In this document: positions 1 to 64,000 of the stretch, piece by piece
Position numbering within the stretch: position 1 is the first letter of the stretch
Layout: the number at the start of each line of letters is the position of its first letter
Assembly: GCA_003427395.1 (NCBI GenBank)
Contig: BFEA01000005.1
Coordinates: 3,515,278 to 3,579,277 of the forward strand
Reading direction: 5' to 3'
Origin: Chara braunii
Taxonomy: Eukaryota; Plantae; Charophyceae
Length of the DNA stretch: 64,000 bases
The notes under the pieces: model-generated
Seen by the model: only the letters and a program-made list of their open reading frames with translations
The model's database searches: none
What the model was told of the DNA's origin: nothing
Position numbers and translations under genes: made by a program

Positions 1-738
1 AACGCGTGTTTGGGACTTGATTCCTCGCGTATACTGAGCCTAAGTGATGAGCTATGGAGGAAGAAAAAGACAGTTAAAGAGGGTTGCTTATTTGATTGCA
101 AAGTTTTTGCTAGATGGAGACTAGTATTAGCAGCCCTGGCTATAGCAGAAGGAGAAAGTTCGATGGTTGTTCCTTGATCAGCGTTGGTTATGCCCTTACT
201 GCCAAAATCTGACAGGTTTGAGTCCCTTTTTCGGAGGGAGGTGGTTCCCTGCATCAGTTTGATCGCTTTGACTGTGGAAAATAGATCGGTGTGTATGTGA
301 TCATATTCATGCAAAAGGAAAAACGAGATGAGAGGAAGAGAGAGAGAGATCCTTAGTTTCAGATCCCAGGCGGCATGCATAACCTGTACTTTTTTTTGGG
401 GGGGGGGATTGTTTGAAGAGACATGAGACTGTTCTCATAAACGTGCAAAGCGGGTGAGCCAACCTCTATGGCTTCTAAATTTTGGTCAGGACTACAAGAA
501 CTACTGTTGTTCATCTGAGTGCCTAGTTTAGAGAAACTAATGACTCAGTGAGAAAGTTCTAACTAAGGATTTATCTAAACGTGTCTGCAGTGCAGCAGAT
601 TGCACTAGCTAATCATGTTGGGTGTATAGCTCAAGGACAGGTTATCTCGCACGTCGATAGTCTAAACTAGATAGACCATTGGCCTTGCAGAACGTTTATG
701 GTTAAGGCAGTCAGGTATGTGGCAATGGACTGCCGTTA

Positions 739-1149
739 GTGACCTCGAAGTCTAGCTGGTCGCAGAATGTTTGTTTGATACTGAAAATCGACATCCTATC
801 CCTGGTGGAAAAACACTACATCAAAATTCGCCAGTACGTTTTCTCAAGCCGTTTACTTAGAGTAGCGGTTAAGGAATCTCTGCAAAATAGAGGAGACATG
901 GGGAGTGAAAAAACTCTATTGGTGTCCTACATATCTTGTCAAGATAGAGTGAAGAATTTGGGGGAAGAAACACTAGAAAGCTTTCAGTGCCACATAAGGT
1001 TAATGAGAGAACATGCACTGAAAGTAGTGAAAACACAGAAAACCATTGAATATGTCATATATTTTTATGGGCCTAACGGAGAGTTGGACAGTACCTACTC
1101 GCACCTAGAAACGACTGAACAGGCCAGGACAGAGATTGAAAGGGCGTGA
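739..1149 (+). CDS. Small LTR-internal ORF of unknown function (second copy at 20324..20608)
   Basis: Open in both LTR copies (…LVSYISCQDRVKNLGEE…YFYGPNGELDSTY…); no recognisable domain. Confidence 0.35.
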   Translation: MTSKSSWSQNVCLILKIDILSLVEKHYIKIRQYVFSSRLLRVAVKESLQNRGDMGSEKTLLVSYISCQDRVKNLGEETLESFQCHIRLMREHALKVVKTQKTIEYVIYFYGPNGELDSTYSHLETTEQARTEIERA

Positions 1150-1864
1150 CTGTGCTCAAACTCCTTTCCCCCTCTTCAACGGCATGCCCGGGCAGTAACC
1201 ACTCAGTCCCCACACCACGGTACTCTGTACCGTGATACCAAGTGATCAGTGCTTAGTATGGCGTGTCAAGTACACGTCACGGGGCTGTCCAGCTGAGTAA
1301 ACGAGCCCTAAGTACGCTGCCGAGCAATCTTGTGTTCAGTGATTCCCTCAAAACAAAAACAACACCCCCCCTGGAGAATGCATCAGTAAAGGTCTATCAC
1401 CTTTTTAGTCGTCTATCCATCGGTATCCGAGTTCTGTAAAAATCAGACAGTGCTCTTAGCGGGAGACACTGACGGTTGGCTCTAAAATCTACGCTTGTAC
1501 ATGATCATGACTCAACTAATTGAATTATACAGAGACATCAGTTAGAGCCAATCAGCATTCAGCCTGCACTTGGCCAGGTTTTCTTTCGATGTGCGATCAC
1601 TTGGGTCATTAGAAAGTCTCAGTTAAGGACGAGCAACTTCCAGACAACCTTTCATTTGTATTTGGTCATATTCATTCGACAATCAGTCAACTTTCAGCTA
1701 TTACTCAGCCATCAAAAACTCAGCAGTACTCGGGTTCAGTCAGCAAAATTTCAGCAAACATTTAGTTCTCATTTCAGCAATTAATCAGTTCGCTGATCAG
1801 AAGTCAAACAACAAACAATAGTATTCAAACGACAATCAAGCAGCGGTCAGACAAGCGTTGAAAT

Positions 1865-2125
1865 CAAGGCTGGGCCGGCAACCGGCCAGATCACCTGCCC
1901 CCGTCCAACCGGCGCCGGACCGGTCCAGGGGGGGTGAACCGGCAAAACCGGATGCCCCAAAAAAATGCCCCGAATTTTTTTCTTTTTTCTTTTGATTGAG
2001 GCATCCAACTGCGCTCGTTGAGATCTGTCGAAATCCGCATTAAAACTTGAAAGTCAGGAATTTCTTGGGGGGGGCTGGGGGTTTATGGTGCAGGGTGCAT
2101 TTCATGGGTGTACAGGCCTGTAAGA

Positions 2126-2193
<68 letters not shown>

Positions 2194-2412
2194 GATCCAA
2201 GAACCCAACCAAAGATGAAGAAGAAGTACAAGAAGAAGAAGAAGACGAGGAGGAGGAGGAGGACAGCGCTGCAGAAGGGGGTGTAGATAACTCTCTCTCT
2301 CTCTCTCTCCTCCGCTCCAAGAACCCAACGAAAGATGAAGAAGAGGAGGAGGAGGAGGAGGAGGAGGACACAACGCTGTTGAAGGGGGTGTGGAGAACTC
2401 TCTCTCTCTCTC

Positions 2413-2470
<58 letters not shown>

Positions 2471-3365
2471 AAACCCAGCGAAATATGACAACGAAGAAGA
2501 AGAATGATGGCAGGAGGAAAAGAAGAAACAAGAAGACCAAGAACAAGAAACAAGAAGAAGAACCAAGGAGAACAGGAAGAACAAGAAAAAAGAAAGAAGA
2601 AGAAGGAGCCAAAGAAGAAGACGAAGAAGAAGAAGACGAAGAAAAAAAGAAGATGAAGAAAAAAAGAAGATGAAGAAAAGAAGAAGACGAAGAAAAGAAG
2701 AAGAAGAACCAAAAAGAAAAAAGAAAACCTAAACTTAAGGGTATGGGTATGGCGGTGATGGGGGGTGCGCGGCATGGCTATGTCAGTGGCGAAGCTGAGG
2801 GCGGGCGCATGTTGGGGCAACGACGGGCTGGCGGGGCTAGAGCTTGAAGTCGACGTCCGCTCGAATGAGCGCGACGTCGACCTCGTCGGCACGTAGCCCA
2901 TGCAGGCGGGGTCGCGGCGGGTGTGAGCACATGGGCTCGTTTCGAATGGCTACAGGCTGCGTTTCGAATTCGTAACGCAGCCGATTTCGACCGCCGATCT
3001 GCAGATCAGCGACCAAAATCGGCCGCGTTTTCGAATTTGAAAATCGGGGCCTGTAGGACCCCGCATTTTGACAAAAGCGCGCGGTGGATCTCCACCGCTG
3101 ATCTCTGAAGATCAGCGGTGGAGATCCATCGCGCGCTTTTGTCGGAATGCGGGGTCCTACAGGCCCCAATTTTTTTTTTGGGCGGTGGCGGCGGCCTCCC
3201 CGAGGCTGGGAGGGCACGGGGACACCTAAAAATCCTCGGAACCCCCCTCCCAGCGCAATGCGCTGGTTCGAACCGGGGGCCTGCCGGTCCAGTGGACTAG
3301 CCGGTCCGACCAGGCGGCTCCCGGTCCAAGGAGGCCCCCCCGGTCCATCCGGTGGACCAGCACCG
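1865..3365. mobile_element. Non-autonomous hAT-type DNA transposon inserted in the 5' LTR of A
   Basis: Absent from the 3' LTR, where the empty site is GTTCAAAT at 21316..21323. 8-bp TSD GTTGAAAT (1857..1864) / GTTCAAAT (3366..3373). Imperfect TIRs CAAGGCTGGGCC / CGGTGCTGGTCC. Many subterminal CCGG/GGACCGG motifs. Confidence 0.88.
2126..2730. repeat. Three units of (TC)n followed by CCAAGAACCCAAC..AAAGATGAAG and a (GAA/GAG)n tract
   Basis: Seen directly; explains the spurious low-complexity ORFs in this interval. Confidence 0.9.
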
Positions 3366-3580
3366 GTTCAAATGACATCCAATCAGCTCTCAAACAACGT
3401 CTAACTAGCATCTAAGCAACATCTAACTAGCAGTCAAACAACACTCAAGCACCGGTCAAGGATCTGTTAATTGGTGACAATTGTTGCCTGATTCAGTGAG
3501 CAAACAATTGGCTTGATCCGTAAAGGACTTATCAATAAGAGATTCAGCCTCTTTCAGCTATCAAGCAGCTGGCCAAGCAC

Positions 3581-4234
3581 ATGATAGAGATCAACCCCAT
3601 CACGATTGACCAACTAGTCCTCGACAGCCTCAACCGGGTAGCCTCGAGAGAGTGCTTCCCCTACAAATATGTCTGAATCGATGGTTTCAAGCGTGAAGAT
3701 CTGTCAATCTTCATTGCTCTCACAGAATTTGCAGAAGGTACAGTCAAAGATCTGCGGATCTATCTAAAGAAAGGGAATAAGGTTCATCCACATTTTGATG
3801 CAGTGTGGGCTGCAGCGGCCGGGTATGTGCAGTGGAAAGTTGAGAGGCTTCAGGCGAACACAAAGTTAGTTTATAGCTTCGGGCCTAAGCTTTTCACTGA
3901 CTATCCCAAACCTCCGGTCCCCTACTATCTTAGTGATGACTCTTATTGGGGTGGACTGGTGGACCTAACCAAGAGATACGTATCGCCAGCAGAGATCGAT
4001 TACGAGGCAATGACTGAGCCTTCTAAGTTTCCACATCTCAGGAGGGGAGTTTTCTCTCAGCCCTATCTCCCTACACTATGGGAGGAATTTTGTGCCATGC
4101 TTGACTTCCGTATTATGGGACTTGGCTGGAAGTGTTTGGAACTAGTGGGCTTCAGGTGGCTTTACATTCATAAGTCACAACCTCATAGAGTACGGAAACA
4201 TGGCAAGAGGCCCAGACGACAGGCAACAAAGTGA
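3581..4234 (+). pseudogene. LTR-encoded 'FPY-motif' ORF with one in-frame TGA at 3674..3676 (second copy at 21531..22163)
   Basis: ATG 3581 is in frame with ORF 3803: MIEINPITIDQLVLDSLNRVASRECFPYKYV*IDGFKREDLSIFIALTEFAEGTVKDLRIYLKKG…; paralogous to ORFs 5050 and 5470. Confidence 0.7.
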
Positions 4235-4728
4235 CAGATGAAGAGTGAAGTCCTGAGGGTTGAGTGAAGACTCTTGATTGGTACTGGCCATGCTTTTTTC
4301 CATGTGTACTCCCTGAGACTATTACGAGTTCTCATTCTTCCCTCGTTCATTTGCTCTTGTCATTGCTCGAATCAGTCGGTCTTGCTTCTTGCGTTGTTCT
4401 TGCCTGATGATTGTTATCGTGAATGATTCTGTCACAGTTCTAAAAATCAGATTGACATAATTTATGCATGCATGGCACCCCATAATTTTATGATTATTAT
4501 TTGCGTAATTATCTGCTGTTCCGAATCAAAATAAAAGATTCCCAAGACCGGGGATCGGCGAAGAGCGTAATTGAAGGGTCTCGCTCGAAGCCGGACGCAC
4601 ACAACAGGAAGGGATTTGCATTTATTTAATTCATTTTATTTATTGCAACCTCATACAAAATCCTGCGTGACAGCCTGTTGGCTTTCCGGTCGCCCGAAGT
4701 GGCTCGGCTGGAAAAAGTGCGACAAAAA

Positions 4729-4746
4729 TGGCACCGTTGCCGGGGA
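4729..4746 (+). promoter_or_regulatory. Primer-binding site, tRNA-Asp type
   Basis: TGGCACCGTTGCCGGGGA, 4 nt after the LTR end; one mismatch to the Athila-type PBS TGGCGCCGTTGCCGGGGA. Confidence 0.9.
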
Positions 4747-5049
4747 CATGAAAAGATTTTCGTGTCTGGAACGAGCCTGGGTCATCATCATCTTTGAGCT
4801 TTGATTAGGGCGTGAGAACTGCTGACAATATTATGAGCTTTATATTAAATTTATTATTTTCATTGAGTCTCGATTCTCTTGAGAATCACAGCTGCTAACT
4901 GTGTCTTGTTTCTTCCTTGTGTGAGGTACCACACTGGACCGGAGAAGGAGATTAAGATTATTGACAGAAAATCAGACTTGAATTCAGGTATGCCTCATGA
5001 ACCTATGATGCCCTTTGAATATTGAGAAGAGAAAAGAAGCATCAAGAGC

Positions 5050-5319
5050 TTGGAGATTTCATCAAGAATGTTAACTTCAGATGCATTGAGAGAACTCGTG
5101 AAAGTGACTACCAAAGGAATATTCCCCTATCAGTACGAGCATTGTTGGGTCTACCATTCTGGCAATTCGACCATCAACATAGTGCTGACTTGCTTCTTAG
5201 AGGGAGATATTTATGATATCCGTCCCTATGTCAAGAAGGGAGACTGCGACGATGGTGAGATATTCAACTGGATAGGGAAATTGCAATCCAGTCTCTTCAT
5301 GATGAGAAGGCAGATCTAA
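5050..5319 (+). CDS. Pre-gag small ORF, FPY-motif paralog 2
   Basis: …ALRELVKVTTKGIFPYQY…IVLTCFLEGDIYDIRPYVKKG; shares motifs with ORFs 3581 and 5470. Confidence 0.65.
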   Translation: MEISSRMLTSDALRELVKVTTKGIFPYQYEHCWVYHSGNSTINIVLTCFLEGDIYDIRPYVKKGDCDDGEIFNWIGKLQSSLFMMRRQI

Positions 5320-5469
5320 TTAAGCAGAAGAAGAAAGTGGAATGGGGTTTAATGCAAGTGACATATGAGACTATTCCGATCTCTCCTATACCTAACAGTT
5401 ATTGTGATCGGACTAACTGGCTGCCGATAATTAACATGGTATTGACAAGGGAGAAAATAAACAGTCGGC

Positions 5470-5838
5470 ATGAGAACTAAAGAGATTTCAGCAGAGGAAA
5501 TCAGACGGAGAAGACTGAAATTTGGCAGAGGTTCAGGCCCAGGTCCAGAGGAAGTCGAGTGTCTCCTAAAGTCACTGAACACTCTAAGCAAGAGAGAGGT
5601 GTTTCCATATGAGGTTGTCAAATATGAGATGGTCGAGAGCGGATGGGAGAAGGAACGATTATACATACTGACATTCTATTTCACAGAACTGGACGTGTAT
5701 GATGTGAGAATCTATGTTCCAAAAGAGAGAAGTGTTGAAACAGTGTATGAGAGATGTTGGGGATTTGATGAAGAAGTCGTACTAAAAGAGAAAAAGAGAC
5801 TTGAGAGAGGGAATAAATATTTTACTGGATCTACCTAA
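5470..5838 (+). CDS. Pre-gag small ORF, FPY-motif paralog 3
   Basis: Intact ATG..TAA; …LLKSLNTLSKREVFPYEVV…YILTFYFTELDVYDVRIYVPKE. Confidence 0.7.
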   Translation: MRTKEISAEEIRRRRLKFGRGSGPGPEEVECLLKSLNTLSKREVFPYEVVKYEMVESGWEKERLYILTFYFTELDVYDVRIYVPKERSVETVYERCWGFDEEVVLKEKKRLERGNKYFTGST

Positions 5839-6331
5839 TTTACTGTCTTTGATGGACTCCCCCAGCTCCTCTCTTACCTGATAGTAACCCAACGAGAGGT
5901 AATTGGTTTACAATGATAAATTTTGCATGGAAAGTGAAGAGAGTTTAAGAAGAATACTCTAAGTAGCCAGGATAACTACTGTGAGGGGCAAACTCTATGA
6001 GGTGACAGACATGATAATCCCTTTGTGATTCTGAGATATGAGACTTATGTGTGGCTTGCAAAGTTAAAGAGAAAGGTAACCTGATTACCTGGGGAAGGAA
6101 GTAAGGCAATTTGAGAGACTCCCTAACCTTTTAACTACTATTGACTTTGAGGATAGAAGAGATTGAATGTCTCTTCGAGAAGTTATTGTCGTCGTTGGTA
6201 AGGCAAGAGAGACAGACTTGACAGTAGTGTTAAAGTCTATGCTTCTTGATAATTTCGAGCATCAGTTCGAAGTCCCGGATCAGGTCTCCTTTGAGACTCG
6301 CCTCTTCTGATGATAATCATGATGATCAAGA

Positions 6332-6622
6332 ATGTCTGACCCTATTGAGCAACTAACATTTGGGGTTGTATAGGAAAGAAAAATAGTCAAGGTGGAAGAG
6401 ACTCTTCGTATCTCTGACAAAAACCTCTCTACCTTGGTTGAGATTGAATTCTTGCAACCATTCTTCGATCAGATGAGAGATTCTGCCTTGAGAATTGTCA
6501 CTGATCGGACTGAGATAAACTATTTATTAAAGGTGGTGAAAGTGAGAATTACTGAGAAAGTATCATACCACACTTCTCAGGAACGGGTCTCTCTTGCAAG
6601 AAGGATCAACAACAAGCCGTAA
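6332..6622 (+). pseudogene. Pre-gag small ORF with one internal TAG
   Basis: MSDPIEQLTFGVV*ERKIVKVEETLR…QERVSLARRINNKP; its C-terminal motif is shared with the next ORF. Confidence 0.5.
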
Positions 6623-6625
6623 ACA

Positions 6626-6892
6626 ATGCAATTTGATTATGAGATTATAGACCTGACTCGATATTTTATGATTCGGGGTACTGTAAAAGGGTATAATAGA
6701 AGATTGAGTAGGGATGATGAGAGAGAGCTGATTGAAGATTACATTAGAAGGCTGAGAAGAATTACATTGCCCTTGATCACTACTCAGTCTATTATTGCTT
6801 ATACTCTTTATGTACAAAATTATCAAGGGGTAGAACAGACAAGGGAAGAAAGAAACGAACCTGTATCCCTTGCGAAAAGAGTGAGAGATTGA
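6626..6892 (+). CDS. Pre-gag small ORF
   Basis: ATG lies 3 nt after the previous stop; ends …NEPVSLAKRVRD. Confidence 0.55.
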   Translation: MQFDYEIIDLTRYFMIRGTVKGYNRRLSRDDERELIEDYIRRLRRITLPLITTQSIIAYTLYVQNYQGVEQTREERNEPVSLAKRVRD

Positions 6893-6961
6893 AGGGCAAG
6901 AAAAAAAAGGACAAAAGTGACAGAAAGAGATAAGGAAGTATTCGAGAGAGTCTATGGTCAA

Positions 6962-8098
6962 AATGGCAGGACGAGGTAGACCGAGTTCTTCCGCATGAAC
7001 CAATGAAGAGGCCTTGGTTGGGGTTATACGGGAATTGGTTGAGAGAGTCGACACAATCAAAGGAGGGTCAGACATTGCAAGAGCAAAGAGGCCAGATGAG
7101 AGAATTTCATGTTTCAGAGGGCCTCAAGTAAATGATTTTCTGGACGAGTATGAATAATTTGGTCTTAGTTATGGTTGGACAGATAAACAACGGCTTAAAC
7201 ACCTCCTTTCTTATTGTGATACTGACTCAAGATTGCTGTTCAGGAACTGATGGAAGGTGCCACTACATGGAAAAAGGTCAAAGAGAGAATGAAAAAGGAA
7301 TTTGAGAAGGACCCAGTCCCAACTACAACCAAGGATTTACTCAACATCAGAAGAGCTAAGTATGACACTTTCAATGTTTCCCTTCAGACCTTCATCTGAA
7401 CAACAAAAAAAATCCCTTATTTGAACGAAAGTCAGAGATGCCATATATTTTTGACAAATTTTACTGACACTGAAAGGCAAACCGTTCTCAATCAAGCTCA
7501 GCACTATCCTCTCANATGGGATGAAATGGTTGCAATTGTAAGAACTCTGCCTACAGTCTCTCATAAGAAATGGTCACTAGATCAGATTAGTACTTTGGCT
7601 AACGACTGGGAGACTGAGAATGGTATGAACAGAGGAAACAATCTGAGTGCTGAGAATATTCTTCAGAAAGTGATGACTAACTTTATGCCTGCGAGGCCTG
7701 TTACCCATGCTGTGGATGACAGAGGGAAGAAGAAAGTTAAAAGTGATGAGGATGATGATTATGATGATGATGAAGACTATGGTAAGAAGGGGGATTCTTC
7801 CAGACCTAAAAAAAATGAAAAAAATGGTGACAAAAGAAACAGAGAAAGAAGAAAATATGATGAGCGTCCTAAGAGGAGTTTTGTCTGCTACTATTGTGGA
7901 GAAGGGGGTCCTCCTACCACCTATTGCAAGCCTCTTGAGGAGGATGTAAGGAGTGGGGTGGCAAAGAAGGATGCAATGGGCCATGTCTGTGATAGTTCAT
8001 GGAACAAGTTGGACCCTAGGCATCCAAGAGGTATGAGACTTCTTGCTCTTAAACATGATGAAAATATGAAGACGAAGAAAAGAGAAAGGTTAATATGA
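6962..8098 (+). pseudogene. gag: Gag of element A, with stops and frameshifts
   Basis: FRGPQVNDFLDEYE*…GWTDKQR capsid-like start; degenerate zinc knuckle CYYCGEGGPPTTYC. Confidence 0.85.
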
Positions 8099-11000
8099 AT
8101 GTTCATTTTATCATTGAAGAGTTGCCTAATGAACTAGTACAAAGAACAAGTGACCCTTATACCACGATTGAGTTGTCTCTGCAATCCTTAACATTGACAG
8201 AGTGTGAGCCTAGCGAGACATCTACAAGTGAGTCTCCATTGGGAGGGGATCCTGCTTCTCAGAATCCTTCTGAATTAGTAGAGTCCTCTTCCAATGAAAT
8301 GACTCGCTTCCTGGCTCACATGATGTCGTTCCATGGTGATTTACCCCCAGAACTCGTCATGAAACCTAGTGTCAAGCTTGACGAAGTGAGAAACCTTCAA
8401 ACTCGCATGACGCCTCAAATGATAGAGGAAAAGAAAAGGAGGAAGACTGAGGAGTCACTGATTAATATCCTTGATGATCCGGAACCGAAACTTTCACATA
8501 GAAAGAATGAACAGGGGAGAAAGAGAAAATTTATCCTCAAGAGTGACTTGGATGATGAGACAGTGATTTCTTATGTAATTACTAAAATGCTGGAAGAGAC
8601 GGAAGTGATATTGCCCTTCAAGGAGACAATGACTCTAGCACCCAAATTGAGAGAAGAGCTGAAAAAGTTGATTGAGAAGAAAAAATTGAAAGCTAATTAC
8701 TTGGGATCAGTCTTTCCCAACCAAGTGAACAGGTCACTGTCAGGTTGCAAGATGAGATTCGCAACCATGGGATATGGACACCTTACAAGTTGTATTAATC
8801 AAGTGAAGATTCTAGCCTTAGTGGACTCTGGAGCAGAGATGATACTCCTTTCTCGAAGAATGATGGAGGCATGTAATTTATCTATTGATAGAACTGCACA
8901 AAATGTACTGAGCAATATTGCAGGAGAGCTGTTTGTGGCAGGGTTCATTGATAACCTGCCTATCAGAGTTGGAACAATGACTGTGAAATTGCTGGGTTTT
9001 GTAGTGCCGGATCTGGACCATGACTGTATCTTGGGAACTCCATTCTTGCATAGGATGGAGGGGGTTCAATTATTCAACCATGAGGGGTAATCTTGGATCG
9101 GCCTACAAGATCCTGAGACTGCTCAAGAGCAAATCTTTATGGTCTGCACAAAAAGTGATTTCAAGCATCAATTGTCTGCTAATTCAATCAGAAGAGAAGA
9201 GTCAGCTGAAAGGGTTAGGAGACTAAAGGAAGAAGGAAAACAAGAAGCGAAAGAAGAGATTTCGGTGGGTATCAATCAAGTTTCAAAAATGATAAAAGCC
9301 CTTCGTAAACTCGAGGATGAGGATGAACAAATTGAAGCCTTTAAGAAGGCTGTCGAGACTGCTAAAGGTGGAAAGATAAAATTGAAATTTGCAGCGACTC
9401 ACCATTTTTTAGAAAAATAGTCACTGGGTCAAAAATAAAATATAAGCCCAAGGGGGTGAAGAAAAACTCGGTGGCAGTCCTAATAGAAAAAAATTATAAT
9501 GCAGCAATGAAAAGGGTGAGAGAGATTATTAAAGCATTGAGAGAGTCTGCAAAATTGGGGAATAGGGTCACCAGAGAGAGATTTGACACGATGAAGATAG
9601 GCTCGGATCAGTTTATCCTGCCTAGAGAGAAATAATATATCTTCAAGATGTGTCAGGACTTATCCGGTGCATTTTCCTTTAATGATGAAGAGAGAGGGCG
9701 GTTGGATGTGGATATGATCAAGATGACCAAAATTTGGACAGTTGATCATGTTTCATGGAATGATAGACCGACCAAGTATGCCGTGAAAGAAGAAGCAAAA
9801 GTTGTAAAATACCTTGACAAGAAGATTGCATCTAATGTTATTGAACCTGCTGATGGACCGTATGCTAACCACTGGTTTTGCTTTTGGAAATCAGGGGGTG
9901 GATTGAGATGGATTCAGAATCTTCAGAAACTCAACTCTGTGACGGTATGTGATGCGGGTAGTCTTCCTAATGTTGATCTCCTCTCTGAATCTTTTGCTGG
10001 TCGATGCATTTATTCTCTAGTTGATTTGTATTCTGGCTATGATCAGTTTTCCATTGATCCCACTAGCCGACCAATGACTGCCCTGCACACGCCAAGGGGA
10101 CTCATTCAAATGTGTGTGGTGCCTCAGGGTTGGACTAATGGTGTGGCGGTGGTTCAAAGGGATATGATCCAAGTCATGCAAGATATTTCTCCTGAGATAA
10201 CCAGTCCCTACATTGATGACAATCCTGTAAAAGGACCCCTGGTAAGGGATGAGACTTTGGTTGCAGGTGGAGTCAGAAAGTTTGTCTGGAACATGCTGAA
10301 GGAGTAAAGATGGTCCTAGAGAGACTTCTGACTGTCAGTGGACCAAAGTCCCTTCTCTTCCTATCTGAGGTGATCATCTTAGGCTTCAGGTGTTTCTCCA
10401 AGGGTAGGAGTCCTGACCCCAAGAAGATAGACAAGATCTTAAATTGGCCTCTTCCTCTCAAAAGAGTGACAGACGTCAGGAGCTTCTTGGGAGTCTGTGG
10501 ATTCTGGAGGATTTTTATTCCTCATTTTGCTACCCTTGCAGAGCCTCTGAGGGAAATGGTAAGGCAAGGGGTTAATCTAGCCTGAAATGATAAAAGACAA
10601 GCTGCCGCAGAAACACTACAGGAAAAACTAAAAGATGGTGGTGTGGTGCTGGGAGTACCACTTTAGGCCGATGGAGGACCGGTTGCTCTGGGTGGAGTGC
10701 TCATTCAGAAAGATGAAAATGGGAAAGAGAGGCCTCTGAGATATAAGAGTAGAACTCTCAATTCAACAGAGAGAGGTTACACCCAATTCAGGAAGGAGCT
10801 ACTGTCGATCATCCATAGCTTCAGGTGCTTCAAGCACTACATACTAGGAAGGAGATTCATCTTGAGGACTGATGCATCTGCTGTGATTGGTGCCATCAAG
10901 AAGCACCAACAAGTAGATCCAACAGTCAGCAGGTGGATCGCCTTCATCTGGACATATGATTTTAAGTTGGAAAAGATTTTCACTGAGAAGAACAGAGCAG

Positions 11001-12655
11001 ATGGTCTAAGCCGGATTGAGTGGCGAAAAGAAGAAGAAGAGGATGTAAATGGAACGCTTGAAGAATCATCCTATGTTGATAATTTTCTTAATGAGAAAGA
11101 TGATGAGGATTATGAAGCACCACACTCCTACAAGTGGAGTTTGTGGCATGAAGAGATAGACAACTGGGGAGAAATCCCTAATGCATATGTTTATGAGTCG
11201 ATTCTTAGGAAAGAAGAAGAAGATGAACCAAATGATTGGTATGCTAGAGTTAATGCAGCAGAAGTGACTGCTCATGAAATGGGGGAAAACTCTGGTTCAA
11301 AGGAAGAAGAAGAAGGAGGCGAAAAAAAGGAAGAAGATATATTTTTCATATTTGAGGAATATGATGAAAACTATCAAGAGATTGGTAAGAGGATGAAAAA
11401 GGAGCAACTAAAAGAATAGTATTGTAAGAATTCAAGGAAAAAGTTCAGACTAAAAAGAAGACATTTCTTTGTGGATGGTAAGGGAGGCCTACTTCCACTA
11501 AGGGTGGTCTGTGGTAAAGAGAGACAATTAGAGATAATTGCTGCTCTACATGAGGGGGGTGCTGGTGGCCACAGGGCTGCCGAGGCAACCTACTCTAAGA
11601 CTGTCAAACTCTACTTCTGGCCTGGCATGAGAGACATGATTTTCTGATTTTGTAAATCATGTGTGTTATGTCAGAAGAGGTCTCCCACAAGAATGATTGA
11701 ACCTTTATTTCCCACTATTCTGGTAGAGCCAGGAAGCAGAGTTCATTTAGATCTCATCACAATGCTTTTAGGCAAGGGCGGAATGAGATATATACTGAAC
11801 TTGAGAGATAACTTCTTTGGACATGTTGAGGCAAAAACTATAAAAAGAAAGACAGCCGAGCAAGTGGCTGACTGGATAGAAGAAGTTCATCTTAGGTATC
11901 CTTTTATCAGATAATTTGTCTCTGACAGGGGATCAGAATTTTGAAATGAGATCGTTAGGAGAACCACACTCAGGTTGGGTGTCAGAATTCTGTATGTGAC
12001 TACTTACCATTTTCAAGCTAATGCACTTGTTGAAAGAGGTCACAAAACTTTGAAAGATTCATTGGCCAAGTGGTGTGAAGGAAATCTCAGCAACTGACCA
12101 AAAGTGTTAAGAGCTGCTGTATATGCTGACAACATCACAGTTAAAAGAACTACTGGCTATGCACCATTTACTCTGTGGTATGACCGATATGCTACATTGC
12201 CTATTGAGAATATTGTCAAGACATGGTCAAATCAAGAAAGTGACAGGGACTATTCTATTTCAGAGCTCCTTCAGATCCGAATGAGGCAAATATCAGACGT
12301 TGGCCAGACAGTAATGGATGCTGCAGAAAGGATGACATCTAACAGATTGTCAGATCAAGAGAGATGAAACAAGAAAAGATACATAAGAAAGGAAAAACTG
12401 AAAGTTTGAGATGTTGTCCTTCTGTTTGACAGTTCCCTTGAGACACAATGGACTAAAAGGTTGGAGCCCAGATGACTTGGTTCTTATAAAATTATGGGAG
12501 GAGCAGAGGGCAAAGTTTATGAGATCTTAGAGATGGATGGATCCAGGGTTCATGACATGGTATCAAATTCAAGACTTCGTAAATTCATATTCAGAGATCC
12601 AGATCTGATTCCTACGGTAACCTCAAGGAGAGGGAAGAAAAGTCAGTCATCTAAG
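8095..12655 (+). pseudogene. pol: Pol of element A: protease, RT, RNase H, integrase; no chromodomain; fragmented
   Basis: Protease ALVDSGAE…ILGTPFL; RT DLYSGYDQ, PQGWTNG, YIDD; RNase H KELLSI…RTD…ADGLSR; integrase H..GH…C..C, HLD, SDRGSEF, ANALVERGH and a GPY/F-like LGSYKI; stop at 12653..12655. Confidence 0.95.
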
Positions 12656-14579
12656 TGAGAGAGCAGGTCCAGAGAACTGAGAGAAAAAGTATTGTAAGAC
12701 AATGAGACAGTAAAACTGAATTTTTAGCAGACAGTGATCGTTCGTGCATGGTCAATTCAACATTTCAATTCTTCAACATGTCAATTAATTTTCCGTTTTA
12801 GCAGGTAACAAAGTTAATAAGACTATACCTTTGATGTAATGCTACAGTCGATCCATGAGTCTCAGGTCCCTGAAAGTGGGGAATAACTGTGAGGCACAGT
12901 TTTTCGTGAGCATTGACGCAGTGTCAAGATCAGAGAACTCATGGATGTGGCATATCAAGAGATGTATTCAGTATTCTTTTTATGATAAAGAGGAAGCACG
13001 ATGAGCATAGAGAAGTTCAGTTCTGTCTGACTAAGAGTTGTCAGCAGAAGAACTTTGTGTTTTTGACTAAGTTATCAGCTCTCTCTAAGAAGAGGGAAGG
13101 GACCCCTCTGAGATCAACATTTCAATATTTCCTTGGGACTGACGGGATGTCTCTTGGAAAAGAAAATTCCCAGCTGAGGGAAGGGGTCTCTCTGGGACCA
13201 GCAATGAGTATACTTCTTGAGACTGACGGGACATCTCTTGAGAAATGTTTGTCCTGTTATGGGGCGAGGGCAGTTTGCTTGTGAGTTATGATACGCTTGT
13301 CTAATTATCTGTGCCTGGGGTATCTTCTTCTTTAAACCTAAGGATGGATTGATTGTCGGGGTCAGCCAGAGCCTTACCGCGGTAGGTTGCAATCTGGTGG
13401 GGTCAGCAGGTCCCCGATGCGAGTGTCGAATTCCGTAATCAACTGAGGCTCAGACTCCGGGGGTCTGGCCTATGAGGTTGAAAGGGGTCAGCTGGAACCC
13501 TACTGTAGTTAGAGGATGCAATCCAGTAAGGTTCGCCAGAGCCTTGAATCGTAGTTAGACCGAGTCCTACGTTCGAAAATCTGGGCGGGGCAGCCAGCGC
13601 CCTTGGCCAAAAACTGGTAGGTGAGCTGGTCCCTGACCGCAGTGGTCAAATCCGGGTTCGGGACAGTTTGACTGACGGGACGTCTACTGTCATAGGGTGA
13701 CCAGACCCGCTATAGTTTGGGTGTCCTGGCGAGAGTGCTAAAGGGCTTCCATACTCGAGTAGTGGGTATGCTGGTCCTTACTTGGAGGCAGGTCAAAGGG
13801 GCTGTTAAGACAAATGGTCTAACTAGTCCTAGCCTGAGGTGGGTCGGATGAGGTATGTCAGACTGACGGGACGTCTGTCATTCCTAACCAGTGGTGGGCC
13901 GAAACCAAGGCAATCAATAAGCTCCTGGGTGTAAGGAATTGTTTTATTGCGTCTATTATTTAATTATTTTATTAAATTTATTATTGTTTTATTTTATTCG
14001 GGGTTCTGGTTTGTTTACTTGCTGCTTGTCTGATAACAGTTGGGGAACCTGCTTGCTAGGGCATAGTTATTGTCTGTAGGACTCGCTGTTTTGCAGGTAT
14101 ACAAATACTTATCTGAAGTTCCCAGACCAGAGAAAAGAAAAAAGGTTTGGTATCCCCTCCCTTTTATCTGAGAAGCCGAGGAGACGCCTCATTTAGGCCA
14201 GAGAAAGAAAACAAGGGTTTGATATCCCCATCAGGTGTTTGGGAAGTTGAGAAGACGTCTCACTCAGGCCAGAGAGATAGAAAAAAGGTTTGGTATGTTC
14301 CGTCCCCAACATGGCAGACAGAGTGAGTGCCCTCGTTACGGGGACAACACCCCTGGCAAAGATGCCTGATCAAGAGCTAAGGTAACCTTCATACAAAAGA
14401 TCGGCAGCAGAGCAAGTTAATCAGGTAGACAAAAATCCTTGTTAAAATTTATTTGGTGGCCGACAAGCGGCCTTGTTCACGAGGAACCTGCATCCCCGGC
14501 CTTAAGGAAGCCAAACTCTCAGGCCTGGGATGCTATGAAGTGGACTGTGAACTGAAAATTTTACAAGTCGAAATCAGAC

Positions 14580-15047
14580 TCAGAAAGTTGAGGAGAAATC
14601 ATGCTTATATAAGACATAAAAGATGGTCGTGAGCTCAATCTGGAAAAGAAAGAGAAAAAAGAAGATACTGAAGAGAATACAATGACTAGGGTGATGAGGT
14701 GATGAAACAACACATGGGACAGAGGAAGGTGGAACTGGCACTATGGCCTTGCTCACAGCAGGGGTGGAGGGAGCTCTGGGGATATAAGGAGGAGAAGAAG
14801 CACTGGGTGTGCCGTAGCGTGTATCAATTTTTTTTCGGAGGTACTCCATCCTGTCTGGGGATGAAGTCTTCTCGTACCATCCTGTTAGTGGATAACGCGG
14901 ATAAGGCCTCTGATGTGCATAGCCTCTTGGCTCTTCTTCCTCCTCCTCTGAACTATAATCGCGCCTTGCCCTAGCCGGTGGCTCCTCCTTAGCCTTCCCT
15001 GTCCTACCTCCCCTTCCTCTACCCTGTCCGCGACGCGCCTCAGGCAT
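14580..15047 (-). CDS. Antisense ORF in the 3' internal region of element A
   Basis: ATG start followed by Arg/Gly-rich, acidic and Pro-rich segments; position and orientation typical of accessory antisense ORFs of non-chromovirus gypsy elements. Confidence 0.55.
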   Translation of the reverse strand: MPEARRGQGRGRGGRTGKAKEEPPARARRDYSSEEEEEEPRGYAHQRPYPRYPLTGWYEKTSSPDRMEYLRKKIDTRYGTPSASSPPYIPRAPSTPAVSKAIVPVPPSSVPCVVSSPHHPSHCILFSIFFFLFLFQIELTTIFYVLYKHDFSSTF

Positions 15048-15324
15048 GATGTAAGACGAGTGGCCGCAAAGAGGGAGTTACGACCTAAGAGTACTATGAG
15101 AGCAGGATCTAGACTAAGGACGAAGGAAACACTAAAGAAGGAAGAAGGAAACTACCCTGGACCTAAGGGATTACAACGCGACAAGAGGGAAAAAGGAAAC
15201 TAGCGCCGGGAGAGAGAGAACTAACGCTGAGAAGAAGGCTAAGGCAGGAGGAAGCTAGCGTCGAAAAAGAAGATTGACGCAGAGAGAGAAGGCTAACGCA
15301 AAGCTAAGAAGAAGGATGAGCGCT

Positions 15325-15339
15325 AAGAGGGGGGGCGAG
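15325..15339 (+). promoter_or_regulatory. Polypurine tract
   Basis: AAGAGGGGGGGCGAG immediately before TGTTG. Confidence 0.8.
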
Positions 15340-18300
15340 TGTTGAAGAGAAAACAGAAAACTGACTGCGCTAAGGCACAGTATGGATGCTACCGCAAGTC
15401 ACAAGTAGGAATGAATGAGAATGTTGCTTGCTTACGCTGGTTTTATACTGGAAGCGTAATCCATTTCGACCCAGCGGGGACGCTGGGTGGGGGTTTGGTA
15501 TTATGTCAAAGGGCGCAGTGTCCCGACCCTCCTCTGCGTACCAGGTCCCTGCCTGATATCGGCTCCTTGTCCCGGTGTCGTGGCCTATGGGGGGGGGCCT
15601 ATGGTCCAGAATTAAGTTCCCTGGTACCCAGGCTGTACCATGACGTGGACCGACCCTGTTTGGTGCTTACCTCAGCAAAAAGGTGCGCCACAGGGCTTTC
15701 CATTGGTCCACGCAGGCTCGGCGCTCTGCTGTACAGCAGAGCACAACCGGCCTATGACCGTGGTAGCCGCCGGGTTCGCCCTGGGACGCGGAGGAGAGAA
15801 GACTGGCTCAGTCTTTTCAACTGCGCGCCAAGTGCCCTGGTACCGAGTTATGGGTTAGGTGCAAGAAGACAGGTCATTGTAAAACAAAAGAAAAGCTAAA
15901 GCTAGGCGGCCGAGCCACACTCAGATCGTGGCCTTGTTTAAATGTGGGGTAATCCAATGATATCGGGTCACTGTACCTTCGAGTTTTTTTTTTTTTTTAC
16001 TTTTATTATTTTAACCATTATTATTAATTTTTCGATTTATAGTGATTACTATGTAGCTTGTACTAATTCTCGAGGCCAATGGATGAATTCTGGACCGCGG
16101 CTGCTGTCTGATAAGCTTGGTCGCTCAGACTTGAAGTGACTGTCAAGCCCTGATGGTTGTGATCCGGGCCAGGTGCAGAAGTGTGATAGTGGTGATTCGT
16201 GAGGCCGCCTCAACAGCGCGCCAGACTCATGTAGCCACGATGTAGAGCGAGTGCAGTGTTGAAGGTCATTGTCTGAAGGCAAAAGGGAAGGAAAAGGAAA
16301 ATGTTGAGCGTTAGGCTTTGAATTTGCACTCAAGTTTAAATCGCTGTCCTGGCTCGTCGGTATCCGGGAAAACTTCAAGCGCCATCCGTTTCTTTCTGTT
16401 TTTTTTCATCATTATTAATGGTATTATTATTATTATTATTATTACCATACCGGTTTTCGGACGCGCTTTCCTTTTCATCTTATGTCATATCGCGGGGAGG
16501 CCAACGGTTCGAATTTCGAGTTGTGGTCCAAGTTGGCTGGCCCCACTTATTTCGTCTGAGAATGAGCACCGATTGAGTGCTGCACGGTGAGGCCCCAAAA
16601 GAGGGGGCGACCCGCGGCCGCATCGGCAGGAGGCTCATCACCCCCTATAGGGGGTCAGGAACCCCCTCCTTACCATCGGGCACGGGCACCCAGTGGGAGT
16701 AGTCAGATGGCACGTTTTGAAGAGGAATGGAGATCCGTCGGTATCCCGTTATGGGACCGTCGTGTCAGATCTGTGGGTCACTTTTAGGCCAGAGAAGCGT
16801 TTCAGTGGTCGGTAGCAGAAGCCGACGCTGTGACCGTTGAGTCCTGAGTCAAGGGCACCTTTTAAATTGTTTAGTTTCAATCTATTTTATTATTCTGGAC
16901 CCTTTAAAATTTTTAAATCCAAAAAGGGGGTAAAAAGGACTAATTCGAGTCCGTTAGTTAGAACGTTGGGATTGCGATAGAGAGAGATCCTATAAGAAGA
17001 GGGAGTTGCCATTTACTGCGAGACACAGATGGTCTCGTTGTGCTATCGCAAGGAGGGAAGGACAAAGAGACGAAGTGTGCATGTAATCTGTCTGTGTGCC
17101 TCTGCTTGTGCACCTTGTAGTGGGTACTGGTCATTCGGGTCAATAGGCGGAGCTGGCGCGGTGTCTGTTGTGCTGAGCCTAGCTATGGCGTTGCACGGGT
17201 ATAGGCCCGGATACTCGTACCATCAGGCCCGGTGGAAACCCATATCGGGGGAAGGGCCCTGAAACACATTAATGCTCAATTACGACGGTGGTGATGAAGT
17301 GAGACTAAAAATCAATGTGGAGGGTGCTAAGGAGGTAGAGATGCGGACTGACGCAAAGCTGCAGGACGCGATCACGGAGGCAAAGNATCGTGCGGAGAGG
17401 CGCTGCAGGAGGGACNGAGTGACGACAAAAATGCAGGTAACTGTCTCGTATCATNAGACNGAGACCTCGATGGACANANCAGACCTGGAACAAGCCCATC
17501 TGGACCGGGACTNAGGTGGGGAGAGCGAGATGAGTGAGGCAGGGGATCGAGAGACGGACCTTCAGTCCTGGAACAGACCAGGCCAGGTCCGCAAGAAACA
17601 CCCGCTGGCAGGCCCTGTGGAATGCGGGCCCGAAGCCAGCTCGCGGCAAAATCCCAGAGGGCGAGGGAAAGGAAAAGGGGTGTGAGTCATCGATGCGCGG
17701 GGCGGACTACACGTGGCAGCCCGGGGGAGCGAGAAGAGGTCAACATGAGTGAGAGATAGGGCGGCGGTTAACAGAAGATAGCGGGAGTGCATGAGCATGG
17801 GGCGTGAGCCTACTGCGTTCGTCAGAGAAGTGTGAAACAGGTGGGCTCGTAGAGAGCGGGACATCACGAGTCTGCACGTGGTACATTCTGGCAGGAGGGG
17901 GCAGAAACACCGACGTGGCATGGTCCAGAGGGATAGAGAGAGAAAGAGAGTCAACTCGAGAGACTGGGTAGCAGAGAGAGCAGGTAAAACGGTGAGGGGC
18001 CAGGTGTTGGATGACGAGCGACACGAGAGAGGATAACTCATGCGGGCACGACTTCTTGGCGGACGACAACTGTTCAGGGTGAACTCACACCGTGTGCCTG
18101 TAAAGAGGCACAGCGGACAGGGTTGCTTGGTGAGCTTGGACTACAAGCGTTGCCCTCGATGGCGTTATCCCTGACGTCATCCCTAACGGAGGGGCAAGAG
18201 TCACGATTGTGAGAGGGGTGTTGTGACGAGCTTGCATGTTGAAGGAGGTTGACGTCAACTCATCCATACAATCCAAATCACTGATTTCGACATACCTCCC

Positions 18301-21300
18301 ATACCTGCTTTCTCGTCTCTAGGGTATGCGTAACTTAGAAGAGGTGCGTGTATAATGCAGTGTGCTATGGAGGGTAGTTGGACTCTACGCGTATGTATGC
18401 ACGTGTGTACGTGATTCAGCTGAAGCGAGGCGAGTGAAAAGTCTTTTTGTTGACGTCTTCACACCAGTTCGTGCCAGATTGGGACGCACAATGCTGAGTA
18501 GGTGAAGCAGTGTGGGAGAAGCAAAATGAGCTCCCTGAGTACCGGGTGTTCGCTTGACTAGCAAAAATCTCAGTCATGCCCTCCCTTCTCTTTTTTTGCT
18601 TCGTACTATTGGTCACTGTCACGAAGTGACTAAGGGACAATCGAACCAAAGGGAGAGACGGTGGTTGGCAAGATATATGTGAGCATACAGTGGACTCTTG
18701 AGTGGTGAAACTCGCACTAGAAACTTGTAGAAACCACTTGGAAGCTCTCCCTAAGTTTCACGTGTTCTTTTGTTGAGGGTTGTTTGTGTGGGAACTAGAG
18801 CGAGGGAGCCCACATTGATAGCATAAGCGATCACATCCGATTCTGTGGTGGGCCGTATAGTTTCGGGCGCATTATTGGTCACCAAGGCGGGCAGAAAGTT
18901 GTCTGAAGCTCGAGTTGCTAGCAGATGAGAAACTAATCTTTTTTTTTCACAAGACGTGTTGTGTACTGAGACGACCTAGACGTGTTGATGGCTGGTAAGT
19001 CAATTGAGAGGTTGAACGAGCTTTGGGCACTTTTCGTTGAGGTAAGATAGTTTGACTTCAAGCAAAAACATGACTAAGTTGATTCTCTTAAGAATGCATA
19101 TGATATGACCTTAGTGTGACCTAAGGCCGTGTGAGAGAAGATAACGCGTGTCGAAAGAGATGACACCACTAGAGCATGAAGAGTGTGATGCCTTTTCGTA
19201 TGTATTACTATTTCCCAAAGTTTTGTTGTTTTTCACTGAGGTCGCGGTTCTACTGGGCTTAACGGCGGAACAGGAAGAGTGTCCTTGCTAACTTTAGCTT
19301 GTCTCTCTGGCTGGTATGACGCCAGCAATAGGACGTGTACGGCCATATGCTTGTGTGGTCCAATGAGCCCAGATACTCGTGCGAACTCAGGATTTATGCG
19401 ACTGCGCGAGCATAAGATCATACTAGCCTATGAACGATAACGTTGGATGATGTTAAAAGCGTGTTTGGGACCTGATTCTTCGCGTATATTGAGCCTAAGC
19501 GATGAGCTATGGAGGAAGAAAAAGTCAGTTAAAGAGGGTTGCTTATTTGACTGAAAAGTTTTTGCTGGATGGAGACTAGTATTAGCAGCCCTGGATATAG
19601 CAGAAGGAGAAAGTTCGATGGTTGTTCCTTGATCAGCGTTGGTTATGCCCCAACTGCCAAAATCTGACAGGTTTAAGTCCCTTTTTCGGAGGGAGGTGGT
19701 TCCCTGCATCAGTTTGATCGCTTTGACTGTGGAAAATGAATTGGTGTGTATGTGATCCTATTCATGCAAAACGAAAAGTGAGATGAGAGGAAGAGAGAGA
19801 GAGATCAATCCTTAGTTTCAGATCCCAGGCGGCATGCACAACCTGTATTTTTTTTGGGGGGGGGGGATTGTTTGAGGGGACATGAGACTGTTCTCATAAA
19901 CGTGCGAAGCGCGTGAGCCAACCTCTACGACTTCTAAATTTTGGTCAGGACTACAAGAACTACTGTTGTTCGTCTGAGTGCCTAGTTTAGAGAAACTAAT
20001 GACTCAGTGAAAAGGTTCTAACTAAGGATTTATCGAAACGTGTCTGCAGTCCAGCAGATTTCACTGGCTAATCATGCTGGGTGTATAGCTCAAGGACAGG
20101 TTATCTCGCACGTCGATAGTCTAAACTAGATAGACCCTTGCCCTTGCAGAATGTTTATGGTTAAGGCAGTCAGGTATGTGGCAATGGAGAGTCGTTAGTT
20201 ACCTCGAACTCTAGCTGGTAGCAGAATGCTTGTTTGATACTGAAGATAAACATCCTATCCCTGGTGGAAAAACACTGCAGCAAAATTCGCTAGTACGTTT
20301 TCTCAAGCCTTCTACTTGGAGTAGTGGTTAAGGAATCTCTGCAAAATAGAGGAGACATGGGGAGTGAAGACACTCTATTGGTGTCCTACATATCTTGTCA
20401 AGATAGAGTGAAGAATTTAGGGGAAGAAATACTAAAAAGCTTTCAGTGCCACATAAGGTTAATGAGAGAACATGCACTTACAGTAGTGAGAATACAGAAA
20501 AACATTGAATACGTCATATATTTTTATGGGCCTAACGGAGAGTTGGACAGTACCTACTCGCACCTAGAAACGACTGAACAGGCCAGGACAGAGATTGAAA
20601 GAGCGTGAGTGTGCTCAAACTCCTTTCCCCCTCTTCAACGGCATGCCCGGGTGGTAACCACTCAGTCCCCACACCACGGTACTCAGTACCGTGATACCAA
20701 GTGATCAGCGCTTAGTATGGCGTGTCAAGTAAACGTCACAGGGCTGTCCAGCTGAGTAAACGAGCCCTCTGTACGCCGCCGAGCAATCTTGTGTTCAGTG
20801 ATTCCCTCAAAACAACAAAAACACACCCCCTGGAGAATGCATCAGTAAAGGTCTATCACCTTTTTAGTCGTCTCTCCATCGGTATCCGAGTTCTGTAAAA
20901 ATAAGACAATGCTCTTAGCGGAAGACACTGAAGGTTCGCTCTAAAATCTACGCTTGTACATGATCATGACTCAGCTATTTGAATTATAGAGAGACATCAG
21001 TTAGAGCCAATCAACATTCAGCCTGCACTCGGCCAGGTTTTCTTTCGATGTGCGATCACTTGGGTCATTAGAAAGTCTCAGTTAAGGACGAGCAACTTTC
21101 TGACAACCTTTCATTTGTATCTGATCAGCTTCATTCGACAATCAGTCAACTTTCAACTATTACTCTATCAGCAAAAACTCAGCAGTACTCGGTTTCAGTC
21201 AGCAAAATTTCAGCAAACATTTAGTTCTCATTTCAGCAATTAATCAGTTCGCTGATCAGAAGTCAAACAACAAACAATAGTATTCAAACGGCAGTCAAGC

Positions 21301-22671
21301 AGTGGTCAAACAAGCGTTCAAATAACATCAAATCTGCTCTCAAACAGCGTCTAACTAGCATCCAAGCAGCATCTAACTAGCAATCAAACAATACTCAAGC
21401 ACCAATCAAGGATCTATTATTTGGTAACAATTGTTGCCTGATTCAGTGAGCAAACAGTTGGCTTGATCCGTAAAGGACTTATCAATAAGAGATTCAGCCT
21501 CTTTCAGCTATCAAGCAGCTTGCCAAGCACATGATAGAGATTAACCCCATCACGATTGACCAACTGGTCCTCGACAACCTCAACCGGGTAGCCTCGAGAG
21601 AGTGCTTCCCCTACAAATATGTCTGAATCGATGGTTTTAAGCGTGAAGATCTGTCAATCTTCATTGCTCTCACAAAGTTTGCAGAAGGTACGGTCAAAGA
21701 TCTGCGGATCTATTTAAAGAAAGCGAATGAGGTTCATCCACATTTTGATGCAGTGTGGGCTGCAGCGGCCGGGTATGTGCAGTGGAAAGCTGAGAGGCTC
21801 AAGGCGAACACAAAGCTAGTCTATAGCCTCGAGCCTAAACTTTTCACTGACTATCCCAAACCTTCGGTCCCCTACTATCTTACTGATGGCTCTTATTGGG
21901 GTGGACTGGTGGACCTAGCCAAGAGATACGTATCATTAGCAGAGATCGATTACAACGCAATGACTGAGCCTTCTGAGTTTCCACATCTCAGGAGGGGCGT
22001 TTTCTCTCAGCCCTATCTCCCTACACTATGGGAGGAATTTTGTGCCATGCTTGGCTTCCGTTTTATGGGACTTTGCTGGAAGTTTGGAACTAGTGGGTTT
22101 CAAGTGACTTTACATTCAGAAGCCACAACCTCAGAGAGTACGGAGACATGGCAAGAGGCCTAGACGACAGGCAACAAAGTGACAGATGAAGAGTGAAGTT
22201 CTGAGGGTTGAGTGAGGACTCTTGATTGGTACTGGCCATGCTCTTTTCCATGTGTACTCGCTGAGACTATTACGAGTTATCATTCTTCCCTCGTTCATTT
22301 GCTCTTGTCATTGCTTGAATCAGTCGGTCTTGCTTCTTGCGTGGTTCTTGCCTGATGATTGCTATTGTGAATAATTCTGTCACAGTTCTCAAAATCAGAT
22401 TGACATAATTGATGCATGCATGGCACCCCATAATTTTATGATTATTATTTGTGTGATTCTTTGTTGTTCCGAATCAAAATAAAAGATTCCCAAGACCGGG
22501 GACAGGCGAAGACCGTAATTGAAGGGTCTCGCTCGAAGCCGGACGCACACAACAAGAAGGGATTTGCATTATTTAATTCATTTTATTTATTGCAACCTCA
22601 TACAAAATCCTGCGTGACAGCCTGTTGGCTTTCCGGTCGCCCGAAGTGGCTCGACTGGAAAAAGTGCGACA
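15340..22671 (+). repeat. 3' LTR of element A (~7.3 kb)
   Basis: Begins TGTTG after the PPT and ends CGACA (imperfect inverted termini). The 3' 3.2 kb match the 5' LTR. The start is inferred from the PPT. Candidate TATA box CCTATAAGAAG at ~16989. Confidence 0.8.
17185..17685 (+). pseudogene. LTR-encoded protein (…LKINVEGAKEVEMR…) with an in-frame TGA at 17260..17262
   Basis: ATG ~200 nt after the candidate TATA box; a clear homolog with mostly synonymous changes lies at 40370..40585 (minus). Confidence 0.75.
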
Positions 22672-25455
22672 GCGGTCGATGCAAGGGATTTTAGGGACCC
22701 TTTAGAGACCCCTAATTTTTTCCAACCGTTGTGATGAGAATATCTGTCGAATCCCCGCCAGGGCTCAACCCAAGGTCCAATTTTTTGTATTTCGGGTGGT
22801 CGTTTGGTATGCGGCCGCCCGACAACGAGACACATGCAGTTTTGAGCCAGGGCCACCTTTATTCTTTTTGCGGCACGTGGTGTGAGCGGTTTTCAGTTCT
22901 CGATCATCCGGTATTGTGGACGATGGTATGGGACTGCATTGGGACCATATGGGATCATTTTGGGACTAGGTGGGGCTGTTTTTTTAGATCAGGATGGTCA
23001 TGTTGGTGTGGCTATTATGAGCGAACATGGTGATTGGAGGGGGTTGGACTTGGGCTTAGGTTGGAACTATCCTTGGTGGACGAGGTGTCGTTGGGACTGT
23101 AATGGGGCCACGTAGGACTTGTAAGTGAGAACACCCTCCTCGGGGGCTATCTCGCTTCGGTCCTTGTGGGTGGCCGCTTAGTGTCCTTGTGGACACTTGA
23201 GGAGGACGTGGATCATCATTAGTAGGCAGCCACAACTTGTGAGTTGTGCGGCTGATCTCTTTGGGAGTATTATCTTGGCTTTCTTGAGTGAGCCGGTTCA
23301 AAACTTCACTCAAGGTCAGTTAGTTGACTCAGACTTCCTTTCAGTGGCTTTCACACCTGTGTCAACCTACACTTTGCTTGACCCTGTTTGTTTTGGACGT
23401 TCAAAATAAAAGGTAGAGGATAGTTGTACGAGTCATGTGTGTGAATGAAAAAATCTGACTTAAGTATGAAATTGTACTGGTTCTTTTGAACTTGTTGTTT
23501 TTGCGTGTTGTGCAGGTAGGTAGAAAAATGTTTGCAAATGAGATTGATTATGCTTATTTGAGATGAAGAAAATGATTGTCGCCTTTCTCTCTTTCACCTG
23601 TCTACATGACAAAAATACTTGAATTTTGAAGTGAATAATTTCAACGGGTGTCGCGAAAGAAAACTTGTGAACATATTGAGGATGAAGATAATCAGACTTA
23701 GTTTTTTCCCGATGATTTACCTTTCTAGCCCGAATGACCTTATCTACCTGTACCTGTCCAAATGGTTCTCATTCTCTATGACCTTTATTTATTTTCGTCC
23801 ATGTTACCCTGAACTTAGGAGACGTGAGAATAACTGAAAACTACTCGCAGTTAACACATTCTCTTTCTCTAGGGAGCATCTGGGCGGGGTTCGTTGCTTT
23901 AGGAGCCTACCCCGTTATCGACCTAAAGTGGACTGTTCTACGGGGGGGTATTCTGCCGATTCGGTAGAGATGGCCCGACTTCTTAGATCCGAGTCTTGTG
24001 CTCGGGTGAGGAGGAGTACCCTAGACCACTTCCTAGAGGAAGAGACATGCAACACTTCAAGCAATCCACTTGATCAAGAATCATTCGCAGGACAGTTTGT
24101 CATCCAAGAAAGATTGGAAGCGTATGAAGAAAGGTTTGTGCGTGCTTAATCTTAGGTTGGCGATAGGTTGGAATGAATGGCTTTGGCAGTATATTTCATC
24201 AAGTCAAAACGAAGGCAGCTGATTACCTTGTCGGCTGCATCAATATTATTGTCGGTAACCAACTCCTTGTTGGCTTTTGTTTGATTGTTTTGTGGTGTTC
24301 GACCTAACATGGTCGGACTTCATTTTGACATTATTTTGTTGGATGTTTCAAATGATGATCTGAATTTTTTTTGTTATCATTTTAGATTGGCTATATGTTT
24401 CTGTCGACAATGGTCGATTCCTTATGATGTAAATACATGTGAATGTTATAAGTTTTTTTTGGTTATGTGTTTGAGGAATTGGGACTAATATTTGTGATTT
24501 CACACTTGGTTGAGACCGTCCTAGTCGACCGACGTCTGCTTCGTACTTAGGAGATCAGCGTCCTAAGAAACGAACGACGTTCGAGTCCACTCGGAGTTAA
24601 CCAAGCGTATCTATACTACAACGAACGAGCAAACGTCCCCGCCTGACCTACCTGTACAATTGCATTTAAAAGCTTTTGCACATGGGTAAGTAACTCGGTA
24701 GGAATACTCCTCTTGGGGTGGTGACAGCCCCTTAGGGAGGCAAGATGTGTCGTGTGGAAACCTATCATGTCGTAGGCGACCGAGAGAAGTACAGTTGGCG
24801 CATCCTGCTAGAGCAGCGAAGAGCTATGAATCCCCCCTGGAGGTGGTTATACGCGGCCTAGGCCGCGACCCCACGACCATGACAAAAAAAATAAATAATA
24901 AATAATTCAAAAAATTATGAAAACAAAATATGTTATATCGAAAAATATACTGAACAACTTTTGGTTTGTGGTCATATCCAAAAATTTTACTGAATTTAAA
25001 ATAAAAAAACAGATATGTTTCATAGTTTTTATAAGGAAAAAAAAAAAGTTTTTGCCTCAGGAAAATTAGTTTTTGAATTAAAATTCAAAGGTGAAGTCAA
25101 AAGATAAAATAAAACATTGCGCGATTGAGATCTCGAAAAGATCGACAACCCCGTATTTTTTGTTGTTTTTTTTAGAATTGTTTATAGTGTAAAAAAAGTC
25201 CTGAAAGTTGTGGTCGCACCCAACCGCGACCAGAGTCGTGGTGGCCGTGATCATGGCCGCCCTCCGAGCTCGCGTCCCATTCGCGGGTGTTACATAGGCG
25301 AAGTGACGATTCGACTGTCGTCGTCTCGACGATTCGCGGGATGTTGTGCATCATTCCCAAATTGTCCCCTTGATTTTATTTTGTTTTACTCCAGTGTGAC
25401 ATGGCCAGGAGGGCTCCCTCGCTTTGTAAAAAGACGGGAGCCGATGCGCTCGACA
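22672..25455 (+). repeat. 5' LTR of a second gypsy family (B1), apparently interrupted by element A
   Basis: 22832..25455 aligns with 38228..40365 (about 85% by eye); ends …GATGCGCTCGACA and is followed by a PBS. Confidence 0.85.
24824..25297. mobile_element. MITE, 474 bp, with CTATG...CATAG termini
   Basis: Absent from B2 (empty site GCGAAGGG at ~40208); 8-bp TSD GCGAAGAG (24816..24823) / GCGAAGTG (25298..25305). Confidence 0.85.
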
Positions 25456-25457
25456 GG

Positions 25458-25475
25458 TGGCGCCGTTGCTGGGGA
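25458..25475 (+). promoter_or_regulatory. Primer-binding site, tRNA-Asp type, of family B
   Basis: TGGCGCCGTTGCTGGGGA, 2 nt after the LTR end. Confidence 0.88.
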
Positions 25476-25678
25476 TAACGACTACCTACCATTGTCCCTT
25501 GTGGAATGACGCTCAGGTACTTTATTTTGAGGGGAAATAATTTATCACATTTTGATTTCTAAAAGTTAACTATTTTATCATCATTGATAAATCTCACAAC
25601 TTTATGAAATATGTTTTGATAATATCATGAAGATTATTTTGGATTTTTTTGTTCATTGCAATTTTTTGATGTTGTAAT

Positions 25679-26383
25679 CAGTGTTACCTGACCGAACATT
25701 CGGGGGCCCCCGGGCTGGCCCCTGAACGTTCGGGCGTTCGGGGTCCCGTTCGGGGGCTGAACTCCTCCAGGTTTGGACCCCGCCAAATTTTTTTTCGGGG
25801 CCTAAAAATAAGTTTTTTTTCTGATTGTTTTTTGTGAGTTCTCTATGATGTAAACTGCACCCCTATAAATTTTGAAGTCATTCTTCTAAGCCAAAAAAAC
25901 ATTAAAAATCGTCAAAGATGGGGGTGTCAAAACGTGCTCGCCCACTCAATATTTTTTTTTTTTCACTTTTCACTTTTTGTTTTCACTTTATTTCGGGGCC
26001 TAAAAAATTTTATTAGTTTTTGAAAAATTGTTAATGAGTTATTGATTATGTAAACTACATATCTATAAATTTTCAGGGTATTTATCAATGCCAAAAAATA
26101 ATTAAAAATCTGCAAAGATGGCGGTGTCGAAAAGGTGTTGGCACATTCACTCATTTTAATTCTCTTTTTATTTTTTCTTATTTTTATCATAGTGTTTATT
26201 TTCTGTATTTGATTTTTAATTCAATTGTGGTAAAGAATTTGGATGTAGTGCCCAGGCAAATGTTGGTTAGTTTATTTTTGGGTCCGCGTATGGCCCGAAC
26301 TGCCGAACGCCTTCCGAAGGGGTCCCGTACGTTCGGGCGTTCGGGTTTGGGCGTTCGGCCCGTCCCGAACGCCGACAACCCTG
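25679..26383. mobile_element. hAT-type MITE (~705 bp)
   Basis: TIRs CAGTGTT / CAGGGTT; 8-bp TSD GTTGTAAT (25671..25678) / GTTATAAT (26384..26391); subterminal CGTTCGGG repeats. Confidence 0.88.
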
Positions 26384-27447
26384 GTTATAATATTAAATGA
26401 GTCGCACTTCGTTATATTGATATTCATCGACTTTATCTATAAATTTTGACTTATTGTGTTGGAAATTATTATATTTTATATGTAATGTTTTAATCGGACA
26501 CTTTATCCAGAAATTTGAGGTTTCCTTTCAGTTATAATTTTAGTAGATTGATTTTTTCATGCAAATTATTATCAGTTAAAGCTATTTGAAACACTGTCAA
26601 GCAGGCATTAACTTTCTTTTTATATTTTTTTACAATATTTATTCAGTCATGAATTTGATTATTATTACTATATTTTGATTGATCAGTTTATCGGGACTTC
26701 TATAAATTTCGATATTATCTACTTTTGTGATGCATTTCTGTCATAAAAGTGCATTTGATCTATTGTTGGAAATTATTTAGCGGGGGTCATTTTGTGTAAA
26801 AGTGTTTTGTATTGATATTGTAAGATATGTTATTTTGTTGAAGATGTTATCATGTGACAATAAATTTCTGATGGATTTGTGAGCTAAGTAGGTGGTAGGT
26901 AGGCTCGCGCCGAGGCTGCTCCTGGTCCATAGTGGGATGTTGTTTTCCGAATCCTATGTGGTTTAAGGAAGAAGGACTACACTATCATTGAAAAGGGAGG
27001 AAGATGTTGAGGCTTTGTTAAAACGTTGCATGTAGTTGTAGGCGACTATTGTTTGTCGTGAGGGAATGAGTGATCACCTAACCTCGTTTCGAACAGAGTC
27101 ACCTTATCTCTATGGCCGATGTCTGATCAGCCTCGGTTGTATGAGGTAGGGTTGTCATACTCTATGTGCAAAGGATTGATAGGGTCGCAGCGCGGGAATC
27201 AGAGGGAATGTGTTGAGGCTCGAATCTAAAGTGGGGTTTGATGTCGAGATGTTATCTCGTGAAGAGGATTACACCACTCCTCGACGCATATCACAAGGGT
27301 TGAGGAAAATCAGATATGATGACTATGAAAGTGAGATCATAACTTGGACGGAGGATCTTGGACGAATGGTTTATCTCATAAATGGTTAGTTTGGGCAATG
27401 TCCGAACTATTCCAGGAGGTTGGTGTGAAAAGAAGGAAAAACCTGTT

Positions 27448-27712
27448 ATGGGGTTAATCCTGACTCGAACGACCCATCAGGGGGTTAATCATGTATGTAA
27501 AGATCCGTCAGGGGGTTAATCCTGACTCGGAAGACCCGACAGGGGGTTAATCCTGTATGAAAAGACCCGTCAGGGGGTTACTCCTGTATGGAAAGACTCG
27601 TCAGGGGGTTAATCTTGTATGGAAAGACCCGTGAGGGGGTTAATCACGTATAGAAAGACCCGTCAGGCGGTTAATCCTGACTCGAAAGACCCATAAGGGG
27701 GTTAATCCTGCC
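27448..27712. repeat. Tandem repeat, ~31-bp unit, 8-9 copies
   Basis: Unit approximately AGGGGGTTAATCCTG(ACTCG/TATGG)AAAGACCCGTC. Confidence 0.9.
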
Positions 27713-28897
27713 TTTTTCGGAAATGATAGTATCAATCAAATAGATTTCATTTTGGAACTAGTCGGAGGGCTTTCGATACCATTCTGAGAGACTAAATATT
27801 GTTTTGAGTGAACGCCAGTGGGATGATGCTAAGACCATCATGAAAAGGGTTCCCCTTAAGTTGAAGGCTTGCAAGGGCTAGACTTGGGTCCAAGTTCTGA
27901 TGGTATAGTGATGTGAATGAATTTTGTTTCATTGACGAAAAATTACAGTTTGACTCCGGGCGAATGTTTGATCTGTTGAGTATTGTAAATTTTTGTCTCA
28001 CATAGACATTTTATGAGAGTTTTAGTTTTGATGGTGAACGACGGGGATGTCGTTCAATGAGGTTCAGGAATGTTGTCGGCAAATACCTTGACATTTGTAT
28101 TTGCAGGGGATTTTAAACATCGGATGTTATTCGATTCTTTCTTTCAATTAAAGGACTTGATGAGACTGGCGTTTGCTAAAAGTTTATTCAGACTTGACCT
28201 ATGACTGAGAGACTAAAAGTTTTTGAGCTTTAATCCGGACACATGTGGCGTACAAGAGTAATGACAGTAACTGACAGTGTTTCACATTTGTCAAGGTCAC
28301 AGAAGCACGTGAACGTGAGAACGCAAAGTTAAACCTATGCTAGAGCCTAAGTAGGTTAAAAAGAATGGTCGCGACATGTATGGGGCCGCAATGTGGGAGG
28401 AATATGAAGTTTTTTTTTTTTTTTTTTGCCCGCTATCGAGAGCATCGGTCCCACGTAGTGCGGGACCCTCCCGGCCGCGTCACACAGGAGTTGGTCTAAA
28501 CTCACGATACACAAGGAGCTTCCGCAAGCCGCTCTGGCCGAGTGCGCCAACCATACCTCTCGCCAACCCTTACGACAGGATAGGGCCAACGCGAGATATA
28601 ACTTACCTCCACCTGCGAGAGTTATCACCTCCCTCCGATGGGCGTATCCCCTCCAAGCTACCAGTCCACAGTAGGAAAGTTAATCAGTTGCAATCGCAGA
28701 GGTGGACCAGCCGAGGGCGTTTCTAGTTCGTTGTAGCATAGAGGTTATGTGTGGTCCCACACCACTATCAGACCCGCATGCCAACCGACGCATTGGGGGG
28801 CTGAAGTCTCAAGCGCCATTCGTCGCCGGTCAACTAGGACGCATCTCATTCACCAGGCGTTATACCACACTTAAAACACAAAAATAAAACACACTGT

Positions 28898-28942
<45 letters not shown>

Positions 28943-29879
28943 ACGAAACAACACATAATAAAACAACGCAACCCATCCTAGTCCCTTCAGTACCCATCCC
29001 ATAACCTTCTCACGTGGAAATCGAATAAGCAACACACGGGAGACTTAATATAAAACCGCGCGGATGCAGGGTTTTCTCATATCGACTAGCAATGCATTCA
29101 AACAAAAGTAGTCGCAATGATGGCGTATTATGTAATACCCATACTCATAAGCTCCTCGTTAATCTCAAGGGTTGCATTCGACACCCAAGTGTCGGTTGAC
29201 ACGCCTTGAAGGGTTAATCTCTCGACGCTAGACAAACGTCAAGTGCGGTTGAGAACTACACGCTCTTCTACCCCCGACAGAGAGTGGGTGGTACACAGGT
29301 TCATACCTGTGGTAACAATCATCTCTTATTGCCCCGGAGACCAGCTCCATCATCCAAGGTCTGAAGAGAACTCAAGGGGTTTGACTTTGACGGCTGCCAC
29401 GGGCTACAACGTCCAACTAAAAAAAATTATAAAAAGCAAAGGATAAAGGAGGAATCTCTGTTTTCTCTCACGGCATAATCTGTTTAACCCTTATACACAG
29501 TCACAACAAGGTCATGCGAACACCTAACGTGTATGTATTTACATATATAGAGAGGATTATAAATATATGACGATCACCTCTCACAATCACCATGGGACTC
29601 CTTTCAGCACTATATATATGTATGTGATCGCGGACACTCAAATCCAAAGTCCGAAACACCAAACATACCTGCAATCACATCAAAGAATATATATTTTTTT
29701 CTCTCACGCCATAATTTGTTAAACCCTTACGCACAGTCACAATAAGCCACACGAACACCCACCACGTTTATATTTACATATATAGAGAGGATTATAAATA
29801 TGTGACGATCACCTCTCACTAAAGTCTCCTACTGACTAAGTTTAAATCCACATCTAAGCTAGTGCCAAAAAAAAGTTAG

Positions 29880-30505
29880 AATTTTAACAGAATCTTCCCT
29901 ATTTTGGATGGATCGCCAGAATCGTCACCTGTCAAAGTATAATTTGACTCCTTTAAACTAAGAAAATTTTGGCAGCGTTTCCTGTAGAAAAATTGTTTTT
30001 TCATAATTTATATTAGCCCAAATATGAAAACTGAAATAACCCTCAACTCTACAAAGTCAAATTTTGTCTAACTCCTTGAATTAGTAAAAATTTGGACAAC
30101 ATCTCTTGTGGAAAGAGACACTTTTCAGATTTATACTAAGTCAGATATGAACTCAAACATGAGACTTGAGTTCTATCAAGACAAAATCCAACTAACTCCT
30201 TAGATTTGTAGAAATTTTGGCAGTCGTTCCCGGAGAGAAAGTAGTTTTTCAAAATTTATATAAAGCTAAGTTAAGAATCTAAAAATAACTTTGACTTGTC
30301 AATCTCCAGTTTTTATCTAACTCTCTGAATTATAATTTTTTTTGGCAGCACTCCCTTTAGAAAATGAGACTTTTCATATTTTTACTAAGCAATATATAGA
30401 ATTTAAAGAAGAATTTTGGAAAACCAAAATTTGACAAACTCCTTGGTTTTGTAGAAATTTCAGCAACGCTTTTCATAGAGAAAGTAACTTACCAAGATTT
30501 ATACA
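29880..30505. repeat. Degenerate ~120-125-bp tandem repeat inside LTR C
   Basis: Recurring AACTCCTT…GAAATTTTGGCAGC…GAAA…TTTTCA..ATTTATA, about 5 copies. Confidence 0.7.
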
Positions 30506-30804
30506 AGATCAACCAAGTATAACAAATGATCCCATAAAAGATGAGAATTGACCTAAGTAAAAACATTAGCTCAGAAAATGCAAAAATTGAAGCTGACTAT
30601 TATGGATCTAGCACGTAGTGGGCATCTAACGCAACTACCTATCAACTAAAACTCAGACAAAGTAATGCTCTCATTCAGACACTTACAGAGCTAAACCACA
30701 ATAATAAGTATTGTCACTAGCCCCAAGTCAACCTGGTCAAACAATAGTTCGTAGTTTTTCAATGATTTATCCCTTATACCCAGCTTACATAAGGCGTAAA
30801 GCTA

Positions 30805-31435
30805 GACCATCCAATGTTATGGAAACCTGTATAGCTCAGGGCACTACAACTTTTTTTTTCCTTGGGCATATGACTAGGCTATCCAATCTAGTGGCCCTGA
30901 ACTGTTTAACTATGCAAGTCATATAAGGCTCATCCCGCCCCTTCTTATCACAAATTTATTCTTAATTCATACTCTCTTCAGTTGGTAATAAACTATAGTC
31001 AAACCATCCAATCTTATGGAAAAATGTCTCACTAGCTTGTTCATAAATAAATTAGTATGAAAATATAAACAAGTTTATCCCTTTGGTTCCAACATGTGCG
31101 TGGCTCCAGACCTGACCACCCAATCTTATGAGAACTTGTCCAGTCCTTCGCCTGAATTTCCCTTAGAACAAAACAAGAGAGAGTCAAAGTCATCCAATCT
31201 TATGGAACATGCTCAACTCTCTTTTCAGAAACCAATAAAACATAAAAAAACTCAAAAAAGACAAAGCAACCAAGTCATCCAATCTTATGGAAAAATGCTT
31301 GGTCCCTGAAAATCAAACAAAAACGGCGTTTGCATGTCAAAGCAATCAGACCACCAAATCTTATGAGAACCTGTTTGGTCCTTCAAGCAACCGAAAATAA
31401 ACATAGCATTGAGTCCTCCAATCTTATGGAGACTC
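30805..31435. repeat. Semi-regularly spaced CATCCAATCTTATGGA motif array inside LTR C
   Basis: About 8 copies (~30808, 30880, 31005, 31116, 31190, 31275, 31352, 31414). Confidence 0.8.
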
Positions 31436-34400
31436 TCCCGGCCTTTGGTTAACCCAGTCTACCGCACGCAATACCACCTTCCTCCCACCTTTCCCCTATA
31501 TGCAACCCCTTTTCACAATCTTCTTTCAGTCAAACAACAAAATTGAAACCGAACTTTGCACAAACATTCATTTACTTAAGTCTGGTTTGTGTCCTGAAAG
31601 TCAAACATAAAGTTAGAGTAGGGATGCAAACAGTATACTCAGTCAACCATAGGAAGAAATACAGATAGAGGTTATAACTAGATTTATAAAGGGGAAGTAA
31701 TGATTACCTCTCAGTTCCCTGCCTCCAAAACTCTTCCTTAGTTCCGACAGAGCTCCTGCAATCGGTGGGCAGACTCCCCACAGAGTCTTGTTGCGGTCCT
31801 ACGGGTTGCAATCCCGCCTGCTGCCTTCCTCTTGTAACCACATACTAGACTTAGATTAAGAAGGGCAGAAGGAGGGGTTTCAGACTCTCAAGATATAGGA
31901 GAGGGACAAACTTAACTTTCAGGAGAGGGCCTTAAAACCTTTATACTCCTGAGGGCCCCACAATGATAGTCAGGAATGTGCAACAACTTAGTCAATCAAA
32001 GTCAAACCGCTAGTTGTTGACTTCTTGACGCTCTTCTCAATTCACAGTAATACCCACCTTTCCTGAGCTTAGTCACTTTCCTATGGCTCGTGACCCGAAG
32101 TATACTGGCGACGAGTAAGTTTGCACCATCACAACTTGTCTGTTGCAGTGCAGGCTAATAGGCTGAGTGTCACACTAGCCAACAGATAGATCCGCAGTCC
32201 CCGCGACAAAACCCGATAGTATTTTCAACAATGCATACACTATGATGCTTAGTAGCACGCACAATAGCCCGTAGCAACACTTTGGTAGGCAGAATGCCCC
32301 GAGGAAGCTCCACCAAACCAACTTTGCAGAGCAACTGTAATGATCACAGCGGCCGCGACCGTAATATACTGCAACAGTTCGCACTGTCAGCTTACACAGT
32401 CGCACTAGTAGCACTCAAATTGAGAAGAGGAACAACGACACAACCTTAAAAGAGAACTCAACAGGAAATTATATAGTGATGAAAGCAACAGGACACAGTA
32501 AACCATTGTGCAACAGCAACCGAAGTGCACTTGGATATCAGTTGAGCACACTTCTGCGAAGGCCAGATACGTGCACGGCTTGATGTTGTACTTCCAACTC
32601 TCGATTCCCTTCTCTAGCCTAGACTAACTGACTAGTCGTTCCTACGCGAGCGCCCGTTCCTCTAAATGGTAATCTACAGTCACACCTTCAACTGTCATTG
32701 TGTGAGATGTCTCTAAATTTCATCGGTGGCCCCGTCTACCATGAGAGACAAAAACTGTTGTTCAGAGAGAAACCCGAGCAAAGCTTGGTCACAATCATAG
32801 TGATGCCCCAAAACACAACATTAATAGGCCATATTTACGTCAATCAGACACAGTAAGCTGACACTGTGATCTTTACGCATGACAACGTCGGGATTGTGGG
32901 CAACATGAAGATTAAGGCCCGGATCATGACCAGGGGCAGTGCAGATCCTCCACCCATGACAACGGTCGCAATTATGAGTGGGGCTCACGACTACCGGGAA
33001 CTGCCCCACCACTCACCCACTGTGCAAGCGAGAATGAATCTGTTGCTAGAGCACAGGCAGATGCATACGAAATTCACATGCTGACGAACTCTACAGCATG
33101 ACATCGAAGCTTGACTTTTTGTTTATCCTGCATCGAGAGGTCTATCAGGTAGACTTCTCCTTTCTTGCACTTAACTTGCAGTGCAGTAACCCTAGCAGGT
33201 AAGCTCTTATCCCCGCTCCCTTCTTCTTCCGCTCTCCTGATAAACAACGCATCCGCCAACAGGCAAGTTTGTAATCTTGCGGTTGGCCTCCCGATGACGA
33301 CAGTTAACCCCATACTGAGCATTGACCATGATGGTGGGTATAAGGGGCAGCGCTAGGATCTTCGATCTCAACTGTGCAATTCAATAATGAATCTTCCCCT
33401 AAAACAAGGGAAGATACATCATGCATCTTATACCAAGTGAGATTCACTCTTGGACGCTGCCGTTTTTGCCCACACCGGTTGAACTGTCGTACCAAGTCTT
33501 CATATGTTGCGGCCATCTGCTCTGCAACACCTCGAACCCCCCACGTAACTTCTTTTCTCACTCGATTCTATAAAGGAACGAGTGAGATTCCTGTTTTACA
33601 CTCCTGCTATGCCATCCTCCTGATTACCTTCGCGCAACCTTTTTCTTCATTAACTTTCTCTCTACTAACTGATTACTAAATCTGACTTTAGAATCCAGGT
33701 CGCCTGCCTCGAAAAACCCGGATTCGAGTCTTCCTTTGTCTGATTTCGTCCACAAACGAGTACGGAAATGCTCGTTTCCCCTTCTTCTTCTCCCCTTCTG
33801 CCATAACTCCGTACAATAGCTTTCTTCTCTAACTCCCTTTTTACTAACTATCTACTAAAACTGACTTCATAGTCGTGCTCCCCCGTCTAAAAAACCTCCG
33901 ACTAACACTTTGATCCGCCCGGTTTCATTTAGAGACAGGTGAGCTACACAGTTTTTAGCTTCGCCATACGTTCTCCTTCGCATTATTTACCATCTTCGAT
34001 TCTTGAACGTACCTGGTGCGAATCTGCGCCGGGTTCAGTCCATCCTTTTTACGACTTGCCTTTCCCCGTCGTTCCTCTGCCTGTCTACGCTGCTGCTGCT
34101 AGCGCAGCGCCCTGGTAGTCGCAATATCACGTTCTTACTGCCCGACAGTCCCCAGTTACTCTGCTTTCATTGTTTCATCTCCCGACCTTCCACTCACCCT
34201 TCTGACCAACGCTGCCTTCCCGACAACGTCCAACTGCGCAGCGCTCGCTTCCACGCTGGCTGGCCAGCGGTTTAACAGTCCCGACCATTCTAAGAAGAGT
34301 TCGGGGATAACCGGCTACTAGGTGGCTTGAAAGTCTTTTGCCCCGATACCCAATCCGACGAGTGGGGCGTGCAGCGCATATTGCTGTCGACCCGCTACAA

Positions 34401-36678
34401 CCTGCCCCTACTCGCTTCACTTCGCCACTACCTCAGATTCCCAATTGGCAGCTCCCATACGGATAGTCGATGCTGGGTCGAGGGCACGACTTGCTTGTAA
34501 AGCCCAAGCGTGGGCCTAGGTGAGACGACCCCGACAAAGGTCTTGGTGGTAGCAGCAAATATTAGAATGAGGACTTTGAAAACGGATGTGGAGGAGGGCC
34601 CCATGTGCACAGCCCGGCCAGACAATCCCCCTACGGACTCACCCATAATGCCTTGACCTGCTCTGCCCAGGCACTGTCCACTTCTTTTGGGTCCCGACGG
34701 GCATGCTCACACTCAAAAACCTCCCACGACAGACTACAAGGAACGGACGGCGCTCCGCAAATAGTCCCCACCATTCAGGTTCCTTCCGTCTCGTGGGCTA
34801 ATCACCCGCTAGCTCGCATGCATGTTAATCTTCCAGGTCCGTAGTTTTAAGACGGGCAAGATACATAAATTTCGTCAACATTCTCAACACACTGGAATCC
34901 GTAGGTCCGTCAAAACGAGGCGCACGCTCAAGGTCCCCGACTGCCATGACGACCCCTAATCCGATGTCGCGCCTTGTTTGAAGATCGCTGAAATATAAAA
35001 ATAATAATATTATGACAATAAATAATAAAATATTAAGAAAAAAATAATCATCCCAGAAGGACAAACGAACCCCGACTCCGCCGACGACAAAACCAAAAGG
35101 GGAATACGCCCGTCGGTCCTCAATTTTTCTGCGTCCACCACACACCTCTCCACTACTCCTACGCCATCGCCGTTGGCCTCGACCCCTGAATCTCCCTGTT
35201 GTAGGTCTGACACCGTAACCGATAGTGTTAGGCCCAAAACTGAGACTCTTACTAGTAGCTACCTATATAGGCAAATACCGCCTGGTGTGCGGATCTACTG
35301 AAACGTTTCTAAGTCACATTGTTGTCGATATCGTCCTCCGCAAGTACGTACAGATCACAGGCAAGCACGCCAATCAAGAGACAATATATTTTTAATCCTA
35401 GTTTAATCGGACATAAAAATCTGGCCGGCGACCAACACCGGTTTTCACAATCATCAAAGGGAGAAGAGATCACGAGCGCCTTAAGTCTGCGCGCCCACAC
35501 ACTCTCTACCCTAGTCAACCATCCTGCCAACGTAAACAATGGATACCATTGCAACTTGCGTGGTGTTCCAGACTTTTTAAACTAACTATTTTTTGTCACT
35601 TGCAAAACCCAGGGCGGATACCCTTGTAAGGGTATTCGCTCCGACACCGCGGGGGTTGACCTCGAGCCAAGGGAGGGGCCAGCAGGCCGATGCCGAGGCC
35701 TACCTGTTGGGTGACCCCGAAGCGATGGATAGACAGCCATCCACGGGAAAGCGGCAGACAAGCACGACCTGCAAGGACACAGGCAGGAGGCCTACTGGTG
35801 CAACCCTTCAAATAGACAAGGGTTGCTGCTATAGCTTCCGTACTAGGAGGTAGCCTTGTAGGTATTGCACTGAACTACCACTCGACAAAGACCAGAATTG
35901 AGCCCAGGCTACGCGAACACTGGGCTAGCTCCTTTTGGAGCTGCCTCACTTTGCAGATGGTGCGGTCCATCTCGACCGTGTGATCACAAAGATCATACGG
36001 CCGAGATAGGCCGCGTGGATTGCATAGCCCGTGCGCAAGGATGACAAACATAAATTGAGAAATGGGCCGAATTTTTTGAAACTTGGGTCTTTGAGAAGTT
36101 TGTGGGTTTACCACGAACGAGATGAATGTCAACATAAGCCAACAAGGAAAAAAAAAAAAAAAAAAAAACTAACACCAGAAAGCGTCATATGGCACACTTT
36201 GAAGTAATAGGGAGTTAGACCTCCCCGCGGACAGCACAAGCGTCCGAAGTAACGGGCAACCGTTTTCTTAGAAAGGTAAGTTTTGTTTTTATTTTGTTTT
36301 TGTTTTTTGTTTTTTTAGATTTTCTTCTTTCAGATTTGCTTTATATATATATTTTTTAGATTTCCTTTTTTGATTCGGTATTTTCTTTTTAGATTTTGAT
36401 CTTATTAGTAGTGCCCGTTCGTTTCTACGAACGGGCTGAGTACTTCCTTTACAGATGAGCAAAATCGAATAAATCTACCACGGAAGTGCGGCTACGTTCC
36501 GGGCGTGGGTTTTGGGACCCTGTACTTGAGTTACGAGGGACTCTCTGCACACGTTTGGGTGGTTTCCAGTTGATAGGGACAGGCGAGTCGTTTTCTGGTG
36601 GTCGAACGAACATTTTTGCTGCACCGTTCGGGTCTGTTTTTCTCGAACGGCTGTCACGACACTAGCAATAGGCGCGAC

Positions 36679-36680
<2 letters not shown>

Positions 36681-36761
<81 letters not shown>

Positions 36762-36762
36762 N

Positions 36763-36829
<67 letters not shown>
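36681..36829. repeat. (GA)n microsatellite
   Basis: Seen directly. Confidence 0.98.
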
Positions 36830-36830
<1 letters not shown>

Positions 36831-36907
36831 AAGGAAACGAACAACAGATTCATAGCAAGCCCGAACCTGGCGCCGTGGGCATCCAGGTACAGATGCGCTG
36901 GACACAA

Positions 36908-36961
36908 GGGAAAGAAGGCCCTATTGAGCTTGACTCTAGTTCGACTCTGTGAAAAGACTTG
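36908..36961 (+). pseudogene. Short degenerate fragment of cytosolic 25S/28S rRNA
   Basis: GGGAAAGAAGGCCCTATTGAGCTTGACTCTAGTTCGACTCTGTGAAAAGACTTG compared with the conserved LSU sequence, recalled from memory, GGGAAAGAAGACCCTGTTGAGCTTGACTCTAGTCCGACTTTGTGAAATGACTTG. Confidence 0.85.
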
Positions 36962-37144
36962 GAGCGGCGGCCGTTCGTTTTGAATGGCGACTTGCCCCTG
37001 CATAGGGAAACGAGGACGGGGGGGGATAAAACGAAAAAAGAAGAAAGAAAGAAAAGAAAGGAATAAAGTAAGAAAAGGAAAAAAAAAGGATGACGGCCAC
37101 GTACATGACCACAAATGTGGGATAGGTGGAGGGGAAAACAAGGT

Positions 37145-40100
37145 TGTAGGGAGTGATGGGACTGCGTCTGCTCGTTTTTGAACAGGCTGCAGTCTGGCTG
37201 GGTACAACCATTCCCTGGAGCATGTGGCCTGCGGGGAAGGCCAGATGCCTCCGGGAATGGAAGGTTCTAGTTCCCCGAGGGGAACATCAATGATTCTGAC
37301 CCTTGATGGTAGGTCCGAATCAAGGGCTCAGAACAACTACGTTTTTTTGGTTGTGGGCAAAGCAGCTAGCCACATGCCTTCGGCTGGTTATAAAAGCCAG
37401 CTCCCCACCCAGCAGCCTCACACTTGTGATAGTGCTGCTGGGCCATTCACTTGAGTGAATGCTGGTTGGCTGCTACTGTGGGGCGGTGCTGCCGGAAAGA
37501 AAGGAGACGAAGTGTTGTTGGAGAGGAGAGTAGTGGTCTGCAGGATAAGAGGAGGTGCTGCTGGTGGAGAGCTGGAGGTCTCCAAGATGAAGGGGGACGC
37601 TGCCGGAGGAGTGCGGGCAGCGCAGCCATAGCGAAGGGTTGGAGGCTCCCTGCCCCAACCTCGCGCTGGTGATGTGGCGGTGAGGTTGTGCTAAGGGTCA
37701 GCAGCGTGGCAAGGCATACCTTATTTTGTGGGGTTATGCCGCAGAGATTTCGACACGACGGCAACATGGTGGGGGAGATGATGTCGGACTGTCGCCGTAG
37801 CGTCAAGATCTTCCTAAGGGAAGGTGCTGTCGGATTTGTCGTGCACCGCCGATGTCTTTTTTAATCTGAGTGTGGGGAGGTGTTGTTCGATCATCGGCAC
37901 GGCAACGGCAGTGTATCCGGTAGGGTTACGCTGCCGAAATTTTGACTCGGCCGCAATTTTTCTTTGGGGGAAGTACTCTTCGTTCGACGGCATGATAACC
38001 GCAACGTATTCAGCAAGACAGTTATGTTGTCGAATTTACGGCGCGGCGAGGGACAATTCCGCTTTTATTTTTTGTGGTGCACAGCGGTTGTGGTGGATTC
38101 CAATGTGACCTAGAGGTTGGGCTGGCACTAGTGCACATTTGGGATCGTGCGGCAGTGGTGTGTGGGCCGACGGCATGAAGAAAGTGCAAAGTGAGTACAC
38201 ACCGTAGTGATTATTGGGCACACGGTACATGCAATTTTGAGCCAAGGCCACCTTTATTTTTTTTGCAGCGCGCGGTGTGACTTGTTTCTAGTTTTTGACC
38301 ATCCGGTATTGAGAACGATGGTATGGGACTGCATTGGGACCATCTTGGACCATTTTGGGACTAGGTGGGGCTGTTTTTTTTAATCAGAACGGGCGTGTTA
38401 GTGTGGCTATTGTGAGCGGGCATGGTGATGAGAGGGGGTTGGACTTGTGCTTAGGTTGGAACTATCCTTGGTGGACGAGGTGTCGTTGGGACTGTAGTGG
38501 GGCCATGTAGGACTTGTAAGTGAGAACACCCTCCTCGAGGGCTATCTCGGTTCGGTCCTTGTGGGTGGCCGCTAAATGTCCTTGTGGATACTTGAGGAGG
38601 ACATAAACCATCATTGGTAGTCAGCCATAACTTATGACTTGTGCGACTGATCTCTTTAGGAGTATTACCTCAACTTTCTTGAGTGAGCCGGATCAAAACT
38701 TCACTCAAGGTCAGTTGGTTGACTCAGACTTCCTTTCACACATGTGTGAACCCACACTTTGTTTGACCTTGTTCGCTTTCGACGTTCAAAATAGAAGGTA
38801 GAGGAAAGTTGTACAACTCATGTGTGTGAGTGAAAAAGTATGACTTGAGTATGAAATTGTACTAGTTTCTTTTGAACTTGTTGTTTTTGCGTGTTATCCA
38901 GGTAGGTAGAAGAATGTTTGCAAAGGAGATTGTTTATGCTTATTTGAGATGAAGAAAATGATTGTCCTCTTCCTATCTTTCACTTGCCTGCATGACAAAA
39001 GTACTTGAATTTTGAAGTGAATAATTTCAACGGGTGTCGTGAAAAAAAAATTATAAACATAATGAGGATGAAGATAATCACACTTATTTTTTTTCCAATG
39101 ATTTACCTTTCTAACCCGAATGACCTTATCTACCTGTACTTGTCCAAATGGTTCTCGTTCTCTATCACCTCTGTTTCTTTTTGTCTAGGTTACCCTGAAG
39201 TTAGGAGATGTGAGAATAACTGAAAACTACTCGAAGTGAACACATTCTATTTCTGTAGGGAGCATCTGGGGCGGGGGTTCGTTACTTTAGGAGGTGGCCC
39301 CGTTATCGATCCAGAGTGGACCATTCTACGGGGGGGTACTCTGCCGATTCGGTGGAGACTACCCGACTTCTTATATTCGAGTCTTCTGCTCAGGCGAGGA
39401 GGAGGAGTACCCCATTCCACTTCCTAGAGGGAGAGGCATGCAACACTTCAAGCAATGCACCTGATCAAGAATCATTCACAAAACAATTTGTCATCCAAGA
39501 AAGATTGGAAGCGTATGAAGACGAGTGTGTGCGTGCTGAATCTTAGTTTGATGATAGGTTGGAATGAATGACTTTGGCAGTGTGTCTCATCAAGTCAAAA
39601 CTAAGGCAGCCGATTACCTTGTCGGTTGCATGAATATGATTGTCGGTAGCCAACTCCTTGTTGGCGGTTGTTTGATTTTTTTGTAGTATTTGACCTAAGA
39701 GGGTTAGATTTCGTTTTGATATTATATTGTTGGATGTGTTAAATTATGATCAGAGTTCTTTTTGTTATCATTTCAGATTGGCTATATGTTCCTGTTCACT
39801 ACGGTCGATTCCTTATGATGTAAATATATGTGGATGTTATAATGTTTTTTTGGTTATATGTTTAAGGGACTAGGACTAATATTTGTAGTTTCATACTTGG
39901 TTGAGACCGTCCTAGTCGACCGACGTTTGCTTCGTACTTAGAAGATTAGCGCCCTTAGAAACGGACGACGTTCGGGTCCACTTGACATTAACCAAGCGTA
40001 TCTATATTACAGCGAACGAGCAAACACCCTCGACTGACCTACCTCTGCAATTGCATTTTAAAACTTTCGTATGTGGGTCAACAACTCGATAGGGATACGT

Positions 40101-40365
40101 CCCTAAGGGCGGTGACAACCCCTTAGGGAAGGCAAGATGTGCCCTGCGGGAACCTATCTTGTTGTAGGGGACTGGGGGAAGTACAGCTGACGCACCTGGC
40201 TAGAGCGGCGAAGGGACGATGCGCCTGCCACCGTCTAGACGGTTCGCGGGATGTTATGCATCGTTCCCAAGTTGTCTCCGTGATTTTGTTTTGTTTTACT
40301 CCTACGTGACATGGCCGGGAGGGTTCCCTTGCTTTGTAAAAAGATGGGAGTCGATGCGCTCCACA
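37145..40365 (+). repeat. LTR B2 (either a solo LTR or the 3' LTR of element B)
   Basis: 3' 2.1 kb homologous to B1, ending …GCGCTCCACA. Putative start TGTAGGG follows a purine-rich tract. Flanks are AGGT / ACGT. The 5' boundary is uncertain. Confidence 0.65.
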
Positions 40366-40369
40366 ACGT

Positions 40370-40585
40370 ATGCACCTTCTCTTGGCCCCGTTTTTCGCCT
40401 CTGAGATGGCCGCTTACAGCTTTGGGTCTTTCCTCATCTCCTCCTCTTTAGCTCCTTCTGCGTTAATTTTCAACTTTGCCTCGTCGTCATCAAAATTTGG
40501 GATAGTAGTAAGTCAAGGGCTTTCCCCCGATACTCGTGACCAACGAGTTAGGAGCCTCCAGCAGTCCGGCATATACCCGTGCAGC
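40370..40585 (-). pseudogene. Diverged homolog of the element-A LTR ORF at 17185
   Basis: LHGYMPDCWRLLTRWSRVSGESP*LTTIPNFDDDEAKLKINAEGAKEEEMRKDPKL*AAISEAKNGAKRRC. Confidence 0.8.
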
Positions 40586-40859
40586 CCAGTACGAGAGGCT
40601 AAAGTTGTTGTCACCACTAAGGTCCCCTCCCCAAACACAACACGATCAGAGTCTAGCCACCCACACTCACATAGCAAGTTTGTCAAGAATGAGAGAAGGT
40701 TAACAACCGGAGTTACTGACGTCGCCCTGCGGGCCATCCGCCAGCAGTGCTGCTCACGCCACAGTTCTACATGGCGAAGAAAATGTGAGGTCCAACCTCC
40801 TCCATCTTCAGTTGGTTACAATGTTCCCCTGCTCAAAGCCGTTCTCAAATGTTCAAACT

Positions 40860-41405
40860 CAAGACTGGTCGTCTCGCAAAGTGCTGGAGGGGCCCGTTGC
40901 AGGAGTGTTGGAGACCGGGGCTAGCGAGTATCAATGTCATGCTTCGGAGGGTGCGTCCGTCGACTTTGAGAGCAAGAGTACAGTAGTTCCGGGGGAAGAG
41001 GAGGTGCATGATGTGCAACGAGAAGAGGAGACTCAACACTGGCCGCCTCCCAAAGTGTTGGAGGGGCCCGCTGCAGGAGTGTCGGAGATCGGGGCTACCG
41101 AGCATCAATGTCATGCTTCAGAGGGTGCGTCCGTCAACTTTGAGAGCAAGAGTACAGCAGCTCCGAGGGAAGAGGAACTCTCACAGGAAGCGCGTGCTGT
41201 GCAGTGGAAAGAAGAGACTGAACACTGGCCGCCTCGCAAAGTGCTGGAGGGGCTCGATGCAGGAGTGTTGGAGACCGGGGGCTAGCGAGCATCAATATCA
41301 TGCTTCGGAGGGTGCGTCCATCGACTTTGAGAGCAAGAGTACGACAGCTCCGGGGGAAGAGGAACTCTCACAGGAAGCGCATGTTGTGCAGAGGGAAGAG
41401 GAGCT
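40860..41405. repeat. Three ~175-190-bp tandem repeats
   Basis: CTGGCCGCCTCGCAAAGTGCTGGAGGGG…GACTTTGAGAGCAAGAGTAC at ~40865, 41039 and 41225. Confidence 0.9.
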
Positions 41406-42663
41406 TCTCCAGGGCTCATCGAAAAATACCATTAACATCGGGGACACCGAAGAGGTTTTGCACAGTGGGTCGCCACGGACGATGCAAGAGGGTGACGTTA
41501 AGGGAAGTCTGTGGATGTTTTTGGAAGGCAAAGACCGTGGGGAGGAAGGGCGTGCGTGGACGTTTGTGGAAGCTCGACTTCTTGGCGATGAGGAAGGCGA
41601 AAAAGAACCCATGGTGGAAGCTCGTTTTTTTGGCGGTGAGGTGTCGATCGGTGTCCAGGATACCTTATCGGTTGTGCATATTGAGTCTAGGTTGACGATG
41701 CCTCTCCACATAGATCCAGAGCGGAAAGATCATGATTCTCCGTCCACCCGCTGCGGTGAAGAACAAAGTGATCGAGCGTCTGTCCTTATTACCGGTCGGG
41801 AAATGGTACTTCATGAAGCCATCGAGTTGGTTAGCGACCTAGCTGCCATCGAGCTGGTTAGCGACATAGCCGTGGTCGAGGCTTAGAACATCAAATCCTC
41901 CGTGGACGTTGGCACAGTGGCGCGACAGGAGGCCGATTTCCCTCGACAGACTCCCGATCACGGTAAGATTTGTGAATAGTAGCATTCACATATTTATCAC
42001 TATTCAGCTCTCTGGTCATCCAGATTTATATGATGGGCTCATGTAGCTATTACCACTTGTTAAATAAAAGCTTGTGGGTTGTGGGTTGTTTTTTATGTTT
42101 TACAGGTGTGAGGTTGTCAATGTCCCTGCCCATGAAGCCTTCAAAAGCCATGCACGAAAAATCGTTTTCAGGGAGGTCATTGACCGCTTTACCGAAGAAG
42201 TCCTCGTCAAGTGTAGGGTTGTTTAAAAGGGTCCAGATGCCTCGCCTTTCCGGAGGGTTAGTAGGTGTTATAGGCCATGGAGGCGGAGGGTCAGTAGGTG
42301 TCATAGGCCCTGGAACTGGTCCACGCACCTTGAAAATAGTAGGGGGTGGTGGAGGGGAGGGTCAGCAGGTGTCATAGGCCTTGTTACAAGTTGCAGGTTA
42401 ATGAGAGCACTCGAACAAACCTGGAGTTTATTCTGAGTTGCAGAGCGGCTGCTCCAAAAGGCTTAGCCTACCTAGAAAATAGCCAACAAGGGAGAAATTC
42501 GATGTCACATTGATTTTAAGGGGGTTGGTCACNNNNNNNNNNNNNNNNNNNNNNNNNNNNNNNNNNNNNACTAACCAAACTTATACGGACGAAGGGACTC
42601 TACGTAACAACCGCTACAAACAAGTAGAACCAAAACAAGTCCCGTTTTCGGGCCCTTGCGGAC

Positions 42664-42700
42664 CTGTCTCTTATACACATCTAGATGTGTATAAGAGACA
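42664..42700. other. Nextera mate-pair junction adapter (assembly artefact)
   Basis: CTGTCTCTTATACACATCT followed by AGATGTGTATAAGAGACA (back-to-back Tn5 mosaic ends), ~95 nt from an N gap at 42533..42569. Confidence 0.97.
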
Positions 42701-44170
42701 TATCATAGGCCCAGTAACAAGTTGCGGGTTGATGGGTCAGGTACTCCAAGCGATGGCGGTTGTTGATCTTGCGAGACCCATGGCACTGCCCACTTAGCAA
42801 CACTTAGCAATGATTGTTTCGATTTATTCTTATTTATGTCGCTCCTCAGTTCATATTGCCAGCATAAATTTCTCTTGTTTATTTCGCTCCAACATGAATT
42901 TCGGCTTCGTTACAAAAGTGAACAATCAAAAGGTTCACTTTTAACGAAATGTGTATTCGACGGAGATTACAACCTGTCGCACCACCATCCCCAAGATTAG
43001 GTACGACTACTGGGGAAGTTACCGCAAATCGACACATGCGCCTCTTTTCTTTGTAGCTCGCTCTTCCGCCCTTTTAATGTACTGCACTTGATCGAGTATT
43101 CTGCCGAGGTTCGCCAAAGAACGCCTCGCTTCCTCTCATTCGATAGGATGAGCAACGCACCCTCCAACAAGTAAGTCTCCACCCCGCGGATCGCGTCACG
43201 CTATTTTCATCGAGAGGATGGACAAAATCGGAATGAATCTTCCCCCAGAATGCGGGGAGATTATCCGTGCCCCCGTGCAAAGGTCGCGCGGCATCAACCT
43301 ATGAAACCGCGCGTTCATTGAACGCAGGTTTTCCGTTCAGAAACTGAACGGAATGCACGCGCGTGCAATGAATGCGACCGAACGCGGAGTTCAATTCCGC
43401 AAGGGAAAAAAAAAAGAAAAAAAAAAACTCGAAACATTCCGAAAAAAAAAATGTTATGAAGAAAAATAAAATAAACAACATTTGTATGGTCACGGAGAAA
43501 AACTCACGCAAGAGCAGAGTTCGTCAACACAATTTCAAAGAAGATGAGTTAACAAGACGTCAACACATATTCAAAGAAGATGAGTTAACAAGTACAATCG
43601 TATGATATTACAGGTACACCAACATCGTTCCACCGCTCCCAGAAACCACCATTCGTACCGCAAACCCAACGTCCGCTGTCATAGTCGTCAACATCCCGGA
43701 ATGTCAACGCTACTAATTAGCAGACCCCCGTAAGAGATCGAGTAGATTGCACTAACCAAACTTATACGGACGAAGGGACTCTACGTAACAACCGCTACAA
43801 ACAAGTAGAACCAAAACAAGTCCCGTTTTCGGGCCCTTGCGGACCGGTACGGGTACCCATCGCGCCTCCGTCATTATCGAAAGACCAGCTAAACAGGTAG
43901 AACCAACAAAAACTAGCTAAACAAGCAGAACCAAAAAAAGAAGACTCCATTACCGGGCCCTCGTGGACCGGTACGGGTACCCTTCGCACCTCCGTCATTA
44001 TCCGAAAGCTGGCCACTGAAACCTTAACCATACAAAATCCGATTGCAATACTGTCCGAACATACACAAAAAAGACTACAAAGTAGTACACATCAGAACCC
44101 TGTGCGAGCATGAAAATCAGTGTCAGCAAATAGGACTCCCTGTCTGACAAGCAAACTACAATTTTTTTCC

Positions 44171-47055
44171 TCATTCCAACAACCTGAGCGTCTGTTTCCA
44201 GACCTCATCCCTCTGAAAGGCAAATCTTTGCAGTACTCTTCCAAAGAATTCCATCGGGCAGTCTTTCAATCTTAACTCCCGTTTCAAGGATAACACTCGT
44301 CGTGGGATCTCACTCCGGATAGACGTGTTTTGGTCAATTCGGTGCGGATAACTGCTAATAGTTGTGCTCTTCTGTTGTTTGGTTCCCCAAGATAAAAAGG
44401 ACTGTCCATTTTTTATCTCCAACTCACCGTCACACCATATGCTATGCTCATTCCTTGACATTTGAACACATCCCAAATATGGAAAGTTGTCACGACTTTT
44501 TATAATGCAACCTAAGAAGTCAACCGCTCTAGCCAATGACGCTGTCACCAGAATCCATCGTCAGTTCGCTTGAGGCTCAGTTCTTTTTATAATGCAGACC
44601 AGATCCATCGTCAGTTCGCTTGAGGCTCAGTTCTTTTGGGTAACAACATTCAAACCCCTTTAACACTCTTTCAAGTGTCGTCCCAGCCAATGACGCTGTC
44701 ACCAGAATCACGTCATTAACAAGCCGCACACCAAACACCTGGCGGTCATACTTCCCCAAGCTATTCACAAAGGAATACTCAGCGTAGGCACAAAGTATAC
44801 AGGCTAGCGGGGGGCTTGTAGTCTTACCCATCGGGAGGCCTACATCCTGTCTGAGGAGGACCCCAGTAGCAAATGTGTAGGTATGTCGAAGTTCGATTTG
44901 CACAAATTTCAGCATATCCTGAAGATGCAGCATTCTCCAATGATCACTGCCCGTCGTTTTTCCAAAGGAGCATCCCTTTCCTCTGCCGTTAACCCGCACA
45001 AACTGACGACCTTTCCTCTGATGAAAGTCCACGACCCACTCGACAGCTTTCAAAATATCCTGATGTGGAAGGCGACTAAACATGTCTTTTATATCAAAGG
45101 CATGGATAGTCACTTCCGGCTATAAGTCAACTTGGTGAATCCTTTTACTGATCTTCTCCAATCTCGTGACTAGCTAAGAGACCGCAGGAAGGTTAAAATG
45201 CCATCCGGCAGGCAGTTTTGACAACAAAAAGTTCAGACCCTTGGCGACCACTCTACCCATGCGAATCATTGGTTCGCTATAGGTAGGACAGATGGGCCGG
45301 TAACGCTTTAGGTCCTTGTGTTTTGGAATCACGTACGCTGCGCCTACCTTCCCATTCCTATCCCATCTGGCAAACTTACTCAAACCTGCACGCTCCACAT
45401 CCTCACGTATTTCACGCAAAACCACGCTCTCAGGTACCGACATAATTCTATACCCAGGATTGCGAACAAAGGTGCCCATCATCGCATTATAATAAATGCT
45501 AGGACACATGACCAAAGTCTCGCCAGGGTTACGCTCAAGAGGGGTCAATACGAGCCCGTCGAACTGTTGCTTCACCTTTTTCACTTCGCCAATCGTCAAT
45601 TGCCCAGTTGAAATACTTCCATCACTCAAACAACCAGTTAATGCATCATCAAATATCGAGGGCAAATTGCCCTGAAAATTTCTCCACGACCGAAAACCAT
45701 CCAAAATCTTTGTCCGCAACAGGCATACGCGATCAACAATCTGAGCTTTCGGAATATTATTCGCATTTACCAACGGAGGGTGATCTACCTGATCCTTGCC
45801 AAGGCGAAAATGCACGTGCCCATCCACTCGCAGGTAGGGCAATCCTGCACAATGGCAGGTAAGCACCTGCCGAGTTGCAGCAACTCGGTGGTTGTGCAAA
45901 AATCCGGCAATTGCCTGGTTCTTCTGCCAGACTATCCGGGTCTTCATACGTGCATGACGCAAGAAACAAGTAGGAAGGTCACAACTCATCAGCGAATCAT
46001 TAACCAGCTTACGAAGTTGACAAAGCCTGATCCTATTGTCAAATTTGACTTTAATCAACAGATCAGAACTTAGACTGAGATCAAACTTCTCCAAGAATAC
46101 TCGAGCCAACAGACGACGCAGGTATTTCCTTGTTGATTTTTTGGAAAAATATTTTACAACTTTATACACACGTAACAAGGAACGCATACCACATTTATAG
46201 AAATCCGATAGTGTCCTAGGGTTCTTCAGGAGGGAGATGAATACCCTCTTCAAATACGTGCACCGTGGTTTCCAAACCTTCACCTATTCGATCACCAAAG
46301 AACCCCCGTTTTCAAGCAAAGACTTGCACTGCCGAAGATGTTGCTTGCCCGATTTAGTCAACACTACCGATGCCCCAAAGGCAAGTGACGCACCTGCCAA
46401 ATATTCCCCCCACTCGAATACACCTCAAACTTACATTACCTGCATCGACATGTTCGCTCAAAATCTGAAAAAGACTAAGCCTCCAATCTTCGTCATTACC
46501 TGTACGAAATCGCACTGGCGCGATCGTATGTGGGCTATCGGCAACCAGTCCCGTTCGTTCTCTTTCCCTCCTTCCTCTACTACGTGTCTTACCAGGACCA
46601 CCACGAGAGTGCTTAGTGCCCGAAGTGTTAAGATAGGGTGACCACTAACGAATATACACCTCCTCCAACTTCGTCAACTCATCACTGGCTATGGAGTCAA
46701 CGGGAATCAGAACATAATTCCCTATGCCAAAGGTGCTCAGCCACCTATAGAAATGGTTTTGGCTTCGAGTACGGCATGCGTACAAATGTTCCCGCCAGCG
46801 AACGTTGATGTGTCTAGTGGTTTTTTCCACATATTGTGACTTACAATACGGGGGAATAGCAACGTAAACACAATTGGTAATATTAACGAAATCACTACCA
46901 AACTTCTCGTAGAGCCTCACCCATGCACTAATGCACTTCCTCGTCCATCGAAACACTCCATGTAATGACAATCGAACGACAATCAATCGGAGGAGTTCCT
47001 CCACCCCAAAATCAATACAGGTACTGGTTGCCCTCCACTTCGACAAACAGTTCAA
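44171..47055 (-). pseudogene. GIY-YIG endonuclease plus reverse transcriptase, fragmented
   Basis: CVYVAI…QYVEKTTR…RWREH…E; IPKHKDLKRYRPI; AFDIKDMFSRLPH; QDVGLPMGKTTSPPLA; RLVNDVI (degenerate xxDD motif). Confidence 0.9.
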
Positions 47056-47088
47056 AATCTCCCAAAGATCGGCAATCCCAAAGCCGCT

Positions 47089-48316
47089 TCACCCCTCGGC
47101 ATCCTCCTTCCTTTCCTCCACGGCTGTCTCAGTAATCATGACCTGCGGCGGAGGGGCTGCCTCCTCCTCATGGTCCGAGCCATATGCTTCATACGTATGA
47201 TGCGCAACTATATCAAAAATCGCTTCGAACTTACCGTTATAGGGAATGTCTTCGTCCTTACAGATGTTCTGTAGCACGATCGCATCCAAGGACTTAAGTT
47301 CGTGCAAGACTTGCTTCTCGTACTTGAGTCGTCCGATAGTACCAATAGCGGCCGGTATCTTCTTCCGTATCGACCCCGGAGTCTTCTGCGGTGACAGCAC
47401 GCTTATCTTGCCTTTGGACTGGGCTCGAGTGATTCTCCCCGTCAATTGCCCAGGCTTCATGCTCGCTCTCTTCGGTGTATGTTTGGGAGGCAATTCCATC
47501 GGTGGGCTTCGTTCGAAGACGGGTTCCGCTCCTCTCTTCCGTTTCTCGGAGAGACTCAGGTTACGTGTGCGAGGACTCAATTCATCCGTCTCACTGCTGC
47601 TTGCATTAGTTTCCGGATCAGAGTGGCTGGTACCAGCCACCTTTTGTTTACCCTTCAAGACGGCTTGGCACAGTTCTCCAATAGCGCTCCGGAGATCGCC
47701 CTTGACATCTCCACGCAGCTCTCCAACGCGCAATGCAACTTGTATGTCCAAGTTCTTATTCATCTCCTCCAACCGCTCGGCCTCCTTACGTGTTTTTTCC
47801 TCCTTCTTTTTCTTACGCTCCTTCTCCAATCGTTCGGCTTCACTCCGCTCCCTTTCCTTCTCCGCTCGTTCTGCTGCTTGCTTCTTCTCGATCTTCCTCC
47901 TCTCTTTATCGGCCTTCTTCTGTTGCTCACGTTCCACAAATTGACACACGGCGGCCACACTCTTCCCGATCTCTGCTACCTTCGAGTGTATACTGTCGCC
48001 AGAGGAGGATGCTTGTCGGAGATACCCTCGATCAAATCGTGAAGGTGAGTGTGACCGGCCTCGAAAAGAGTCCGACGACGTTGCCGGTCGAGCCTGTCTG
48101 CGGGGTTGTGGGCATTGATTGGCATAATGCCCAGGCTCCCCACAATTAAAGCATGTAGGTGGGCCCCTCCTCGGTCCACAATCGTAGGCTCCGCGCTCAC
48201 CCCCACTGTAGTCACGCCGATCACCTCCCTACCCTCCACGCTTATCACCGCGATTGATTCTATCAAAATCTCTCTGGTCCTATCCAAATTCCCTACGATC
48301 ATCATTTCCCGCCATT
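47089..48316 (-). pseudogene. PLE ORF1: CCHC zinc knuckle, coiled coil and a possible SAP/HeH-like C-terminus
   Basis: Minus-strand translation near 48110..48165 gives PTCFNCGEPGHYANQC; E/K/R coiled coil; C-terminal LKSLDAIVLQNICKDEDIPYNGKFEAIFDI. Confidence 0.75.
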
Positions 48317-49105
48317 TCGCCAGTTGCTCACAACGGAGGCTTCATAACCATGTACACAGACGTCCCCTCATTAGACGATAAAACGTAACACGTAGTACGT
48401 AATACGTAACTACAAGGTAATTGTGCTCACTTATCTCAGTATCGTGACTCCGAGACAGTTCACACGCGTCGTCGACAGTATGGTCACGGAGAAAAAATCA
48501 TGCAAAAGCAGAGTTCGTCAACACAATTTCAAAGAAGATGAGTTAACAAGACGTCAACACATATTCAAAGAAGATGAGTTAACAAGTACAATCGTATGAT
48601 ATTACAGGTACACCAACATCGTTCCACCGCTCCCAGAAACCACCGTTCGTACCGCAAACCCAACGTCCGCAGTCGTAGTCGTCAACATCCCGGAATGTCA
48701 ACGCTACCGATTAGCAGACCCCCGTAAGAGATCGAGTAGATTGCACTAACCAAACTTATACGGACTAAGGGACTCTACGTAACAACCGCTACAAACAAGT
48801 AGAACCAAAACAAGTCCCGTTTCCGGGCCCTTGCGGACCGGTACGGGTACCCATCGCGCCTCCGTCATTATCGAAAGACCAGCTAAACAGGTAGAACCAA
48901 CAAAAACTAGCTAAACAAGCAGGACCAAAAAAAGAAGACCCCATTACCGGGCCCTCGCGGACCGGTACGGGTACCCTTCGCACCTCCGTCATTATCCGAA
49001 AGCTGGCCACTTAAACCTTAACCATACAAAATCCGATTCCAATACTGTCCCAACATACACAAAAAAGACTACAAAGTAGTACACATCACAGCCCTGCCTG
49101 AGCAT

Positions 49106-49590
49106 TACATCCAAATTCGTTACCAAATTGGAAATAAAAATAGAAAACAGAAAATAGAAAAAAGTAAAAAGAGAATTGAAATTAGTGAATGCGCGAGTAC
49201 ATTTGTGACACCGCCATCTTTGGTGATTTGTTTTTGTTTTTTGGAAGAGCCAAATGCCCTAAAAATTCACAGATGTGTATTTCACATTATAAAAAACTCA
49301 TGACAAAAATGTAAAAAAATAATATATTTTTCTAGGTGGCGAAATAAAGTGAAAACAGAAAATAAAAAGTAAAAAAATGAGTGGGCGAACACGATTTGAC
49401 ACCGCCATCTTTGGCGATTTTTCTTTTTTTTTTGCCTTAGCATAATGACTCCAAAATTAACAGGCATGTACCCCACATCATAGAGAACTCATAAAACAAA
49501 AATCAAAAAAAAAAAGTTATTTTTAGGCATCGAAGAAAAAATATTAATGAACGCCATTCAATTTTGAACGCGAATTTAAATCCGCGTTCA
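49106..49590 (-). mobile_element. Remnant of a MITE related to 25679..26383, probably the target of the Penelope insertion (other half possibly ~43299..43483)
   Basis: 49380..49425 is close to the reverse complement of 25905..25950; same internal duplicated GACACCGCCATCTTTG unit. Confidence 0.6.
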
Positions 49591-49624
49591 AACACACATT
49601 CTCTCTCTCTCTCTCTCTCTCCCC

Positions 49625-52600
49625 CGTACACTTACTCTGGAACTGCACCCATATTAGCATATAATGAGAATGTGCCTTCCGCTAAGATACGGGAAAGTAT
49701 ATCAAAGTCTCATGCAGAGGGTCGTGCAAGCACCAATCTCCAAATGTGTAAAATGTGAATGAACCTTCCACTCGAATGTGGCCAGGTGCAACCCCTCGAT
49801 GACCACTCACATCGAAAGGGGTGGTATTGGGACGACATAATTAGTAACAAGTGAGGAAAAGCAGCGAACAGGATGAACAGAAAGTGCGACAATGATCACG
49901 AGGAGTAAATTCCGCGAAGACGGCTAGCACGACGGGCATGGCCAGCATGAACACCCTCACGACGACCTCCCCGCGAAGATTGGCCGACACCACAACGAAC
50001 TTTCCTCATGAAGTCCTCCTAAAGCGAGTATACACGTTTCATCTCCTCTACTAACCTCCTTTCCCCCTCTCCCTTGTCAAACCGGGCTCTACGCCCGCGG
50101 TCGTACTTACCAAACGTAAAAAAGTGAGAACGAATTTACCGCTCGAACATAGCCAAATGCATCTCCTATTTCCCTACAGCTCCTATCGCCTTCTGTAAGG
50201 TACGTACTCTGCCCCCTCACACTCTTGTTTTCCTACATGCTCCCTCATCTCCCTCTTTGATCATCACCTTCATCTTCTTCTCCTCACCTTCGACTCTTTC
50301 ACTTCCTTCTCAATCCCTTTCTGTCAAGCCAGTTCCTAAGTCGACCGCAGCTTAATACGCTGACACTAAGCAATCCGATGCTCAAGTGCCAAATCCGGCC
50401 CACGCATTCGACTCGCAGCATGTCAAAACCCAAAAATTGAGTCTTCATCCACTCGATTATGTCAAGAAACAGACGAGGTATGAGTTAACTCCCTTGCCAT
50501 ATCTCTATTCCTAACATCTCGGCGCACACCTTTTTTCCTCCAACTCCTATCTTACTAATTTTCTACTAAAACTAACATCAAATTTGGGCTCGCCATAGCC
50601 CAAAACCTCGGATTTGAGTCTTCACTCGCCCGTTTCCTTCTTCCTCTGACCATCATCTTCGTCTCCACTTTTAAATGCACCTAGGGTGGGTCTGCGCCTA
50701 GGTTGATTCGAACTTCCTGACCCCTTCATGCTCCTCCCGCTTGTTTGATCGTCCTCCGCTTCGCTGCTTGGTCTCCAGTTCATTCCTACCTTACCTTACC
50801 TACTCCAAGCCTTAGCACACTCTCTGAAGTAGGAGAACCGGGGTGAAGATCAACACCGTCATGATAATAGGCGCAATGCTACTACCACAATTAGCAACAC
50901 CGTGGTCACAACGAGAGCCCATCTGCCAGTGATTCACCTGCGGCCCCGATCTCAGAAGCCTCCTCGAACTTGACGACAAGGTCATGCACCGCCATGATAA
51001 TCTTTAGTCCGCCTTCTTCCTCATCATCGTCTTCCCTCCGTCCTTTTAATCCAACCGTTGACGACACTTGTCACCTGGTTGGCACCGAACCGCGCGCTCA
51101 CCCAGACACCACGAAGGGTGTTGACTGATATAGGCGGCAACCCGGTGGTCATGGAAATCGAAACCTGCTAAGGAGTGTGTTAACAACTCACCTGGCGAGT
51201 CGGTCAATCCCCGAAATGCAGATGGCACTGGGGCGTGCGGCCTCGGTCGTCGTGGTGATTTTTTATGTAACAACAAGTACCCAGACGCAACTCTTGCTGC
51301 AAACCCTTCAGCGTGCGCCCAGGTGAAGGCGGTCTCAATGCAAATCTTGGTGGTACCAGCGATTTTTCAAATGGGAACTTTGAAGACCCAAGTGAAAAAG
51401 GGTTCCCTATGATCGGTTGCTGCCTCCGCCTTGGTGCCCCCTGGTCCTCGCCCAAGCATAGTCCACCATCTCACGGGTCTCAGTGGGCATGCTCACACTC
51501 AAACCTCTCACAGCAGATCGTGGTTGGCGGACGGTGCACCCGCAGAGGGCCCATGCCACCAAGGTTTCATCCGCCATGTGGGTTAATCACCCACCGGTTT
51601 GTGCGCACGCTGAAATCCTCAATCCATGTTTCAAGACGAGCAAGATAGAGGAGTTTCGCCAACATCCCGAATACACAGGGACCTGAGCGGGGCCATCAAT
51701 AAAAGTGCGTGCTCACTGTCCTCGACTGCCATGGCGACCACTTCGCGGAGATTGCAACCGCCAGCCCCTTCACCCCACGCTGGCTGGCACCCCGCAAACA
51801 GCCTTAGTACCGATGATGGTGCCGCGTCCTAAAAATGAGACTGGCAAGAAAAATAAAAATACAAGGAAGAAAAAAATAAAAATACAAGCATCGGGAACTG
51901 GTGCTTTGGGGAAGGGAGACTATAGACGCCCCCTCTTAGCTCCATCGACGGGGGCCCACAGATGGGCCCACAACAAAAACCAAAGGGAATAACCCGTTGG
52001 GCCCTCAACCCCTTGACATCTTCAACCACTCCAATGCTCCATCCTCGCTGGTCGCCGCCCTCGATCCTCGTACCTCCTCCTTGAAAGTCCAATGCCGGAG
52101 GCCCATAGCTGAGTCTAGCACTAACGGAAACCCAAGAAAGGGGCACTGCTACGCATGTAGGTCCGCTAGACACTCCAATATCTCTTTTTGCACCTACCGA
52201 CTAACCCCACGACCGTCAAGCCCTGCGCCTACCGCGCGACGGCCCCGCCTGTCTTACGCTCCCATTACTGTCCAAGGGCAACATTGTCGTCGACGTCGTT
52301 CTCCCGCATAAGCACACGCACGTCTTGGTCAGAACAACAAAAAGAAAAACGCTTAGTCTTATTTTAATCAAAGTTAGAAGTTTGGTCGGTGAAACACAGA
52401 CTCTATAACATCAATAAGAACAACGTCATGCGCGCCTTAAAACTGCGCGCCCACACACTCTCTACTTCTAGTCAACCATTTAGTCAACGTGAACAAAACA
52501 CAATCGAGACTCGCATGGTGTATTCAAATTTTGAACAAAACTTATTTTATGTCACTTGCAAAAACCAGGGCGGATACCCTTGTAAGGGTACTTGCCGACA
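49625..52600 (-). repeat. Truncated LTR E, a diverged relative of the 5' part of LTR C
   Basis: 52425..52600 matches 35470..35646, including the terminus …GGATACCCTTGTAAGGGTA…CCGACA; patchy similarity further inside. Confidence 0.75.
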
Positions 52601-53792
52601 AAGTCATACATGCAATTGGTTTGCATTCATGGGAGTTAATGTGATACTCATCCATTGCATCGCCGTATTCCAGAATGTTCATAATAATACCTTCATATTG
52701 AATGAAATTCAGCCAATGGAAGGTAGGTTTAAAGCCAAGAAACAAAAAAGAAATACTTGATGGTAGGAGAGGTAGGATACCGAGGACAAAAGGGTTCACG
52801 GATACAGATGACATGGGGATAGGAGACAAAGGAAATGATGGGTTTAGGTAGACAAGGTGGGAAGGTGTGAGCAAGTAACAGGCGGCCCGAAGGGATGCTA
52901 GGACAATCCTCGCACCCATGCCTTGGCCCCGTAGGGATGCACCTGGGTGCTGCTCGTAAGCTTCTCGACTTGCAGGACAATCCCTAACGACAGGCCAAAG
53001 GGTGCGTGGTGCTGGAGCAACCCCCCCTTGGCTAGGCGGCTCGAGCGACAAGGATAGGCTGACTATCTTTTTTGTCTAATCTCCCCTGCTGCTTGTTTCA
53101 AAAAAAAATGCCTGCCAGTGATGATGCCCCCCAAAATAGAAGGTGCAGGGAGTTTAAAAAAAAAAAAAAAAGCCAATGACAGCTGTATGCGATTCAGGCA
53201 AATGCATGAAAGACTGACGGAGAGGATACTCACATTAGGCCCTTATAGTCACACAACCGAAAAATCAACACCCAGATCAAGTCCTCCTTTTGTTAGGATT
53301 CAATTTGGTTGTTGATTTCGTGCTTCTGCGACTATAAGGACCTTGTGTGAGTATGCCCTGAGAGACGCAATTGTCAGACGGATTGTCGGATGGATTGTGA
53401 AATGGATACATGCCTTTGCCAAAATAATGGTAGATTGCGCATGGATGCATGTATCGACGTATCGAAACTGCCAAAGAGGAGAACACGTTAATCCATAGGC
53501 TAATAAGCAAATGAATGAGAAAACAATAGCAGGGATAATGATACAATGCATCAATCACTAGATGAATAGATGGACGACTGGGAGAATGTAGGCATGGCTG
53601 AAGAATTTTGTTCAAACCACAAGTACCTCACCCATCTAAAAAAATACGATGCGGCCATTAACGCACCGGGTCAGGCGGGGTAACTAGCGATGAACAACCC
53701 GTATTCCCAAAAAAAACGGGGGGGGAAGAAAAAAACGTCAAAGAAAATGGGGAGTAACGAACGGAAAGAAAAACAGGCATGACATGGGGGAG

Positions 53793-53793
<1 letters not shown>

Positions 53794-53863
<70 letters not shown>

Positions 53864-54590
53864 NNNNNNNNNNNNNNNNNNNNNNNNNNNNNNNNNNNNN
53901 NNNNNNNNNNNNNNNNNNNNNNNNNNNNNNNNNNNNNNNNNNNNNNNNNNNNNNNNNNNNNNNNNNNNNNNNNNNNNNNNNNNNNNNNNNNNNNNNNNNN
54001 NNNNNNNNNNNNNNNNNNNNNNNNNNNNNNNNNNNNNNNNNNNNNNNNNNNNNNNNNNNNNNNNNNNNNNNNNNNNNNNNNNNNNNNNNNNNNNNNNNNN
54101 NNNNNNNNNNNNNNNNNNNNNNNNNNNNNNNNNNNNNNNNNNNNNNNNNNNNNNNNNNNNNNNNNNNNNNNNNNNNNNNNNNNNNNNNNNNNNNNNNNNN
54201 NNNNNNNNNNNNNNNNNNNNNNNNNNNNNNNNNNNNNNNNNNNNNNNNNNNNNNNNNNNNNNNNNNNNNNNNNNNNNNNNNNNNNNNNNNNNNNNNNNNN
54301 NNNNNNNNNNNNNNNNNNNNNNNNNNNNNNNNNNNNNNNNNNNNNNNNNNNNNNNNNNNNNNNNNNNNNNNNNNNNNNNNNNNNNNNNNNNNNNNNNNNN
54401 NNNNNNNNNNNNNNNNNNNNNNNNNNNNNNNNNNNNNNNNNNNNNNNNNNNNNNNNNNNNNNNNNNNNNNNNNNNNNNNNNNNNNNNNNNNNNNNNNNNN
54501 NNNNNNNNNNNNNNNNNNNNNNNNNNNNNNNNNNNNNNNNNNNNNNNNNNNNNNNNNNNNNNNNNNNNNNNNNNNNNTCTATCTCTCTAT

Positions 54591-54662
<72 letters not shown>
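53794..54662. repeat. (GA)n and (TC)n microsatellites flanking a scaffold gap (N 53864..54576)
   Basis: Seen directly. Confidence 0.95.
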
Positions 54663-54668
<6 letters not shown>

Positions 54669-57289
54669 GAACGTCTCAGTGAGAATGAATTTTCCTCCCC
54701 CTCCCTCCCGCCCCCCCCGCCCTACCCATCAGCATCACAAACCCAACCCCTTTGCTTGATCAATTATCTGATACTTCACCGCCATTTTCTGATCGTCGAA
54801 CGCCATCGTCTGCAGCATTCCGTCCTTCTTGGGCTTCTGTTACAACTGCCTGTGCTTCAGTGATGACGGATGGCCTGTCATCATCAACATACAAGATTTT
54901 ATGAACAACCATTACAACCGGTATATTTTCAAACTCTGACTTCGCGCCGGTAGCGCTGACCGCCACAGGGCGCAACTATAGGGCACTAGCACGCCCCGCT
55001 GGACGGCATCGGGCCTATTGCTCATACGTCGGCAGGGAACGTGGTACCACACCATTGCCGAGGCGTGACGCGTGCGCAAGAAGACGTGTCATCGGTAGAC
55101 ACCATCACCAAGGAGAGGTGCACACACGCGGCGCCAAGTCGCGGCGCTGAACGCAAGACGGTGGGCTCCGGAAAAGACAGATTGCACATGGGTGGGCTCG
55201 GAAGAGGAGCGCATATCACACACGTACGCAAGAGATTCGCGTGCGGACTTGGGCGTAAAGGCAAGCTACGAGGACGACAACACCAAGGATACATCAAAAG
55301 ACTTCAGAGAGAGAACGACAACGACGCGATCACAGTTACTGTACTTGGAGAGACGATAAAGACGGGAGACTATCAGGGGCAAGGGCGGCCACCGAGAAAT
55401 CAAGAAAAAAGAGGATAGTCGGGGAAGGCACTCAGGCGAGGGACGGGGAGAGAAGGTAAACGAATGGAAAAGAGAGGCGAGAAGAAGGTGAGGAGATAAG
55501 AACGGTGGAAAGCAGGTGTGGCGTTGGGTGGGTGCGAGAGCAGGTGTGGTGTGGAGTAGAGGACAGGGGGGGTGTCAGAACAACATCGAAAAATCAGGTA
55601 AGAGGAGGGGGAAGGGTGAGGAGGAAGATATTCGGGGAAAGGTAACGAAAAGAGGAGGCGAGGGATGGGAGGAGATAGTACACCGGAAGGATAGAGGTGA
55701 GGAGAAGGCAAGGTGGCAGGAGAGGTGGAAGAGCAGGATGGCACGGGGTAAAGGAGAGGGGGAGGGTACGACAACCCGGGACGACACACTTCGGAACAGG
55801 TTGCGGGAACGTGTTGAGACAATGTCGAAATTCAGGGAAGAGGACGGGTATCAGGGAAGGTAGTGGGTGGAAAGGACAAAAAAAAATTCAAGTCGAGAGC
55901 AGGGTGAAAGGGATCGTGGAAAGGGGATTAACAAAGGAAGCGCGATCGACAGTGAGATACAAAGGCAAACATAGGGGCAGAGAACGGAGATCGCACCACT
56001 ACGCAGGAGAGAGAAATAGACAGAGAGAGAGGGGGATAAACTTTTGCCTAAAGTAACAATTTAAAGAACAAATAGTGGGATTACTGATAAACCTGGGCGT
56101 TTAAAGGGGGAAGTAGAGCAAATAAAATCCAAAAATCCCAAACATATAAACCAAAAACAAAAAACAAAAAACCAAAAACAACACACCCAGAAAGAACGAA
56201 AACAACAAAAGTAGCAAAACGTGGGCAGAGCGACCGCCATATCATCATAGGTTGCAGCGTGCACATATACGATTGGATTCGATGTTGTTTTACATCGGAG
56301 CTATGAGACAACTACCTGACGAACAGCTCCGACACAAACGCTGATCACATTAGAACATCGCCCCGAAGGCATCCATCCCCCAACCACCCCCCATAAGGGG
56401 AGAAAGGTATGCATAAGGAAATACAACAGATAGAGGACACAGGGGTACTGACGGAGGAGGAGAAGGAGATGAAGTCTCGGGGAAAAACACTCCACAAGGG
56501 GAAGGGCCCCTCCCCCATTCAGGGATTGAGTAATGGTCAATCGCAACTTGCCTGGGCTGACAAACTTCGAAACCCACACCAGGGTCAAACTCTGACTATT
56601 CAACGAGGCCAGGGCAGCCCGCAGACGGGAAATCTTGACATTCCTCTGGATGGGTTACCACCAGCAAAGGCCTTTTTCATGACGAAATTTATGCTCCCAT
56701 CCGAAACACGAGTGGTAACACGTGGAGGAAAGCAAGTCATGGTGAAGACATACCCCAAAAATGACATAGCCTGCCGAGATGAGATCTACACAAAACACAC
56801 CAATAGTTGGCTGTTTCATGACGACGCTACCTTCAAATCGGTCACGACCAGTTCCTGATCCAACCAGTCTCCAACACCTTGTTCACGGTCTTATGCCTGC
56901 ACGATTCAGATAAAATTATGATTGATGGGTGAAAGCGCCTTCACTGCGAGCGGTCGGAGGTCCGGATACCCGTGGGTGCCACAGTGTAGAATGGGGCCAG
57001 AAGAGAGGAGGACACAACTGATGCAAGATTTCTACTGGATGGAGTTCCACCATATCCCAGTCGAAATCCAAGATGCATTTGTATATGATTTTGGATTGAT
57101 GTACGACATTGTCGCATTTATAAAACCCCTCCCCTCCTTCGTGGCCCAAAGGGATGACTACTTAATGCTCGTTCTGGATTTTCCCCAGGGCCAACCATTC
57201 TCCCTCGATGACGTGGATTCCATATCAGGTAGGGGGGAAGGAGTACATGATCCACACAGCGCACAAACTGACGTCGTGGTGCCACTTGA

Positions 57290-57925
57290 GTACGGAGTTC
57301 GTCTGTCCACTTCATCCACAAAAAAGGACTCGGGCAACGGGAAGACTGTTGAGGGACCCGGTCAAGGCAACCCATTGGTGAGCAATGGACCTGAGACATG
57401 AACGATGGGTCTACATTAAGGACCGTACGAAGGACGACACCTCAATTGGGTGGAAATGGGAAAGAATTGAGGAACCAAACTTGGGGACGCGCCCCCTGAA
57501 CATGGAGGACGTCTGTCCACTTCATCCACAAAAAGGACTCGGGCAACGGGGAGACTGTTGAGGGACCCGGTCAAGGCAACCCATTGGCGGGCAGTGGACC
57601 CGGAACATGAACGATGGGTCTACACCGAGGACCGTATGAAGGATGACAGCTCAATTGGGTGGAAATAGGAAAGAATTTGGGAACCAGACTTGGGGACACG
57701 CCCCCCGAACACGGAGTACGTCTGTCCACTTCATCCACAAAAAAGGATTCAGGCAACGGGGAGAATGTTGAGGGACCCGGTCAAGGCAACCCATTGGCGA
57801 GCAGTGGACCCGGGACATGAACGATGGGTCTACATTGAGGACCGTACGAAGGACGACAGCTCAATTGAGTGGAAATGGGAATGAATTGGGAAACCAGACT
57901 TGGGGATGCGCCCCCCGAACACATG
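57290..57925. repeat. Three ~210-bp tandem repeats within the LINE ORF1 region
   Basis: GTCTGTCCACTTCATCCACAAAAAAGGA at 57301, 57511 and ~57720. Confidence 0.93.
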
Positions 57926-59568
57926 GACCCCCCCAACTCCGGTGGAGGAGACGGTACGAGAAACACCAGTGAGCCTCCTGTAGGGGAGCACGAAAAACCC
58001 AGGCTGGAAGACGGTGGGGAAAAAAGGAGGGAAAGAAATCTGGGTTAAAAAATAACAGGCGGAACCCGGGCCGTCGAGGGACGATAACAACTGCCCCCAC
58101 GGTGTCCCAGGCCCCACTGCTAGGCGGTAAATTCGGGAAGAGGAAGATGCAGATGACACCGGGGTCAAAAGGAAGCAACTCACCCACTCGGAGCAAATGC
58201 AACAGAACGGGACTGAGGTTACAAGGGGAAAGAGCATAAAGGAATGAGAGTTATCAATGTAAGAGGAGGCCACATACAGCCCCTCCAAACAGTTGGGACA
58301 AGAGGGAGCAAAGGGACAGTCGGAGGGACAAATGGAGGTGAGGGGTATGGAGGTGGAGTCCGGGCCGCTGGGAGTGGAGAATTCAGAGCAGCCTAAGGGG
58401 AGAGCAGAGGGAAACCTCTAGGTGGGCCATACGATAGACACCGACCCCTTTCAGGCGGCTTTTAATTCGGAACCTATGGACATTGACCCTCTTCTGGTCA
58501 ACGTCAGCATGTCACCAGAGGGCCTGGTCCCGGAAAGAGACCCGGAAGGTAAGGAGGAAGGGGCGCCGCCGCTGCACCTGCCCACGGAACAAAAACTGGT
58601 CGTTATTGCAAACTGGTTAACGCGGAATTTGAAAGCAAAACACGGCCCCCTCACTGACGACTTCTGGGATAAGACATGGAATTATTCCCCATGCTCGACA
58701 CGAGCGCCTCGCTAAAAAACGTACTAGAAAATTGATTGCAATCCGGGGTGAGGTGGAAGGAAGCATGACACTGATTGACGACAATTGTGTTGGCACATTT
58801 TCAACCACCACACGCTGCAGCAACAAAAGAAGCAAAGCAGGACAGAGCCCAAGCTGCGACAGAGAATGGAAAGGACCAAGGATCACATGAACCCCTGGTG
58901 CTGCAGCAACCAGCCCCCCCGCCGGGCCCGGACCCTCCGGACCTCATGAGAACGCGCCACTAGACCTAGTGCGAAAAATAAAGCTTAGACAACTGGTTGA
59001 GATGGGCCGCGATTTAGGCCCCCTGTCGTCGGAAGCCATGCTGCTCATCGCAGTTCGGAAGAAAAATGAAAAATGGGAGGTGGGCTTGTCTCCGGAGGGG
59101 AATGGCCAACAGGGGAGGGTCGCGTTACAAGGTTGATCGTCGTTTTGGGCAAACACACCAACTAGCCAGTCTGAGGCTGCGGCAAAAATTCTGCAAATAC
59201 AACTGGAATCCCACATTGTAGAATCTCTACCGCCAGGGGCACAGGCCATGGCTTCGATCACAACCGGCCCCAGAAAAATCGCGTAGAGGGATGTCTACAT
59301 ATCTTTCGACCCAACCAAGGAGGCAGGTTTGAGATGGCACACCCACACCCAACTGCTGAACCTGCAAATGGTTAAGATCAGGCACAACGACACCTGGACT
59401 GAACAGGATGTCCAAAGATGCTTATGTGCTCTTCTCAGACTGGGCCAAGACTAGGACTGGGATCAGTTGACATGGAGCCGCCTCAGATTTGCATCCTGAA
59501 ACACTCTGATGATTATAAAATGAGGGTAATATGAACAACTCGAGTACGACCCGGTCAAAGCAGTATAC

Positions 59569-61413
59569 GTGAAGGACCGTTTCTGGAACCAATGCAGGAA
59601 GGCAACGAACCTAGACTTACGCTCCTTGAATGTGAACGGTCTGGCCTCGTGCAAACCGGAGAAACAAAACGCAATCTGGGATTTAATGAGAGGAGTGGGG
59701 GATAGGCATTGGCCGGATATAGTGTGCGTCCAGGAAACACACCTGATGGACACCCCCGAGCACAACTTCATCCACAAAATGATCTGGCCGTATAAGGTCT
59801 TCAGGGCCCATGCCCCAAAACCTGGAAGCGCAGGGGTGGCCATCTAGATTCCCCTTGAGTCACAGGCAGACCCGGTACACTGGGTGGTGGACCAGGATAG
59901 AGGTCGATGGGTGTCGATCCTCGTTATGCAGGAACTTGAAATTGTATATATACTGTGCATCTATGCCCCCAACACCGTAAGCGAGAGAACAACTTTCTTT
60001 GAGAGCATTAAAACGCAAACCCTGAATGTGGTTTCGGTCATTATAGCATGAGACTGCAATGGAGCCTCATACCGATGGATGGACAGATGGCGGACGCCCT
60101 CCAAAGCCCCGGTGCATGTGGAGGAGGATGAACGGATAATCAACGATCTATGTCTTTCACTAAATGTCTTCGATTCCTTTCGGAGGCTAAGCCCAGATAC
60201 AAGTTTCTACTCATGTTTAAGGAAAACTGAAACTGAGAGTCAGTCGAGATCCCGGATCGACTTAATCTTGATCTCAAAAGACATGGGGGGATCTCTGCTT
60301 CTGGCAGCGTTTCTGCCCACTAGCCCCTACCCGGGCCTTGATCACAAAATGTGCACGATCATTTTGTCCTTTCGTAAGAAACCGATCGTGGACCTAGTTT
60401 TTACAAACTTAAGACCCCTACCTTGTAGCAGAAAACCTTTTAGAGTTACATTACGGACTGCTAGACGTGCTGGCATATGCAAAAGCAATACTTTCAACAT
60501 AAAATAGACTAGTTTAACAACGGATTGTTCTACCTAGGTAAAAAATGTCAAGAATATTTCAAACTTTTGGCAGTAAGGAAGTATCAACAGGAGATGGAAA
60601 TACACCAACAAGTGCAGAAACTTAAACACCAGGATCAGTGTGACAGTGTCCAACATCTACAACCAACAGAACATTATGAGATACAAACGCTACGACGACT
60701 TCATACCTTCGCCACACAACGTTGGGGACGTACACGGATAAGAGGACGACTGACAAGGCATCAAACAGAAGGAACAATGGACAAAAAAATATTTAGCATG
60801 GCCCGTGTACGTTCACACAGAACAACCATCGAGCCGCTATACGATCCGCAAACCAGACACCAAGATATCATCGCCGCCTCCTCTCATGCACGCAGATAGC
60901 AAGATCTTTCTTCCAGAACCTGTTCACATCAACGTGCCCGACAAGAAAGGAACCAGGGAGAAAGAAATTTGGGACTTCTTAAAACCAATCGGACAAGACC
61001 CGGACATGACAGTAGAGAACAAATCTGGATCGCCCCCTCTCTAAGGAGGAAATCAGGCCGGTGATGATGTAAATGGAGGAGGAGAAGACACCGAACATTG
61101 ATGGGCTTTTAAAGGAATTATGAGATATTTTCTCGACTCAGATGGCCCCAAACCTCATGGAGTTTTATCGGCAGGTGTGGGAAACAGGGCGGATGGGGGA
61201 GTTGGTGGGGCAGGGCGTTCTCACATTTTTGCACAAAAAAGGAGACAAGATTGATGTTCGGAACTATCGGTGAATAACCTTGCTTACAGTCGTGTATAAA
61301 AATTAATAAAATGTTAGCGAAAGCCTGAAAAACAGACCAATCCCGGTTTTGGACGATATTATCCATCTGACACAAACCGGGTTTATAAAAGAGAACAGGA
61401 TTCAGGATAACGT
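59569..61413 (+). pseudogene. LINE ORF2: AP endonuclease and start of RT
   Basis: SLNVNGL, VCVQETH, AGVAI, IYAPN, SRIDLILIS, DHK; then LHKKGDK…NYR*ITLL…YKI and QTGFIKENRIQDNV. Confidence 0.92.
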
Positions 61414-64000
61414 TGTCACGCGCGGCGGTCCCACTCCCAGACGCAAAGTAAAATTTTGTGTCGGACCTCAGGGTCGTGTCACGCAGGAGTCTTTTTGTCA
61501 GTTCAATGAAAACACCACTCCGACCGTGCGCGCGTGCTATACCTTTCGCGACTCCCTACGACAGGTTAGGGATCCCGCGAGGTACAACATACCTCCACAT
61601 GCGGGAGTTGTCACCATCCCTTAGGTGAGCGTATCCCTGCTGAGCTACTGACCCACGTGCGAAGGTTTTTACATGCAATCGTAGAGGTAGGTCAGCCGAG
61701 GGCGTTTTCTCGATCGCCGTAGCATAGGCATACGCGTGGTAGAACGCCTTAAGACTGACCCGTATATCGTGCCCCGAGGTGCTAACTTCCCCGAACCGAC
61801 TATCTAATCAGGTCGACCTTTCCGGACAGTTTTCCACGCTTAGTTAACTAGGACAATGACTTTATGTCTCCTTTGTTAACCTTATGTGAAAAGCCAGAGT
61901 CAAGCCCCTTTGTTATCTCTCATTCTCAAAAGAATCCTAGACGAATGACTTCCTAAGCTCTAACGAGCTTACGATCTCATTCACATATATATATATAACT
62001 GTGTATGTAAGTCAGGGGAGCTGAATGAGCGGCACACCTCAAATTCACAATTGCGGTGTCCGTGTCCGAATATCCCAGACGATCCCAAATTCAGAAGACA
62101 GTTCAATGCCCAACACCTGTGCAGATGCAAGAAATCACATACAAACATACAAATGCAGACACAGAATGCGCTACAAGCATCAACCTTTAAACCATTCATA
62201 GCAAGTCTCTCACGCCCCAAAACCTTGAAAACAACATTCCTTCCTAAACCTGACTCCCTTTACCCCAACCCTTCACATTTTCAAAGACCTCCGAGTGTGA
62301 TTTGGACAATTTAGGCATAGATACAGGGGAAGATCCATCTGTTTCCTTCTTAGGTCTTGTCTTAAGTGTGGGCATCAAGCCATGTGGAAGTTGAGTCGGA
62401 ATTTTACTGACCTGGTATCCAATGATAACAAAATTTGCAGTTCCTTACGGTTCTTCCGTAGTCCTCTCCAAGCGAGATGAACCTGTAAACACACCACAGT
62501 CTGAAAGAATCTTAACATCCTCTCTCCGATGTTACGATCTAGAAAACCTCTTCTAGACCTGTGACCCAAATTCGGTGCTCATCGTCGACCTACCGCCTAA
62601 CTTCTATCATGATCAAACTTCCAGTCCACTGCCCTGTTGGTCTAGGCAATGAACAGAATTCATTCCCAACCCCTTCGTTACAGCGGTTCTACTTAGTTCT
62701 CTTTTTAACAGGTTAACTACAAACCTCATGCCTTTAGTAATCCCAAGCAATACCCTCCATTCAACTCAGAGAGGAATCTCATGATGAAGATCAAATCAGA
62801 ATCTCAAAGGGCAATAAGTCTCTCTGGTAAAAATCTCACCTATCATTTCCTCCCTAGAATCAGATATTAGTGAGTTAGCAATGGATTGAATCATTTATAT
62901 AGAAGTAGATATTCGGTGATAGATTGATCAGGATACACTTAAACTTTTGTTAGTATCAGGCTTTGAGAGAAGATGATGATAAGGCAGGATTCTTAGAGCC
63001 TAGCTCCTCTTACCACCTAATATATATTGTTAATATGGTGATAAGGCAGGCTCCTTAGAGCCTCGCTTCTCTTATCGCTTAGTATATAGTATTACGGTGG
63101 TAAGGCAGGCTTCCCGGAGCCTCGCTCCTCTTACCACCTAGTATGTACGTTAATATGGCGATAAGGCAGACTTCTTAGAGCCTCGCTTCTCTTATCGCCT
63201 AATATATAGTATTACGGTGGTAAGGCAGCCTTCCCGGAACCTCGCTCCTCTTACCACCTAGTATGTATGTTAATATGACGATAAGGCAGACTTCTTAGAG
63301 CTTCGCTTCTCTTATCGCCGAGTATATAGTATTACGGTGGTAGGGCAGGCTTCCCGGAGCCTCACTCCTCTTACCACCTAGTATATATGTTAATATGGCA
63401 ATAAGGTAGGCTTTCTAGAGCCTCGCTTCTCTTCTCGCCTAGTATATAGTATTACGGTGATAAAGCAGGTTTCCCGGAGCCTCGCTCCTCTTACCACCTA
63501 GTATATATGTTAATATGGCGATAAAGCAGACTTCTTAGAGCCTCGCTTCTCTTATCGCCCAATATTTAGTATTAGGTGGAAGGGCAGGCTTCCTCGAGTC
63601 CCGCTCTTCTTACCACCTAGTATATATGTTAATATGGTGATAAGGCAGACTTCCTAGAGCCTCGCTTCTCTTATCGCCTAGTATATAGTATTACAGTGGT
63701 AAAGCAGGCTTCCCGGAGCCTCGCTCCTCTTACCACCTAGTATATATGTTAATATGGCGATAAGGCAGGCTTCTTTAGAGCCTCGCTTCTCTTATCGCCT
63801 AGTATATAATAGTATAACGGTAGTAGGGCGGACATCCCGGACCCTCGCTCCTCTTACCACCTAGTATATATGTTAGTATGGCGATAAGGCAGGCTTCCTA
63901 GAGCCTCACTTCTCTTATCGCCTAATATATAGTATTACGGTGGTAAGGCAGGCTTCCTGGAGCCTCGCTCCTCTTACCACCTAGTATATATGTTAATATG
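61414..64000 (-). repeat. 3' end of an LTR (family D, minus strand) inserted in the LINE; extends beyond the window
   Basis: Abrupt switch to TGTCACGC after ACGT; shares the TCCTGCGTGACA motif and the ~200-nt module with LTRs B and C. Confidence 0.85.
62975..64000. repeat. Higher-order tandem array: ~60-bp hairpin units alternating A/B (~119-bp dimer), about 17 units
   Basis: A = GGCGATAAGGCAG(A/G)CTTCTTAGAGCCTCGCTTCTCTTATCGCC; B = GGTGGTAAGGCAGGCTTCCCGGAGCCTCGCTCCTCTTACCACC. Confidence 0.95.

What the first reader, a model, noticed from the sequence alone, without database searches (positions are those of the whole stretch)
1..35646. A lineage of gypsy elements with ~7-kb, gene-carrying LTRs
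Seen: the 3' LTR of A spans 15340..22671 (7.3 kb, bounded by the PPT) and solo LTR C spans 28434..35646 (7.2 kb, bounded by a TSD). These are two independent measurements in families whose LTRs do not otherwise align. Known: LTRs are usually non-coding, and even Ogre-type LTRs are typically shorter than this. The LTR of A contains at least three ORFs (17185, 20324, 21531). Inference: this is a lineage whose LTR is itself an accessory gene cassette, so every solo LTR would leave a promoter and genes behind.
Basis: partly seen in the sequence, partly recalled or inferred. Interest (0 to 1): 0.85.

Follow-up and report, generated by a model that had tools for sequence, protein, structure and literature searches.

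The report
Giant gypsy LTRs carrying genes
A jumping gene, most likely from the stonewort alga Chara, has end repeats of at least 5.5 kb and likely 7.3 kb that carry three decayed small protein genes, at least one kept by selection in the family, while a neighbouring 7.2-kb lone end repeat of a likely related family carries ribosomal-RNA fragments instead of genes.

Summary
Largely real, with corrections. The host is almost surely Chara (52 of 52 RT hits). Element A is a decayed non-chromovirus gypsy element. Its LTR is directly duplicated over 3.2 kb (94%), and its 3' end is a family terminus. Other Chara gene models carry ORF 17185 both before gag and after pol (two copies 66/72 identical), which puts the ORF inside the LTR and makes the LTR at least 5.5 kb. 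The 7.3-kb start at 15340 is the best PPT but is unproven; 16302 (6.4 kb) remains possible. ORF 17185 has 28 homologues and a third-codon-position bias. ORF 21531 is a paralogue of two ORFs just behind the PBS. All three ORFs are damaged in this copy, none has a known family or fold, and the RNA laid shows no expression. C is a credible 7.2-kb solo LTR, but it has no ORFs above chance; its length comes from tandem units, a low-copy middle and LSU-rRNA-derived pieces. Termini share 4-bp NCGN target sites, as in moss Phygy. Verdict: new variant of gypsy element; 'gene-carrying' holds for A's family only.

The parts
1..4724 (+). Element A, distal part of 5' LTR (window starts inside it)
   Evidence: 94% to 19456..22671; ends CGACA before the PBS
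1866..3364 (.). 1.5-kb insertion present only in the 5' LTR; imperfect 8-bp duplication GTTGAAAT/GTTCAAAT; hAT-like by recall
706..1149 (+). LTR ORF beta, 5' copy (147 stop-free codons; ATG at 898)
   Evidence: 40% to gene model P0073
3581..4234 (+). LTR ORF alpha, 5' copy (stop at codon 32)
   Evidence: homologues P0059, P0082
4729..4746 (+). PBS TGGCACCGTTGCCGGGGA (tRNA-Asp type, assignment recalled)
5026..5319 (+). Leader ORF, paralogue of LTR ORF alpha
   Evidence: profile E 1.2e-8, no hit in reversed control
5470..5838 (+). Leader ORF, paralogue of LTR ORF alpha
   Evidence: profile E 3.7e-8; 59-77% to P0081, P0080
7100..12660 (+). gag, protease, RT, RNase H, integrase; broken by stops and frameshifts; no chromodomain or second RNase H found
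15325..15339 (+). Best polypurine tract
15340..22671 (+). Element A 3' LTR: 19456..22671 shown by duplication, 17149..22671 by gene models, 15340 start inferred (alternative 16302)
15440..15999 (+). Family-wide conserved non-coding block
   Evidence: summed contig depth 16,000-25,000 against 140-240 on either side; 15672..15791 also in gene model P0052
16991..16996 (+). TATA-like TATAAG, 194 nt before ATG 17185 (untested)
   Evidence: sequence
17185..17685 (+). LTR ORF gamma (166 codons; stop at 17260)
   Evidence: 28 Chara homologues, 46-83%; mismatches by codon position 15/20/41 against the in-window homologue; N-terminal domain pLDDT 75-90 over residues 21-90 of homologue P0060
20357..20608 (+). 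LTR ORF beta, 3' copy (GTG at 20324)
   Evidence: 39% to P0073 downstream of gamma
21531..22185 (+). LTR ORF alpha, 3' copy (stop at codon 32, frameshift near 22083)
   Evidence: 52% to P0059 downstream of gamma; 8 profile hits
22672..22675 (+). A's right flank GCGG (NCGN; half of the expected TSD)
22832..25455 (+). B: distal LTR of the C-type group, followed by PBS TGGCGCCGTTGCTGGGGA at 25458
28434..35646 (-). C: 7213-bp solo LTR, TSD CCGC, non-coding
29461..31430 (.). Tandem units in C (about 236, 124 and 76-197 bp spacing); unit number varies between copies
   Evidence: joints that skip 250 or 385 bases
31707..31946 (-). C: TATAAAG at 31946 and a splice-donor-like site at 31707; likely promoter and first exon
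   Evidence: stranded RNA depth 11.9 and 30.2 against 0.8 and 0 in bin 31619..32231
34254..34886 (.). Three LSU-rRNA-derived pieces in C (middle one inverted), shared in position with copy E
   Evidence: blastn to rDNA loci E 3e-7, 1e-16, 3e-22; C 34490..34957 matches E 51293..51742
40366..40590 (-). Homologue of ORF gamma in another, interrupted element
   Evidence: 55% aa identity

Best explanation
Element A is a decayed gypsy retrotransposon, most likely of Chara, whose end repeat is at least 5.5 kb and likely 7.3 kb long and carries three small accessory genes, which would be copied to both ends by ordinary reverse transcription and would stay behind in solo LTRs. Shown: the domain order, the duplicated distal 3.2 kb, the PBS, the family terminus at 22671, ORF gamma on both sides of gag-pol in another copy, the order gamma-beta and gamma-alpha in other copies, codon-level constraint on gamma, and paralogy of alpha with leader ORFs. 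Inferred: the start at 15340; that the ORFs lie in U3 (only the last ~450 bp are family-wide conserved and the single AATAAA is at 22478); that they are expressed from an LTR-internal promoter such as the TATA-like site at 16991; that alpha entered the LTR by duplication from the leader array (or the reverse) through template switching; and that the proteins are element-encoded regulators acting in trans, most likely transactivators or silencing suppressors. C is a solo LTR of a likely related, non-coding family that reached similar length by tandem units, a fast-changing middle and captured rRNA pieces.
For: Domains PR-RT-RH-INT; RT hits 52 of 52 Chara braunii, best 80%. Gene model P0054 reads gamma, A-type gag (72-78%), A-type RH-linker (77%), gamma again; the two copies are 66/72 identical. 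Of 28 models with gamma, 12 also hit A's gag-pol; among the 4 with 50% identity or more, gamma is before (P0060, P0065), after (P0052) or both (P0054). P0059 continues gamma into alpha (52-57%), P0073 gamma into beta (39-40%). Five of 28 models start at the ATG equivalent to 17185. The window's stop at 17260 is a sense residue in 25 of 25 aligned homologous stretches. DNA-only alignment to the 40366 homologue: mismatches 15/20/41 by codon position, p 1.7e-4. Contig depth is higher over gamma (920/1196 against 113/154 upstream) and at the start of alpha (685/785 against 92/107). Termini: loose ends at 22671 and 35646 begin ACG; flanks of A, C, D, F fit NCGN, E does not (4 of 5).
Against: The upstream 5' LTR was not read. 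The first 100 bp after 15340 are low-copy (bin depth 162/239) and no loose-end pile shows there, unlike C's conserved 5' end. The conserved block 15440..15999 has about the depth of internal blocks (16-25k against 22-27k at 13480..13759), which fits an internal position as well. Gene models can join neighbouring elements: P0058 has two gamma copies only 57/109 identical, and 8 of the 12 models join gamma to distant gypsy domains (29-39%). Beta shows no depth enrichment (115/152 against 80-120) and has one homologue. No expression: depth 0.5 or less over A's LTR in X5 and X7, none over the gamma bin in X5; X6 is unstranded and follows the DNA profile (6-13% of each run was read). No Pfam family or fold supports any function.
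Confidence: 0.62

Rival explanations
1. Same gene-carrying LTR, but it starts at 16302 (6.37 kb) or another site between 15340 and 17149, so the length lies inside the Ogre range and the conserved 15440..15999 block is internal.
For: An 18-purine run precedes TGTTG at 16302; a similar A-rich run precedes TGTTG at 27005 in the B/D element; block depth equals internal depth.
Against: 15340 has the G-rich tract typical of PPTs (recalled) and a relative shows an extra GGGGGA there; depth rises from 66/147 at 15329 to 181/297 at 15382 (few contigs).
Confidence: 0.2
2. A's LTR is only 3.2-5 kb; ORF gamma is an ordinary extra ORF between pol and the 3' LTR, and its double occurrence in gene models comes from adjacent elements.
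For: PPT-like GAGAGGGG|TGTTG at 18219 and a purine run at 17681; extra ORFs are usually internal (PMC7264820, part 1 of 3 read); chimeric gene models exist (P0058).
Against: P0054's two copies are 92% identical against 46-83% between window and family members, and they flank A-type gag-pol; P0060 and P0065 have gamma before gag or protease. Alpha and beta would still lie in the proven LTR.
Confidence: 0.1
3. The ORFs are passengers: once-functional leader genes swept into the LTR and now decaying, with no role from the LTR position; solo LTRs leave silent pseudogenes.
For: All three are damaged here; alpha's stop is in both LTRs, so it was probably present at insertion; no RNA seen.
Against: Gamma shows near-saturated synonymous against low non-synonymous change (pS 0.85, pN 0.23) and has no leader paralogue in this window, so the selection acted on the LTR copy if gamma is always in the LTR.
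Confidence: 0.25
4. C is not a plain solo LTR but a shorter LTR lengthened by a nested or captured 1-2.5 kb piece, or a deleted element.
For: 32232..34683 has depth 25-413 against 10,000-157,000 in the rest of C; 32232..32844 is almost unique; the 3' end is TA.
Against: 33524..33929 and 34490..34957 are collinear with copy E at 61-64%, below the 82% laying threshold; a nested transposon would more likely be high-copy; no PBS or PPT was found inside C; no joint skipping this part is among the 15 shown (1977 not shown).
Confidence: 0.2

Closest known systems
Phygy (moss non-chromovirus gypsy; PMC6317226, section 13, passages and supplement file 3 read)
   Same: 4-bp TSD with NCGN preference, described there as unique to Phygy; no chromodomain, no second RNase H
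   Different: Phygy is 7.7-10 kb, has no extra ORFs and mostly a tRNA-Trp PBS; A is about 25 kb with extra ORFs in LTR and leader and an Asp-type PBS (assignment recalled); RT placement not tested
Ogre / Tat (PMC6431247 passages; PMC6317226)
   Same: Giant size driven by multi-kb LTRs (1.9-6.5 kb in Ogre); extra ORFs upstream of gag
   Different: Ogre has a second RNase H, 5-bp TSD, tRNA-Arg PBS, and its extra ORFs are described as internal; here ORFs lie inside the LTR
Athila
   Same: tRNA-Asp PBS (72% in the supplement; match to ours recalled), no second RNase H
   Different: 5-bp TSD without sequence preference; extra ORF between pol and 3' LTR
Burro/GYPSM1 of planarians (PMC6431247 passages)
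   Same: Giant gypsy elements with accessory ORFs, over 30 kb with LTRs
   Different: Animal lineage, huge polyprotein with env-like part; A's internal region is only 10.6 kb
Retroviral LTR-encoded genes, MMTV sag and HIV nef (recalled, nothing read)
   Same: Protein gene in U3, copied to both ends
   Different: One gene in LTRs near 1 kb; here three genes in a retrotransposon without a detected env
Cassandra TRIMs with 5S rRNA in the LTR (10.1101/2023.07.14.548913, start of abstract in search listing only)
   Same: rRNA-derived sequence inside an LTR (element C and E)
   Different: Here LSU pieces, about 70-77% to distant rDNA, partly inverted, with no known internal promoter, in a 7-kb LTR
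20-30 kb gypsy-like repeats reported in the Chara braunii genome paper (recalled as 'Chbra'; paper not held)
   Same: Host, superfamily and size class
   Different: Recalled as lacking integrase, whereas A has one; whether that paper describes LTR length or LTR ORFs could not be checked

Membership tests
Ty3/gypsy | Order gag-PR-RT-RH-INT | tested here: met
   Pfam hits in this order; gag by similarity to Chara gene models only
Ty3/gypsy | Two LTRs TG..CA, PBS, PPT | tested here: met
   3.2 kb duplicated, CGACA end, PBS at 4729, PPT at 15325; 5' start outside the window
Chromovirus | Chromodomain after integrase | tested here: not met
   No hit in three frames of 10599..13402 read with X
Phygy | 4-bp NCGN TSD | tested here: met
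   C: CCGC both sides; flanks of 4 of 5 termini; loose-end consensus begins ACG at 22671 and 35646
Phygy | tRNA-Trp PBS | tested here: inconclusive
   PBS read; its assignment to tRNA-Asp is recalled, no tRNA set was compared
Phygy | 7.7-10 kb, no extra ORFs | tested here: not met
   Internal region alone is 10.6 kb; extra ORFs present
Phygy | RT/RH/INT clade | not testable with these tools
   All 52 RT hits were Chara; no Phygy reference was available, no tree built
Ogre/Tat | Additional RNase H domain | tested here: not met
   One RNase H only, in A and in the intact relative P0001
Ogre/Retand/Athila | 5-bp TSD | tested here: not met
   C has CCGC; the fifth bases differ
Solo LTR (C) | Both LTR termini, TSD, no PBS/PPT/coding inside | tested here: met
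   5' end aligns from base 1 with E, 3' end with B's PBS-adjacent end; terminal CA reads TA; no ORF above shuffles
Solo LTR (C) | Whole length matches an LTR pair of a full element | not testable with these tools
   No genome held; no contig spans it
LTR-encoded gene | ORF present in both LTRs | tested here: met
   Alpha and beta directly; gamma through gene model P0054
LTR-encoded gene | Purifying selection | tested here: met
   Gamma: 15/20/41, p 1.7e-4. Alpha: conserved motif at 27-57% across homologues. Beta: one homologue only, weak
LTR-encoded gene | Transcribed and translated | tested here: inconclusive
   No stranded signal in 6-13% of three RNA runs; this copy is old and expression may be stage-specific
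Known protein family or fold for gamma, alpha | Pfam, structure or Atlas match | tested here: inconclusive
   Best VIA Z 5.8 (rmsd 2.0, 67 aligned) and 5.1 (rmsd 3.9, 96 aligned), within background

The most novel reading that the evidence does not exclude
Probability: 0.4. Interest if true: 0.8.

Novelty: new variant of a known kind. Interest (0 to 1): 0.62.

Why it matters
Extra genes of plant LTR retrotransposons are described as internal (PMC7264820, part 1 of 3; PMC6317226). Genes inside the LTR are doubled in every insertion and survive solo-LTR formation, so a genome could hold many more copies of the accessory genes than of gag-pol. LTRs above 6 kb are outside the limit used in the reference plant survey (LTR-FINDER -L 6000), so such elements are likely under-annotated in Chara, and their ORFs already contaminate at least 28 Chara gene models. 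NCGN targeting shared with moss Phygy suggests a CpG-centred target preference older than land plants, which is testable by phylogeny.

Tried and rejected
LTR start at 15684 (loose ends at 15682, 68/73 contigs, consensus ending AAAAAGGGGGG): rejected by eye as the variable tip of a hairpin, since the consensus is complementary to the sequence after it; not folded. Starts at 17681 and 18219: disfavoured because they lie downstream of gamma. Word-index search with alpha: 0 of 69 candidates; the exhaustive profile search found 8, one of them (P0086) a repetitive, probably false hit. Pfam: nothing for the LTR or leader ORFs. Folds: alpha model poor (mean pLDDT 46); no Foldseek match at E 0.001 for gamma in PDB or BFVD; Atlas gave no usable feature hit. 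This is no evidence of a new fold. Beta paralogues in the leader (6443, 6731) scored only E 0.43 and 1.8: a hint, not used. 5' versus 3' LTR dN/dS (0.43 alpha, 0.65 beta) rests on 32 and 27 differences and was not used. Rfam found no rRNA in C; blastn to fetched rDNA did. Two metagenome pattern scans found nothing. No RNA holder was listed for the LTR. The RNA peak at 34684..35296 was rejected as expression: the loose letters agree 0.94-1.0 in most rows and match the rRNA-like stretch of E, so these are probably rRNA reads. Literature: searches for ORFs in retrotransposon LTRs returned 0 papers; searches on Chara elements and rRNA capture listed nothing on point; these are phrase searches of an open-access library, and the Chara genome paper and its supplements were not held. 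No earlier notes on this genome.
Full report
Host and element. The RT frame at 9648..10304 has 52 relatives at E 1e-20 among 755 candidates, all Chara braunii gene models, the best at 80% identity. Contigs of up to 1691 bases from runs X1 and X2 lie on the window with no difference at depth 9-20, so the organism is in those runs, and 9-20 marks single-copy depth; the tool warns that summed depth is not a copy number, so I use it only comparatively. Element A reads protease, RT, RNase H, integrase on the plus strand, with a gag region recognised by similarity to Chara gene models. It is broken by many stops. No chromodomain and no second RNase H were found.

The proven part of A's LTR. Window 1..1864 and 3366..4724 match 19456..21323 and 21316..22671 at 94%; K2P distance is 0.061. 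A 1.5-kb insertion sits only in the 5' copy, so nesting lengthens that copy but not the 3' copy at this place. The match ends at CGACA, followed by a PBS in the 5' copy and GCGG in the 3' copy. In one search, 165 and 157 contigs leave the window at 22671 into mixed sequence (agreement 0.39 and 0.37) whose consensus contains the PBS, so this is a family terminus.

Where the LTR starts. The upstream copy could not be read. PPT-like candidates before TG were at 15340, 16302, 17681 and 18219. Gene models narrow the choice. A profile of ORF 17185 (gamma) finds 28 Chara models among 7807 candidates, 46-83% identical. P0054 reads gamma, A-type gag (72-78%), A-type RNase H linker (77%), gamma again, with the copies 66/72 identical, the pattern of an LTR pair. 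P0060 and P0065 have gamma before gag or protease; P0052 and P0072 have it after pol. P0059 runs from gamma into alpha (21531) and P0073 from gamma into beta (20324), the same order as in A. So the LTR most likely reaches at least 17149, giving 5.5 kb, and the two downstream starts fall away. The caveat is that gene models join neighbours: P0058 holds two gamma copies only 57/109 identical, and 8 of the 12 models with gag-pol hits join gamma to distant gypsy domains. Between 15340 (7332 bp) and 16302 (6370 bp) I favour 15340 for its G-rich tract and the TGTTG/CGACA symmetry, with a weak depth step (66/147 to 181/297). Against it, the first 100 bases are low-copy, no loose-end pile shows there among the 24 rows shown, and the conserved block 15440..15999 is no deeper than internal blocks. 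Depth in 18133..19358 (62-94) is of the same order as in the proven 19359..21197 (80-152), slightly lower; no high-copy insertion lies in 17520..19455. Bases 17381..17519 were not covered by reads.

Are the ORFs genes? Length alone says no: 13 of 100 shuffles reach the longest frame. Homology says yes. Gamma: a DNA-only alignment to the homologue at 40366..40590 gives mismatches 15/20/41 by codon position (p 1.7e-4), pS 0.85 against pN 0.23; the window's stop is a sense codon in 25 of 25 homologous stretches; 5 of 28 models start at the same ATG; AlphaFold gives a confident beta-beta-beta-alpha-beta domain (pLDDT 75-90 over residues 21-90 of P0060) followed by a low-confidence acidic tail, with no clear fold match. 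Alpha: paralogous to two ORFs just behind the PBS (profile E 1.2e-8 and 3.7e-8, no hit in the reversed control), with 8 hits in the exhaustive search, three named Chara, four unnamed short contigs and one probable false hit; its stop at codon 32 is in both LTRs. Beta: one homologue at 39-40% and no depth enrichment, so the weakest. No stranded RNA lies on A's LTR in X5 or X7; X6 is unstranded and follows the DNA profile.

Element C. It starts TGTCGG at 35646, aligning from its first base with copy E, and ends at 28434, aligning with the end of LTR B, which is followed by a PBS of the same type as A's. TSD is CCGC. 173 contigs leave at 35646 into unrelated flanks. A and C do not align. C has no ORF above chance. 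Its 3' half and 5' tip are very high-copy (10,000-157,000), its middle 32232..34683 low-copy (25-413) but partly collinear with E at 61-64%. Tandem units at 29461..31430 vary in number between copies. Three pieces at 34254..34886 derive from LSU rRNA (E down to 3e-22 against fetched rDNA) and sit at the same place in E, where Rfam also finds LSU rRNA. A TATAAAG at 31946 and a donor-like site at 31707 fall in the one bin with a stranded RNA signal that is not rRNA-like (11.9 and 30.2 against 0.8 and 0); the reads are mostly 82-95% alike, so they come from other copies, and the position within the bin was not shown.

Mechanism. Shown: long LTRs, LTR-borne ORFs in A's family, selection on gamma, NCGN flanks at 4 of 5 termini. 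Inferred: the ORFs lie in U3, are copied to both ends in reverse transcription, are expressed from an internal promoter, and encode trans-acting regulators; alpha moved between leader and LTR by duplication; C's rRNA pieces were captured by template switching to co-packaged rRNA. None of these steps was tested.

Comparison. Ogre LTRs are given as 1.9-6.5 kb (PMC6431247, passages). Extra ORFs are described as internal (PMC7264820, part 1 of 3). A works like a Phygy-type integrator with Ogre-like size and retrovirus-like LTR genes (the last recalled), but fails tested features of each family, so I file it under none. The Chara genome paper, recalled to mention 20-30 kb gypsy-like repeats, could not be read and may already cover part of this. 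Two unchecked AI notes report gene-carrying solo LTRs in flatworm Burro-type elements; they are leads only.

Verdict. Observation partly confirmed, interpretation partly supported. New variant of a known kind; interest 0.62.

Noticed in passing
window 42664..42700: CTGTCTCTTATACACATCT-AGATGTGTATAAGAGACA beside the N gap looks like a Nextera mate-pair junction adapter (recalled), with 42570..42667 duplicating 43751..43848: probably an assembly artefact.
   Followed up: no
window 51074..51687: Copy E carries LSU-rRNA pieces; RNA loose ends laid on C match E's stretch near 51503..51550 almost exactly, so E's piece is closer to real rRNA than C's. Could mean repeated refreshing from rRNA.
   Followed up: partly
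window 22832..25455 and 38227..40365: B and D are 86% identical and may be the two LTRs of one non-autonomous element into which A and C inserted; a purine run before TGTTG at 27005 could be its 3' LTR start (about 6.1 kb without C).
   Followed up: partly
window 24822..25296 and about 25690..26400: Short insertions; the second lies in bins of depth 128,000-260,000 and has an inverted relative at 49095..49540: MITE-like.
   Followed up: no
window 1866..3364: Insertion in A's 5' LTR holds (CT)n and (GAA)n tracts and a 110-bp palindrome at 3051..3162.
   Followed up: partly
window 43484..49105: A second element with 628-bp direct repeats (96.7%) and minus-strand ORFs of 337, 224 and 168 aa without Pfam hits.
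   Followed up: no
window 61414..64000: F, the 3' end of a C-type LTR on the minus strand, inserted at ACGT into an RT-like frame (61016..61420); a 61/120-bp tandem array follows at 62973..64000.
   Followed up: partly
window 36017..36076: U6-like match (Rfam 35.7 bits, below the gathering score of 44); a possible LSU-like stretch near 36910..36960 seen by eye was not confirmed by blastn.
   Followed up: partly
window 14580..15047, minus: 155-aa low-complexity antisense frame just before the PPT; no Pfam hit.
   Followed up: no

Follow-up and report, generated by a model that had tools for sequence, protein, structure and literature searches.

Three frames on the forward strand of a 64,000-nucleotide stretch of Chara braunii DNA (the window) are, judging from their sequences, old paralogues of a single domain, here called domain A, and their host is, on the same kind of evidence, a decayed high-copy Ty3/Gypsy retrotransposon. 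One of them (A1) lies in the long terminal repeat (LTR) and the other two (A2 and A3) lie past the primer binding site (PBS), an arrangement that the initial annotation had described and that our analysis upholds. Together they very probably represent a real family of accessory genes. The explanation that we favor, with a probability of roughly 45%, is that the A paralogues belong to an accessory-gene set of the element, with leader copies that would be translated from element RNA, proteins that would bind single-stranded RNA or cDNA, and an LTR copy that would be disabled.

Three copies of domain A and their homologues

A1 spans 3581–4234, with its ATG at 3581, a TGA at codon 32 (3674–3676) and then 185 open codons up to 4231; its C-terminal extension is 85 aa long, with a basic tail at the end. 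The counterpart A1' in the 3' LTR runs from 21531 onward and has the identical TGA at 21624–21626, confirming that the stop is common to both LTRs. A2 spans 5068–5480 and is recognized by a profile of outside homologues and by its likeness to the homologue P0008: its open frame (5026–5316) is broken near 5274, and up to 5480 the domain continues in a different frame, with E 7e-13 to P0008. A3 spans 5470–5948 (found by profile and by alignment with the homologues), with an 11-nt overlap with the A2 stop at its start; its open frame, 5470–5838, ends in a premature stop (5836–5838), and the domain carries on to about 5948 past a frame break near 5859–5868. All A copies within the window are thus broken. 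The peptides quoted in the initial annotation are all present at the positions given, as are the starts of A1 and A3, whereas the first in-frame ATG of A2 is at 5068 and not at 5050. Within the A1 frame, a stem-loop is found in both LTRs (3830–3910 and 21780–21860; z -3.7 and -3.4 against 60 shuffles, the best of 16 windows in each).

The frames had been called diverged paralogues with similarity at the protein level, and both descriptions hold. Pairwise BLASTP gave E values of 3e-9 (A1/A2), 1e-9 (A1/A3) and 2e-6 (A2/A3), and none of the three scores was matched in 5000 shuffles. The proteins share about 30% identity; blastn found no likeness of their DNA (best E 0.11). An independent profile, made from five outside homologues alone, matches A1 at E 1e-18 and A3 at 4e-34. 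A2 is matched in two parts (2e-7 and 2e-10), and no unrelated background stretch scores better than E 8.4.

Such homologues are few: a search of 1.84 billion representatives returned four matches at E 0.001 or better, to which a profile search and a cluster look-up added one each. Five of the six outside homologues are unnamed ENA proteins of 121–164 aa, with unbroken frames on contigs of 0.5–0.7 kb and 58–90% identity to their nearest kin; part of the Chara braunii protein GBG64722.1 matches A3 at 76% over 83 aa. In a tree in which the A2 row was short and its placement unsure, A3 groups with its orthologues P0006, P0011 and P0007 at 97/100 support. It is 51–70% identical to these compared with about 30% to its own paralogues, so that the duplication predates the divergence of these elements.

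The outside homologues also set the length of the domain, about 125–130 aa, or twice the motif quoted earlier, half of the domain having been missed. At its C-terminal end is a P-x-P-P...W part, retained in A2 and A3 behind their frame breaks. The quoted F, E, D, R and Y are indeed invariant, in the pattern F-x-E-x4-D-x-R-x-Y, whereas its 'KK' is not conserved and a later invariant W was absent from it. The family is new in the sense of being unnamed, as proposed: no domain A member matches Pfam, PHROG or PDB. The structure predicted from a 10-row alignment (pLDDT 77.7, pTM 0.70) runs in the order helix, three antiparallel strands, long helix, strand, helix, with the invariant F-x-E-x4-D-x-R-x-Y on the strand 2–3 hairpin; a fold comparison of this model gave a small alpha/beta fold with no clear neighbor in the fold lists. 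No transmembrane stretch was detected (the top 19-residue hydropathy in five proteins is 0.69–1.15), and most domain A proteins are near neutral in charge, with a pI of 5.6–8.7. Domain A is thus, as modeled, a soluble alpha/beta domain of about 125 aa.

The retrotransposon and its row of leader genes

The 5' LTR occupies 1–4724, its start lying upstream of the window, as judged by its match to the 3' LTR and by the ends of sister contigs, 83 + 62 of which (run X1) exit at 4724/4725 into unrelated flanks. Because 1–1864 and 3366–4724 match 19456–21323 and 21316–22671 at 94% (K2P 0.062 and 0.060), the LTR must be at least 3.2 kb long, with an insertion of 1.5 kb (about 1865–3365) in its 5' copy; a length of 1.36 kb is too short, and a second ORF lies inside the repeat. 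The 3' LTR, 19456–22671, with a 5' end that is not fixed, carries the corresponding B0' (20357–20608) as well as A1'. By motif, an AATAAA at 4530–4535, about 300 nt past the A1 stop and with a counterpart at 22478 in the 3' LTR, is a candidate poly(A) signal. The 1865–3365 insertion is GC-rich, with CT microsatellites, an internal hairpin at about 3020–3170 and near-identical 8-bp flanks, and looks like a non-autonomous DNA transposon.

Four nt past the LTR end lies the PBS (4729–4746), which we take to be of the tRNA-Asp type; the window has two matches to it, compared with none in 100 shuffles, and the second adjoins the LTR of another element. A decayed gag and pol follow at 6954–12659, with Pfam matches to protease (gag-asp_proteas, 7e-10), reverse transcriptase (RVT_1, 2e-10), RNase H (RT_RNaseH, 2e-21) and integrase (Integrase_H2C2, 1e-8); gag has no Pfam match and is placed by its position and a CCHC-like remnant. 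The gag-pol region is full of stops, and the RT has no relative in viral_contigs. The protease-RT-RNase H-integrase order, the two LTRs and the PBS adjoining the 5' LTR are features of a Ty3/Gypsy element. That the element is high-copy is seen in 13,068 and 12,510 contigs from two DNA runs that map to the 4.1 kb of 3366–7500, most of them at less than 95% identity; sister contigs cover all 30 bins of this region in number. About 6.8 kb (12660–19455) separates the integrase from the 3' LTR as far as the latter is known. Within it, a purine run that leads into TG (17663–17680) is a candidate polypurine tract, in which case the LTR would be about 5 kb long, and an antisense frame at 15077–14583 has no Pfam match.

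The leader between PBS and gag holds a packed row of about six ORFs of 47–160 codons, in the order A2, A3, C, D, B1, B2, in which neighbors overlap or are separated by 0 to about 20 nt in this copy. The sense ORFs A2, A3, B1 and B2 are separate from gag-pol and each is under 250 codons. B1 (6332–6622) has one internal stop, and B2 (6626–6892) has its ATG 3 nt past the B1 stop; their mutual score was not reached in 2000 shuffles, and the B2 model is helical and of low confidence (pLDDT 59.6). A third member, B0, lies in the LTR (898–1149, in a frame open from 706) and is unbroken from its ATG at 898; probably helical, it is joined to B2 by a score reached in none of 2000 shuffles for the 5' LTR copy and in 3 of 2000 for the 3' copy, and is weakly alike to B1, that score being reached by 42 and 51 of 2000 shuffles for the two LTR copies. 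Family B therefore appears to be laid out like A, with one LTR copy and two copies before gag, on evidence thinner than that for A. The two families are unrelated in sequence. Neither this second family of the same layout nor the packed row had been noticed in the initial annotation. C (5927–6166), which is badly decayed and uncertain, and D (6167–6310), of 47 aa and with an ATG that directly abuts the C stop, are proposed from translation and spacing, and no relatives of either were found. AUG is not depleted in the leader of this copy (47 seen at 5001–7000 compared with about 47 expected).

In the explanation that we favor, A1–A3 would be copies of one domain within the accessory-gene set of the element, and the leader copies would likely be translated from the RNA of the element itself, in stop-start succession before gag, with termination-reinitiation suggested by the spacing of the ORFs. 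The two LTR copies may have arisen when leader genes were copied into the repeat during reverse transcription. That both families are spread over LTR and leader in the same way suggests a movement of genes between leader and terminal repeat.

Possible function and the state of the copies

PC4/YdbC proteins, which bind single-stranded DNA (ssDNA), have a spacing of residues like that of F-x-E-x4-D-x-R-x-Y. We compared domain A with 35 PF02229 proteins, a lead chosen after the motif was seen. In hhalign, the domain A hairpin aligned with the PC4-family hairpin over 27–28 columns at a probability of 35–46% and a score of 26–28 (maximum 15.1 in 100 column shuffles), and the probability fell to 18–22% and 2.5% with subgroups. 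Among 804 frames, 40 of them labeled PC4, such frames made up 8–9 of the top 10, at less than 10 bits. The likeness thus consists of a beta-hairpin of 27 residues, spaced as aromatic-x6-D-[ILV]-R-x-aromatic. However, no domain A member matches Pfam PC4 (PF02229) and the domain has no significant family or fold match; it lacks the fourth-strand KG[IV] motif past the hairpin, it has an extra N-terminal helix and a C-terminal part, and its predicted strand order is another one, PC4 itself being described as four strands followed by a helix (PMC7549692). In 16 PC4-bearing genomes, none of the four matches reported was the PC4 gene. We regard the likeness as weakly indicating a mode of working rather than membership. 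PC4-like proteins are reported to bind ssDNA on their beta-sheet (PMC7549692, PMC7145681), and the A proteins could possibly bind the single-stranded RNA or cDNA of the element via the conserved hairpin, as a weak motif match suggests. Nucleic-acid binding is, tentatively, the likeliest single role of domain A, closely followed by protein-binding counter-defense.

How the copies fare in sister elements differs between leader and LTR. On the evidence of 40 of the 1223 variant rows, the A3 stop is private to this insertion (about 97% of sister depth in run X1 and 85–89% in X4 differ at 5836–5837), and at the A2 break at 5274 a sister indel is seen in four contigs of X1 and one of X4. The A1 TGA, however, is the majority state in close sisters: with 59–67 contigs per run, in four runs from at most two samples of one study and in unitigs whose collapse can hide variants, no alternative letter reaches 20% across 3656–3700, while the 15 places in 3575–3700 that vary at 20% or more all fall in 3613–3655. 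Eight of these 15 variants, which precede the stop, are synonymous compared with 4.3 expected, a weak sign of coding constraint. A stop that prevails in this way makes it probable that the copy in the LTR is dead or recoded; we lean towards its being dead in this subfamily, the simplest reading being a recent loss in the subfamily master copy, and in our preferred explanation it is probably a disabled duplicate. The earlier claim of old duplications maintained by selection accordingly stands as to their age and coding constraint, but not for the LTR copy as a gene, given its sister-wide TGA.

Other explanations can be weighed against these data. The domain A proteins could instead be protein-binding counter-defense factors (anti-silencing factors or host-factor decoys), multiplied for several host targets, a possibility to which we give somewhat under a one-in-three chance. 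A live and recoded LTR copy, in which readthrough or bypass of the fixed TGA limits the output of a full-length 217-aa accessory product of U3 type, would account for the 185 codons that stay open past the stop, whose chance at local composition is about 3e-5 and which have no in-frame Met for about 110 codons; it would also fit the 45 nt around the stop without a variant at 20% or more, next to 15 in the preceding 43 nt, and the candidate poly(A) signal downstream. Should LTR copies be functional, every solo LTR of a repeat-rich algal genome would be a potential gene. However, a recent loss in the master copy accounts for the open frame equally well, the lack of variants is subject to the unitig collapse and narrow sampling given above, a search for a hairpin 3' of the stop, in 80-nt windows starting at 3650–3730, was negative (z -1.7 to +1.1), and the stop context is, to our knowledge, not a known readthrough motif. 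We therefore consider a live copy unlikely. More improbable still is a virus-like accessory operon, in which the two families are split between LTR and a polycistronic leader, A is a re-wired PC4-type ssDNA/RNA-binding domain, the LTR copy is live via a read-through stop and solo LTRs supply the product in trans.

Finally, the whole gene set could be a relic, captured or once useful and now hitch-hiking in a dying family, as the broken A copies and the many stops in gag-pol might suggest. The changes in A1 between the two LTRs look neutral (11 synonymous versus 18 non-synonymous codons), and RNA reads on the element are few (1,245 of 16.7 million in run X7; in X6, 28 of 8.9 million). They map in both directions, some run into the flanks, and nearly all come from other copies. 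Post-insertion decay is, however, expected for any copy, and the absence of the A3 stop from sisters, the unbroken frames of the five outside homologues and a protein likeness that outlasts DNA likeness all speak against this reading, so that we hold a relic to be very unlikely.

Relation to known systems and neighboring elements

Extra ORFs of this general class are already known in plant Gypsy elements, and it is the unnamed domain and the row of small ORFs that constitute a new form. Extra sense ORFs at the 5' side form the eORF-5'F class (Neumann et al. 2019, PMC6317226), and ORF0 of rice Retrosat2, RIRE3 and RIRE8 is one such ORF (PMC3485330). As described there, these resemble the present genes in lying in sense between PBS and gag, in encoding a lineage-restricted protein without outside relatives, in diverging fast and in being accompanied by LTRs over 3 kb. 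ORF0, however, is described as single, whereas here a packed row holds two duplicated families, each with an LTR paralogue, and no sequence relation of A or B to eORF-5'F/ORF0 was found (no Pfam match). The survey is reported to have taken in only ORFs of at least 250 codons (PMC6317226), and small-gene rows like this one would therefore have escaped it. A frame wholly within the LTR, and hence doubled in each insertion, is also known from the sag/naf ORF in the U3 of MMTV (PMC9412291); that virus, however, is a mammalian retrovirus with a known immune function for the protein, whereas here a plant-lineage retrotransposon has two LTR ORFs with leader paralogues, the A copy bearing a stop common to sisters. 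Additional ORFs are reported to be mostly 3', with their function an open question and a proposed role like that of retroviral accessory proteins (PMC7264820). The env-like examples described there (Grande gene23, RIRE2, Retand) are likewise conserved extra genes of unknown function but are found downstream of pol, before the 3' LTR, and often run antisense or encode transmembrane segments, unlike the A genes, which are in sense, 5' or LTR-borne, and apparently soluble.

In the literature that we searched, nothing was found on the domain A family, on small paralogous ORFs arranged in rows or on paralogy between LTR and leader; the tables of eORFs that belong to PMC6317226 may be relevant here. 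Small, apparently soluble and well modeled, with unbroken homologues (P0008, P0011) and few invariant residues, domain A makes the question of function testable.

Several other elements share the window. About 150 nt past the 3' LTR begins a second LTR element, with LTRs at 22832–25455 and 38227–40365 that are 86% alike and a PBS of the same type at 25458–25475; neither A nor B is present in it, and it does not resemble the first LTR. Penelope-like elements have been reported from Chara braunii (PMC8557442). The reverse-strand segment 43484–49105, in which 628-bp direct repeats (97%) surround a gag-like CCHC frame and RT/GIY-YIG-like frames, is probably one of them; three of its frames lack a Pfam match at E 0.1 and a fourth has one sub-threshold match. 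At 42660–42700, a partial copy of the 628-bp repeat ends beside an N run in an adapter-like stretch, presumably resembling a Nextera/Tn5 adapter and probably an assembly artifact. The LINE-like element at 56400–61620 is decayed and has a frame near 59530–60500 that looks like an endonuclease, and the window closes with a satellite of about 60/120-bp units in at least 17 copies (62970–64000).

Follow-up and report, generated by a model that had tools for sequence, protein, structure and literature searches.

The window analysed here is a stretch of 64,000 nucleotides from the genome of Chara braunii (contig BFEA01000005.1, positions 3,515,278 to 3,579,277), the left part of which is occupied by a large retrotransposon (Table 1). 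Paired LTRs with TG..CA ends (the TGTC start being obtained through the outside locus L002, see below) and a primer-binding site identify it as an LTR retrotransposon, and the succession of its Pfam matches in the order PR-RT-RH-INT places it in Ty3/Gypsy. The gag-pol reading frames contain numerous stops and frameshifts, and the two LTRs are 94% identical (K2P 0.06). In this degraded copy, Pfam recovered no chromodomain in the RH-INT frame up to its stop and no RNase H in the long ORFs located 3' of the RT-to-INT frame; a single RH stretch was present in the latter, the second, archaeal-type RNase H of the Tat clade (Ogre, Retand, TatI-III) not being found. We classify the host element as a non-chromovirus Ty3/Gypsy retrotransposon family with an LTR of 7.2 kb. 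Its primer-binding site is reminiscent of what we take to be the Athila type.

Table 1. Features of the retrotransposon and of the ORF-A copies, in window coordinates
Feature	Position	Strand	Remarks
5' LTR, visible part	1..4724	+	starts left of the window; terminates ...CGACA; 94% identity with 19456-22671
Primer-binding site	4729..4746	+	18-mer beginning TGG, immediately 3' of the LTR
ORF-B paralog, broken, internal	4987..5319	+	upstream of gag; 32% over 65 aa, E 1.6e-6
gag-pol, degraded	7100..12658	+	Pfam: aspartyl protease, RVT_1, RT_RNaseH, Integrase_H2C2, rve; order PR-RT-RH-INT
3' LTR	15504..22671	+	7168 bp, TGTC...GACA; start from L002 homology, end from 5' LTR
Conserved non-coding motif 1, near LTR start	15625..15892	+	77% to L002; highest contig depth
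Conserved non-coding motif 2	16576..16758	+	74% to L002; high contig depth
TATA-like box, candidate ORF-A promoter	16991..16996	+	same motif, same place in L002
ORF-A, accessory protein gene	17185..17685	+	ATG 17185 to TGA 17685; one internal stop, codon 26
ORF-C	20357..20608	+	open frame of 83 codons in each LTR; in the 5' LTR within 706-1149
ORF-B	21531..22163	+	210 codons; the two LTRs share its stop; in the 5' LTR at 3581-4234
AATAAA, candidate poly(A) signal	22478..22483	+	sole AATAAA within the LTR
Diverged ORF-A homolog, 5' half	40366..40593	-	two stops; cut at 40365 by the LTR end of element 2

Some other segments of the element can be mentioned. A 1.5-kb insertion with inverted ends (1865-3365) is found in the 5' LTR and is missing from the 3' LTR, and a long broken frame without Pfam match lies upstream of gag (~6030-7030). 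Between pol and the LTR, a non-coding block (13364-13912; 13136-13876) exhibits very high contig depth and contains a 17-nt motif with TGACG four times, possibly a protein-binding array.

A previous sequence-only reading of this DNA had located ORF-A inside the LTR. This is not readable from the window's own repeat, which proves the LTR only over 19456-22671; it holds for the copy at 17185 by way of L002, one of two loci (L001 and L002) obtained from 597 pattern matches in a metagenome collection. L002 represents a subfamily with ~55% protein identity to the window copy and is colinear with the window over 15625-15892, 16576-16758, ORF-A, 18248-18672 and ORF-C at 20357-20604, this last block falling within the proven repeat. 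The homology sets in precisely with the TGTC of window 15504, preceded by an unrelated flank; this TGTC mirrors the GACA at the LTR end, and a TGTCGG start was also observed in two other repeats of the window. Because L002 is colinear from TGTC into the proven repeat, we delimited the 3' LTR as 15504-22671, 7168 bp. ORF-A is placed 1.7 kb into the LTR and is thus not located as the internal-region aORF-3S are. The LTR start is supported by a single outside locus. The purine tract ahead of 15504 is imperfect, and a second read mapping revealed no clean LTR boundary in contig depth. Another candidate start, a purine tract plus TG at 16302, was rejected: it is not conserved, another letter being present in 93% of the X1 contig depth. 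The colinearity with L002 across 15504-19456 also ruled out that this segment originated from a nested element, one of the two origins that the sequence-only reading had named as fatal to its proposal; the other, a gag fragment, found no echo either in the gag of the window or in the Pfam gag families, neither of which exhibited similarity to ORF-A.

It could still be argued that the gene is real and lies in a spacer between pol and a 3' LTR starting further right, for example at 18219. A purine tract followed by TG is present at 18211-18220, the window's own repeat proves the LTR only to the right of this point, and extra ORFs usually reside between pol and the 3' LTR (PMC7264820). We nevertheless consider this location highly improbable, given that the homology with L002 runs from TGTC through 18248-18672 into ORF-C, that two further window repeats begin with TGTCGG and that ORF-A precedes a gag of its own type in five gene models. 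According to our hand reading of 31 long gene models, gag/pol of this element's type occurs in six, with ORF-A before it in five and after it in two (P0004 has both); in the remaining 25, ORF-A is joined to unrelated sequence or stands without gag/pol of this element, such joins being noisy. We therefore hold it very probable that ORF-A is a real gene and that it lies inside the LTR.

Both translations reported by the sequence-only reading were reproduced, the homolog extending from 40593 to 40366 on the minus strand. DNA similarity starts at the ORF start, and none was detected upstream. The reading had noted that many conserved residues use different codons, and we indeed found an identical residue in 41 of the 70 scorable codons, 22 of these 41 being encoded by different codons. 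Mismatches were distributed as 16/21/42 over the three codon positions (binomial p 2e-4). With a pS of 0.86 and a pN of 0.24, the pN/pS ratio was 0.28 (bootstrap 0.19-0.39), the remaining five frames yielding values from 0.44 to 1.63. Because the pair had been found by protein similarity, we ran a column-shuffle control, in which none of 5000 shuffles attained 0.28 in the best of the six frames (lowest value 0.40). Outside the window, the ratio for ORF-A was 0.30 against L001, 0.43 against L002 and 0.36 between L001 and L002, and the second window copy gave 0.41 against L002; the intervals of all outside-locus comparisons remained below 0.6. The proposed selection on a protein was thus borne out, all pN/pS comparisons of ORF-A falling between 0.28 and 0.43 and none near 1, the dN/dS among families that the reading had set against its own claim.

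The alignment of ORF-A with L002 scored 77 (shuffled maximum 18); the leader between the TATA-like box and the ATG scored 10 (shuffled mean 8.6) and was not alignable. Contig depth at 80% likeness, which is no copy number, rose about tenfold from ~150 just upstream to ~1400 within ORF-A. Counts over the family were made on a protein set of 54 rows (quick tree), six rows having been removed beforehand, namely the two window copies, one chimera, two pieces with frameshifts and one duplicate of a model. Substitutions shared by at least 4 of the 54 rows were more conservative than singletons (mean BLOSUM +0.11 versus -0.77, p 6e-6), a pattern that indicates that active lineages are under selection and that copies decay once inserted. 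We conclude that ORF-A is a protein-coding gene under purifying selection.

Both copies of ORF-A in the window are pseudogenes. The one at 17185-17685 holds seven single Ns, and the stop at codon 26 is common to the two copies, the second having one more. Programmed read-through of the shared stop was considered and rejected: another letter was present in 96% of the X1 depth within the codon, and in related gene models an amino acid occupies this position of the alignment.

A word search with ORF-A recovered 55 proteins (21 of 175 and 34 of 46 candidates), all of them gene models of Chara braunii. HMMER against 1.84 billion representatives produced 34 matches, 31 of them on the core; the three tail-only matches (P0076-78) were left out of the family. 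Twenty matches were new, corresponding to 18 C. braunii models (among them the three tail-only ones), a 59-aa piece and a 154-aa protein of Chara vulgaris, the latter from a transcript assembly (E 3e-8; 32% identity over 100 residues to the window copy). All named relatives are thus from Chara, with dozens of gene models in C. braunii and a single transcript in C. vulgaris, and none was found in viral or prokaryote contigs. The ORF-A family, whose intact members have ~174 aa, comprises many subfamilies and is found so far only in Chara. Our literature searches recovered no published description of it; the 2018 paper on the Chara genome, with its supplementary material, may bear on this point. 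Two diverged ORF-A paralogs stand in tandem within a single gene model, P0010. In six other C. braunii models (P0005, P0015, P0020, P0064, P0068 and P0070), ORF-A is fused to host genes, the partners being glycosyltransferase, GTPase, dynein, Clp and prohibitin; these fusions are probably annotation chimeras.

The LTR carries two further ORFs that, judging from pN/pS, are under selection. ORF-C exhibits 37-39% amino acid identity to L002:5456-5704 with a pN/pS of 0.42, pS being saturated. ORF-B exhibits 52-57% amino acid identity to part of the gene model P0008, and its pN/pS against the broken paralog at 4987-5319 is 0.58; no stand-alone homolog of similar length was found. Neither ORF-B nor ORF-C matched a Pfam family, and ORF-A shows no relation to either of them.

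Upstream of ORF-A, the TATA-like box precedes the ORF by 194 nt in the window and by ~160 nt in L002. The first ATG following it is that of ORF-A in L002 and the ORF-A start is the third one in the window; the TATA match itself is marginal (score 13, shuffled maximum 14). For the motif 15625-15892, the predicted RNA fold reached z -4.7 in sense and -3.35 in antisense orientation, with 4 of 59 predicted pairs compensatory; for the motif 16576-16758, 5 of 43 predicted pairs were compensatory, two sequences only being compared in both cases. Rfam gave nothing near the gathering score over 12600-22700.

The sequence-only reading had suggested that RNA-seq be inspected for a transcript starting downstream of the TATA-like box. 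We used 6-13% of each of three C. braunii RNA runs (X5, X6 and X7). Reads on ORF-A were present in one of them, X6 (depth 7-13, both mate directions), none being 99% alike over the stretch; X5 and X7 contained no reads on ORF-A. The RNA-to-DNA depth was 3-5 times higher on ORF-A than on the two conserved motifs, a descriptive figure to which DNA carry-over possibly contributes. No RNA dataset carrying the window copy of ORF-A was listed. These data, weak as RNA support in C. braunii, show no expression of the window copy, and its relatives may be expressed; for the family, the C. vulgaris homolog occurs in a transcript assembly.

The AlphaFold model (50 rows) reached a pLDDT of ~90 at residues 11-100, the remainder being of low confidence, and exhibits the order three strands, short helix, long helix, fourth strand. 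The protein is predicted to start with a compact alpha/beta domain, which includes an Arg-rich helix; a Ser-rich, acidic stretch comes next, and the tail is basic. A conserved basic patch is located at the end of the long helix, where R72, R73 and R76 are invariant in 8 diverse rows. The motif D-S-x-x-E-S was present in 45 of 54 rows, and conservation is similar in the acidic disordered segment and in the folded domain (0.84 versus 0.80). The final 46 residues of ORF-A contain 11 K/R, its net charge being close to zero. An env-like hydrophobic or transmembrane segment was absent from all five members scanned (top 19-residue hydropathy at most 0.28).

That no domain is recognisable, as the sequence-only reading had stated, agrees with all our searches. 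The ORF-A family had no match to a Pfam domain, sequence searches of the PDB gave no significant match, the ESM Atlas no usable one, and Foldseek against PDB and viral structures nothing with E < 0.001. The VIA fold search also yielded no significant match, the best Z scores (6.2-6.8) being below the informative level of the tool; its matches to a GNAT fold (Z 6.2, rmsd 3.5, 66 aligned) and to a gelsolin domain of adseverin (Z 6.8, rmsd 3.0, 67 aligned), both with Z <8, may reflect a common arrangement only. No nucleic-acid-binding family stood above background in the fold searches, and the matches listed included no structure of Rad52, VANC or Rev type; VANC/MAIN had no match in Pfam either. 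A reading as KH type II/OsmC, derived from a first, weaker model, was abandoned when the KH-class matches were mostly lost with the better one. The TRP28 domain, typical of the antisense ORF of Retand/Grande, had no match among 38 members, and ORF-A lies on the sense strand.

Our preferred reading, held tentatively and with chances just short of even, is that ORF-A is a selected LTR gene whose product acts in trans as a nucleic-acid-binding regulator promoting the expression of the element. In its favour are the basic helix with R72, R73 and R76, the basic tail and the lack of a hydrophobic segment, with Grande GENE23 and the U3 genes of MMTV as precedents; against it stand the near-zero net charge, the marginal TATA match, the weak RNA support and fold searches that raised no nucleic-acid-binding family above background. 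ORF-A would be transcribed from the adjacent TATA-like box, giving a small soluble protein that would enter the nucleus and bind the element's own nucleic acid in trans; by transactivation or anti-silencing at the conserved motifs of the LTR, it would raise the expression of the element. Every LTR, solo LTRs included, would then be its own promoter-plus-gene cassette. An anti-silencing or trans-activation role, as the sequence-only reading had put forward, would fit the architecture of the protein, and the assignment to a functional class seems to us about evenly balanced between right and wrong. A more far-reaching version, possible but rather unlikely, is that the 7-kb LTR is a self-contained three-gene module in which ORF-A would represent a new class of sequence-specific nucleic-acid-binding proteins that recognise the conserved motifs at the 5' end of the LTR itself.

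The same basic helix, together with the RG-rich tail and the Ser/acidic cluster, could instead belong to a Rev/CERV-like protein, which would bind a structured motif in the genomic RNA and act in export, stability or packaging of the long unspliced transcript. The stretch 15625-15892, the most conserved one in the contig mapping, folds far better than its shuffles, and an LTR retrotransposon, Cer1, encodes in CERV an export factor regulated by phosphorylation (PMC10309623). The antisense strand folds well too, however, few of the pairs are compensatory in the two sequences at hand, the KH-class matches of the first model are mostly gone, and a GxxG pattern is present in only 8 of 54 rows, so that we regard such a protein as unlikely. 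A role in assisting reverse transcription through terminal repeats of such unusual length, by strand annealing or as a chaperone, was suggested by the beta-meander and basic helix of the model and by one member matching Pfam Rad52_Rad22 (E 0.12, residues 40-96); this match is below the curated cut-off and was obtained for one of seven proteins in one Pfam set and for none of 38 in another, and we find this role very improbable.

ORF-A might also target a host protein rather than nucleic acid, as a silencing suppressor, ubiquitin adaptor or actin-binding factor. The conservation of its disordered acidic segment is reminiscent of short linear motifs, its top structural matches are gelsolin domains, and many host contacts are predicted for accessory TE proteins (PMC13547354). 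The low Z of these matches leaves room for a mere common arrangement, however, and the Gly of a DSGxxS degron, a pattern matched by 37 of 54 rows, is missing from diverged subfamilies, making a host target improbable in our opinion.

Among vertebrate retroviruses, HIV nef and foamy-virus tas/bet overlap or adjoin U3. In MMTV, U3 encodes Sag and Naf (PMC9412291), so that a protein gene resides in a terminal repeat with an LTR-internal promoter, as is the case here for a candidate promoter. In contrast to these viruses, the LTR described here contains three genes, and ORF-A exhibits neither sequence or fold similarity to their proteins nor a membrane segment. Extra ORFs are common in plant non-chromovirus Ty3/Gypsy elements, where they are placed in the internal region (PMC7264820, PMC6317226, PMC11963269); GENE23 of Grande has a nuclear product and its own promoter (PMC7264820). 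Athila ORF2/env-like, Ogre, Retand TRP28 and Grande gene23 resemble ORF-A as lineage-specific accessory ORFs of giant non-chromoviruses that are conserved across copies. They are located either upstream of gag or in the segment that separates pol from the 3' LTR, frequently in antisense, whereas ORF-A is in sense and within the LTR, has no Pfam match to their domains and is accompanied by two more ORFs in its LTR. With 7.2 kb, this LTR exceeds the 5 to 6.5 kb cited as extreme (PMC6317226, PMC6431247).

VANC of VANDAL is comparable as a TE-encoded, lineage-restricted and fast-diversifying accessory protein and could serve as a working model, although it belongs to eudicot DNA transposons, has a MAIN-related fold and shows no detected similarity to ORF-A (PMC13547354). 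CERV of Cer1, like retroviral Rev, is comparable as a small accessory protein whose segments are in part basic and in part phosphorylatable, and the element described here contains a motif predicted to be structured; CERV is made from a spliced internal mRNA (PMC10309623), and no homology to ORF-A was found. In Retrosat2, a plant element with LTRs >3 kb, the orphan ORF0 evolves faster than pol yet below neutrality; unlike ORF-A, it sits in the internal region upstream of gag-pol (PMC3485330). ORF-A represents a Chara-restricted, undescribed family and is one of the three genes of a 7.2-kb LTR.

The presence of three selected ORFs explains how an LTR can reach such a length, and by implication a solo LTR can encode proteins. 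If the three-gene module is real, it would constitute a regulatory circuit resembling that of complex retroviruses, which charophyte algae evolved independently and Chara species have retained, and in which each LTR, including solo LTRs produced by recombination, would supply regulators in trans. Dozens of 'hypothetical proteins' of C. braunii, some fused to host genes, are pieces of this element. The new small protein family has a fold modelled with confidence, and members that are naturally intact can be assayed.

Other repeats are present in the rest of the window. A second LTR family (22832-25456 and 38227-40365, 86% between the pair) has a primer-binding site at 25459 with nearly the same motif as that at 4729, and its right LTR truncates the second ORF-A homolog. 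Related repeats starting with TGTCGG at 35645 and 52600 (minus), with blocks of 68-80%, are probably long LTRs and lack ORF-A. An element on the minus strand at 43484-49105 has 628-bp direct repeats (97%) and a zinc-knuckle ORF; its broken frame, which had no Pfam hit, we take by eye to be GIY-YIG plus RT. It resembles the Chlamys Penelope-like elements, reported in Chara braunii (PMC8557442). An N gap flanked by GA/TC at 53790-54660 is an assembly artefact. We presume the same of 42533-42700, where an N gap adjoins what we take to be the junction of a mate-pair adapter. Tandem arrays were observed at 27404-27741 (~31 bp), 57281-57921 (~210), 62970-64000 (~60/120) and 40857-41403 (~180 bp), the last one just upstream of the second ORF-A homolog.

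Follow-up and report, generated by a model that had tools for sequence, protein, structure and literature searches.

Four copies of a module of about 320 nt, predicted to fold into a multi-arm RNA, lie near the 3' ends of long terminal repeats (LTRs) in a 64,000-nt stretch of DNA from Chara braunii, hereafter the window. The preliminary description had proposed an undescribed cis-acting structured RNA here. Compensatory changes, a fixed place before the LTR end and the lack of any match in Rfam support this, and we conclude that the module is real: a structured cis-element, apparently not catalogued before, that belongs to a known functional kind. Based on its position, its anatomy and its complementarity to tRNA, we tentatively suggest that it acts in cis as a packaging or dimerisation signal and helps to place the primer.

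Nested eukaryotic repeats make up the window. Element A is the sole element in it with gag-pol and extra ORFs; it retains remnants of protease, reverse transcriptase (RT) and RNase H, and its LTRs, 94% identical to each other, end at 4724 and 22671. A protein search with its RT returned one relative and no viral locus. One ORF lies within the LTR of element A and is weakly paralogous to ORFs 3' of the primer site (tblastn E 5e-6 to 3e-3), and the two element A ORFs that were scanned gave no Pfam match. The 5' LTR of element A also holds an insertion with a near-perfect long hairpin at 3051-3162.

The module is carried by three other elements, B, C and D, whose LTRs are several kb long. In element B, the 5' LTR (B1) and the 3' LTR (B2) form direct repeats; the B1 LTR ends at 25455 and the primer site starts at 25458, as in the 3' region of an LTR. 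The LTRs of C and D end in like manner to B1, without a primer site. The LTR of C ends at 28434 and B2 ends at 40365. A tblastn search with the element A proteins detected no pol in B, C or D, and we assign these three putatively to the Ty3/Gypsy type on the shared primer site and LTR-end motif. A candidate target duplication for C at 34803-34809 was dropped, as the alignment of another repeat crosses those positions.

Table 1. Positions in the window of the module copies, the parts of copy D, the LTR-end motifs, the primer sites and the ORFs of element A
Feature	Position	Strand	Remarks
Copy D, whole	61509..61829	-	basal helix to basal helix (~320 nt)
Copy C	28525..28842	-	
Copy B1	24514..24820	+	5' LTR of element B; most decayed copy
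Copy B2	39905..40210	+	3' LTR of element B
D central arm	61629..61735	-	outer helix 61735-61730/61634-61629
D central arm, side hairpin	61712-61697	-	small
D central arm, helix 1	61695-61687/61656-61648	-	
D central arm, apical stem	within 61629..61735	-	irregular, with invariant AUUGCA
D hairpin F	61595..61628	-	family-specific stem, invariant tip GGUGAYARC
D hairpin G	61535..61589	-	long stem with compensatory changes, near-invariant CCUA/UAGG top, loop ending UGUCG
LTR-end motif TCCWRYGTGAC in D	61478..61489	-	
LTR-end motif in C	28479..28490	-	
LTR-end motif in B1	25389..25400	+	
LTR-end motif in B2	40299..40310	+	
Primer binding site of element B	25458..25475	+	Asp/Asn-type as in Athila
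Element A, 5' LTR end	4660..4746	+	motif 4660-4671, primer site 4729-4746; no module
Element A, 3' LTR end	22607..22671	+	motif 22607-22618; no module
Element A ORFs	3611-4231, 5086-5238, 5461-5835	+	copy at 21627-22179

The four copies were re-checked in the window and stand at the places and on the strands first reported. A two-gap pattern matches four times in the window, compared with 0.00 matches in 100 shuffles, and a covariance model found no fifth copy there, the LTRs of element A included (next score 8.4 bits). Two points of the preliminary description had to be revised. The conserved block had been put at about 200 nt; it spans about 320 nt in copy D, which adds a 5' arm and the basal helix. 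The four copies had also been counted as separate cases, and they amount to three lineages. B1 and B2 are a single lineage because both LTRs belong to one element; they match at 86% identity over 2 kb, and the module is no better conserved (79-87% identical) than the other parts (83-93%). Such differences are what decay after insertion would be expected to leave.

BLAST among the B2, C and D regions gives a single match per pair, which is the module: C and D share 72% over 254 nt, B2 and D 73% over 227 nt, and B2 and C 63% over 344 nt. Overall, the identity of the module between LTR families is 63-74%. The description of these LTRs as otherwise unalignable thus holds by BLAST, but not for a shared 12-nt motif close to the LTR end. 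The placement near the LTR 3' end was correctly noted, the module stopping 95 nt (D), 91 nt (C) and approximately 155 nt (B2) before it; in B1 approximately 475 nt, absent from B2, separate the module from the LTR end. The same strand, the similar distance to the LTR end in three families and the absence of a visible tail speak against an independent SINE or MITE.

A common multi-arm fold fits all four copies. In brief, a basal helix closes about 320 nt that include a 5' arm, a central arm and the hairpins F and G (Table 1). Of the 228 cells in the alignment of the four copies, 89.9% pair, and the junctions hold many invariant unpaired nucleotides. In helix 1, D and B2 have GACCUAC/GUGGGUC where C has GGUCCAC/GUGGACU; these are the two double changes originally reported, and B1 breaks two pairs of this helix. 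The stems of hairpins F and G differ in sequence between the families and keep their pairing.

Double changes occur at 7 of 57 pairs, compared with 2.6 ± 1.2 in shuffles (0 of 500 as high) and 0-4 with slid partners. It should be noted that this count covers three lineages and that the test is partly circular, because the structure was drawn from the same copies; we regard the result as encouraging and not as proof. For two of the seven, located in the basal helix, the alignment probably puts D out of register, and D also pairs in another register; one more (B2, helix 4) is probably decay. Four double changes are firm, with helix 1 and the lower stem of G contributing two each. The folding z of single copies is 0.0 to -1.1, that is, they are not more stable than shuffles, and the common fold costs 5-25 kcal/mol above the minimum of each copy. 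Such values are expected in decayed copies, yet they give no support for a strong fold.

Two genomic runs of the same organism were matched to 61350-61950 at 80% likeness and gave 5006 and 4616 contigs. In run X1 the summed depth, which is not a copy number, was 180,936-313,482 on 61602-61706 (the core), 11,738-27,836 at the LTR end, 725-1559 on the upstream D LTR and 426-465 outside the LTR. Since the depth on the core is about 200-fold that on the upstream D LTR, many more LTR families than D are likely to share the core. Eight of the 11 joints listed are single contigs that hold the core together with the LTR-end region or motif, with unlike sequence between them, and these contigs look as other LTR families would be expected to look.

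The contigs also bear on the fold. Fourteen variants reach at least 14%; three fall in unpaired places, and at the 11 in modelled pairs nine keep or make a pair and two break one when set against the partner letter of D, namely 61589, an A-U pair in the other three copies, and 61680, which is uncompensated. Pair-keeping transitions have a baseline of 68 of 123, so that nine of 11 is only mildly above it. All four mismatches in a 66-pair model of D become pairs with the genome-wide variants; part of this model was drawn after the contig variants had been obtained, and we treat the variants as partly independent evidence for the fold. The partner changes of helix 1 (61651, 61652) are not among the variants at or above 14%, and C-type reads fall off there as loose ends. 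Among loose, unlinked read ends, a fourth family shows yet another pair type in helix 1. RNA reads matched at 10 of 8.9 million and 347 of 16.7 million, on both strands and with only 12 at 95% likeness or better. They agree with low-level transcription of some carriers and are uninformative on strand or ends; there was no pile-up of starts or ends among the 357 reads, a weak result as most come from other families.

The sequence G-GUGA-Y, said to be kept throughout, is present in all four copies, and the tip of hairpin F reads GGUGAYARC in each. It can be drawn as a 7-nt loop or as a GUGA tetraloop that has a bulge on its 3' side, with energies (7-nt loop/tetraloop) of -8.8/-9.2 in D, -14.4/-8.9 in C, -18.4/-17.0 in B2 and -13.5/-16.7 in B1, where another 7-nt register also reaches -16.7. 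The GNRA tetraloop proposed earlier is therefore a fair candidate, but the 7-nt loop comes close to it in stability in D, B1 and B2 and surpasses it in C. The UGUCGUA called conserved holds in D, C and B1, whereas B2 reads UGUUGUA.

When tip F is open, it can form a run of 5-6 bp with loop G in all four copies, compared with 3.6% of random loop pairs. Departures in this kiss are G-U wobbles, with no clear double change. As a tetraloop, tip F could instead dock on the near-invariant CCUA/UAGG stem of G, as GYGA loops favour CU:AG receptors. In either form, as a kiss or as a tetraloop, the models make a contact between tip F and hairpin G likely. The central arm holds a 10-nt self-complementary stretch that is intact in C and B2 and is restored in D by a 92% variant; the variant at 61680 improves this palindrome and breaks the monomer stem. 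No double changes stand behind it, and wobble palindromes of 8-12 nt are frequent, with 7-12 of them in D, B1 and B2. Because such palindromes are common by chance, we take the one in the central arm only as a lead.

The primer sites of elements B and A are both of the TGGCGCCGTTGC type, and the two in the window are alike. We take the full 18 nt to be those of tRNA-Asp. A 12-nt motif, TCCWRYGTGAC, stands 45-64 nt before all six LTR ends, those of element A included; its pattern matches seven times in the window, with 1.7 expected, and six of these matches are the LTR ends. A primer site of the TGGCGCCGTTGC type has been assigned to tRNA-Asp and/or tRNA-Asn (preprint 10.64898/2026.03.20.713144, in the excerpt consulted).

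The LTR-end motif is antisense to the anticodon loop and the 3' anticodon stem of tRNA-Asp, with approximately 8-13 consecutive bp to the fetched anticodon arm. Duplexes of all six LTR ends with that arm reach -23 to -30 kcal/mol, values for a viral stand-in tRNA without a shuffled control. Conversely, of 23 viral loci retrieved with a pattern made from the LTR-end motif and a T-loop word, 21 hold tRNA-Asp(GTC). Complementarity to the tRNA is thus present outside its 3' 18 nt, as judged with stand-in tRNAs from viral contigs; among those contigs there was no eukaryotic tRNA-Asp with a matching 3' end. In the consulted excerpt of PMC3906980, the matching tRNA 3' sequence is given only as a small RNA with a terminal CCA.

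From its sequence, the LTR-end motif is likely an extended primer-binding element that is more widespread than the 320-nt module. Element A has the same primer type and lacks the module, and the module must therefore be dispensable for some Asp-primed elements. Tip F also resembles a partner of the primer: with G at 61608, the majority letter at 66%, it reads GUGACAG, the complement of the anticodon loop of the fetched tRNA-Asp genes. In C and D, six letters of the tRNA-Asp anticodon arm recur in loop G. Tip F further shows GAC (GAU in copy C), and both are Asp codons; the tip may, however, be closed as a tetraloop. An Rfam scan of copies D and C gave no match to the T-box model.

Searches for known relatives returned none. 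With Rfam 15, no copy in the window matched any family at the gathering score or at E<=10; D alone gave two chance matches at E 3-6 and C alone gave none. Rfam gave no match to hammerhead, HDV, twister or group II intron domain I, the window lacks CTGATGA..GAAA, and a suspected likeness to group II intron domain I and HDV was dropped for lack of an Rfam match. In metagenomes all 98 pattern matches failed to extend (best E 0.08). Viral contigs gave no match to the 3' pattern and 14 chance matches to the 5' pattern, GTDB genomes gave one chance match to the 5' pattern (best E over both collections 0.16), and the best distant BLAST match in plasmids and phages was at E 4. These scans used exact patterns on collections with few eukaryotes and are therefore silent on other algae and plants. 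A full-text literature search found no covarying RNA fold for plant-lineage Gypsy LTRs; the repeat annotations of the Chara genome paper, outside the scope of that search, could bear on the novelty of the module.

We suggest the following working model. If the module lies in U5, as we assume, it would be part of the genomic RNA's 5' leader, shortly before the primer site. Tip F would dock on hairpin G, either by a kiss of 5-6 bp or with its GUGA tetraloop against the CCUA/UAGG stem; both partners could belong to the same RNA or to two RNAs that form a dimer, and the 10-nt self-complementary stretch of the central arm could extend such a dimer. Gag/NC may then bind the folded module. The primer tRNA-Asp would anneal at the primer site; pairing of its anticodon arm would involve the LTR-end motif and perhaps tip F, where it would take the place of the look-alike loop G. 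A point against the model is that packaging signals of retroviruses are mostly known from 3' of the primer site, and the module lies upstream of it.

A bolder version of this model, which we consider doubtful, is an RNA switch that captures tRNA: a loop with an Asp codon would be held shut by the element's own anticodon mimic, and the primer tRNA-Asp or a second genome copy would replace the mimic, so that dimerisation and packaging are coupled to primer loading. If true, the module would represent a new class of large structured RNA, with many LTR families and thousands of copies in one algal genome.

Several other explanations have to be weighed against a packaging and priming signal. The preliminary description had offered an IRES or a packaging/dimerisation signal, and of the two the latter fits better. 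As an IRES or translational control element, the module would use the GUGA loop and the anticodon-like hairpin G as viral IRESs do. In D, B1 and B2 the energies allow a GNRA form of tip F, and element A does have extra ORFs in its LTR and leader. An IRES serving an ORF-filled leader fits poorly with that same element, which has the multi-ORF leader and no module. Moreover, no AUG stands at a common place 3' of the module (the first AUG comes 10-144 nt into the stretches examined), B, C and D have no long ORF after it, its place is ahead of the primer site at a large distance from any gag, and no Rfam IRES matches it. We consider an IRES unlikely. Equally unlikely, in our judgement, is an RNA export or stability element that helps a very long, uORF-rich, unspliced transcript to leave the nucleus or escape decay. 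LTRs of several kb, the size of the module, its multi-arm fold and the possible kiss would suit such a role, and the mouse IAP and MusD retrotransposons reportedly have RNA transport elements, that of MusD with a kissing loop. An export element would leave the complementarity to tRNA-Asp and the fixed distance to the LTR end unexplained.

The module may also have no function as RNA, being an old LTR-end sequence spread by recombination, with the helices as chance or by-products, or one kept for a role at the DNA level such as protein binding, a promoter or a 3'-end signal. The unremarkable folding z, the few lineages and the plain decay between B1 and B2 are in line with this. Against it stand the double changes, the stems of F and G that are rewritten yet paired, the genome-wide majority letters that restore pairs broken in D, and the further helix 1 pair type of the fourth family (unlinked reads). 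Taken together, these two variants are slightly less probable than the IRES or export readings. A new ribozyme or processing element, acting in self-cleavage or 3'-end formation like the hammerheads in the LTRs of retrozymes and in Penelope-like elements, is very improbable. It would account for the many invariant unpaired junction nucleotides and the possible tetraloop-receptor contact, which is a hallmark of large ribozymes. It is opposed by the lack of an Rfam ribozyme or intron match, by the absence of the hammerhead core pattern from the window and, weakly, by the lack of any pile-up of starts or ends in the 357 RNA reads, mostly of other families.

Packaging and priming signals have been mapped in retroviruses and in yeast Ty elements. 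The module could show how RNA and primer are chosen by elements with giant LTRs, and how B and other non-coding elements make use of proteins supplied in trans. The genome likely holds thousands of diverged copies, a ready source for a deep alignment, and the module itself, at a defined length of 320 nt, lends itself to probing. Annotation of these LTRs would gain a sensitive marker as well.

The window contains several other features. A Penelope-like element with terminal repeats 97% identical occupies 43484-49105 on the negative strand; within it, at 44.2-48.2 kb, a zinc-knuckle ORF and a GIY-YIG-like ORF precede an RT-like ORF. It fits the description of Chlamys-2_cBra of Chara braunii in the excerpt consulted (PMC8557442). 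Two diverged copies (61-72%) of a repeat at 33524-35646 and 50415-52600 include degraded pieces of large-subunit rRNA in both orientations; the repeat is possibly a mobile element with captured 28S rRNA. Related AT-rich elements at 25788-26258 and 49095-49540, in opposite orientation and 75% identical, are probably MITE-like, as is the hairpin insertion in the 5' LTR of element A. The 3' half of a U6 snRNA-like sequence lies at 36017-36076 on the positive strand (35.7 bits, below gathering), and a stretch starting with TGGCGCC at 36869-36885 on the same strand may be the primer site of another element. Tandem arrays are found at 62973-64000 (61/120 bp, upstream of copy D), 27435-27710 (31 bp, inside element B), 57292-57922 (210 bp) and 40857-41403 (174-187 bp). 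A short inverted repeat at 42664-42700, beside an N gap and a 98-nt duplicate, looks like a Nextera junction adapter and is probably an assembly artefact.

Among known systems, the plant non-chromovirus Gypsy elements Athila, Tat and Ogre are alike in their multi-kb LTRs, extra ORFs and TGGCGCCGTTGC-type primer site (PMC6317226, 10.64898/2026.03.20.713144). In rice Retrosat2, U5 is better conserved than U3 and R (PMC3485330). What the consulted excerpts describe for these elements is short junction motifs or U5 conservation, and not a covarying 300-nt fold.

The predicted anatomy of the module recalls the core encapsidation signal of MoMLV (DIS-2, SL-C and SL-D), in which a palindrome is combined with two cross-kissing hairpins, one of them with two loop forms (PMC3247676). 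The module likewise has a self-complementary stretch followed by two conserved hairpins whose tips could cross-pair, one of which may take two alternative loop forms. In contrast to the GACG of MoMLV, its tips are GUGACAR and ...UGUCG, its place is within the LTR, ahead of the primer site, and its size is three times greater. No sequence likeness to the MoMLV signal, as presented in the excerpt, was seen; the resemblance is one of predicted anatomy.

In HIV-1 the A-rich loop of U5 and a further U5 stretch pair with the anticodon loop and stem of tRNA3Lys (PMC3185550). The Chara elements are similar in that sequences upstream of the primer site are complementary to the anticodon loop and 3' anticodon stem of the primer. 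They differ from HIV-1, as the excerpt describes it, in the Asp-type primer, in having the site twice (tip F and the LTR-end motif) and in carrying an anticodon look-alike loop of their own. The cis-acting RNA of Ty1 and Ty3 comprises a multipartite primer site, extra tRNA-pairing boxes, a 5' pseudoknot and PAL sequences (PMC4974528), and the module is comparable as a predicted RNA structure of LTR retrotransposons close to the primer site, for which additional pairing with the tRNA and palindromes are likewise proposed. According to the excerpt, the Ty1 structure lies in gag, pairs with the T and D arms of tRNAiMet and is specific to its family, whereas the module is common to families that are otherwise unalignable.

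Follow-up and report, generated by a model that had tools for sequence, protein, structure and literature searches.

The 3' part of a long terminal repeat of Chara braunii, LTR D, carries a tandem array of at least 17 units predicted to fold into bulged hairpins, a real, family-wide structural repeat that is probably under selection. The first-pass annotation had offered three functions for these units, a protein-binding RNA scaffold, a small-RNA precursor or a cruciform, among which a putative protein-binding scaffold fits best. The explanation that we tentatively put forward, giving it somewhat less than an even chance, is that the array, as part of the sense RNA, offers Gag or an accessory protein of the element a putative multivalent docking site.

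The window, i.e., the whole stretch of 64,000 bp of Chara braunii DNA that was analysed, is a nest of transposable elements. The features that frame the array are located in it as follows:

61414..64000, minus strand: 3' part of LTR D, recognised by a TG...CA-type end plus homology to the end of LTR B with its primer-binding-site motif.
62975..64000, minus strand: tandem array of at least 17 bulged-hairpin units, B and A alternating, running past the window end.
61515..61740, minus strand: conserved box near the LTR D 3' end, common to LTR families B and C and with the deepest contig coverage.
62093..62458, minus strand: second family-conserved block of LTR D, between splice-acceptor-like sites spotted by eye.
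56300..61413, plus strand: decayed LINE, target of the LTR D insertion (left boundary approximate).

The sequence of LTR D starts abruptly with TGTCAC at 61414 in the plus-strand reading, and its minus-strand 3' end reads ..GTGACA. The homology of 61515-61740 to LTRs B and C assigns the LTR to the minus strand and puts its 3' end at 61414: this stretch matches, reversed, the 3' part of LTR family B and has the same orientation as LTR C, with 73-76% identity. The LTR B copy that ends near 25455 is directly followed by a primer-binding-site motif at 25458 on the plus strand; no primer-binding site comes after the 3' end of LTR D, which is therefore taken as a 3' or solo LTR. Its 5' remainder lies outside the window, and the array begins 1,561 bases upstream (sense) of its 3' end. 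Judged from its termini and homology, LTR D is classed as the LTR of a Ty3/gypsy-type element, whose own gag-pol and paired LTR would be situated past 64000, and the LTR end and the likeness to LTRs B and C agree with the original placement of the array inside it. Among the elements of the window, the PR-RT-RH order was seen only for element A; all 120 listed matches of its RT fragment are Chara braunii proteins (best identity, 79%), with Ty3-type sequences among the best matches. The decayed LINE that received LTR D shows two weak endonuclease matches at 59530-60504 that do not reach the curated cut-off (PF03372, E 0.004; PF14529, E 0.002), and its RT-like frame stops at the LTR D edge (61414). 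No Pfam match for a possible LTR-encoded partner was obtained in three frames of 62060-62499, and tblastn comparison of LTR D with the other LTRs gave no protein-level homology outside the 3' box.

TRF resolves 62973-64000 into 17.0 copies of period 61 (73% matches) or 8.5 copies of period 120 (87%), and in the unit alignment nine 61-bp B units alternate with eight 59-bp A units, forming a 120-bp dimer. The alternation of some 17 hairpin units of about 60 bp, first noticed at 62975-64000, is thus borne out, with 17 being a minimum, as the array is truncated by the window end. The outer arms read GGCGATAAG/CTTATCGCC in A units and GGTGGTAAG/CTTACCACC in B units; the inner AGGCT/AGCCT stem, the varying loop and the AT-rich linkers between units are also seen as initially described. 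That description captured the outer and inner stems and missed a 2-bp middle stem, a 4-nt bulge and a 1-nt bulge, as well as the location of the LTR on the minus strand. The predicted sense-strand unit consists of a 9-bp outer stem, a 4-nt purine bulge (AGRA), 2 bp, a bulged G, a 5-bp stem and a hexaloop, giving a hairpin of 43 nt with 16 bp paired and two bulges, as in these examples:

63880..63922, minus strand: A hairpin (unit 16), predicted fold, sense hexaloop CUAGGA.
63939..63981, minus strand: B hairpin (unit 17), predicted fold of the same build, hexaloop CCAGGA.

Both outer arms are perfect in only 6 of the 17 units, and the array opens with a unit that is a degenerate hybrid of A and B. 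In the loop, position 1 is C in 17/17 units, position 5 is G in 16/17 and position 6 is A in all units but one, which has G; a U-A pair closes the loop. The hexaloop CCGGGA is found in 6/9 B units, loop triplets are UAA, UAG, CGG and CAG, and the single bulged base is G in 15/17 units.

A and B types differ at 8 of the 43 hairpin positions: four in the stem, which make up two compensated pairs, three in the loop and one in a bulge. No stem difference between the two types is uncompensated, and the probability of such a placement for eight random differences is about 0.0005. The two compensated pairs correspond to the joint changes of both arms at two positions that had been pointed out at the start. 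Minus-strand pairing is found in 93.8% of 272 stem cells vs 30-53% in slid controls; compared with dinucleotide shuffles, 10/17 units have a fold z below -2, and the array stretch of 991 bases reaches a z of -7.9 (20 shuffles). Covarying pairs are only 2 of 16, and they represent two events, copied many times.

The energies of the hairpins are alike on the plus and minus strands (p 0.11), which counts against the docking-site reading. Another alternative is a cruciform or a DNA structure of single strands, with a role either in the chromosome or in reverse transcription. Such a structure would be favoured by outer arms that are exact inverted repeats in 6/17 units and by a mean DNA hairpin energy of about -8 to -9 kcal/mol on each strand. 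However, the 9-bp arms surround a 25-nt bulged interior, the asymmetric bulges can stack on one strand only, and the G-U bias seen across the family favours RNA. Arms this short and bulged make a cruciform unlikely, and we give hardly any weight to a DNA structure of either kind.

The variation of the unit across the D family was followed in genomic contigs from two DNA runs (X1 and X2) of one study, possibly of the window's own sample, mapped on two stretches. One dimer is covered by 879 and 884 distinct contigs in X1 and X2, respectively, with a summed depth (which is not copy number) of up to 58,000 and 86,000 vs 10-13 for unique pieces; allowing for contig overlap of up to 31-fold, we infer hundreds to thousands of units in the genome. 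On this sequence evidence the D-type hairpin unit is family-wide, recurring in many genomic copies, and uniqueness to this copy, which the first-pass annotation had named as an outcome that would count against selected structure, is contradicted. An exact search with a 22-nt degenerate pattern of the D unit returned two single metagenome-contig matches, attributed to chance as they come without a second unit or LTR homology, and 0 matches in viral contigs.

Twenty-seven variants reach 2% in some run; for the site counts, variant frequencies were averaged over X1 and X2. Those at 10% or more affect 0/64 stem, 3/22 loop or bulge and 4/34 linker sites (Fisher p 0.004, stem vs all unpaired), and those at 2% or more affect 7/64 stem vs 7/22 loop or bulge sites (p 0.04), in unphased counts. 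Since the contigs lose rare variants, are clipped where their ends diverge and may map to the wrong slot, the constancy of the stems may be overstated; A-slot linker variation may likewise be cross-mapping, and the variable B loop holds a CpG. In six of the seven stem variants at 2% or more, the sense strand retains a G-U pair where the opposite strand is mismatched (p 0.125), a tolerance that points to RNA. Loop positions 1, 5 and 6 (C, G and A) have no family variant at 2%, and B loop positions 2-4 vary by 24-40%, the commonest letters spelling CCGAGA (unphased).

Several contigs carry B-type hairpins head to tail with an unrelated 19-20-nt linker between them. One contig has CTTATCACC and, after it, GGTGATAAG as arms; it carries just one of the two compensations and suggests a candidate third arm type. 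If this type is real, the two changes would have arisen separately, in a manner that a single arm-copying event leaves unexplained. Coverage of the B slot is about 2.6 times that of the A slot, the B type of unit is the dominant one in the family and some arrays consist of B units only, indicating that A/B alternation is not obligatory.

The array could also be a neutral hypervariable repeat, in which one hairpin was amplified by strand-transfer errors, its arms being matched via template switching, and spread as a passenger in the way of the Ogre/Tat arrays. Template switching can create compensated pairs without selection, according to the part of the literature consulted (PMC8794818), and tandem arrays are common in large Ty3/gypsy elements, where the cited sections ascribe them to strand-transfer errors (PMC7004042, PMC6317226). 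The phased covarying pairs are only two, and the dimers of the array differ at about 12/120 bases, with star-like distances and no positional trend. The variants in this copy also look neutral: of the distinct ones, 28 fall on stems (64 sites), 9 on loops or bulges (22 sites) and 9 on linkers (34 sites), with 0 compensated, and the stem variants comprise 14 that leave G-U on the sense strand, 8 that do so on the antisense strand and 6 that break both (sense vs antisense p 0.29).

Against this neutral account, conservation of at least 93% is seen at the asymmetric bulges and at loop positions 1, 5 and 6 although linkers get replaced, and arm copying would tend to erase bulges. Moreover, the stretch adjoining the array (62520-62946) has a depth of 80-1,200, compared with 26,600 and 45,400 for the hairpin bin, which is a 20- to 300-fold gap, and LTR C has a separate array of different sequence. 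We consider a purely neutral origin unlikely, while granting it an appreciable share of the probability.

The array copy itself is now decaying, with a stem mutation rate that is apparently neutral. Stems have changed here as often as loops, so that within this copy pairing is broken at the neutral rate, just as the initial proposal had foreseen for a structure that is not selected; such variants are expected from mutation after insertion and thus neither support nor exclude earlier selection. The claim that structure was selected before the dimer was amplified consequently stands only in part: the non-unique array, the family variants that spare stems, the hairpins with swapped linkers and the array of the sister LTR agree with it, and the neutral variants of this copy do not.

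The array of the sister LTR corresponds to the following feature:

30787..31453, minus strand: eight dispersed hairpins in sister LTR C (about 28434-35646), predicted folds.

These hairpins have the hexaloop UAAGAU in 6/8 cases, a 4-bp upper stem, a 5'-side bulge and unrelated covarying lower stems. RNAalifold retrieves 12 pairs on the sense strand, 8 of them with double changes, vs 4 pairs and 1 double change on the antisense strand; its covariation term is slightly unfavourable because the lower stems align poorly. All eight fold better on the sense strand, a result that is partly one of composition, since most of the length of LTRs B, C and F also gives the better fold on that strand. The C and D arrays have in common their build and the pentamer TAAGA, not an alignable sequence, and their loops differ; TAAGA occurs 20 times on the sense strand of the D array vs 0 on the antisense, and 8 vs 0 times in the C array. 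No hairpin array of this kind was found in LTRs A, B, E and F, and a scan of the LTRs of the window for loops recurring at least three times located arrays only in C and D.

The consequences of alternation were explored in folding models. In the native sense array, the probability that a unit forms its own stem is 0.79 at a span of 70, 0.41 at 150, 0.17 at 300 and 0.15 when the span is unlimited; at equilibrium of the full array, pairing between units dominates. Control arrays were built from two pairs of real units, with stems either alternating or identical. Own-stem probability was 0.50-0.61 at span 150 and 0.25 at span 300 with alternating stems, vs 0.00 and 0.00-0.04, respectively, with identical ones, and the choice of linker had no effect. 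According to these models, alternating A/B stems would protect the local folding of units from pairing with neighbours. The low own-stem probability at long span implies that the unit hairpins would need co-transcriptional folding or a bound protein.

The pairing between units at equilibrium is also what would be expected if the array were a source of small RNAs or a decoy, its imperfect inter-unit duplexes being cut by Dicer-like enzymes and tuning the silencing of the family. Precursors of miRNA or hpRNA have a near-continuous duplex of about 21 bp; the D units, which have 16 bp with two bulges, do not match this build. The palindromes of Sirevirus LTRs are siRNA hotspots in the portion of the study cited (PMC4728375), which speaks in favour of a small-RNA role. 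Nevertheless, no uninterrupted helix exceeds 9 bp, those of the global fold included, and alternation lowers the number of inter-unit duplexes that this role needs. A small-RNA precursor is doubtful in the models because of such short helices, and the chance that the array serves as source or decoy seems to us small.

With regard to expression, one poly(A) run (X6) has 369 reads on 61300-63100 and 34 reads on the dimer, 7 of the latter across a dimer junction, and another (X5) has 8 reads over these 1.8 kb, none of them in array bins; a further run (X7), with 0 reads on the dimer, carries no weight as a test. First mates are mostly minus (20 vs 8 at the peak), which would mean antisense RNA if the library direction is the usual one. 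The D family is nearly silent in the sampled RNA, and the reads do not confirm a sense transcript. A search of sequencing runs listed no RNA run containing the array sequence. The RNA reads have no splice joint on 61300-63100, and an array placed inside an intron, marking unspliced RNA, is therefore unsupported.

The place of the array within the LTR depends on the promoter, for which there is one candidate close by:

62894..62902, minus strand: TATA-like motif, some 70 bases from the array in the downstream (sense) direction, where family contigs give thin coverage.

The TATA box of LTR B is 735 bases from the LTR start and about 3 kb from the 3' end. Since it sits near the 5' end of LTR B, the D array would by analogy belong to the R/U5 part of the LTR; the TATA-like motif downstream of the D array means that a U3 position is also possible. 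In the latter case, the array could be a DNA enhancer, with inverted half-sites binding a dimeric transcription factor upstream of that motif. The sequence GATAAG is similar to a plant I-box. Sirevirus LTRs, in the part of the source used here, average 7.3 palindromes in their cis-regulatory half (PMC4728375), in line with an enhancer. However, the TATA-like stretch is thinly covered in the family, LTR B, which has the 3' box in common with LTR D, has its TATA box at a very different place, and a DNA-binding factor requires neither a joint change of half-sites nor an inner bulged stem with G-U tolerance. An enhancer in U3 is, in our estimation, rather unlikely.

A further possibility is the control of splicing or polyadenylation, the donor-like G|GUAAG of B units recruiting U1 snRNP and shielding a very long leader from premature cleavage or splicing. 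U1 is known to protect retroviral leaders; the array has nine sense-strand copies of GGTAAG vs 0 in the other 1,561 bases of LTR D, and the B-type units that contain it are the dominant ones in the family. By contrast, the motif is buried in the 9-bp stem, its GU is lost in A units, the LTR C hairpins are devoid of it and no RNA joint was seen (61300-63100), all of which makes a U1 decoy improbable.

Returning to the docking site, the element protein bound to the array would mark the sense RNA for export or packaging, this sense RNA being presumably the folded strand. Further units would have arisen when reverse transcription slipped or transferred strands, and the alternating A/B stems would limit neighbour pairing, letting nascent hairpins survive. 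Selection would have acted in active lineages, this copy being now in decay. A more speculative extension, which we regard as possible and distinctly less than probable, is that each Chara gypsy family has its own LTR RNA barcode, a row of bulged stem-loops read by an element-encoded protein, and that the D barcode is being rebuilt by tandem duplication, poorly cross-pairing stems having been selected to alternate. If this were true, a circuit similar to TAR/RRE would exist in an alga, and the alternation would be a natural counterpart of engineered RNA-tagging cassettes, which use a varied-stem design.

To our knowledge, the way in which plant gypsy elements select their own RNA for export and packaging is largely unknown. 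A short unit, repeated at least 17 times, present in many copies and differing between sister families, offers an easy handle on RNA recognition: single hairpins suit probing and binding tests, and the genome provides a large natural set of variants for covariation. Should the alternation have been selected, it would show how repeated RNA signals avoid mis-pairing; should the array be neutral, it would be a warning that compensated pairs in tandem repeats arise without function.

Several known systems can be compared with the D array. Rfam searches of 61400-64000 gave three matches with E values of 1.4-2.4, all far below the gathering scores, and at the gathering threshold only a piece of LSU rRNA was found in the whole window; no hammerhead catalytic core was thus among the matches, which speaks against a hammerhead or retrozyme array. 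HIV-1 TAR has a pyrimidine bulge. The D unit was rejected as a TAR-like element: at least 17 units are in tandem instead of a single copy at the 5' end, their bulges are purine and there is no Rfam match at E <1.

In the LTRs of the Ty1/copia Sireviruses (maize Ji and Opie), 17-bp perfect palindromes have been described at four loci in the upstream cis-regulatory half, coinciding with siRNA hotspots (PMC4728375). As far as this source was consulted, that region resembles the D array in comprising several hairpin-forming inverted repeats inside an LTR, with copy-number variation, and, as here, the structure is common to families of differing sequence. In contrast, the D array has bulged stem-loops of 43 nt, a strict head-to-tail dimer, compensated pairs, a gypsy-type context and unrelated sequence, and it may be downstream of the promoter. 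The gypsy-type context and the bulged 43-nt units of unrelated sequence rule out that it is a Sirevirus palindrome region.

In Ogre/Tat elements of the Ty3/gypsy type, short tandem arrays are located in the 3' UTR, which separates pol from the 3' LTR (PMC7004042, PMC6317226). As in D, these are short arrays in very large gypsy elements, with LTRs of several kb, and probably derive from strand-transfer errors; the D array differs in lying inside the LTR and in that each unit is a covarying hairpin, the sections cited describing no conserved structure for Ogre/Tat.

In build, the D unit recalls the pseudotriloop hairpins (HIV-1 TAR, HBV epsilon, the foamy-virus 5' hairpin and the IRE), which, in the part of the work referred to, are bulged stem-loops with a hexaloop C-N-N-N-G-N and a possible cross-loop C-G pair (PMC3884659). 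The D units allow this pair (C in 17/17, G in 16/17) and lack two other features of the group, namely a 3' pyrimidine bulge and a G-C closing pair. With TAR and pyrR they also have in common an A as the sixth loop base and a 3' purine run, and a stacked hexaloop, as proposed for these two RNAs, is as likely in D units as a pseudotriloop. Pseudotriloop hairpins are single elements in this source, whereas those of D number at least 17 in tandem and have a variable triloop, a purine 4-nt bulge, a bulged G and a U-A closing pair. The IRE, in the sections used, shares with the D unit a single bulged base below a five-pair upper helix (PMC8466369). A D unit was nonetheless rejected as an IRE, which has a bulged C and an AGU triplet, because its bulged base is G in 15/17 units, its triplets are those listed above and it has no Rfam match.

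Non-coding cis-acting RNAs of LTR elements include the CTE, the MusD MTE and the MER11 CTE (PMC11379458), and the Ty1 packaging domain (PMC6844567, PMC5454406); one of the export elements, from a primate retrovirus, derives from an LTR and measures about 1 kb (PMC11379458). The D array is like them in being a non-coding cis-acting RNA of an LTR element; in the parts of these works that were consulted, none was found described as a tandem of hairpins of identical build, and function has been shown there and is putative for D. Among the papers listed by the literature search, no title or opening of an abstract describes such an LTR hairpin array. Compared with its own sister, the D array is young, its dimers run head to tail, it has two types of stem and its loop varies in part; the array of LTR C is dispersed, with mostly the same loop and diverse stems. 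By inference from these likenesses, the D array would work like the known export, packaging and protein-binding RNAs while being a member of none of them.

The minus-strand LTR C (about 28434-35646), sister to LTR D, contains an array which is a separate finding in its own right:

30787-31453, minus strand: eight dispersed hairpins in LTR C, sharing a UAAGAU loop (6 of 8), with covarying stems

The sense pentamer TAAGA is present in these loops, and in the LTR D array of at least 17 alternating A and B hairpins (62975-64000) it is repeated at the stem-bulge junction and in the A loops. It also lies within the alternative linker of the monomer-type family members, genomic contigs in which B-type hairpins are joined through an unrelated linker. 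TAAGA is possibly the sequence read by a putative protein partner.

Sequence comparison of the LTRs revealed a box of about 200 nt close to their 3' ends:

61515-61740
28529-28741
24600-24776
39991-40169

This box, the sole part common to families B, C and D, reaches a summed depth of 150,000-257,000 in genomic contigs, a value that is not a copy number, and may represent a conserved RNA element of U5.

LTR F carries, at 51081-51243 (plus strand), part of a eukaryotic LSU rRNA (Rfam RF02543, E 2.6e-24) that runs antisense to the inferred sense of this LTR. On visual inspection, LTR C shows a piece resembling it around 34545-34610. These pieces are possibly a captured rRNA module common to both families.

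Putative coding sequences occur in LTR D and in or near the LTRs of element A:

3677-4234 and 21627-22163, plus strand: ORF retained in both LTRs of the Ty3-type element A
5050-5862: two decayed frames directly after its primer-binding site
62093-62458, minus strand: family-conserved block of LTR D, flanked by splice-acceptor-like sites

The ORF and the decayed frames share distant similarity (31-34%) and form a paralog series reaching into the LTR. The LTR D block, with broken frames rich in Cys/His and no Pfam matches in the three frames searched, may be a small LTR-encoded exon.

Tandem arrays are also present:

27435-27710: 31 bp x 9
40857-41403: 174-187 bp x 3
57292-57922: 210 bp x 3, within the decayed LINE

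Finally, a palindromic stretch (42668-42700) adjoins an N gap and, together with a neighbouring 98-bp duplicate, is likely an assembly artefact, the palindrome resembling a library junction adaptor.
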